From Chiloscyllium plagiosum (taxonomy: Eukaryota), in the NCBI RefSeq assembly GCF_004010195.1, contig NC_057752.1, positions 13,840,011 through 13,873,956 on the forward strand: 33,946 bases of DNA. The letters are read 5' to 3'. This document shows positions 1 through 33,946 of this stretch, piece by piece. Made by a program: the position numbers and the translations under genes. Below the pieces are notes generated by a model that worked only from the letters and a program-made list of their open reading frames with translations, was not told the origin of the DNA and ran no database searches. Each line of letters starts with the position of its first letter. The first letter of the stretch is position 1.

Positions 1-16
1 AGAGAGAGAGAGAGAG
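1..16. repeat. (AG)n microsatellite, truncated by the window edge
   Basis: agagagagagagagag. Confidence 0.9.
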
Positions 17-464
17 GATGACATTGAGTGAAAACTTGGAGAAGTGGATGGATATCCTTCTGATATTCGCTGTCCACCCAGATGAAACCTGGACTGGCAT
101 ACATCATCAGAATCAATCACTCCCATAATGCGAGGTGAGATGACAGAGTTACAACCACAAAGGCTGACTGCCTCACTGTAAAGTCCATCTATCGCTGTGA
201 CTCTGTCATGTGTGAAATGCATATTTACTGAGCGGTTAAATGGTGCAATGAGTGTACAAAACGGTGGATCAGGCAAGACTTAGCGACTTGAAAGGATGAA
301 GTCAACCAGCAGTTGAAGAGTAAAGGTACACATCCCATGCTCACTCACAAACAATCTTTTTCCAGGAAACATGAGCCTGTGCTCAAATCCCAGCAGATTA
401 AAAGGCCTTTCGCTTTTCAAACAGCACACAGGAACTGTCCTTAGCCTTCCTAGAATCCCTATAG

Positions 465-750
465 TGTGGAAACAGGCCATTTGGACCATTGTGTCCACAA
501 TGACCCTCCACAAAGCATCCCATCCACTCCTCTACACCATCCCTGTAACCCTGCACTCCCCACAGCCATTCCACCCTAACCTGTACATCTCTGGGCACTA
601 TGGGACAATTTAGCATGGCCAATCCACCCTAACCTGCACATCCCTGGGCACTATGGGACAATTTAGCACGGCCAATCCACCCTAACCTGCACAGCTTGTG
701 GGAGGAAACCGGAGCACCTGGAGGAAACCCTCACAGACACAGGGGGGGGT
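465..750 (-). mobile_element. HE1-like SINE, 5'-truncated, with an internal 53-bp tandem duplication (571-623, 624-676, partial 677-695)
   Basis: Reverse complement matches the HE1 body seen at 6213-6539 (gggtttcctcc.ggtgctccggtttcctcccaca..gtgcaggttagggtggattggccatgctaaattg). Confidence 0.85.
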
Positions 751-999
751 AATGGTTAAACTCCCTAATAGATGTTGAATGATTGGGTGCAGTTCCATTC
801 ACTGCCTGATGGTTTTGAACCATCCCAGGGGCCCTAGAATAATTGCATTCACTCTTTTCTAGACACGAGATCAAAAATACCAAACAGAGTCGAAAAACCC
901 CACAGCAACACCTTTTCTAAAAGGTCTTGCATGGGGAAGTGCCTGTTGCTGTCTGGGCCTGTGTTTATCGCCCATCCCACATTGCCCAGAGGGAATGGT

Positions 1000-3600
1000 T
1001 TTCGGGTGAACCGTGTGTCCGTTCGGGACTGTATTGCCGAACCCAACCTCGCGTCACCCTCACTGCGTACCCATACAGGGCCTTCCCCATCGATCCTGCA
1101 CCAGACTGTATCCCTCTCACTTAGAGGAGGCACATGGCCAGATTTGGTGTTCCTGATGCTGTTTCACCCTCCCTCTCCACTTCTGGGAATATCAAAGTCT
1201 TCTCCCCATCAGCAACTTTGCTGGAGCTGTCCCTGTCGTTGCGTGAAGGGTCGTCCTATAGTTAAACAGGGACTGAAACAGTTGGCTATGGAATGACGCT
1301 GTAGGCTGCTTCTTTAAGCCTGCCTTCAACTTTTGATCCACCCTTTCTGCTAGATCATTGGGCGATGGGTGGTATGGAGCTGTCCTTATGTACCGTATGC
1401 TTTTGGACTTTAGGAAATATTCAGATTCGCTGCTGGTAAATGACATCCCATTGATCGTGACCAATACTTCCAGGAGACTGCATATCGTGAACAATGGTCG
1501 CAGTGTCATCCTGGAGTTTGCCGAATGACCTTTCTGCACGTCCAACCACTTTGAATGGGTGCCCACAATGATCAGGAACATTGAGCCCATGAAAAGGACC
1601 AGCATAGTCAACATATAACTGAGTCCAGGGATTTTCCCAGCCATTCCCACAAAAGTGGGGGCACCGTTGGTGATGATTATTGTCCTTGTTGGCGCTCTGG
1701 GCACGGCCCCACCAGTGCAGCTATGTCGGCATCCAATCCTGGCCACCAGATATAGCTTCTTGCCAGCATCTTCACTTTGGAAGCCCTTGGCGAGGTTTGG
1801 CCAGTATCTGGCAGTACCGTTTACTCAGGACAATCGCCTGTGTTCCCCACAGGAAAATGCTGTCCTCTACGGTTTGTCTGGACTCGCTGGGTCCAGAAAG
1901 GTTCCAATTCTGGTTGCGATGGCCAATCTGTTTCCCCCATTACCCCCAGCTGTTTTAGTTTCACCAGCACAGGATCCTTTTGTGTCCACAGTCGGATATT
2001 GTCAGTGGTGACCAGAAAGGTGTCCAGGTGTTTATAACCAAAACAGACTCTTCCATGGAAGGCACCACAGATGGACCATCTGCCAATGGGAGGTGGCTCA
2101 AGGCTTCCGCATGAACCACTTGGTTTCCTGGACGGTGTTCTAGCTTGTACTTGTACGTGTGTGGCAGCGTCTTGTCTTCCTTCGGTCGCCCTAGCAGGAG
2201 TCTGTGATTGGTCACTACGACAAATTCGTTGGTGGAACGTCCTCACACCAAAGATGGTCACCAAACCTTCCTTCTCTATCTGGGCATGTTTGCATTCGGC
2301 GTTAGCCAAAGTCCAGGAAGTATATGCTATCGGGCATTCCTCTCCATTGGGCCAACAGTGATCTAACACTATCCCGATATCGTACAGGGAGGCATCACAT
2401 GTCTGACTGTGGATCGTAGTGGGCCAATGCCTTCGACAATGACAGCTGCCTTTTCACTTCCCTAAAGGCCACTTTTTGGCTACCATTTCCAAGGCTGACC
2501 CTTTCTCAATAGCAGGTGTGATGGTGCCAAGGCGGAGGCCAGGTTAGGTATGAATTTTCTGTAACAATTCACTAACCCAAGGAAAGGCCTGAGCTCCAGT
2601 ACAGACGTGGGAGCTGGGGCTACTTTGATCACCCTCTCCTTCTCTTCCAATGGGTGTAACCTGGTCTTGTTGATTCTGTAACCCACGTAGGTCAGTTGGG
2701 TCACCTGGAACACACGTTTTTCCCTTCTAAGGCACCTGGGAGAAACACTTAAGGACGATGTCCCAAGTTCTCTTTATTGGTCTTCCCTGTTATTAGTACA
2801 TCATCCAGATAAACGGCAACCTAGGGTAGCCCTTGTAAAATGTTCCCCATGGTCTGATGATACCCCAAATGGCCATCTTGGGTATGTCGGTGCAAACCCT
2901 TATGGCTATTAATTGCAGCATATTTCTGGGGCTCCTCCTCCAGTCGCAATTGCAGGCAGGCGTGGCTCATGTCCAGCTGTGGAGCAGTCCTCTGTGTGAG
3001 GGCTGGGGTATTATCCAGCTATGAGAAGGGCTTTACCGTTGGTTTAAACGGCAAACTGAGCCATCAGGCTTCACGATCAGGGTGACTGGTGCTGCCCACT
3101 CTGCCAACTGGTTTGATGATTCCTCCGCGCTCCAGCCACTCCTTTTGCCCGCAAGGCAATTGGCACCGGGCGGGCCTGGCGAAATCTCGGGTTCACTTCC
3201 TGGTCAATGTGAAAACTGACGTTGGCCCCTTTGCTAGCCCCAAGCCCTTCCTGAAATACTCCTGGGTCTTGCACCAGGACTTCACTCAGGCAGCCATTTT
3301 CCAATTGAAAAATGTTGAGGTGAAGCGTTCCCAACCAATTCCACCCCAATAGGCTGGGCCCAAGCCTTTTACTACCATCACAGGAGACTGGAACCAAAGT
3401 CCTACTCTTAATCTGCAACAGTTCCTCAGTGTATGTCCTCAGTGTGGCTGAGGTCTTGTGCAAACTTCAGGATTGGAGTCCCGAGTGAATCTTGTTCAAG
3501 ACCAATTCTGCAACCACAGAGACAGCTTCACTAGTATCAACCTCCATAGGAATTAGGTGACCGTTTAACCAAACTTTAATTTGAATCGGTACCAATTTAG
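1000..3600 (-). pseudogene. Gypsy pol remnant (protease, RT, RNase H, integrase)
   Basis: Motifs spread over ORFs 3467-3784, 3077-3463, 2480-2713, 1821-2369, 1961-2215, 1192-1746 and 849-1133 (DTVWCRIDGEGPVW, integrase C-terminal-like). Confidence 0.9.
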
Positions 3601-3868
3601 ATGTCACTAAGCAACTTATTTGTTCAAGCCCACACGTAGGGGGACTTTCCAGGGTGTGCACTCTCCTGGGTACCGGCCTACAAGTTTTCTTCCCCAAGTC
3701 AGGCCTCCTTTGCTGTCTTGAGTCCAAATACTGAGGCAACTCCAATGGCTCACCGGCCCAGATCCTGAAGAACTGTTTAGCCACTTGGGCCGAGGCTTGG
3801 CTTTGTTGTGGGGTCCTGCTCTGGGCTGGCCTAAGGTCCCCCTGCTTCAGATATAACTTGCATGAGGC

Positions 3869-4434
3869 TCAGCGATTGCCCGCACTCAAGTGGTGCTCCC
3901 CAAGCTCAGTCAAACAGGCGAGGGAGTCCACGTCCACTGGGATGGCCTGTAGCTCCCATGCTCCACTTGGTGTATTTTCTAACGAGAAAGCCAGTTGGAG
4001 AGCCTGTTTGAAATCCAGTTGGGCTTCAGTTAGTCGGCGCTTCTGCATGGTCACATTATTTATCCCACATAGCGAACATCAGGGTTAACCCAAAATCACA
4101 TGCCTCAGCCAATCGTCTCAAACTTGTCAAACTTCCTGATACGGATTCCCCCGGTTCTCTAACAGCCGAATAAAACCCATAGTGTCTCAGAATTTGAGGA
4201 GGTTTGGGGTTGTAATATTCCTTAACCAACTCTTGGACGTCCTTAGCGTCTGGTTTCTCTGGGAAAGTGATAATTGAAAATGCTGCAGGTCTACAAGCAG
4301 TCAGGAGGATTACTTGTTGCTTTTTATCTGTCCCAGAGTTATTTTGCCCCGAAACAATATCGCATTCTTTCCACATACTGGGCCCAGTCTTCAACAGCAG
4401 GATCAAACAAGTCAAGCTTCCCAAACAAAGGCAT
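3869..4434 (-). pseudogene. Gypsy gag remnant
   Basis: ORF pieces 4056-4424 and 3869-4054 (QKRRLTEAQLDFKQALQLA) plus the N-terminus from ATG 4434, broken by frameshifts. Confidence 0.85.
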
Positions 4435-4520
4435 GATGCCAGAACTGCTTACCCCAACTCAAAAATGGCTATTGCAAGCAAATGCTCTTTAGGCATGTAC
4501 TATCCCAGTCTCATCACCAC

Positions 4521-4890
4521 CGAGAGGCCAGTTCCCATCATCAAGTGACTCTTTATTTACTCGTATATAGTATACTGGCTGTGGCCAGCCAATTCAGAAT
4601 CAGGCCCCTGAATGGAGGAGACTCCAAATCCCCTGGTTATGTTGCTTTTCAAATACTAGAGTGCTTTAATAATTTAATTCATATTGCACACTTACATGAC
4701 AGTTATGCTCCATAGGAACGCAAACATTCGTTGTTCATGCCAGGTCAGTGCTACATGAGAAACTGCGAATACAGAATGCCACAATTCAGACAGTACCGGC
4801 TGGTTAGGTTAGTCAGTCAGGGCTTTCCTGATTGCAACCCCAATCAATAACCTCATAATCAACAAGATCCACCTGGTTCCAATCGCTACA
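4521..4890 (-). repeat. Putative 5' LTR of the Gypsy element, followed by a primer-binding site at 4519-4510
   Basis: Minus strand begins TGTAGCGATTGG at 4890, has AATAAA at 4557-4552, and is followed by TGGTGATGAG (PBS-like) about 75 nt upstream of the gag ATG. Confidence 0.55.
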
Positions 4891-5079
4891 AAACCTTAGG
4901 TACAAATAAAATAGAGAGAAAAGGTTACCCAGACAGGGTTTTTCCTGATTTGGACAAGAAAGGGCCTTTTTTTTAAAATTACAGGTTTTTGTTTAAGTGA
5001 GTGAATTCAAATTTCACCATCTGCCACAGCAGATCTGCCTCTGGATTCTAATTCAGAGACTGGGACAGGAATCGTAGGC

Positions 5080-5236
5080 CCCAATCCCACCCTCCTCTAG
5101 CTTATCTCTCCACGCTTCAGGCTCTCTGCCTTTATTCCTGATGAAAGGCTTTTGCCCGAAACGTTGATTTTGCTGAAGCTCCTCAATGCTGCCTGAATTG
5201 CTGTGCTCTTCCAGCACCACTAATCCAGAACCTGGT
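5080..5236 (+). mobile_element. Penelope-like element terminal (pLTR) fragment with a hammerhead motif at ~5134-5169
   Basis: Near-identical to 13680-13757; contains CTGATGA-aggc tttt gccc-GAAACGTT. Confidence 0.75.
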
Positions 5237-5807
5237 TATTGGGCTCCAAGTGACTGGGTCACTATGTTCCCCCTGGCAATGGTGGATGTGTTTTATCTGT
5301 ATTCAGGATCTACCAGCCTTTCATTAATACCCTGCCTGTCTTATCAGGAAAGATACGGCTGTTACGTTATGAGGAGCTGACTCATCATAGATGGGATTGG
5401 TGGAATCCTGAGCTTTCCAATGGATTGCAGCATCAAGGTCAAACTATTTAGGGATCGACTCTGTGGCATTTGTGGCATTGCGAAACCTGCTGAGTTTACA
5501 ATCTAGAATGCATGCTACCTCAAGACTGGCTCCCTTTGTCCCCACCGCACCTAACTTTTACCTGGAAATGGATTTACCGTGGTGCTGACAGATCCTCAAA
5601 CACTTCCTGTCTGGCCCGCCATCGGTATTGTTTGTCTGTTGGGAATATGCCCTGGCACCTGGTCAGATTTGTGGGTGGGCTGAGGTTTGTCCCATCGGGA
5701 ATGGGCACTGTAAGTGGATCTAAACAACTCGGCAATGATACAGGAAAGGACAGGGAGGCTAAAACCCCAAGTAATTGGTGAGATTTGTCCCTTTCTTGTC
5801 CAAATAT

Positions 5808-6205
5808 TAGAACATTGAACACTACAGCACAGGAAGGGGCCCTTTGGCCCACCATATTGAGCTGAACATGACGCCAAATTAAACTAATCTCCTCTGCCTG
5901 CCCTTGGCCCATATCCCTGTATTCCCTACATGTTCATGTGCTAATCTAAAAGTCTCTTAAAAGTCCATATCGTGTCTGCCTCCACCACCACCCATAGCAG
6001 CTCGTTCCAGACTCTTTATTTAAAAAAATCTGCCCCTCACATCTCCTTTGAACTCTCCCCTCCTCATCTTAAATGCATGCCCCCCAGCTTTCGAGATTTC
6101 GTCTCTGGAAAAAAGATTCTGACTGTTAACCCTATCTATGCATCTCGTCATTTTGTAGACTTCTATCAGCCTCTGCTACTCCAGAGCCTCTCCTTATAGC
6201 TCAGC
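5808..6205 (-). mobile_element. CR1-type LINE 3' fragment
   Basis: Shares the CR1 3'-end pattern (acagcacagga..ggcccttt/cggccc; ccatatccct; gcctccaccacc) with other copies in the window. Confidence 0.7.
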
Positions 6206-6212
6206 CCCTCTT

Positions 6213-6539
6213 GGGCGGCACGGTGGCACAGTGGTTAGCACTGCTGCCTCACAGCGCCAGGGGCCCAGGTGCAATTCCCGCCTCAGGCAACTGTCTGTGT
6301 GGAGTTTGCACGTTCTCCCCGTGTCTGCGTGGGTTTCCTCCGGGTGCTCCGGTTTCCTCCCACAGTCCAAAGATGTGCAGGTTAGGGTGAATTGGCCATG
6401 CTAAATTGCCCGTAGTGTTAGGTGAAGGGGTGAATGTCGGGGACTGGGTCTGGGTGGGTTGCTCTTCGGAGGGTCGGTGTGGACTTGTTGGGCCGAAGGG
6501 CCTGTTTCCACACTGTAGGGAATCTAATCTAAACTAAAC
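6213..6539 (+). mobile_element. Full-length HE1 SINE (tRNA-derived V-SINE of elasmobranchs)
   Basis: tRNA-like head gggcggcacggtggcacagtggttagcactgctgcctcacagcgccaggg with A/B-box-like motifs, conserved core, CR1-like tail gggccgaagggcctgtttccacactgta and (aatct)n end. Confidence 0.92.
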
Positions 6540-7154
6540 CCCTTCCACACCCTCTCCTTAGCCTCCACATCTTTCCTGTAATGTAGTGACCAGAATTAAT
6601 GTTAAATTGACCTTACTGAATGATGCTTCAGCTCTACTGGTAGCACTCATATCTCTGAGTGAGGAAAGTGGTGGGTTGGAGTGTCCTGACACAGACTTAA
6701 GCACAAACATGTGAACTGGTATTTTCATAGGGTACAAATGGCTGTTCAGCATTTGTCTTCTCCCAGATGTCCACTTCATTTCCCAGACCTGGCGAAGCTT
6801 ATTGGCTTAAAAACGGAAGCACTGCTTTCAAACTACCATGGCACGGAGCCCGGACTCATTTAATGAACGTCACAGGGACTACAGCCCTCAAGAAATCAAT
6901 CCCATCTTCCTGGCAATAAAGTCTTTGAAATCCGGAAAATTTACAAGGTGTGGAGTACAATAAAGTCACATCAGTGTTGACTGGCAGGGCATTTATGAGA
7001 ATTTGTAAAGTTGTCTCCATGAGGGAGAGAAAGAGAGCGTGTTACTGCAGGAAGAGTGCCTGCTTTATCCCATGGTATTCGCAGTCCTTAGCTCACATCT
7101 CTCACAACAGCTTCCAAATCACTTGACATCTCACCTCTTTGAATCCGTACAAGT

Positions 7155-7448
7155 GTAGAAGCAGGCCATTCAGCCCATCGAGTCCACGCTGACCCTCCAA
7201 AGAGCGTTCTCCACCCCCCCCCCAAAAACCTTGCATTTCCCACGGCTAATCCACCTCGCCTGCACAATTTAGCAAGGCCAATCCACCCCAACCTGCACAT
7301 TGTTGGAGGGAATCAGAGCACCTCAAGGAAATCTGCACAGACGCGGGGAGAATGTGCAAACTCCACACAGACGGTCGCCCGAGGCTGGAATCGAACCTGG
7401 GTCCCTGGCGCTGTCGGGCAGCAGTGCTACCCACTGAGCCACTGTGCC
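7155..7448 (-). mobile_element. HE1-like SINE
   Basis: Reverse complement of the HE1 head (ggcacagtggctcagtggg..cagggacccaggttcgattccagcctcggg) and core. Confidence 0.85.
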
Positions 7449-7960
7449 AGCCCCTTGTGCAGCCCTCATCTTAATAGCTCCAGTATCAGCCATCATGCCT
7501 TTCAGCTGTCGAGCCCCTAAACTGTGGGAATCTCTCCTTAAACCTCACTATCCCCTCTCTCTTTCACCTTTAAAATTCACTTTAAAACCTTTGACAAAGC
7601 TTTTGATCATCCGCTCTATTATTTCCCTAAGTGGCTCAGTATCAAATTTTGCTTCATAAATGCCAGCAAAGTGCCTTGAGACATCTGATTATGTTAAAAT
7701 GCTGCAAAAATGCGAGTGATGTTAGCTCTTGAATGCTTGCATGTTTCTTTGGGTGTGAGTGCCTGTATATCTGTGAACACAAACGTGCATTTGTGCAGGA
7801 GTGTATACCCGAGTGGCATATACCTCCCCAGTGCAGATAACCATGTGTATCTGCCTGAGTGTGTCGACATGACTGCATATCTGTGGGTGCATATACTGTA
7901 TATATGCACATAGGAACAGCAGTAGGCCATTCAGCCCCTCAAACCTGTTCCTCCATTCAA

Positions 7961-8148
7961 AGACAGAAGTCGCACGACACAAGGTTATAGTCCAACAGGT
8001 TTATTTGGAATCACAAGCTTTCAGGGCGCTGCTCCTTCGCCTGATGAAGGGGCAGCGCTCCAAAAGCTTGTGATTTCTAATAAACCTGTTGGACTATAAC
8101 CTGGTATCGTGTGACTTTGCCCACCCCAGTCCAACACTGGTACCTCTA
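7961..8148. mobile_element. Fold-back PLE-derived insertion with 10-bp TSD and degenerate hammerhead cores
   Basis: Inverted arms ggttatagtccaacaggtttatt..cacaagcttt / aaagcttgtg..aataaacctgttggactataacc; TSD ctccattcaa at 7951-7960 and 8149-8158. Confidence 0.8.
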
Positions 8149-8185
8149 CTCCATTCAATGAGATCATGGCTGATCTGTGGCCTAA

Positions 8186-9931
8186 GGGTGACTAAGAGGG
8201 TAACTGGACAAAGGAAAGAAGTTATGCCTGGAGTCAGAGAAAATGGGTGAGATTCTTAATGAGTACTTTGCCTTGAGGAGAGGGTCATGATGGATGTTGA
8301 ATTTAGGGATAAGTGTTTGATTGCTCTAGGTCAAGTCGACAGATGGAGGGAGGAAGTGTTGGGTGTTCTAAAAGGCATTAAGGTGGACAAGTTCCCAGGT
8401 CTGGATGGGATTAATCCAGGTTACTGAGGGAAGTAAGAGAGGAAATAGCTGGGCCCTTAACAGATATCTTGAACACGGGTGAGGTCCCAGAGGACTGGAG
8501 AATTGTTAATGTTGTCCCCTTGTTTAAGAAGGGTAACACGGATAATCCAAGTAATTATAGACCGGTGAGCCTGACGTTAGTGGTAGGGAAGCTGCTGGAG
8601 AAGATACTGAGGGATAGGATCTATTTACATTTGGAAGAAAATGGGCTTATCAGTGATAGGCAACATGGTTTTTTGCGGGGAAGGTCATATCTTACCAACT
8701 TAATAGAATTCTTTGAGGAAGTGACAAAGTTGATTGATGAGGGAAGGGCTGTAGATGTCATATACATGGACTTCAGTAAGGCATTTGATAAGGTTCCCTA
8801 TGGTAGGCTGATGGAGAAGTGAAGTTGCGTGGGGTCCAGGGGGTACTAGCTAGACGGATAGAGAACTAGCTGGGTAACAGGAGGCAGAGAGTTGTACTGG
8901 AAGGGAGTTTCTCAAACTGGAGACCTGTGACCAGTGGTGTTCCGTAGAGATCCTTGCTGGGACCACTATTGTTTGTGATATACATAAATGATCTGGATGA
9001 AGGCATAGGTGGTCTGATTAGAAAGTTTGCAGATGACACGAAGATTGGTGTAGGGGAAGATAGTGAAGGAACTGTCAGAGAGTGCAGCAGAATATAGATA
9101 GATGGAAGAGTTGGGCAGAGAAATGGCAGATGGAATTCAATCTGGGCAAATGCGAGGTGATGCATTTTGGAAGATCCAATTCCCAAGCAAACTAGACCGC
9201 AAATAGAAAAGCCCTGAGGAAAATTGATGTACAGAGAGATCTGGGTGTTCAGGTCCATTGCCACCTTCAAGGAACAACGCAGGTCGATAGAGTGGTCAAG
9301 AAGGCATACATCGGATGGGGTATTGAGTACAAGGGTTGGCAGGTCATGTTACAGTTGTATAGGACTTTGGTTCGGCTACATTTGGAATACTGCGTACAGT
9401 TCTGGTCGCCACATTACCAAAAGGATGTGGATGCTTTGGAGAGGGTGCAGAGGCGGTTCACCAGGATGTTGCCTGGTAAGGAGGATGATTTGAGTAAATG
9501 AAGAGAGGTTGAGTAGATTAGGATTATTTTCATTAGAAAGAAGGAGGTTGAGGGGGGTGACCTGGTTGAGGTCTACAAAATCATGAGAGATATAGACAGG
9601 GTGGATAGCAAGGAGCTTTCTCTCAGAGTAAGGGACTCAATTACTTGGGGTCACGTGTTCAAGGTGAGAGGGGAAAAGTTTAAGGGAGATATGCGTGGAA
9701 AGGTTTTTATGCAGATGGTGATGGGTGCCTGGAACACGTTGCCAGCGGAGGTGGTAGAGGTGGGCACAATAGTGTCATTTAAGATGTATCTAGACAGATA
9801 CATGAATGGGCAGGGAGCAACGGGATACAAATCCTTAGAAAATAGGTGACAGGTTTAGATAGAGGATCTGGATCAGCGCAGGCTTGGAGGGCCGAAGGGC
9901 CTTTTCCTGTGCTGTAAATTTCTTTGTTCTA
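8186..9931 (+). mobile_element. CR1/HER1 LINE, 5'-truncated ORF2 (reverse transcriptase) plus 3' UTR, with stops and frameshifts
   Basis: GEVPEDWRIVNVVPLFKKG..NYRPVSLT..QHGF..DFSKAFDKV; KFADDTK at ~9023-9043; LEYCVQFWSPHYQKDVDALERVQRRFTRM. Confidence 0.95.
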
Positions 9932-10019
9932 ATTACATAGGCCTGCCTTTGGCCCATATCCATTAATACCTAAGCTTAACAACAAAAAAATGCACCGCAG
10001 ACTTAAAATTAACAACTGA

Positions 10020-10210
10020 AATACATACATGCGAATGCATATATGTCTGTGTGTGTATATATGCACATGCAATTGTGTATATGTGTAAGTGTGTGTAGGT
10101 GAGTATATACGAGCGTGTATATGTGAATATACATTTGTGTATGCATGTATATCTGAATGAGTGTGTACATGTGTGTATCAATATACATGGGTATATGGAT
10201 ATGTGAGAGT
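10020..10210. repeat. Degenerate (TA/TG)n low-complexity repeat (a similar tract at ~7750-7910)
   Basis: Alternating purine-pyrimidine runs gtgtgtatatatgcacatg... Confidence 0.75.
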
Positions 10211-10759
10211 TTGTGTTTTATAATTTGTCCTTTTGTTCATTCACCCAGTTCTCACATGTTTCTGCCCTACCTTCTCCCCTTCAGGCACTGCCGGTCTCCC
10301 TTGTTTACAGCTTGTTTGTGTTCAAGCCCACACAGTGCCAAGGACAATGTAGCAGAGCCCGATAACATCTTTGACCCAGGTTGCCATTGAGAGGCAAGAT
10401 CAGAAAGCCTGGCAGCCAGTGAAACTCCCAGAGCTGGTCATTGCTGAGTTTGTTCATCAGGATTTTACAGTTGGTCCCTTGGCCACAGCATTATTTCGCT
10501 CTGAATGAGGGTCGCCGGACTTGAGGCATTAACTCTGTTTCTCTGTTTCGGTAACAAAGATTTTGTACCTGAGATGGTGCGGTGTACACTTCTCCCTGTA
10601 CTCTTACACTTGAGTACACATGACAATAAAACCACAACCTAAATCTCGATCTAATCTCAGCACATATGCTGTCAGACCTGCTGAGTTTCCCCAGCACTTG
10701 CTGGTTTTGGCCAGGTTTCCTGCTTCTGGTCATTATTCAGTAACATTTCAGATTCGTCG

Positions 10760-11050
10760 GAGTAGTACTGTTGTCTTGACATCAGGTATTCGTGATTTTA
10801 AGCTCCAGACTAAAGACTTGAGAAGGTAATCTGGGCTGATGATGCCACACTGCTAATTGCCCTTCCAATGAGGGCCTGTCTGATCTCTTAGCAGGATGTA
10901 GATGATCCCAAGGCACGAATATTGAAGGTTATGACATCCCAACCAATACTTACCACTTCGACTGACGTCAGAAAACCAATTCTCTGGGCCATTATCAGAT
11001 TGTTGTTGATAGGAGCCCCCTGTGGACAGGTTTGGTACCACATTTCGATA
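10760..11050 (+). mobile_element. Old SINE, probably DeuSINE-type (related pieces at ~6625-6725 + and ~21810-21990 -)
   Basis: Degenerate tRNA-like head followed by gggcctgtctg..ggatgtagatgatcccaaggcac, resembling the Deu-domain; recognised from memory only. Confidence 0.45.
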
Positions 11051-11074
11051 TTAAGAAGGAAAAAAGACATTGTT

Positions 11075-11375
11075 AATTTATTCATAGGATGTGGGCAGCC
11101 CAGACCAGGCCAGCATTTATTGTCCATCCCTAATTGCCCAGAGGGCAGCTAAGAGTCAACCACATTGGCTGTGGGTCCGGACTCACATACAGTTCAGAAC
11201 AGGTAAGGAGGGCAGTTTCCTTCCCTAAAGGACACTAGTAAACCAGGTGGGTTTTTCTGACAATGGATTTGTGGTCATCATTCGACTCTTAGTTCCAGGT
11301 TTTATTGCATTCAAATTCCACCATCTGCTGGGTTCCCGGAACATACCTGGACCTCTGGGTTACGAGTCTAACAAT
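11075..11375 (-). mobile_element. Second tRNA-derived SINE family copy
   Basis: Reverse complement matches 13085-13350, 22320-23240 and 32200-32535 (ctggttcac..cctttagggaaggaaa..gactccagacccacagcaatgtggttgactct). Confidence 0.75.
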
Positions 11376-11606
11376 AAAACCAAATATTTATCGTCTTTCA
11401 CAATCCTGGGACATACTACAGTGCCAATTCAGTAAGCCAAACGCAGAGGTGGGGTGGATGGGAAAGCATCAGTTCCATTAGCAGAAGGGTTAATAACCAG
11501 GGTGGGGCATCTATTTAAGTTTGAAGGTGAAGAGAAGAGTTGGCAAGAATTGGTTTCTGGGGAACTCACTGCCTGAACAGACAGATAAGGGAGAAGCTTT
11601 TGTAGT

Positions 11607-12126
11607 GGGCGGCACGGTGGTTAGCACTGCTGCCTCACAGCACCAGAGACCTGGGTTCAATTCCTGCCTCAGACAACTGTCTGTGTAGAGTTTGCACATT
11701 CACTGCGTGGGTTTCCTCCCACAGTCCAAAGATGTGCAGGTTAGGGTGAATTGGCCATGCTAAATTGCTGAAAATGTGTTGCTGGAAAAGCGCAGCAGGT
11801 CAGGCAGCATCCAGGGAACAGGAGAATCGACGTTTCGGGCATAAGCCCTTCTTCAGGAATGAGGAAAGTGTGTCCAGCAGGCGAAGATAAAAGGTAGGGA
11901 GGAGGGGCTTGGGGGAGGGGCGTTGGAAATGCGATAGGTGGAGGGAGGTCAAGGTGAGGGTGATAGGCCGGAGTGGGGTGGGGGCGGAGAGGTCAGGAAG
12001 AAGATTGAATGCTAAATTGCCCATAGTGTTGGGTGAAGGGGTAAATGTAAGGGAATGGGTCTGGGAGGGTTGGTGTGGACTTGTTGGGCTGAAGGGCCTG
12101 TTTCCACACTTTAAGTAATCTAATCA
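11607..12126 (+). mobile_element. HE1 SINE interrupted by a PLE insertion
   Basis: HE1 head at 11607 and tail at 12021-12126; continuity is restored when 11769-12020 is removed. Confidence 0.88.
11769..12008 (-). mobile_element. PLE pLTR fragment with 12-bp TSD and a hammerhead motif (11825-11860)
   Basis: TSD atgctaaattgc at 11757-11768 and 12009-12020; minus strand reads attc-CTGAAGA-a-gggc ttat gccc-GAAA-CGTC-gatt. Confidence 0.85.
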
Positions 12127-13084
12127 AACATTTCAGCAGTATTTAGACATTCACTTGCATTGCCATAGCCTCCAGGGATATGGGCTAAGAGCTGGAAACC
12201 GGGACTGGGGTGGTCTGATCTTTGTTGACTTGTGCATCCCAGTGGGTCAAATGTCAACGCTAATGAGTCTACAATCCAATGATTTGGGGGTGTGAAGTTT
12301 CTGGGGACGTCTACCATGCATGGAGGTTGTAGGATTCTTTCACTGAAGGATTTCTTCATGCTTCAGATGGTGTGGAAGAAATGTGCATGGAGACACGTTT
12401 CCATCGTTAGATGTTGGGTGGGTTCCATCCCCTTCCTTTTCATTGGGCTTTCAAGGATAGACCCTACCATGTATTCCCCACCCCCCTTCCCCCCAATCAC
12501 CACAATATGGGAAAGAGCCGTGACCAAACTGCATCAGCCTGATTGGTTTTCCAGCACAGAAACGATGGGGCCAATGGCTGCACCATCCTATAGTGCCCTC
12601 CAGTGCTGAATATGGCTGGCTGAGCTCATGGAGGTGCTTCCGCCATTCCCAGTTTTCACTGGGAGAGATGCAGAGAAACTACTCGAGGAGTCAAAAACGG
12701 GAGCGCGCCCATTGTTCGGATTGAAATCAGGAAATGCTTTCCTTTCCAACAGCAGATCAGGAATTCAAGACTGAGATGATTAGATTTTTAATCGGGGAAG
12801 TGTGTATAGCTGAGTGCGGTGGCAGTGCCCCTGCATTAGTAAGCCGGGGGCGAATGCTAATACAGTGCTCCCTGTCCCCTTTTCCTACTGTGACCCCGCT
12901 TTGAGGCCTGAAAGCTGTTGGGAGCCCCCTGAGGGATCTCGGAGAGAGTGGGAGGACAGCAGAACAGCTGTTCAAGCTTGCTCATTGCAACCTCGGGCTC
13001 ATGGGCAGCAAACGTTCTGACTGTGACCCTACATTTTCAGCTTGGGCTCTCGGGCCCCGAGTGTGGGAAGCACTGGTTTATACT

Positions 13085-13350
13085 TGGGGCACACAGGTTC
13101 AAATCCCACAACAGCGGCTGGTGGAGTTTAACCTCAGTGATGACATCCGGTATTGAAAGTCTCAGTGTTGGCGACCATGACAACTATCTGTTGTTATAAG
13201 AGCCTATCTGGTTCCCTTTAGGGAAGGAAATCTGCTGTCCTTACCTGGGCTGGCCCACATATGACTCAAGACCCCACAGCGATGTGGTCGTCTCCTACCT
13301 ACCCTCTGAAATCAGCAAGCACCTCAGCTCAAAGGGCATTTAAGGATGAT
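13085..13350 (+). mobile_element. Second SINE family copy
   Basis: ggttcaaatcccac B-box-like motif plus the shared body. Confidence 0.7.
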
Positions 13351-13359
13351 GGTTAAAAA

Positions 13360-13757
13360 CAATGACTGCAGGTGCTGGTTCCAAACTTCCAGCTCAGCAC
13401 TGTCCCCATGACGCCTGGAGGAAGAACGCCTCATCTTCCGCCTCGGAACACTTCAACCCCAGGGCATCAATGTGGACTTCAACAGTTTCCTCATTTCCCC
13501 TTCCCCCACCTCACCCTTGTTCTAAACTTCCAGCTCAGCACTGTCCCCATGACTTGTCCGGACTTGTCCTACCTGCATATCTCCTTTTCCACCTATCCAC
13601 TCCACCCTCTCCTCCCTGACCTATCACCTTCATCTCCTCCCCCACTCACCCATTGTACTCTATGCTACTTTCACGCCACCCCTACTCTCCTCTAGCTTAT
13701 CTCTCCACGGTCTAGGCTCTCTGCCTTTATTCCTGATGAAGGGCTTTTGCCCGAAAC
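13360..13757 (+). mobile_element. Penelope-like element 3' end: GIY-YIG C-terminal remnant plus pLTR with hammerhead core, cut by the gap
   Basis: From 13412 it reads RLEEERLIFRLGTLQPQGINVDFNSFLI (typical PLE endonuclease C-terminus); CTGATGA-a-gggc tttt gccc-GAAAC at 13733-13757. Confidence 0.85.
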
Positions 13758-14173
13758 NNNNNNNNNNNNNNNNNNNNNNNNNNNNNNNNNNNNNNNNNNN
13801 NNNNNNNNNNNNNNNNNNNNNNNNNNNNNNNNNNNNNNNNNNNNNNNNNNNNNNNNNNNNNNNNNNNNNNNNNNNNNNNNNNNNNNNNNNNNNNNNNNNN
13901 NNNNNNNNNNNNNNNNNNNNNNNNNNNNNNNNNNNNNNNNNNNNNNNNNNNNNNNNNNNNNNNNNNNNNNNNNNNNNNNNNNNNNNNNNNNNNNNNNNNN
14001 NNNNNNNNNNNNNNNNNNNNNNNNNNNNNNNNNNNNNNNNNNNNNNNNNNNNNNNNNNNNNNNNNNNNNNNNNNNNNNNNNNNNNNNNNNNNNNNNNNNN
14101 NNNNNNNNNNNNNNNNNNNNNNNNNNNNNNNNNNNNNNNNNNNNNNNNNNNNNNNNNNNNNNNNNNNNNNNNN
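13758..14173. other. Assembly gap (416 N)
   Basis: Run of N. Confidence 1.
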
Positions 14174-14700
14174 CCCGTATTCTCCCCGTAGCCCTTAATT
14201 CCTTGTGATATCAAGAATTTATCAATTTCTGCCTTGAAGACATTTAGCGTCCCATCCTTCCACTGCACTCTGTGGCAATGGATCCACAGGCCCACCACTC
14301 TCTGGCTGAAGAAATGTCTCCGCATTTCTGTTCTGAATTTACCCCCTCTAATTCTAAGGCTGTGTCCACGGGTCCTAGTCTCCTCGCCTAATGGAAACAA
14401 TTTCCTAGCGTCCACCCTCTTCAAGCCATGTATTATCTTGCACGTTTCTATTAGATCTCCCCTTAATATTCTAAACTCCAATGAATATAATTCCAGGATC
14501 CTCAGCCGTTCCTCATATGTTAGACCTAGCATTCCAGGGATCATCCTTGTGAATCTCCGTTGGACACGCTCCAGTGCCAGTATGCCCCTCCTGAGGTGTG
14601 GGGACCAAAACTGGACACAGTACTCCAAATAGGGCCTAACCAGAGCTTTATAAACTCTCAGTAGTACAACAATGCTTTTATATTCCAACCCTCTTGAGAA
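14174..14700 (-). mobile_element. CR1 LINE 3' ORF2 fragment
   Basis: YKALVRPYLEYCVQFWSPHLRRGILALERVQRRFTRMIPGM..LRGDLIETCKI..TRGHSLRI. Confidence 0.92.
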
Positions 14701-14709
14701 AGCTTTGAC

Positions 14710-15900
14710 CTCACGATGGGACGGGCGGGGGAGGGGAGGTGCTTATTTGCTCCGATGGGTCATTTATGTGGAATTTTTAACTCTTCGTTTCTCTCTGTCC
14801 ACATTCCTATTCTAGGTTCGAGATATTTTTACACATCTGTGGAGTGGCTCGGACCTGAGGCCGGCAACAAGACCCCAGATCTGCTTCTTTTGACTTGTGT
14901 CAGGGTCAGGGCGACCGCAAAAGGGGTCAGAGAGGTGAGCGCACGCCCTGTTGACGGCTCTCTGCAGCATCTCGTCAACATTGAGCACGCCGCGGGAGCG
15001 GAAGGGTTACAATGTACAGCTCGAGTAACAAAAAAGGTCAAAGCCGAAAGGCCCCTCCCCTCCTGGGGGCTGGTTATTTGTGAATGCAATCCGTGAGAAG
15101 GCGGAGTGATCTCTTCTTGTCGATTTCACTCTGTGAGGCGGCCCCGTAGCTGGTTAATTTCACCCCCCCCCCCCTCAAAATCCTCTCGTCAGTTTCACCC
15201 GCGCTGCATCTCCCGGGCGATGGCAAGCTGCAGGAATGGCTAAAAGCTACCCGTTTTATGCGGTCTTTTTACTCTTGAACGTCCACACCGGCGCCGGTAA
15301 GTTCTCTCAGGGAGTTCACCTGCTTGTTGGGGGAAGGAAGAGGACGGCGCCCCGGGTCTTGTTTGTTTTTGAGAGAGGAGGAGGAGGAGGAGGGGGAGGT
15401 GTTGCTAAAGCAAACATAAAGCGTCCAAAATATTTATTTACATCTCTGTTCTCGCAACATGGCGCCCGGAATCGGATACAATGTTGTTACAAGGGGCTGG
15501 GACCTCGAGAGATTTGCCAAAAATAAGAGGAGCTAGTGAACCGCTTGGATTTAGACCCGCATTGTGTGTGTGTGTGTGTGTGTGAGATCTCTCTCGCTTC
15601 CATTTTCATGGATGCTTTGTCTTAATTGTTGCGACTGGTTTAAACAATCCAGCTTGTTTTCCCTCTTCCCACCCATGCGCGCACACACACACACACACAC
15701 ACAGGTATTTTCTTCCTACCAGGGGCTTTTGTCTGGCCCTGCTGAGCGAGTCCCAGATCACAATGGATCTCTTTCTCCCACCACCCCTCCACTTTAATTG
15801 TTTCCCCCGCACGTCACCAGTTCTGTGTCAATCCGGTGAGGGGGAGTCAGATCTTTATTATCAGAGAAAGAGGGGGGCGGGGGTATTTTCTGAGATTAGG
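14710..15900. promoter_or_regulatory. CpG-rich, transposon-free putative promoter / first-exon region
   Basis: Visibly higher CpG density than the flanks; YY1-like AACATGGCG at ~15456-15464; consensus donor CCG|GTAAGT at 15297 (+); (GGA)n, (TG)n and (CA)n tracts. Confidence 0.55.
15563..15703. repeat. (TG)n (15563-15584) and (CA)n (15682-15703) microsatellites in inverted orientation
   Basis: Direct observation. Confidence 0.85.
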
Positions 15901-16334
15901 TGTTTAATTGGTGACTTCCAGTCAGTACTAACATGAACACCTCACCAACACAACGCCCGCTTCTTCTCTCCCCCCTGGTCTGGTTTCATTGGGTTTGGAC
16001 TGTGTCCCGGTGTGACCCCTGCTTTCTAACTGAGTGAGAATGATGAGCACTGATGTAATTTTTTTTTCTGGGTTCGGTTCCTTTTTTGAACCTCCTGTCT
16101 CCCCCGCTTGTTGTGTTTTTGGGGTTTGAGGTGCCTGTGCCCCCTGGGCACTTTGCCCAAAAAGTGCCCATTTTTGTTTTGGTGGGGTGGTGTTTGTGAC
16201 CCTGGCCAGTGAGTCCTGGGTCACCACAATGCTGTGTTGATAAAACATGCCTTTTTGTTTTTAAAAGAAGAGTTACCAAAAGGCTCAGATTTGTTTATTT
16301 TTTCAAATTTCTTTACTTTCAACTAGTCAGAATT

Positions 16335-16980
16335 TTTACAGCAGGGGAAGAGGCCCTTCGGCCCATTGTGTCTGTTGCAGTCATCAAACATCCAATCTGT
16401 TCCCATCTTCCAGCACTTGACCCATAGCCTTGTATGCTATAGCATTCCAAGAGCTCGTCAAAATATTTCTTCAATGTCTTGAGGGTTCCTGCCTGCACTC
16501 CCTTTCGGGGAGTGAGTTCCGTTTTCCCATTACCCTCTGAGTGGGGGGGAAAATCTGCTCTCAATCTCCTGCTCCTGACCTTCAAACTATGCCTCCCGGT
16601 CATTGACCCCTCTGCTAATGGGAGAGGTTTGTCCCTGTCTATTCTCTCTCTTTCTGCCCCTCAGTATTTGTACATCTCCAGCAGGTTCCCCCTCCACCTT
16701 CTCTGCTTCAAGGAAAACCACCCCAGCGTATCCAGCCCCTCTCCAGCGCTGAAATGCTCCATCCCAGGCAACATCCTGGTGAATCTCCTCTGTACCTCTT
16801 TTTTTTCTCTCTCTTTCCTTCCTTCCTTTCCCCCCCCCCCCGTGCAATAAGTTCTATGGTGTGGGGGCCAGAACTGCACACACTACTCAAGCTGGGGTCT
16901 AACTAATGTTACATACAGCTCCATCATAACCTCCCTGCTCCACTGTCTTGACTAATATCTGAAAGTATCCTATATGCTGC
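16335..16980 (-). mobile_element. CR1 LINE 3' fragment
   Basis: VQRRFTRMLPGMEHF..LGWFSLKQRRWRGNLLEMYK; QFWPPHHR. Confidence 0.85.
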
Positions 16981-17459
16981 CTAAACCCACCTTTCACTTC
17001 CTATGGACGTGACCACTGATGTTACACCAATTCTTTTTTTTTTTACTCTTCCTTGGATCCAACCATTCGCTGGGTACTCCTTTGCCTTCCCACAATGCAA
17101 TTGTAGCTCAAACCCAGGCCGGAGTTGGGGAAATATTATCTATTACAGAGACTGGCATGTACACGTGCGCACAGACATGCACCATGACACCACCACCTTT
17201 TTTTTTGAGCGCAATGCTACAGTTGACTTTGTGTTGGGACCACTTTGGGGAAGGAGATGATATTGATAGGAAAAGGAAGATAGGTGCTCCGTTTTCACTT
17301 TGAAACTGCCGGCCCAAAAATGAAGTCTGAACAAGTGCCAACTTGTTGTCTTGCTCCAACGAGAACATCTGAAAATGCTGAAGAAACGCAGCAGGTCTGA
17401 CAGCATCTGGGGAAGAGAGAAACTGAGTTAATGTCGAGCCCAGTGACCCTTTAGAACTA

Positions 17460-18995
17460 TAAAGCCATAAGACATAGGAACAGCATTCAGCTCGTCGAGT
17501 TTGCTCCTGCATTCAATGAGGTCATGGCTGCTCTGATCCCCAACTCCACTTTCCTGCCTTTTCCCCATCACCCCTCCATTCCCCTTCCTGATTAAACATC
17601 TCTCTGTCTCAGCCTTGAATATACTCACTGACCCAGCCACGACAGCCCTCTGTGGGAAAGAATTCCACAGACTCGCTCCCCTCTGAGGGAAGAAATTCCT
17701 CCTCATCTCTGTCTGCAATGGGTGACCCCTTATTCTGGGATTGTACCCTCTGGTCCTAGACTCTCTCCCACAAGGGGAAACAACCTCTCCACATCTCCCC
17801 TGTCAAGTCCCCCAGGGAATCCTGGATGTTTCAATAAGGTTGTCTCTCATTCTTCTAAACCCCAATGAGTCCAGGCCCAACCTCCTCAACCTCTCCTCAT
17901 GGGACAGTCCCTCCATACCCGGGATCAGCTGAGTGGACCTTCTCAGAGAATGTCAGTCTGTCTTTCCTCAGATAAAGGGACCCAAACCTGTTCACAGTAT
18001 TCCAGCTGTGGTCTGACTGGTGTCTTCTATAGGTTTAGCAAAATCCTCCCTATTTTTATACTCCATTCCCTTTGGAATAAAGAGCAACATTCCCTTGGCC
18101 TTCCCTATTCCCCGCTGGACTTGGATGCTTGCTTTTTGTGATTCACAGATAAGGATTCCCAAATCCCTCTGCTCTGTAGCTTTCTGCAGTCTTTCTCCCT
18201 TTAAATAATATTCAGCTCCTCTATTCTTCCTGCCAAAGTGGACAACCTCACAGTTTTCCCCACCTTGTATTCCATGTGCCAAGTTTTTGCCCACTGGCCT
18301 AACCTGTCTAGATCCCTCTGTAGACTCAGTGTGTCATCCTCACCCCTTGCCTTCCCACCTATTTCTGTGTTATTCACAAACGTGGTTTCAGTACATGCAC
18401 TTTCCTCATCCAGTAATGTATATTGGCAATAATTGTGGCTCCAGCAATGACCCCCGTGGTACTCCACGAGTGATGGGTGGCCATCCTTAAAATGGCCCCC
18501 TTATCTCTACTCTCTGTCTTTTCTCAGTTAGTTTAGCTTTTAACAAGGTTGTTTTGAGGTAAATGTTTTTGACCCAGAGGGTGGTGAGGGGGTATGGAAT
18601 GCACTGCCTGGGAGGGTAGTTTAGACTGGTAACCTCACAACCTTTTAAAAAGTACTTAGAGTCATAGAGCATGAGAACAGACCCTTCGGCCCAACCAGTC
18701 CATGCCGACCCTAATCCCAAACTAAACCAGTCCCACCTGCCTGATCCTGGCCCATCTCCCTCCAAACCTTTCCTAATCATGTCCTTGTCCAAATGTCTTT
18801 CAAACATTGCAACCGTACCCACGTCCACCGCTTCCTCAGGAAGTTCACTCCACACATGACCCACCCTGTGTGTAAAAACAATTGCCTTGTGTCCTTTTTA
18901 AAATCTTGCTCCTCTCACCTTAAAAATATGCCCCCTAGTCTTGAACTCCCCCACACCAGGGAAAAGATACTTGTCATTCACCTTATCTACACCCT
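17460..18995 (-). mobile_element. Composite of CR1 LINE fragments (RT 3' part 17460-18530; short plus-strand piece ~18545-18660; 3' end 18660-18995)
   Basis: CEVVHFGRKNRGAEYYLKGERLQKATEQRDLGILI; LQRDLDRLGQWAKTWHMEY; EMRRNFFPQR..LWNSFPQRAV. Confidence 0.88.
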
Positions 18996-19145
18996 TTCAC
19001 AGGAGGAGTACTTTAAACGTTCTAATATTCAAGGCCACGGGCTGGATGAACCCACCCACAGACCCCCCCCACCCTCCCAAACAATCCAGGCTTGACGACT
19101 GGACCTCGGAGCCGAAGAGGTGGATAATGAAATGCAGAAACATGC

Positions 19146-19379
19146 CTTTCTCCTCTTGCAAGGTGAGATTGCGGTTGCACAAGTTCCCTTTGCAGCACAC
19201 GATGCGGAGGTGAGGCCACGAATATTCACAGGGTAGATCCTGATATGGATGGCAGCCCTTCCGAATCTGACCCGGAATCCGGCTGTCGACCGAAACAAAG
19301 CACTGCACTCCGCTACAAGTCTCCGTTTTACAATAGCCATGCTCACAAACACACTCGAACCTCACGGCCTCCTGCTCAC
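19146..19379 (-). CDS. ACVRL1: Internal coding exon (phase 1-1, 234 nt): extracellular three-finger ligand-binding domain of a TGF-beta/BMP type I receptor, ALK1/ALK2 subgroup (ACVRL1-like; ACVR1 not excluded)
   Basis: Translates EQEAVRFECVCEHGYCKTETCSGVQCFVSVDSRIPGQIRKGCHPYQDLPCEYSWPHLRIVCCKGNLCNRNLTLQEEK, with 10 Cys, a CCx4CN cysteine box, a KGC motif and an NLT sequon. The CxCx4Cx4Cx4C spacing is as in ALK1, while some residues (CVCE, QCF, CNRN) resemble ALK2. Acceptor is ttgtctatttctcgcttacAG (AG at 19381-19380); putative donor AAAG|GCATGT at 19145. The family call is strong; the symbol is tentative. Confidence 0.85.
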
Positions 19380-19429
19380 CTGTAAGCGAGAAATAGACAA
19401 AACTTGGCAATGTCACAGTGAAATGGGCC

Positions 19430-19660
19430 CCCAGGGAATCTTGGATGCTTCAATAAGGTCACCTCTCCTCCTTCTAAACCCCAATGAGTCCAGGCTCAAC
19501 CTCTCCTCACGAGACTGTCCCTCCATACCCAGGATCAGCTGAGTGGACCTTCTCTGGGCTGCCTCCAATGTCAGCCTGTCTTTCCTCAGGGAAAGGGGCC
19601 CAAACCTGTCCACAGTATTCCAGGTATAGTATAGCAAAATCTCCCTATTTTTATAATCCA
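19430..19660 (-). mobile_element. CR1 LINE fragment immediately upstream of the receptor exon
   Basis: LRKDRLTLEAAQRRSTQLILGMEG..RRRRGDLIEASKI; near-identical to 17810-18060 and 33480-33725. Confidence 0.85.
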
Positions 19661-21529
19661 TTTTTCCTTTTTGGAAGGAAGCCTTTTCTTTCCTGTGTAT
19701 TACTTCTGGAATTGGCAGAACAGCTCCTTTTTTCTTTCACTGTGTTTTGGTTTTTATTTTTGATACAATTATTGCTCGACTCGCCCCTGCACTTTTCTGC
19801 CATTGTTGTAGCTGAGTGTGCCTTCCCTTGTGGGATGTGTTATTTTGAGACACCGCCTGAGGATGGAAGGATGCAATGATGTTTGGCCGGATGTGTTTTG
19901 TGCTGTTCAAAGCAGATGTTGAGTTAACAGCACTCAATCTGTGTGCCATTATTCTCCCGCTGAAATCCGAGGTGGCAAGATTGTGTAATCTGATTTTCGA
20001 GGTAACCAAGTTATGGCATGCGCTGTAGGATCATGTTTGAATGCTTACTGTTTCATTTAAAATATTCCTCTGTTTTAATATGTCAGTAGCTTCTCCTCCT
20101 CCTCTTCCTCCCCCAATATAATTTAAAATCTGCAGATACAAAAGACACGCGCTGGGGTCTTGGAATAGTGAGCAGATTAAAGGGTGGTATTTTGGGATTT
20201 TTAAAAAGAAATTAACCATTCCTCCCTTTAGTAAAATACACCGTCTGCCCTGATAAAGAGATGATCTGCTTTTTGTAATGCCTTTCAGAATTTCCCAATC
20301 CGATGAATTGCTTTTCGCGAGTCGTTGTGTTGGAAGCATGGCTTCCAGGTGTGCGCAGGCAGATCCCAGGCTGGGGATGTGATATTGAGCAGATAATCTG
20401 CATGGTTTGAGGATAGATATTGATGGGTGCAGCAAGCTAACTCCCCTTGCTCTCCTCGGAAAATTGGAGCAGGAATAAGCCATTCGGCCTAGTGTGTCTG
20501 TCCCACAATTCAGTGAGATCGTGGCTGATCTGTGGCCTAATTCCATAGTCTTGCCTTTGGTCCATACAATTTTTTTTAAAAAAAGAAGAAAAATTTATCG
20601 CAGCATTAAAACTAACAACGATCCTGTATCCAACTGCCATTTGTGGAAGACCGTTCCAAATCTCTCCCACCCTTTTTGTATGTAGAAGTGCTTCCTAACA
20701 TCTCTCCTGAACCTTAATTCTCAGACTATGCACCCCCGCCCCATTCTAGAATCTCCAACAGATGGAAATAGTTGATCTTTATTCACACTGTCATTTCCTG
20801 TTAATATCTTGAAGACTTTGTTCAGATCACCCCTTGGAATTCTAGAGAATATTGACTGGGACAATACTGCAGCATTTTTTTTTTAAATGTGTGTGTGCGC
20901 AAAGGGTTAATGGCGTTTCCTCAGCATTGCATTCGGAATGTCAGCCTTGTGTTAATTTTTTTTCCCTGTGGCCCTGGAGGGGGTGTTGAACCAAGAACCC
21001 TCTGATTCAGAAGTGAGTGTGCTGGCTGTTGTGCCACAGCTAATGGGGGTGCCACAGCTAATGAGTCATTTGTGGGGAAAAGCCCTTCCTCATTAAGATT
21101 TAAACTCCGTATGATTCACTGACCTGCAACAGGGACCCTGTCAGGGTTTAGGCTTGGTTCAAGTGGCTGTTGGTCTGTGTGAGGTGTGGAAACTCAATTC
21201 AAATTTCCTCCTATCCGTAGGGAATGAATTGGGCCAGTATCTCTTTGGAGGCAGACTGGCCAGCTAGCTCCAGGGCATGGAGATCTAGTCACCCTTGGAT
21301 CGGATGAGCTGTTCCCAGCTGGTGTGAAAGTTAGCGTTCTCCCTGGTGACTTTGTTAGTGAGGAAGGAAATTGTATAGGATTCACAAGTGAATTAATATG
21401 CGGAGCGCCTTCACTTTTGCAGCCAATAGGATATCTTTTAAAGTGCCATCACTGCTGTCACGTAGATGAGGCAGCAACCAATTTGGTATACAGCAAGCTC
21501 CCACAAAACCGAGTGCCCAATGACTTCCT

Positions 21530-21810
21530 AGAGTCCTAGAGATGTACAGCATGGAAACCGACCCTTTGGTCAAAACATGAGGGTCTTTTCCCTGGGATGG
21601 GGGAGTCCAGAACTAGAGGGCATAGGTTTAGGGTGAGAGGGGAAAGATTTAAAAGGGATATAAGGGGCATCTTTTTCACACGGAGGGTGGTACACATGGA
21701 ATGAGCTGTCAGAGGAAGTGGTGGAGGCTGGTACAATTGCAACATTTTAAAAGGCATCTGGATGGGTATATGAATAGGAAGGGTTTGGAGGGATACGGGC
21801 CAAGTGCTGC
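21530..21810 (+). mobile_element. CR1 LINE 3' fragment
   Basis: gagtccagaactagagggcataggtttagggtgagaggggaaagatttaaaaggga, shared with other CR1 3' ends. Confidence 0.85.
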
Positions 21811-22319
21811 TTTTCGAGTGGTTAATTTTTAAAGGGGCTGAATATTGGTCAGAATATTCCCTGCTCTCTTGGAGTGGATCTCTGTTTAAAGTACCATTCT
21901 GAAATTTGCCCTTTTTGTTTTGACAGTGCAGCACTCCCTCAGAGTGTCAGCTTGGATTTTTGTGCTCGACTTTGAGCCGACACTGAGATTTGTGGGGGTG
22001 AAAGAGAGAATGTGGCAGGGGGTGTGATGCCAACTGAGTAGCAGCTAACAAATTGGATGAGTTTGAGGGCATGGGTAATGTTGGGCTGTTGGTTACTACT
22101 GTGTGAGGTGCCTGGGGATTACAGTCTGTAAAATCGCAGAGGGGTGTCATTGCAATCAGCTAAATCTGAGGCTGGGTACAATACCAGCCAAGGGCATTAA
22201 AGTCTTGTTTGCCAGTGGTGTACAGCAGTCTTCATAAAGCACAAAGATAGTCTGATAGTCTATCACAGTGCACTGTGTGGGAGATCAGGGTGTGGTTGCC
22301 TTTAAGTCAAGGAGGTGAC

Positions 22320-23240
22320 AGCCGAGTGATGTTATCACTGGATTGTCAATCCTGAGACCCAGATAATGTTCTGGGGAAAAACAACAAAGGCTGGAGATAA
22401 GTGGGCCAGACAGCATCCACGGAGGGAGGGTAAGCTAACATTTCGAGTCACGATGACTCTTCATCAGAGCTGAAGTGGGGGGGGACAGCATTTATGCTAC
22501 AGTTCAGGGCGGAGGTGGTGGGTGCAGGCTGCTGGTGGGGAGAAGATGTTAATAGCTTCCATTAAGTGATCGGGATGTGAGCAAGGCACCCCATCATTCT
22601 GCCAGACTGGGAAGGACAGACAGTCCCACTGGAGTGGGAGGGGGGAGAGGAGGAGGACATGATTACAAGCTGAAAGAAATGGGAGTTGGTTCACAATTTT
22701 TTTAAAAGGTGCTTGAAGGCTGCCTGGATCTGGCAGTATCTCATCACTTGGAACACGGCCTTCTGGTCCACTCTCACTGACAGTCTGGTGGGTAAGAACC
22801 CCCCCCCAAATTCCACTCTGTCCTTCCCAGTCTGGGAGGTAGACACACCATTGTTCTGCTGTTCTCTCATTCCAATCACTTAATCTGAGCTCGCAACACC
22901 CTTTCGCCCCCAGCACAAACCTCCAAACTATTGCACATGTGTTGCCCCCTCCACTCTTCGGCTCTGAAGAATCGTGTGTGATCTCCAGCCTTTGTTGTCT
23001 TTGGTATGGATTCCAGCAGCTGCAGTAATTTGTTCCTCCATAATGTTCTGGGGACCCGGGTCGAATCCCACCATGGCAGATAAAATTAAAACCTGGAATT
23101 GAGGAGCAAACTACGACAGTGAATCTGTTGTCGATTGTTGGAAGAACTCATCTGGTTCACCTAATGTCCTTTGGGAACCATCCTTGCCTGATCTGGCCGA
23201 CACATGATTCCAGACCCACAGCAAGGTGATTGACTCTTGA
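22320..23240 (+). mobile_element. Second-family SINE interrupted by a PLE-derived fold-back insertion
   Basis: SINE head to 22377 resumes at 23040. Confidence 0.75.
22378..23039. mobile_element. PLE-derived insertion with inverted pLTR arms, 15-bp TSD and a hammerhead motif (22432-22471, minus)
   Basis: TSD ataatgttctgggga at 22363-22377 and 23040-23054; inverted acaacaaaggctggagat / atctccagcctttgttgt; minus strand agct-CTGATGA-a-gagtca tcg tgactc-GAAA-TGTT-agct. Confidence 0.8.
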
Positions 23241-23428
23241 TACAACAAAAACCTAGAAGTTAGGAAGAGGCCATTTGGCCCTGCACTGCTATTCTTCGCA
23301 ATAATGGGTGATCATCCAACTCCACAGCCTAATTCTGCTTTCTCCCCATAACCTTTGATCCCATTTGCCCTAGTGCTTTATCTAGCCATCTCTTGAATAT
23401 AGCCAGTAATGCCACCTTCCCATGAATG

Positions 23429-23609
23429 GTGGGTGGCACAGTGGTTAGCACTGCTGCCTCACAGCNNNNNNNNNNNNNNNNNNNNNNNNNNNNNNNTTAG
23501 GTAAGGGGTAAATGTAGGGGTATGGGTGGGTTGCACTTTGGCAGGTCGGTGTGGACTTGTTGGGCCGAAGGGCCTGTTTCCACACTGTAATGTAATGTAA
23601 TCTAATCTA
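23429..23609 (+). mobile_element. HE1 SINE spanning a 31-N gap (23466-23496)
   Basis: Head ggcacagtggttagcactgctgcctcacagc; tail gggccgaagggcctgtttccacactgtaatg(taatc)n. Confidence 0.85.
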
Positions 23610-24419
23610 AAAAACAAAATCACGGGACTATATGTACAGCATACATTTTCGTGACAACTTATTAGAATTGTTACTTTCTGAGATACTGACATTTTGCCTG
23701 CAACCCTTCCTCCCCATTTCTGACTATGCTGAATCACTGTGTGGTTTACTGTACCGTCCTCCCAGCACAAGAATAGTTAGCCATAAAAATATTGGATAAA
23801 GGCTTTGCAGGGACAACTAGCTTGGCGCTAAATTGGTACGCAGGTACCTACTGTCTCCGAAGGGTGGTTAAAGAATACCTGAGGAAAAGAAAACGTTCTT
23901 TTTTGTTGGTTCATCTTGCCACCAGGCTGTGAGGTCAACTTGCATTGTGTCACCCTTTGTGTTGTCTCCTGTCTCACATCAGAGTTGGGTTTAACCCCTT
24001 GCGTGCCCCGTGAGCCTCTTGCCCAACTGCGTGCTTGGAGGTGCCATCTTTGTTTGGCCTCTTCGTGCCGGAAGTTTCCACAGAGAGGGTTTGTGTAGAA
24101 AAGTGGGACTTGGTTGCAAAAGCAAAATGTTACGGGATGTTGGGAATCGGGAATATGGATGCTAAAAGGTGTGGGAGGATGGAAGCAAAAAGGGTCAGGG
24201 TTCCTGACTGCTCACCGTTTAGCCTGTCTTTTGGGTTTTGGGTGAGCGTAAGAAAATACAGACTCTCTGCAGGCAAGGTTAGCACACACTATGACTTACC
24301 TACCAGACTTTGAGTGGACCAGACGGCCTTGTTCCAAGTGATGAGATGCTGCTATGCCCCATGATTGCAGGCCAGGGCTGGCAGGGGGTTAACAGGGAAG
24401 GAGTTCAATGCTTTCAGCA

Positions 24420-25505
24420 GTGGCGCAGGTGACTTATTTTCTCTTCTCGTCCGTGTGTAAGGATACTAGTGAGAGAGGTCCTGTCTAGTTGATGGTCATG
24501 TATCCTGGTGGCTTGTTTTCTGCCTGTTTGCCCAATGTAGTGTTTGTTACAGTCATAGAGTTGTAGAGATGTACAGCATGGAAACAGACCCTTCGGTTCA
24601 ACCCCTCCGTGCCGACCAGATATCCCAACCCAATCTAGTCCCACCTGCCAGCACCCGGCCCATATCCTCTGGCAGCTCATTCCATACACGTACCACCCTC
24701 TGCATGAAAACGTTGCCCCTTAGGTCTCTTTTATATCACCCTAAACCTATGCCCTTGAGTTCTGGACTCCCTGACCCCAGGGAAAAGACTTTGTCTATTT
24801 ATCCTATCCGTGCCCCTCATGATTTTATAAACCTCTATAAGGTCACCCCTCAACCTCCAATGTTCCAGGGTTAACAGCCCCAGCCTGTTCAGCCTCTCCC
24901 TGTAGCTCAAATCCTCCAACCCTGGCAACATCCTTGTAAATCTTTTCTGAACCCTTTCCAGTTTCACAACATCTTTCCGATAGGAAGGAGACCAGAATTG
25001 CACGCAATATTCCAACAGTGGCCTACCTTGTAAGGTATTTTGTAAATGACATTAGTTTTGCTTGTTGCCTGTATAGGGTCTTAAGTTCATTTAGCTGCTC
25101 TTTTTAGTGTGTTTGTGGGCTACTATGATACCAAGGAGTCTTGAGTAGTCTGGCAGTCATTTCCGAGATGCCTTTGATGTAGGGGAGAGGTGGCTCGGGT
25201 TTCTGGGTGCGTTCTGTCTGCTTGTTGGGGTTTGTTGCTGAAAAATTGGCAGACTTTGTTCATTGGGTTGCCTGTTCTTTTTGAATATGCTGTATAGGTG
25301 ATTTTCCGCTGCTCTGCGTAGTTAACATCACCAACCCAAGGAAACCTAAACTCATAAATGGAAAGTGGGCCATGCCACCAGTGCTTCATCCAGAGGCACA
25401 CTGAAGATGTTACCTAGTATGGTGACGAAACGACTGAAAATGAACCTTCCAGCTCAGTGAGCAAACCTGCATCCAGGACCTCCACCTGAGCTACAAATCT
25501 TCTCG
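24420..25505 (-). mobile_element. Penelope-like element remnant (GIY-YIG endonuclease region) with an inverted pLTR piece at ~25325-25505
   Basis: KTNVIYKIP (above 25026) joins DCNKHYIGQTGRKQATRIHDHQL (below 24555), giving the GIY..YIG motif; plus-strand hammerhead-like CTGAAGA-t-gttacc..ggtgac-GAAACGAC at 25401-25434. Confidence 0.85.
24555..25025 (-). mobile_element. CR1 LINE 3' fragment inserted into the PLE GIY-YIG motif
   Basis: EYCVQFWSPSYRKDVVKLERVQKRFTRMLPGLEDLSYRERLNRLGL..LRGDLIEVYKIMRG. Confidence 0.92.
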
Positions 25506-25589
25506 TAATGTGATTTTAGACACAAGGGTGGTTGTTGGGGTGGGGCAGGGGTGGGGTTGGTACAAAGCTGGATTAAACAAAGGACCTTC

Positions 25590-25850
25590 TTGTGGCGCAA
25601 CAGTAGTGTCCCAACTTCTGGGCTGGGAGGCCCAGGTTCAAGTCTCGCCTGCTCCAGAGGTGCGTCATTACATCGCCGAATCGGTCGATTTGGAAAAAGC
25701 TCTGTTTACGCTGGGAACTGAAAAACAAAGTTTAACTCTACCCTCTAATGGATGCAGTGGTGTCCCTATCTCTGAGCCTGGAAGGCCCAGGCTCAAGATC
25801 CAGGGGTGTGTCGTAACCTCTCCGAACAGGTTGGTTCGGAAAATAGGTTA
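25590..25850 (+). mobile_element. Two adjacent short tRNA-head SINE-like units (~25590-25700, ~25750-25850)
   Basis: Both read cagt.gtgtccc.a...ctg.gc.gg.aggcccagg.tcaag..ccag.ggtg.gtc.t.ac.tc.ccgaa..ggt. Confidence 0.55.
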
Positions 25851-26157
25851 AATGATTTTTTTTTTTTAAAACAAAAAAAGATTTAAACCGAGCTGTCAGT
25901 ATGGCCAATGGCTTGTGAATAACAGGGGCTGAAAATGCCCCAACGGCTTTTGGGTTGAGAATATCTTGATACTTTTTTGCCTCTTCCATACAGCAGAAGA
26001 TACAAGAGTGTACGGACAATTTTAAGAACCAGTTTCGTCCGCAGTTATTTGACTTCTGAACTGACCTCTCAAGATATTAGAGTTGATCTTTCTTGGCACT
26101 TTGGCTGTAACCCTATATGCTACCTTCTGATCTGTTGCCTGATGTCATTATGAAATG

Positions 26158-26290
26158 ATGTGGAGAGCTGGGGTGGACAAAATTGAAAATCTCTCCAACA
26201 CCCAGATTACAGTCCAACAGCTTCATTTGGAATCGTGAGCTTTGAGCTGTTGGACTATAACCTGGTGTTTGTGAGTGTTTTATTTTGTAT
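26158..26290. mobile_element. Internally deleted fold-back PLE derivative
   Basis: aacacccagattacagtccaacagct / agctgttggactataacctggtgtt inverted arms; same family as 7961-8148 and 30036-30273. Confidence 0.65.
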
Positions 26291-27139
26291 TTTTAAACTT
26301 ACGCAAGGTATAGTTTGTCTGGTTAGCACATAGTACAATACTTTGCACCGTATCTAGGTACACGTGACATTAATAAACCAAATCAGATCAAAAAGTGTGG
26401 AAATGTAATTGTGGGGAGGGGGGGGGGTGAAGAGCAGAAGATTGATGCTTGACTGGCGGTGTGTGCTCATTGTTCTCTCTGTGACCTCTCGAGAAGTTTG
26501 CTTGAGGCCGTTGGAGTTTAAGAGCTGTAAACAGGATTAAGCAAGTGATAGGGATCCAGCGCTGTGGAACAATCGAGGTCCTGTTTTGGATGCGTCTCCC
26601 TAGACATCACTCCCAAACTGCCTAGACACATTGACTGAAAGCCAGAAGGTGATCACAAACTGTTTTGTGGTGGTTTTGAAAAACATTCTTGCCCTCTGTC
26701 AACTCCCCTCTGTGCTGCTTGGCCTACTCTTGTCCTCCAGTCTCTGCATTCTTGCTAATTCCGGCCTCCCTGGAGCATCACTCGCTTTGTCTTCACTGCT
26801 TTCAGCTTCCTGGATTCCAAGTTCTGGAATTCCCTCCCAAATGCTTTCCATGCAAAACACAAGTTTTTGCTGTGCCTACGTACATGTGCCAGTAATAATT
26901 TTTTTTAAAAAAAAATCCATCTTTTAGAAAATTTGAGATGCTTATGAAATCTGCCCCCTGGATCAAAGGTTTGATCCCCAGTCTTTAATATGCCTCTATC
27001 TATTTTGTTTAAACCTTGGGAGGGTGGGGTGGAGGTTACATTTTTTTCTTAATATCCTGGAACAGCTATGAAATGTGAATTCAGTGTGTCATGGGAGGAA
27101 TTTCTGGCTCCAAATTTCCCCTGTTTCCAGGATATTACT

Positions 27140-27612
27140 CAGTTGGATGGGCTTCAGAAGAGATTTTACCAGGATGCTGCCAGTAACAGAGGGTTTGAGA
27201 GGCTGAGACTTTTTTCACTGGAGCACAGGAGGCTGAGGAATGACCGTCTCAAAGCTTTATAAAATAATGAGAGGTATAGATCAAGTTAATGGGAGCTGTT
27301 TTTTTTCCCTAGGATGGTGGATTTTGAGACTAGGGGGCACGTTTTTAAGGTGAGAGGAGAGAGATTTTAAAAAAGACATGAGGCATTTTTTTTTTACACA
27401 GAATGGTTTGCGTGTGGAATGAACTTCCTGAGGAAGTGGTGGATGTGGGGGCAGTTACAATGTTTAAAAGGCATTTGGATAAGGACATGAATAGGAACGG
27501 TTTGGAGGGATATGGGCCAGGAGCAGGCAGGGTGGGACTAGTTTAGCTTGGGATTAGGGTCGGCATGGACTGGTTATAACAAAGGGTCTGTTTCCGTGCT
27601 GTATGACTCTAA
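27140..27612 (+). mobile_element. CR1 LINE 3' fragment
   Basis: cagaagagattttaccaggatgctgcc..ggagcacaggaggctgagg..ggtctgtttccgtgctgtatgactcta. Confidence 0.85.
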
Positions 27613-28559
27613 GTTGAAGATGGGGCTTTGTACCTCTTCCACTTCACTATTTTGCAACCTCTAACTCCCTTTTTGAATTTTATTTTTCTTGTCCCTGCTT
27701 GCATATCCGTGTTGCAGGATTCTTGCTTTTTACTGGGCTACAATGTGTCACCCAGTATTCTGAGGACGTGGCTATATTAAGACTGTGTGTGAGATCAGTG
27801 TTGATTAGTGAGACAGTTACAAATGAGCCCGTGCACACTCTCAATCCTTATCGCTCAGGCAACTAGGGATGAAGCAGCTTGCTCTTATCACATATCTAAC
27901 ATTCTCCTGCCCACACAAGGGTGATGAAATCAGCATGACATTGGACGTGGAGTGGAAAATCTAGCTAACACCAAATCTGCATCTGCCCCTTAGGGCATCC
28001 GATGAGCCATAAACCAGTTTCCCTTTTTGTGCAAGTCTCAATTTTTTTTTTTTTTTGTCTGACTTTTATTTTTGCTAGTGTTTGCTTTGGCTGCTTGTCC
28101 AATTTTGCGTGTGCAGTCTTCAGCTGCTTTCTCCTGTCTCGAATCTTGTTATGTTAACGTTTTGTCTCTGAGTGAGAATTTGTTGGGAGGAACCAGCATG
28201 AGAAATGAACACAGCATGTTACAGCGCTGTACAGGCCCTTCGGCCCTCGATCTTGCGCTGACCTGTGGAACCAATCTGAAGCCCACCTAACCTACACTAT
28301 TCCATTCCCATCCATATGTCTATCCAATGACCATTTAAATGCCCTGAAAGTTGGCGAGTCGACAACTGTTGCAGGCAGTATGATTTCTGCTTCTTGGTTT
28401 TAAAATTTATTTGTGGACGACTCACTTTACTGGTTTCACCAAAAAAAAAATCGCAGTTGGCATGCTCTTGATTTGTGAATAGTATTTGTGTGCAAGGTTC
28501 AGTGCCTTTTTTATCCACTGAGCTATTCCTCCACATGCAAGGTGACCCCTGATATGAGG

Positions 28560-28769
28560 AGAAAGTGAGGTCTGCAGACGCTGGAGATCAAAGCTGAAAC
28601 TTTATTGCTGGAACAGCACAGCAGGTCAGGCAGCATCTAGGGAACAGAAGATTCGACGTTTCGGGCACATGCCCTTCTTCAGGATTCCTGAAGAAGGGCA
28701 TGTGCCCGAAACGTCGAATCTTCTGTTCCCTAGATGCTGCCTGACCTGCTGTGCTGTTCCAGCAATAAA
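28560..28769. mobile_element. Young fold-back PLE-derived insertion: perfect 86-bp inverted repeat and 18-bp TSD
   Basis: 28599-28684 is the exact reverse complement of 28686-28771; TSD gtgac[c/t]cctgatatgagg at 28542-28559 and 28770-28787. Confidence 0.9.
28683..28720 (+). ncRNA. Minimal type I hammerhead ribozyme (predicted cleavage after C28715); mirror copy on the minus strand
   Basis: Stem I gattc/gaatc, core CTGAAGA, stem II gggc-atgt-gccc, GAAA, palindromic ACGT stem III, GUC cleavage triplet. Confidence 0.75.
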
Positions 28770-28905
28770 GTGACTCCTGATATGAGGCTTGGTTTACATA
28801 GGCTTAGCCTTTAAGGATTGTGTTTTGTGTGTGTGTGTGCATGCCTGAGTGGAGACTACAAAGGTATTGTACACCACCTTGCCTCTGATCACCTGAAGCA
28901 CCGTT

Positions 28906-29400
28906 CTCTCACGCTCACTGCACAACACCCAGGTTACGATCCAACAGGCTTATTTGGGAGTGGTGCTGCTTCAGGTAACTGTGTGGCAAAGGATCATAAG
29001 ACACAGAATTTATTGCAAATTATTAGAGTCCTGCGACTGAAGCGATATATTGAACAAACCTAGATTGCTGTTAAGTCTTTCATCTTTGAGAATGGGCTGT
29101 TGGTTTCTGTTTGTTCATATGTAAATCCCAGAACATTGCTCAAGTCACATTCTCAAGAAAACCTTCAGGTTTTCTCTGTGATTGTTTGCTATAAATTCTG
29201 TGTCTTATGATCCTGCTCCACAGCTACCTGATGAAGGAGCAGCGCTCCGAAATAAGCCTGTTGGATCGTAACCTGGGTGTTGTGCAGTGAGCGTGAGAGT
29301 ACATTGCTTCCAAAGAAACTTGTTGTACTATAACCTGGTGTTGTGACTTTTTTTAATAAGCCTTTTTCCTCCCCAGTCCAACACCAGCTCTTCCACATCA
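28906..29400. mobile_element. PLE-derived element with long inverted arms and a partial hammerhead (29228-29252)
   Basis: Perfect 50-bp IR 28906-28955 / 29250-29299; inner imperfect IR 28971-29019 / 29185-29231; pLTR tail to ~29400. Confidence 0.8.
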
Positions 29401-30035
29401 TGGCTAACAGCAGCAGGTTCCCCATAACTGCCTACTGGCTTCGTGGTCGCCCAGATGCTAATGTCTGCCAGGAATGTAATGCTTGGAAATAACGGTTGTT
29501 GTAATTGCAATGACAAAAAACACCGGTGTGGAAAGGCTTCTGACTCAGACCCACGACCTGAGCTGTGGCCTTCTGCCTTAGTCAAGTACAAACCCATTGG
29601 AGCACCAGTTTCTGAGCCCTGATGCAGCCCCTGTCCCAAGCTCTTGGTGTAATAAGTATCTGTGGATCCTTCAATACAATGACATCTGGTCCCAGTTTCT
29701 TGTTATAGGAATAATGTAATCAGTGCCATTTCAGGTAAAACACCCTGCTGGATGCTAATTTGCACCAATTAGCCAAAAAAAATCCAAAAATGAGAAGGTC
29801 TTGGAGTGTTGCTGAACAAAGAGACCTTGGAGTGCAGGTTCACAGCTCCTTGAAAGTGGAGTCACAGGTAGATAGGATAGTGAAGAAGGCGTTTGGTATG
29901 CTTTCCTTTATTGGTCAGAGTATTGAGTACAGGAGTTGGGAGGTCATGTTGCGGCTGTACAGGCCTCTGTCCAATTTTGGGTCTCCCTGCTGTCGGAAGG
30001 ATGTTGTGAAACTTGAAAAGATTTACAAGGATGTT

Positions 30036-30273
30036 TTGGAGATGCCGGTGTTGGACTGGGGTGTACAAAGTTTAAAAATCTCAACACCAGGTTATAGTCC
30101 AACTGGTTTAATTGGAACCACTAGCTTTCAGAGCGTTGCTCCTTCATCAGGTGGTAGTGGATAGGATTGAGCCCTCCATTACCCCCGATGAAGGAGCGTC
30201 ACTCTGAAAGCTAGTGCTTCCAATTAAACCTGTTGGACTATAACCTGGTGTTGTACACAAGTTAAAAATCTCT
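30036..30273. mobile_element. Fold-back PLE insertion with 10-bp TSD
   Basis: TSD caag[g/a]atgtt at 30026-30035 and 30274-30283; inverted arms caacaccaggttatagtccaac..ctagctttcagag / ctctgaaagctag..gttggactataacctggtgttg. Confidence 0.82.
30117..30155 (-). ncRNA. Minimal type I hammerhead ribozyme (CUA triplet)
   Basis: Minus strand accac-CTGATGA-a-ggagc aac gctct-GAAA-GCTA-gtggt: 5-bp stem I, stem II with one GU pair, palindromic AGCT stem III. Confidence 0.7.
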
Positions 30274-30714
30274 CAAGAATGTTGCCAGGGTTGGAGAGTT
30301 TGAGCTCAACTAGCTGGGGCTGTTTTCCCTGGAGTGATGGAGGCTGAGGGGTGACCTTTATAGAGAGGTTTATAAAATCATGAAGGGCATGGGTCAGGTA
30401 AATAGGCAAAGTCTTTTTTTTCCACCCCCAGGGTGGGAGAGTCCAGAGGTTAGCGGGCATAGGTTTGAGGGGAAAGATTTAAAAGGGGCCTGAAGGGCAA
30501 ATCTTTCACTCGGGGTGGTACGTGTATGGAATGAGCTGCCAGAGGAAGTGGTGGAGGCTGGTACAATTACAACATTTTTAAAAGGTATATGAATAGGAAG
30601 GGTTTAGAGGGATATGGGCCAAGTGCTGGCAAATGGGACTAGATTAATTTAGGATATCTGGTTGGCATGGGTGAGTTGGACCGAAGGGTCTGTTTCCGTG
30701 CTGTACAGCTGACT

Positions 30715-30885
30715 TTGCAGGTTAGGTGGATTGGTCATTGTTGAATTGCCCCATAACGTTCCGGGATGTGCGGCTAGGTGGAGTAGCCATGGTAAATCCA
30801 GGGTTATGGGGATGGGTATGGGTGAGTTGCTCTTTGTAGGGTTGGTGTGGACTCTATGGGCTGAATGGTCTGCTTCCGCATGGTA
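30715..30885 (+). mobile_element. HE1-like SINE 3' half
   Basis: gcaggttaggtggattggtcat..aattgccc..ggttggtgtggactctatgggctgaatgg. Confidence 0.7.
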
Positions 30886-30889
30886 GGGA

Positions 30890-31260
30890 TTCTGTATCTG
30901 CTGCCCTTGTCCTTCTCGATGGAAGTGGTCGTGGGTTGGAAGGTGCTGCCCTGAGGATCTTTAAAATTCTGCAGTGCGTCTTGTAGATGGTACACAGAGT
31001 GGCAGTGGGGGAGGGAGTGGATGTGGTGTCAATCAAGTGGGCTGCTTTGTCCTGGATCATGCCAAGCTTCTTGCCTGGATGGGGGTAGCTCCACCAACAC
31101 TTGAGTGGGGAGTATTCCATCACACTCCTGACTTGTGCCTTGTCGATGGTGGGACAGGCTCTGGGGAGTTACTTGCTGCAGGATTCCTTTTGTAGCCAAC
31201 CGGATGAGTTGAGTTTCTGGTCAGTGGTAACCCCCAGGGTGTTGATAAATGGGGGATTCA
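30890..31260 (-). mobile_element. Decayed CR1/L2-superfamily LINE RT C-terminal fragment
   Basis: MEYSPL..W...KKLGMIQDKAAHLI pattern. Confidence 0.6.
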
Positions 31261-31797
31261 GCTAAGGTCTCTAAGTGCTAGCCTTGCTCATAATACCCAC
31301 ATCCGATGACTGACTGACAGCATATTGGCAACTGTTTAGTTTTTTCAATGTGCAAATCATGAAGAATGGCTGTGCTGCTGAGGTAGCTACTAGCAACCAG
31401 TGAGTGCCATGTTCTCTGGCAGTAGTTGGCACCAACTGCAGCAGTATGGGAAGGGAGGGTGAGCACATTACACACCTAATATTAGAGGAGGAAACTCTGG
31501 CATCTCCCACACTTTCAGCAGGTGGCTCACTGGCAGTAGTGGTTGCTATGGCAGAGGGGACCTGGAAACAGCTAAACTTTTCACAAGGTTATCATTAACA
31601 TCTTGTACATTACCCTAGTTGGCTTTCTTTTTACTGTCATTTTAAAAAGTAGACACTTCAAAGTAAGGCTTGGAAATTCTATTTGCAGGCCGGTTACTCG
31701 CCCAACACCAACCGCGGTGGGATGTAGGCCCTTCAGCCCAACTAGTCTAAACTAGCATTTGAGCTCTTCCTGGGCCGTTTTCCAGGTGCCTTCATCA

Positions 31798-32104
31798 TGG
31801 CATGGTGGCTCAGTGGTTCGCACTGTTGCCTCAAGCGCCAGGGACCTGGGTTCGATTCCAGCCTCGGCTGACTGTCTGTGTAGAGTTTGCATATTCTCCC
31901 CGTGTCTGCGTGGGTTTCCTCCGGGTGCTCTGGTTTCCTCCCACAGTCCAAAGATGTGCAAGTTAGGTAAATTGGCCATGCTGAATTGCCCATAGGGTTA
32001 GGTGCATTAGTCAGGTGGGAATTGGGTTTGGGTGGGTTACTCTTCGGAGGGTTGGTGTGGACTTGTTGGGCCGAAGGGCCTGTTTCCACACTGTAAGGGA
32101 TCTA
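31798..32104 (+). mobile_element. Full-length HE1 SINE
   Basis: Head ggcatggtggctcagtggtt..gggttcgattcc, core and tail as in 6213-6539. Confidence 0.9.
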
Positions 32105-32199
32105 GTCAAATGCACCAACGTGTCCTTCTCTTCCTTTTCCCTCTTGTGGCCTTTTAGCTTCCCATTTTAAATGTATCTATATTCTCCTTCATCAGTAGG

Positions 32200-32535
32200 A
32201 GATGGCAGCGCAGTGGTATTGCGACTGGGCTACTAATCTACAGGCCCAGGTTCAGGATCTGGGTTCAAATCCCACGACAGCAGCTGGACTATTAAAACCT
32301 GGAATAATAAACTAGTCCTCTGTCGAATGGTCACCGTTCCTATCAGACTAGTGTAAAATCCCATCTGGTTCACCAAGGTCTGCTATTTGTATCCAGCCAG
32401 TGTTGTATGTGACTCCAGACCCGCAGCAATATGGTTGATTCTTAACTGCCCTCTGAAATGAGTGAGCAAGACGTGGTCTTGGGTGTTTAGGGACAGGCAA
32501 TAAATTCTGGCATTGCCTCAGCCAAACCCCATGTA
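32200..32535 (+). mobile_element. Second-family SINE copy
   Basis: ggcagcgcagtggtattgcgactggg..gggttcaaatcccac..gtgactccagacccgcagcaatatggttgattcttaactgccctctgaaatg. Confidence 0.75.
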
Positions 32536-32889
32536 AGAATAACAAAATTAGACTAATTGTGGCTTGCTGATTTACTTCCATGCCAACTTCTGTTTTGTAC
32601 ATAACTGAGAAATGAAAGTATTCAAACTGGGAACAAACCTTTTTTTTTTTCTTTTCTGTTTCGAATGCAGTATTGATTTTTTTTCTTCTTCTCTTCCCAG
32701 CTGCTCACTGCAGTGCCCTGAAGGCAAATCAGCATGATACAAAGATCAGTTAGTGTTTACCACACCCATTCTAGTGCCCATGATATTACAGCAAACGCAG
32801 AATTCAACGAAGGAGATCCCTCATCACTGTTGTGCCAACTTAGACCAGACAGTATTCTGAACTCCAACCCCCCCCGCCTTCTATTTTGT

Positions 32890-33160
32890 AGATGGAGTTG
32901 GTCATGCAGCACGGAAACAGACCCTTCGGCCCAACTAGTCCATGCTGCCCATAATCCCAAACTAACCTAGCCCCACATGCCTGCCCTCCAAACCTTTCCT
33001 ATTCATGTACTTATCCAAATGTCTTTTAAACATTGTAACTGCTGGCTCAAACCTTTCCTATTGATGTACTTATCCAAATGTCTTTTAAACATTGTAACTG
33101 TATCCACATCCACCACTTCCTCAGGAAGTTCATTCCACACGTGAACCACTGTCCTGTGTT
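32890..33160 (-). mobile_element. CR1 3' end with a 53-bp tandem duplication (32989-33041 / 33048-33100)
   Basis: Same family as 18660-18995; duplicated caaacctttcctatt.atgtacttatccaaatgtcttttaaacattgtaactg. Confidence 0.8.
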
Positions 33161-33214
33161 TTAAAAAAAAAACAAAGATTTTATTTGTAAACTGGAATCT
33201 GAAATTTTAGTTGG

Positions 33215-33730
33215 GCTAAAGAGGGAAGATGAGAGGTGAGAATGACTCCCCTTTAGTCTGCAGAGGGATATAGATAAATTGAGTGGCAGTAGAAATAAAA
33301 CGTGGGAAAATGTGAGGTTATTTACTTTGGCAGGAAGAGTAGAGGAGCTGAATATTATTTTAATGGAGCAAGACTGCAGAAAGCTACAGAACACGAATTT
33401 GGGAATCCTTGTCTGTGAATCAGAGGTCATTAGAGAAGGCAAATGAAATGTTGGCCTTTATTCCAAAGGGAATGGAGTATAGAAATGGGGAGGATTTTGC
33501 TAAAACTATACAAGGCACCGATCAGACCACAGCGGGAATACTGTGAACAGGTTTGGGTCCCTTTATCTGAGGAAAGACAGATTGACATTGGAGGCAGCCC
33601 AGAGAAGGTCCACTCGGCTGATCCCGGGTATGGAGGGACTGTCCCATGAGGAGAGGTTGAGGAGGTTGGGCCTGGACTCCTTGGGGTTTAGAAGAATGAG
33701 AGGTGACCTTTTATTGAAACATCCAAGATT
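33215..33730 (+). mobile_element. CR1 LINE ORF2 fragment
   Basis: LLKLYKAPIRPQREYCEQVW; LRKDRLTLEAAQRRSTRLIPGMEGLSHEERLRRLGL. Confidence 0.88.
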
Positions 33731-33734
33731 GGGT

Positions 33735-33946
33735 TCCAAGAGATCAATTGTGTTAGGGGATTCTGTAGTCCAAGGTACAGACAGATGTTTCTGTGGCCGG
33801 CAGAGAAAAAGCAGAATGGTGTGTTGTTTCCCTGGTGCCAGGATCAAGGATATCTGAGGGTGCAGAATGTTCTCACGGGGGAGAGGGGCCAGCAGGAGGT
33901 CATTGTTCACATTGGAACCAATGACATAGGAAGGGAAAGGTTGAGA
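33735..33946 (+). mobile_element. CR1 LINE ORF1 fragment (SGNH/esterase domain), runs off the window
   Basis: IVLGDSVVQGTDRCFCG..MVCCFPGARIKDI*..EVIVHIGTNDIG: GDS and GTND blocks. Confidence 0.85.

What the first reader, a model, noticed from the sequence alone, without database searches (positions are those of the whole stretch)
5134..30215. Dense set of hammerhead-ribozyme-bearing Penelope-derived mini-elements, with several sequence variants
Seen: the core CTGA[T/A]GA-N-hairpin-GAAA recurs at ~5138 (+), 11825-11860 (-), 13733 (+), 22432-22471 (-), 25401 (+), 28650-28720 (both strands), 29228 (+) and 30117-30155 (-), with decayed copies at ~8015-8070, ~17430-17455 and ~30185. Stem II differs between families (gggc/gccc, ggagc/gctcc, gagtca/tgactc, gttacc/ggtgac) yet stays paired, which is covariation around an invariant core. 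Established: PLE pLTRs carry minimal type I hammerheads whose very short palindromic stem III is thought to need dimerisation. Inference: this genome hosts several lineages of small non-autonomous ribozyme-carrying retroelements (retrozyme-like) that would add cleavage sites to intronic RNA on both strands.
Basis: partly seen in the sequence, partly recalled or inferred. Interest (0 to 1): 0.75.

Follow-up and report, generated by a model that had tools for sequence, protein, structure and literature searches.

The report
Short Penelope retrotransposon stubs carrying hammerheads
The ribozyme motifs are real but are the ends of ordinary Penelope-like jumping genes, found over 100,000 times in this genome, and their sharply shared start point likely marks where the element's capped RNA begins, which would help explain how these elements copy themselves.

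Summary
Observation confirmed: 8 hammerhead (HHR) cores against 0.1 in shuffles, in four sequence families. Only 4 of 12 sites have a complete motif, and 3 of those sit in long hairpins. They are not retrozymes. Three families run straight into Penelope-like element (PLE) coding sequence, the window holds no tandem array, and copies rarely begin at the cleavage site (2 of 80). Three exact patterns give 100,101 matches genome-wide (about 300,000 extrapolated); the window is only about 2.7-fold richer than average. Opposite-strand pairs, one-sided tails and family-level covariation are published PLE traits, and this scan noted such palindromes before on other DNA. The added signal: short copies start 4-8 nt before the core, usually behind a G the element does not encode, and 103 of 107 head-to-head pairs carry the tail on exactly one arm. 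Best reading: these are reverse transcripts of the first ~90 or ~125 nt of a capped, uncleaved PLE RNA, with palindromes likely made by priming twice on one RNA. Fold-back copying remains a serious rival. Known kind; modest mechanistic interest.

The parts
5086..5230 (+). Family A1 PLE end, 5'-truncated about 50 nt before the core, no tail; HHR at 5138 with A.C mismatch at first stem II pair
7967..8146 (.). Family B head-to-head palindrome; + arm core at 8041 broken (G12>A), - arm ends inside the core; TSD 7951-7963 / 8149-8161 (12 of 13)
10490..10710 (+).
11767..12006 (-). Family A2 end with ~150 nt of upstream element sequence, complete HHR at 11856, no tail; inserted in a SINE-like repeat with 12-bp TSD (11757-11768 / 12009-12020)
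13400..13757 (+). Family A1 long copy: last 35 codons of the GIY-YIG ORF (100% identical to L050), 3' UTR, HHR at 13733 cut by an assembly gap
17373..17455 (-). Decayed family C end, core lost
22377..23040 (.). Family C inverted pair: - arm with HHR at 22467 (one stem III change), decayed + arm ending with a tail-like stretch; 15-bp TSD (22363-22377 / 23040-23054)
24446..25323 (-). Family D coding fragment (RT-thumb to GIY-YIG-like), split by a LINE piece at ~24553-25025
25325..25504 (+). Family D end, inverted against the coding fragment; HHR at 25401 with U16.1>A
26168..26281 (.). Family B palindromic remnant without an HHR core
28560..28771 (.). Family A3 palindrome: 86-nt perfect arms, tail on the left arm only, complete HHRs at 28682- and 28688+, centre at the +1 site; 18-bp TSD (28542-28559 / 28770-28787, 17 of 18)
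28895..29400 (.). Family B inverted pair with longer arms; HHR at 29228 lacks stem III (14-nt deletion)
30045..30257 (.). Family B palindrome: - arm with tail and complete HHR at 30150 (G.U first pair), + arm core at 30185 broken (U4>C)

Best explanation
These are separate insertions of the hammerhead-bearing end (pLTR) of at least three protein-coding Penelope-like retrotransposon families, and the many 90-130 bp ones are likely reverse transcripts of only the first ~90 or ~125 bases of a capped, uncleaved element RNA. Shown: long copies join the HHR to RT/GIY-YIG coding sequence; the same HHR unit also lies about 165 nt before an ORF start; short copies have unique flanks, target-site duplications, two preferred 3' ends (about +88 and +125 from the core) and one preferred 5' end at the first base of stem I. 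Inferred: transcription starts at that base; the enzyme primes internally near the RNA 5' end, runs to the cap and copies it as an extra base. Inferred, less firmly: palindromes form when both nicked target strands prime on the same RNA, one at the +125 site and one at the +88 site, and the two cDNA ends are joined. The ribozyme is a passenger in the inserted copies and is predicted to be mostly inactive in host transcripts.
For: Coding link: RVT_1 and GIY-YIG in L296 of family A (RVT_1 below its cut-off, GIY-YIG just above), window 13412-13519 identical to L050, B and D upstream pieces match that endonuclease (E 1e-6, 5e-5). HHR unit before the ORF start in L112 and L233. 5' ends: of 121 family A copies anchored on their 3' part (79 of 200 dropped for <85% identity), 45 of 66 still at risk end at -10..-1 (0.068 per nt) against 13 of 21 over -100..-11 (0.007 per nt); 30 solo copies have unrelated flanks apart from tail stubs, 7 with exact 9-14-bp flank matches. 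Extra G: family B encodes C before +1 (19 of 19 long copies); 3,293 copies have another base there, first 100 listed 67 G / 23 T / 10 A (counted by eye), about 13% of copies with G against 2% with A, using 18,217 as base; 22 of 25 non-long loci have G; A2/A3 encode C, first 100 listed 57 G / 29 A / 14 T. Control, first foreign base at truncations inside +1: G 6 of 29 (A), 0 of 15 (B). An extra G marks cap copying in full-length L1 insertions (PMC11702581). Uncleaved template: starts at the cleavage site 2 of 80 (A), 1 of 22 (B), as in vitro for the anole PLE (PMC11167929). Twin priming: tail on exactly one arm in 103 of 107 pairs, 54 of 55 in unselected DNA; the tail-less arm reaches further 5' in 44 pairs, the tailed arm in 15, 44 tie, so often neither arm contains the other; both arms begin G+1 in L361, L362; tail-less arms end where solo copies end; 3 clean tail-only stubs among 22 tailed arms; the anole enzyme extends both strands from two adjacent internal sites.
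Against: No transcription start was measured; one read lay showed no pile-up of read ends anywhere on an A1 copy (poly-A single-cell library, species match unknown, weak). In family A solos the G is often the last base of the target duplication (7 of 10 G solos) and in some palindromes it comes from the partner arm, so it is not always an added base; target preference could contribute. 5' ends spread over -10..+9, not one base, and L112 starts 6 nt before +1. An 8-nt deletion found only twice in the genome lies in both arms of one palindrome: that fits arm-to-arm copying or later conversion better than two separate syntheses, unless the RNA itself bore the deletion. Family D, also HHR-bearing, is mostly long (about 6 of 30 short, by eye). 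No coding partner was traced for family C. Controls for the G test are small.
Confidence: 0.6

Rival explanations
1. Same origin, but palindromes form by fold-back: one cDNA runs from the tail to the cap, hairpins on itself and is copied back, stopping short of the tail; centres are trimmed later.
For: Private 8-nt deletion shared by both arms; arms share subfamily loop in 45 of 55 pairs and are more alike (93%) than either is to the reference (91%); commonest A centre leaves a 3-nt loop.
Against: Tail-less arm reaches further 5' three times as often as the tailed arm (44 vs 15), often keeping G+1 while the tailed arm stops at +10 to +44 (L078, L030, L106); both arms full to G+1 in L361, L362; tail-less ends match solo ends; 2 of 107 pairs join different families.
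Confidence: 0.25
2. The shared 5' end is a reverse-transcriptase stall or template switch at the folded hammerhead on a long RNA (plain 5' truncation hot spot), or self-priming on an antisense transcript as proposed for rotifer PLEs; no cap is involved.
For: The boundary coincides with stem I; ends are spread over ~20 nt; PMC3846280 proposes antisense self-priming for head-to-head PLE repeats.
Against: A stall would be expected at the 3' side of the fold, not after it; family D has an HHR with few short copies; neither version predicts a G excess at one position in two unrelated families or 5' asymmetry in both directions.
Confidence: 0.12
3. One reading: self-propagating non-autonomous retrozyme-like mini-elements whose ribozymes cut host RNA.
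For: Very high copy number; the mini unit may hold promoter and priming sites, since Penelope has an internal promoter (PMC2377424), so some minis could be copied again; 11 same-strand neighbours within 1 kb among 160 hits; retrozymes are reported in one chondrichthyan genome (bioRxiv 2026.07.22.740005).
Against: No tandem HHR array in the window; copies are not cleavage-site to cleavage-site monomers; variable centres; long coding copies exist for A1, A2, A3, B, D; neutral decay within families; hairpin of -179.6 kcal/mol buries both cores at 28599-28771.
Confidence: 0.05

Closest known systems
[quoted passage not shown]
   Same: Core, extra base before stem II, G10.1-C11.1 pair, palindromic stem III positions, several covarying families per genome, mostly single truncated copies, pairs on opposite strands.
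   Different: Copy number: at least 100,101 exact matches here against about 4,000 (coelacanth) and 9,000 (Xenopus) with their descriptor; no cartilaginous fish in the text read; stem I here is only 3-5 bp and mismatched in A1/A2.
EN+ PLE insertions with inverted pLTR, one-sided 30-40-bp tail and TSD (PMC3846280, PMC8557442; Neptune and Penelope/Poseidon clades)
   Same: Head-to-head arms, tail on one arm, 9-18-bp TSDs, 5' truncation, RT then GIY-YIG; family A has a CxxxxCxxC linker like that described for Neptune.
   Different: Here about half of the young copies are reduced to the first 90-125 nt, with a fixed start and a G excess in front of it; neither feature was found in the passages read.
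Anole Poseidon element PAc (Frangieh et al. 2024, PMC11167929)
   Same: Two internal RT start sites bounding the tail; uncleaved RNA as template; both strands extended.
   Different: There the ORF starts within stem II; here (family A1) it starts ~165 nt after the core. The paper does not treat inverted insertions or the cap in the parts read.
Non-LTR retrozymes (PMC7229834; bioRxiv 10.64898/2026.07.22.740005)
   Same: Short, non-coding, HHR-bearing, PLE-related; axolotl has 126,247 motifs.
   Different: Retrozymes are tandem units with (mostly canonical) HHRs yielding monomer and circular RNA; these are solo or inverted stubs that begin before the core.
L1 twin priming and cap-derived extra G (PMC11702581)
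   Same: Second priming on the reciprocal DNA end gives an inversion; full-length 5' junctions carry an extra G.
   Different: In L1 the two pieces barely overlap; here both arms usually run to the same 5' end and duplicate it.

Membership tests
Minimal type I HHR of PLEs | Conserved core CUGANGA...GAAA with paired stem II | tested here: met
   8 sites vs 0.1 in shuffles; broken in 5 further sites
Minimal type I HHR of PLEs | Extra base after A9, G10.1-C11.1 pair, palindromic 15.2/16.2, UH triplet | tested here: met
   65 of 94 sample hits have the palindrome and UH, not part of the descriptor; 4 window sites complete
Minimal type I HHR of PLEs | Stem I of 4-5 bp | tested here: inconclusive
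   Predicted for 28688, 30150, 22467; not for 11856, 25401, 5138
Minimal type I HHR of PLEs | Self-cleavage as dimer or with protein help | not testable with these tools
   No assay; read lay uninformative
EN+ Penelope-like element | RT followed by GIY-YIG upstream of the repeat | tested here: met
   Family A; B and D by pairwise match only (no Pfam hit for those short pieces); family C not traced
EN+ Penelope-like element | Same repeat before the ORF start (pLTR arrangement) | tested here: met
   L112, L031, L233 for family A; not found for B
EN+ Penelope-like element | Inverted 5'-truncated copy, one-sided tail, TSD | tested here: met
   103 of 107 pairs one-tailed; window TSDs of 12-18 bp
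EN+ Penelope-like element | Transcription start within the pLTR | tested here: inconclusive
   Indirect only: boundary hot spot and G excess
EN+ Penelope-like element | Match to a curated Repbase/Dfam consensus | not testable with these tools
   No such library is offered
Non-LTR retrozyme | Tandem repeat of two or more units each with an HHR | tested here: not met
   None in the window; a few same-strand neighbours elsewhere, L112 is a partial tandem
Non-LTR retrozyme | Unit bounded by cleavage sites | tested here: not met
   2 of 80 and 1 of 22 start at the site
Non-LTR retrozyme | Monomer and circular RNA | not testable with these tools
   No suitable library listed
MITE-like palindrome amplified as one unit | One fixed centre and symmetrical ends shared by copies | tested here: not met
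   24 different centres among 31 family A loci; ends asymmetric

The most novel reading that the evidence does not exclude
The genome holds a fossil map of the PLE replication cycle: the hammerhead occupies the very first ~35 nt of a capped transcript (so cleavage would act as a decapping switch rather than a monomer cutter), the enzyme primes internally ~90 and ~125 nt from the cap, and priming at both sites on one RNA from the two nicked target strands makes the head-to-head, one-tailed insertions. This would replace the antisense self-priming model, in a genome with perhaps 300,000 hammerhead motifs, far denser than the axolotl.
Probability: 0.4. Interest if true: 0.62.

Novelty: new member of a known kind. 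Interest (0 to 1): 0.4.

Why it matters
As a catalogue item it is ordinary: PLE hammerheads, opposite-strand pairs and one-sided tails are published. It matters for two reasons. How PLEs build inverted repeats and what their ribozyme does are open questions (PMC3846280, PMC8557442), and tens of thousands of young stubs make them testable by counting: the G before a fixed start and the one-tail rule give sharp predictions for cap mapping and for the existing in vitro PLE system. Second, thousands of ~90-bp perfect palindromes (5,372 loci for one tight pattern) are a large predicted source of double-stranded RNA in host transcripts, a more likely effect on the host than ribozyme cleavage.

Tried and rejected
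Rfam finds no hammerhead; its models miss these minimal forms. Hidden-subfamily artefact for the 5' hot spot: rejected, solo flanks are unrelated (the script stopped before listing family B solos). A3 as a mini-only lineage: rejected, long A3 copies exist. G templated by A3: rejected, A3 encodes C. Splice acceptor at the hot spot (as in Drosophila Penelope): no AG precedes it in A or B (read). Cleaved RNA as template: no excess. Recurrent deletions at the cleavage site: one locus only among 282 A and 118 B copies. Tail-stub test: confounded by subfamily divergence at +80-89, so only 3 clean cases are counted. Expression: no RNA holder listed on record; one raw-read run laid 1,417 reads on both strands without end pile-ups, the other none; not used as evidence for or against cleavage. 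Host gene: Activin_recp in window 19000-19449 (-) and a weak GS-motif hit in L102 (+) among 150 of 413 stop-free stretches scanned; structure unresolved. A two-copy co-fold paired through stem II, not stem III, so it says nothing on dimer activity. Family C was not counted genome-wide. Lunse et al. 2017 is not held and is known only through PMC6765202.
Full report
Setting. The window is G000:C43:13840011-13873956 in a 3.56-Gb genome. The label 'shark' comes from my recall of its repeats and from earlier scan notes; it was not tested. Positions within an element are counted from the C of CUGA (0).

Observation. Four of 12 sites are complete (11856, 28682, 28688, 30150), one nearly so (22467), one is cut by a gap (13733), six are broken. 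Rfam has no matching model. Stem II, the first pair of stem I and the stem III palindrome (ACGU in A and D, AGCU in B) differ between families, but inside a family changes are mostly single and often break the pair: selection acted on the parent elements, not on these copies.

Scale. Exact patterns match 80,312 times (family A), 17,799 (B) and 1,990 (D), each with 0 for the reversed control. In 112 stretches of 10 kb taken at round coordinates on large contigs, 94 strict cores lie in 1,078,726 bases, about 300,000 genome-wide; the window's 8 compare with 2.9 expected (P 0.01-0.05). Published counts, with other descriptors, are about 4,000 and 9,000 for coelacanth and Xenopus and 126,247 for axolotl.

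Identity. Window 13412-13519 encodes 35 residues identical to the end of a GIY-YIG ORF in L050; L296 carries RT then GIY-YIG with a cysteine linker like Neptune's. B and D upstream pieces match that endonuclease weakly but clearly; the clade names for B (Neptune-like) and D (Poseidon-like) are recalled, not tested. In L112, L031 and L233 the HHR unit and tail run on into an ORF start about 165 nt after the core, so the unit is both the 3' repeat and the 5' leader, as for a pLTR. No coding partner was traced for C.

Shape of the copies. Anchored on their 3' part, young A copies (121 of 200 kept at 85% identity or more) end 5' ten times more often per base at -10..-1 than further upstream; B shows the same at about -8 (38 of 67 kept). 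Solo copies have unrelated flanks and often a target duplication. 3' ends fall at about +88 or +125. In the unselected sample 42 events are head-to-head pairs and 87 solos; one tight pattern finds 5,372 back-to-back loci. Centres vary (24 kinds among 31 A loci), so pairs are made anew at each insertion, as earlier scan notes also concluded.

The G before the start. Long B copies have C before ACAAYCAC (19 of 19). Genome-wide 3,293 copies have another base; the first 100 listed are 67 G, 23 T (5 of 7 T loci inspected were substitutions in long copies), 10 A. For A2/A3, which also encode C, the first 100 are 57 G, 29 A, 14 T. At truncations inside the start, G is the first foreign base in 6 of 29 (A) and 0 of 15 (B). 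For L1 an extra G at full-length 5' junctions reflects the cap, and Penelope's start lies in its pLTR. Against: in A solos the G is often the last base of the target duplication (7 of 10), some palindromic G bases come from the partner arm, and no RNA 5' end was measured (one search showed no pile-up). Copies beginning at the cleavage site are rare (2 of 80, 1 of 22), matching the in vitro finding that uncleaved RNA is the template.

How palindromes form. The tail sits on exactly one arm in 103 of 107 pairs (54 of 55 unselected). The tail-less arm reaches further 5' in 44 pairs, the tailed arm in 15, 44 tie; in L078, L030 and L106 each arm holds sequence the other lacks, and in L361 and L362 both arms begin with G+1. 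That fits two primings, at +125 and +88, from the two nicked strands, as the anole enzyme's two start sites and two-strand extension allow. But an 8-nt deletion found nowhere else in the genome is in both arms of one palindrome, and arms share subfamily marks (45 of 55 loops): both arms come from one template, and fold-back or later conversion is not excluded. The published proposal is antisense self-priming, stated as untested.

Ribozyme activity in place. The 28599-28771 palindrome folds into one hairpin (-179.6 kcal/mol, z -27); cores in the other pairs are also predicted paired. Minimal PLE HHRs show no monomer and low dimer cleavage, need protein in the anole element, and 8 of 9 predicted Xenopus dimers did not cut. 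No intact same-family tandem pair lies within 1 kb in the window. Cleavage of host RNA is therefore unlikely for most sites.

Literature seen. PMC4209133: parts 1-2 of 4; bioRxiv 10.64898/2026.07.22.740005: parts 1-3 of 5; PMC11167929: parts 1-2 of 4; passages only of PMC8557442, PMC3846280, PMC2377424, PMC11702581, PMC7229834, PMC6765202, PMC8969392, PMC6155905, PMC6431247; no supplements. Searches returned no listing that reports the G-marked start or twin priming for PLEs, nor a hammerhead count for this kind of genome beyond the 2026 preprint's one chondrichthyan; the library lacks most subscription journals, and Repbase/Dfam could not be checked. One earlier scan note already suggested that joins mark the RNA start; a word search for the cap signature found none.

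Verdict. Real, ordinary in kind, not retrozymes. New members of known PLE families whose sheer number exposes a likely transcription start at stem I and a one-tail rule that bear on an open mechanism. Interest 0.4.

Noticed in passing
L301, L302, L307, L308, L320 (upstream of the family B end): Five B copies, ~99% identical over 0.7-1.2 kb, carry a decayed family-A-like RT fragment in place of B's own upstream sequence: a chimeric, probably non-coding lineage that did spread, a better candidate for a true non-autonomous PLE than the minis.
   Followed up: partly
L112:5408-5900, L031:1080-1630, L023: Partial tandems in which HHR unit and the first ~45-55 codons of the ORF join the 3' UTR at three different points; L112 and L031 leave the ORF at the same place. 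Possibly a further internal switch site.
   Followed up: partly
L108 ~2340, L142 ~1528: Head-to-head joins of a family A end with a family B end, both tailed: insertion into an earlier copy or two RNAs in one event.
   Followed up: no
L371 (G000:C1:31161770-31161859): Both arms share a unique 8-nt deletion whose left edge is at the predicted cleavage site; a single case, could be a cut, trimmed and rejoined RNA.
   Followed up: yes
L321-L350: Family D has a TATA-like box ~45 nt before the core and mostly long copies, unlike A and B.
   Followed up: partly
window 19150-19385 (-); L102:3998-4408 (+): Exon-like stretch matching Activin_recp (E 1e-4) and, ~24 kb past the window on the opposite strand, a weak TGF-beta GS-motif hit: two receptor genes or a local inversion.
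   Followed up: partly
window 14700-16200: CpG-rich, promoter-like region read from the sequence.
   Followed up: no
window ~800-4500 (-): Broken gag/pol-like frames of an LTR-retroelement-type remnant (label recalled; two pieces gave no Pfam hit).
   Followed up: no
window 11767-12006 and 22377-23040: Both insertions split a SINE-like repeat, with clean 12- and 15-bp duplications.
   Followed up: partly
window 561-693: 2.5 copies of a 53-bp unit inside a SINE-like repeat.
   Followed up: no

Follow-up and report, generated by a model that had tools for sequence, protein, structure and literature searches.

How does a perfect palindrome with a hammerhead motif on each strand come to lie in a shark chromosome, and did the ribozyme take part in its making? 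The question is raised by a locus at positions 28542–28787 of a 33,946-nt stretch of the Chiloscyllium plagiosum genome (NC_057752.1, positions 13,840,011–13,873,956 of the forward strand; hereafter the window, to which all coordinates refer). The original prediction, made from the sequence alone, described a recent Penelope-like insertion that may have folded back at a ribozyme-defined end. The unit is a 210-bp non-coding insertion of a hammerhead-bearing pLTR end, present as two 5′-truncated copies placed head to head, and the locus holds no coding sequence. Its anatomy, a frame link, and read data agree with the predicted Penelope-like insertion product, here of a lineage-restricted sub-family. 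That it is a Penelope-like insertion unit is close to certain.

Anatomy of the Palindrome and Its Flanks

As predicted, two 86-nt arms with 100% complementarity surround a single T at 28685 and form a 173-bp palindrome. By comparison, 20 mononucleotide shuffles of the window yielded longest perfect arms of 8–11 nt. The left, inverted arm (28599–28684) is a 5′-truncated pLTR copy with its sense on the minus strand. The right, direct arm (28686–28771, plus strand) is a 5′-truncated pLTR copy without a tail, and its native start is at 28684. Measured against the untruncated copy at 11856, the left arm begins 2 nt and the right arm 4 nt before the C of its own CUGA core (−2 and −4). Local alignments to the same copy place the head-to-head junction at 28684–28685. 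A28684 fits both arms (a 1-nt overlap), and T28685 is native to the right arm. Both arms carry the same letters at sites where these letters are the minority in the family (28670/28700, 28614/28756, and 28648/28722 in the family-read table).

The left arm alone is followed by a tail of the Penelope-like element (28560–28598, minus strand; 39 bp), which is covered by family depth in all four sequencing runs used. Outside the tail lies the left target-site duplication (28542–28559, plus strand; 18 bp), whose last 3–4 nt also match the element's end. The right duplication (28770–28787, plus strand) differs from it by one mismatch and shares its first 2 nt with the right arm. Thus, the order of the unit is duplication, tail, inverted arm, direct arm, duplication. 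The proposed 18-bp target-site duplication holds as a direct repeat, with a chance of about 1e-5 over the registers tried, but it is a 17/18 match and not an exact one. It also does not bound the palindrome directly, as had been supposed: on the left, 39 bp of element sequence intervene between repeat and arm, and on the right the two overlap by 2 nt.

Hammerhead Motifs in the Arms

A motif scan recovered the two predicted back-to-back hammerheads, one minimal type I motif on each strand (CUGAAGA, a 4-bp stem II, and GAAA-C-G-UC). The features of the class are present, namely the CUGANGA and GAAA boxes, stems I and II, a UH cut triplet, and a palindromic remnant of stem III. The plus-strand motif (28683–28720) has 5/5 pairs in stem I and a predicted cut after C28715. 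When this motif is folded alone, hammerhead stems I and II are the predicted minimum-energy fold (−10.7 kcal/mol, z −2.0). The minus-strand motif (28650–28687, predicted cut at 28655) has 4/5 stem I pairs with an A-A mismatch, and the hammerhead is not its predicted fold (−7.6 kcal/mol, z −1.1). The claim of a fully paired plus-strand stem I with a GUC site therefore stands as to the pairing (gattc/gaatc, 5/5), but the fifth pair is made by the junction, with G28683 coming from the left arm. The three non-inverted relatives in the window have C or T at this position.

No Rfam hammerhead family reached the gathering score anywhere in the window. Between 28400 and 30400, Rfam returned only sub-threshold matches to microRNA hairpins and one to a snoRNA, with E values up to 10; the microRNA matches reflect hairpin shape only. 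Because Rfam has no match, the hammerhead call relies on the motif scan and on the published description of minimal hammerheads, which occur in the pLTRs of metazoan Penelope-like elements (PMC4209133). According to the same source, single minimal hammerheads did not cleave in vitro and a dimer was needed. A hammerhead motif scan of metagenome, viral, and prokaryote genome contigs gave 0 matches, and a 20-mer search gave 12 metagenome loci, all 12 of them chance matches of 19–22 nt.

Two further hammerhead-like cores in the window belong to other families (22441–22467, minus strand; 25401–25430, plus strand). The core at 25401 follows decayed coding-like sequence (24400–25400) that is interrupted by a LINE piece. 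At 1192–4450 on the minus strand, decayed frames resemble an LTR retrotransposon gag-pol, with integrase-, RNase H-, and RT-like stretches recognized by eye.

Relatives in the Window and the Link to a Penelope-Like Protein

The window also contains three non-inverted copies of the family, each with 45 nt or more of its upstream sequence retained. The copy at 11767–11860 (minus strand) has native upstream sequence and is 89–91% like the arm; it is the reference for the truncation points. A bridging copy at 5134–5216 (plus strand) is 78% like the arm, and its upstream sequence is identical at 75 of 85 positions to that of a copy at 13733. The related copy at 13412–13757 (plus strand) contains a 37-codon remnant of the end of a Penelope-like RT and GIY-YIG protein, has the same hammerhead motif 211 nt later, and runs into an N gap. 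This 416-N assembly gap (13758–14173) starts inside the family hammerhead, right after GAAAC, and may hide another inverted structure.

Pfam found no family in the 37-codon remnant. However, window positions 13412–13522 match residues 425–458 of a whale shark protein (P0013) at 26 of 34 residues (76%), and this protein has a GIY-YIG domain above the Pfam cut-off (E 9e-5) and an RVT_1 domain below it (E 9e-5). In a zebra shark gene model (P0014), the last 14 residues read through the same hammerhead frame, and 8/14 are identical to the arm's translation. RT or GIY-YIG families are carried by many of the at least 120 listed relatives of P0014. The arm family is thus linked, indirectly, to an endonuclease-bearing Penelope-like element through a chain from the arm to the 5134 copy, the 13733 copy, and the P0013-like frame. 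A cysteine-rich linker seen by eye between the RT and the endonuclease in P0013 and P0014 suggests the Neptune clade.

Three of the eight protein matches to the remnant (P0001, P0002, and P0008) were dropped as unrelated repeat proteins, and P0003–P0007, taken singly, gave no RT or GIY-YIG family. Three public gene models from sharks and rays that bear the names of host genes (P0012, P0017, and P0065) match Penelope-like or other repeat-derived coding pieces, likely through mis-annotation or exonization.

Public Sequencing Runs and the Age of the Insertion

Reads from four of 24 listed runs were aligned at a likeness threshold of 90%. The family is very abundant, with about 10,000–14,000 contig pieces on the element per run, although summed depth on the element does not equal copy number. 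In all four runs, the commonest loose end is at 28556–28557, the outer end of the tail (48, 89, and 87 contigs; 156 and 69 reads). Therefore, the element's end overlaps the left duplication by 3–4 nt. One contig of run X1 (contig 1, depth 23) leads from the left flank through the duplication into 23 nt of the tail, with one extra base relative to the window; the assembly itself may derive from the X1 sample. None of the listed contigs bridges the center with 31 letters on both sides. An empty target site was absent among the 15 of 111 joints shown, where coverage excluded the repeat at 28815–28890 and so the right junction.

The sub-family has spread in this lineage, whereas a related species has almost none of it. 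At 28600, 28602, and 28604, the letters found in the window account for more than 99% of the depth in X1 and for about 95% of that in X3, but for less than 8% in the related organism B (X13). Similarly, contig pieces at least 99% like the reference number 911/12,167 (7.5%) and 1,297/13,674 (9.5%) in the same species versus 124/9,965 (1.2%) in the related one.

Four of the 24 pieces shown, from a total of 36,450, cross the center. Three from the related species (X13 records 10–12) do so without gaps, with 36/14, 26/23, and 14/36 nt on the two sides, and that species has no depth on the flanks. The fourth (X3 record 21) crosses with three gaps (30/28 nt). These pieces may represent other loci that fold at this point or close to it, since native upstream sequence could not align within five differences. 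Contigs of other copies also step back by 35–39 nt (28717 to 28683, 28589 to 28555, and 28633 to 28595), suggesting short tandem duplications. One step-back contig (depth 101 in X1) restarts the hammerhead 2 nt after the predicted cut.

The insertion was proposed to be recent, a term that holds in the sense of restriction to a lineage and need not imply polymorphism; 0/86 differences between the arms allow up to 3.4% divergence. One difference in 104 positions corresponds to 0.02–5.2% divergence. With the mutation rate of the epaulette shark (7e-10 per base per generation; PMC10587355) serving as a proxy only, the age span is about 0.2 to 37 million generations.

Transcripts, the Hairpin, and the Ribozyme

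A poly(A) single-cell RNA run, of which 2% was read, gave 884 reads on the element, 98% of them running on into other sequence. None of the reads in this 2% fell on the unique flanks of the locus. The RNA reads of the family, unlike the DNA, show a direction-biased T>C change at 28652, 28659, and 28660 (4–7 reads each). In one mate direction the change was seen in 4/76 reads at 28659 and 5/73 at 28660, versus 0/46 and 0/45 in the other direction and at most 0.1% in DNA contigs. The change was not listed at the mirror sites 28710/28711. As evidence for A-to-I editing the change was set aside: it is compatible with editing of other copies, but weak, as the reads come from other copies with at least five other differences and from another individual.

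A read-through transcript is predicted to form the expected long hairpin (−188.7 kcal/mol), which would be a candidate substrate for Dicer or ADAR. The further proposal that hairpin and ribozyme compete fares poorly. Forcing the hammerhead in the read-through RNA costs 56 kcal/mol relative to the hairpin, and folding predictions favor the hairpin at all four transcript prefixes tested. The antisense arm is made first on either strand, and single minimal hammerheads show no cleavage in vitro as described in PMC4209133. A switch between the two folds is thus unlikely on these models, and the prediction is that the hairpin prevails over the ribozyme and that the insertion is a dead copy. Extrusion of a cruciform would be possible in principle (single-strand DNA hairpin, −117 kcal/mol).

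About 9 kb from the palindrome, at approximately 19150–19380 on the minus strand, lies an exon-like frame for an activin type I/II receptor ectodomain (PF01064, E 1e-4, above the cut-off). Simple scans of the window found no upstream, signal-peptide, transmembrane, or kinase exons of an activin-receptor-type gene.

Position of the Fold Relative to the Core and the Cut

With arms that begin at −2 and −4 from CUGA, the fold-back point lies beside the 5′ side of the ribozyme core, where it had been placed. The predicted GUC cut after C28715 (+28) is 30 nt downstream of the palindrome's center. Across the five inverted pairs in the window, the arms start at −2/−4, +6/−1, about −18/−11, about −52 (both), and +20/+48. 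The ends at about −52 derive from arm-to-arm similarity, and the partner arm also served as reference for the −11. All pairs but the first are of a second family, with its cut at +29. None of the ten arm ends in these pairs is at the cut site, and three of the five pairs have both ends at most 20 nt from the core's first base, while two fold far away. Truncation at the core is therefore common but not general: two of the five pairs fold elsewhere, and non-inverted copies are untruncated.

The second hammerhead-bearing Penelope-like family forms head-to-head pairs at 7967–8117, 26168–26289, 28895–29400, and 30031–30254. Its arms are 83–91% complementary where measured, and its fold points vary. 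The pair at 28895 includes an extra partial repeat at 29305–29400. A MITE-like element that moves as a palindromic unit was also considered for the locus and rejected, because the two ends are asymmetric by 39 bp and the center is not constant, either from one inverted pair of the window to another or in X3 record 21, where it differs by 3 nt.

Cleavage did not make the fold end, because a cleaved RNA would start after the core, yet the core sits in both arms. A ribozyme-defined end in the sense of cleavage is contradicted by the 30-nt offset and by the lack of arm ends at the cut. In Drosophila virilis Penelope, a splice junction lies at the start of helix I (PMC4209133). A splice junction at this position was examined as the cause of the stop and rejected; a pyrimidine tract is present in the native sequence, but immediately before −4 there is no AG.

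Origin of the Insertion

We favor, with some reserve, a two-primer route over a snap-back of one cDNA. The endonuclease would cut the two target strands about 18 bp apart. Each 3′ end would then prime a cDNA, using one of two internal start sites separated by about 40 nt, and the tail would be the difference between them. Priming may be helped by the 2-nt (right) and 3–4-nt (left) matches of the target to the element's two ends. Both cDNAs would pass the uncleaved ribozyme and halt at almost the same point, which is likely where a short template RNA has its 5′ end, and repair would join them through the shared A.

Biochemical work on a Penelope-like protein provides a precedent, as the protein cuts and extends both target strands in vitro from two internal RNA sites that bound the tail (PMC11167929). 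One RT start site in that system lies 111–118 nt past the start codon within the hammerhead, and the ends here are 79–81 and 120–124 nt past the equivalent base. Loss of hammerhead cleavage did not abolish insertion in vitro in that study, and the RNA reads described there include none that end at the cut (PMC11167929). An adjacent inverted 5′-truncated copy and a one-sided tail of 30–40 bp have been reported for Penelope-like insertions (PMC8557442), and PMC11167929 also describes the 30–40-bp tail. The same-centered folds at other loci count in favor of the two-primer route. The minority letters common to both arms count against it, since snap-back or gene conversion explains them as well as two primings on one RNA.

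For why the cDNAs stop before the core, the 5′ end of a short template is the best guess. Untruncated non-inverted copies and the two of five pairs that fold far away count against it. A bolder version, speculative and rather doubtful, would have shark Penelope-like elements make a discrete RNA, about 125 nt long, with its start immediately upstream of the core. Its two-primer insertion would systematically plant perfect 85-bp hairpins at thousands of loci, and an uncut, protein-bound hammerhead would mark the template's 5′ end. If true, the planted hairpins would be a lineage-specific source of double-stranded RNA for ADAR or Dicer.

The main rival to the two-primer route is a snap-back, which is possible though on balance unlikely. 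One cDNA from a single nick would fold near the ribozyme and copy itself, and an endonuclease or repair would resolve the second arm 39 nt short. The identity of the arms, minority letters included, is what this route would give. Self-priming or fold-back has been proposed for palindromes at inverted junctions with 8–10-bp duplications (PMC3846280), and endonuclease resolution for the tail (PMC8557442). However, a 1-nt center cannot be a hairpin loop and leaves no templated loop, and the native upstream sequence seems to offer no snap-back primer there; these points disfavor the route. Two start sites also account directly for the short arm stopping roughly one tail length earlier than the long arm (PMC11167929). 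Moreover, 2 nt at the end of the short arm agree with the target duplication.

An older insertion whose arms were later made identical by gene conversion or hairpin-guided repair is improbable. Such a history could account for a target duplication with 1/18 mismatches beside arms with 0/86, and for the several minority letters common to the arms. The difference between 1/18 and 0/86 is not significant (Fisher p 0.17), and near-identical relatives exist without conversion among the pieces at least 99% alike from the same species.

Even less probable is that hammerhead self-cleavage made the RNA end for the fold-back and left a locus that acts as a hairpin-versus-ribozyme switch. The fold does lie within ribozyme stem I, and the three window pairs that end near the core's first base fit this idea. 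Against it, a head-to-head transcript contains one sense ribozyme, and minimal hammerheads need a dimer (PMC4209133), while cleavage-dead mutants insert in vitro (PMC11167929). The position of the cut relative to the center and to all ten arm ends is equally adverse, as is the predicted energy gap, with the hairpin lower at every prefix.

Least probable of all is an assembly or amplification chimera. In its favor, the full length of the unit is not covered by any single read or contig among those listed, the window contains two N gaps, one of which falls at a family copy, and perfect palindromes are a known class of artefact. However, a chimera would neither carry a one-sided tail nor lead back into unique flank by way of a duplicated target, and the X1 contig, which may come from the assembly sample, includes the flank, the left duplication, and 23 nt of the tail.

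Significance

The single locus matters little, being one of very many dead Penelope-like stumps. It is nonetheless a clean example: the identity of the arms, the overlaps at both junctions, and the tail are all legible at single-base resolution, and they fit the two-primer route made plausible by the in vitro work on the lizard element. Genomic ends are mapped in Fig. S2 of PMC11167929, which may be relevant to the end position. A literature search of titles and passages returned none on shark copies that end just before the core. The architecture of the unit is already published, and the tendency to end a few bases before the core, not at the cut, was not found in print within that scope.

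Comparison with Known Systems

In LINE-1 twin priming, both target strands prime, which gives an inversion between target duplications. The two pieces in that system copy different parts of the RNA, whereas both pieces here copy the same part.

The metazoan minimal hammerheads of PMC4209133 share the core, the short stem I, the extra base before stem II, and the palindromic ACGU that replaces stem III. The opposite-strand pairs described there are 100–700 bp apart, whereas the cores here are 5 nt apart and fully complementary. Non-LTR retrozymes (10.64898/2026.07.22.740005) are likewise short, non-coding, and derived from Penelope-like pLTRs with a type I hammerhead. They form head-to-tail tandem arrays, however, and identity with them was rejected because the unit here is head to head. 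Therefore, no unit-length or circular RNA can be cut out of it.

Poseidon of the green anole (PMC11167929) has the same two ends about 40 nt apart, at about 80 and 120 nt past the start-codon position of the hammerhead, and as described there the hammerhead is kept uncut in the copy, as it is here. Unlike Poseidon, the sub-family here has CUGAAGA without an AUG, and its shark relatives P0013 and P0014 have the cysteine-rich linker between the RT and the endonuclease. The target here is also not AT-rich and has short matches to the element ends.

The closest system is the canonical insertion unit of endonuclease-bearing Penelope-like elements, which has the same truncated and inverted copies, one-sided 30–40-bp tail, duplication, junction palindrome, and pLTR hammerhead (PMC8557442; PMC3846280; PMC8969392). 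The duplication here is up to 18 bp, compared with 8–10 bp in the rotifer examples described. In contrast to the canonical unit, each arm has only about 85–125 nt of the element, there is no coding sequence, and the whole unit is a palindrome, with both arms stopping at most 4 nt from the hammerhead core.
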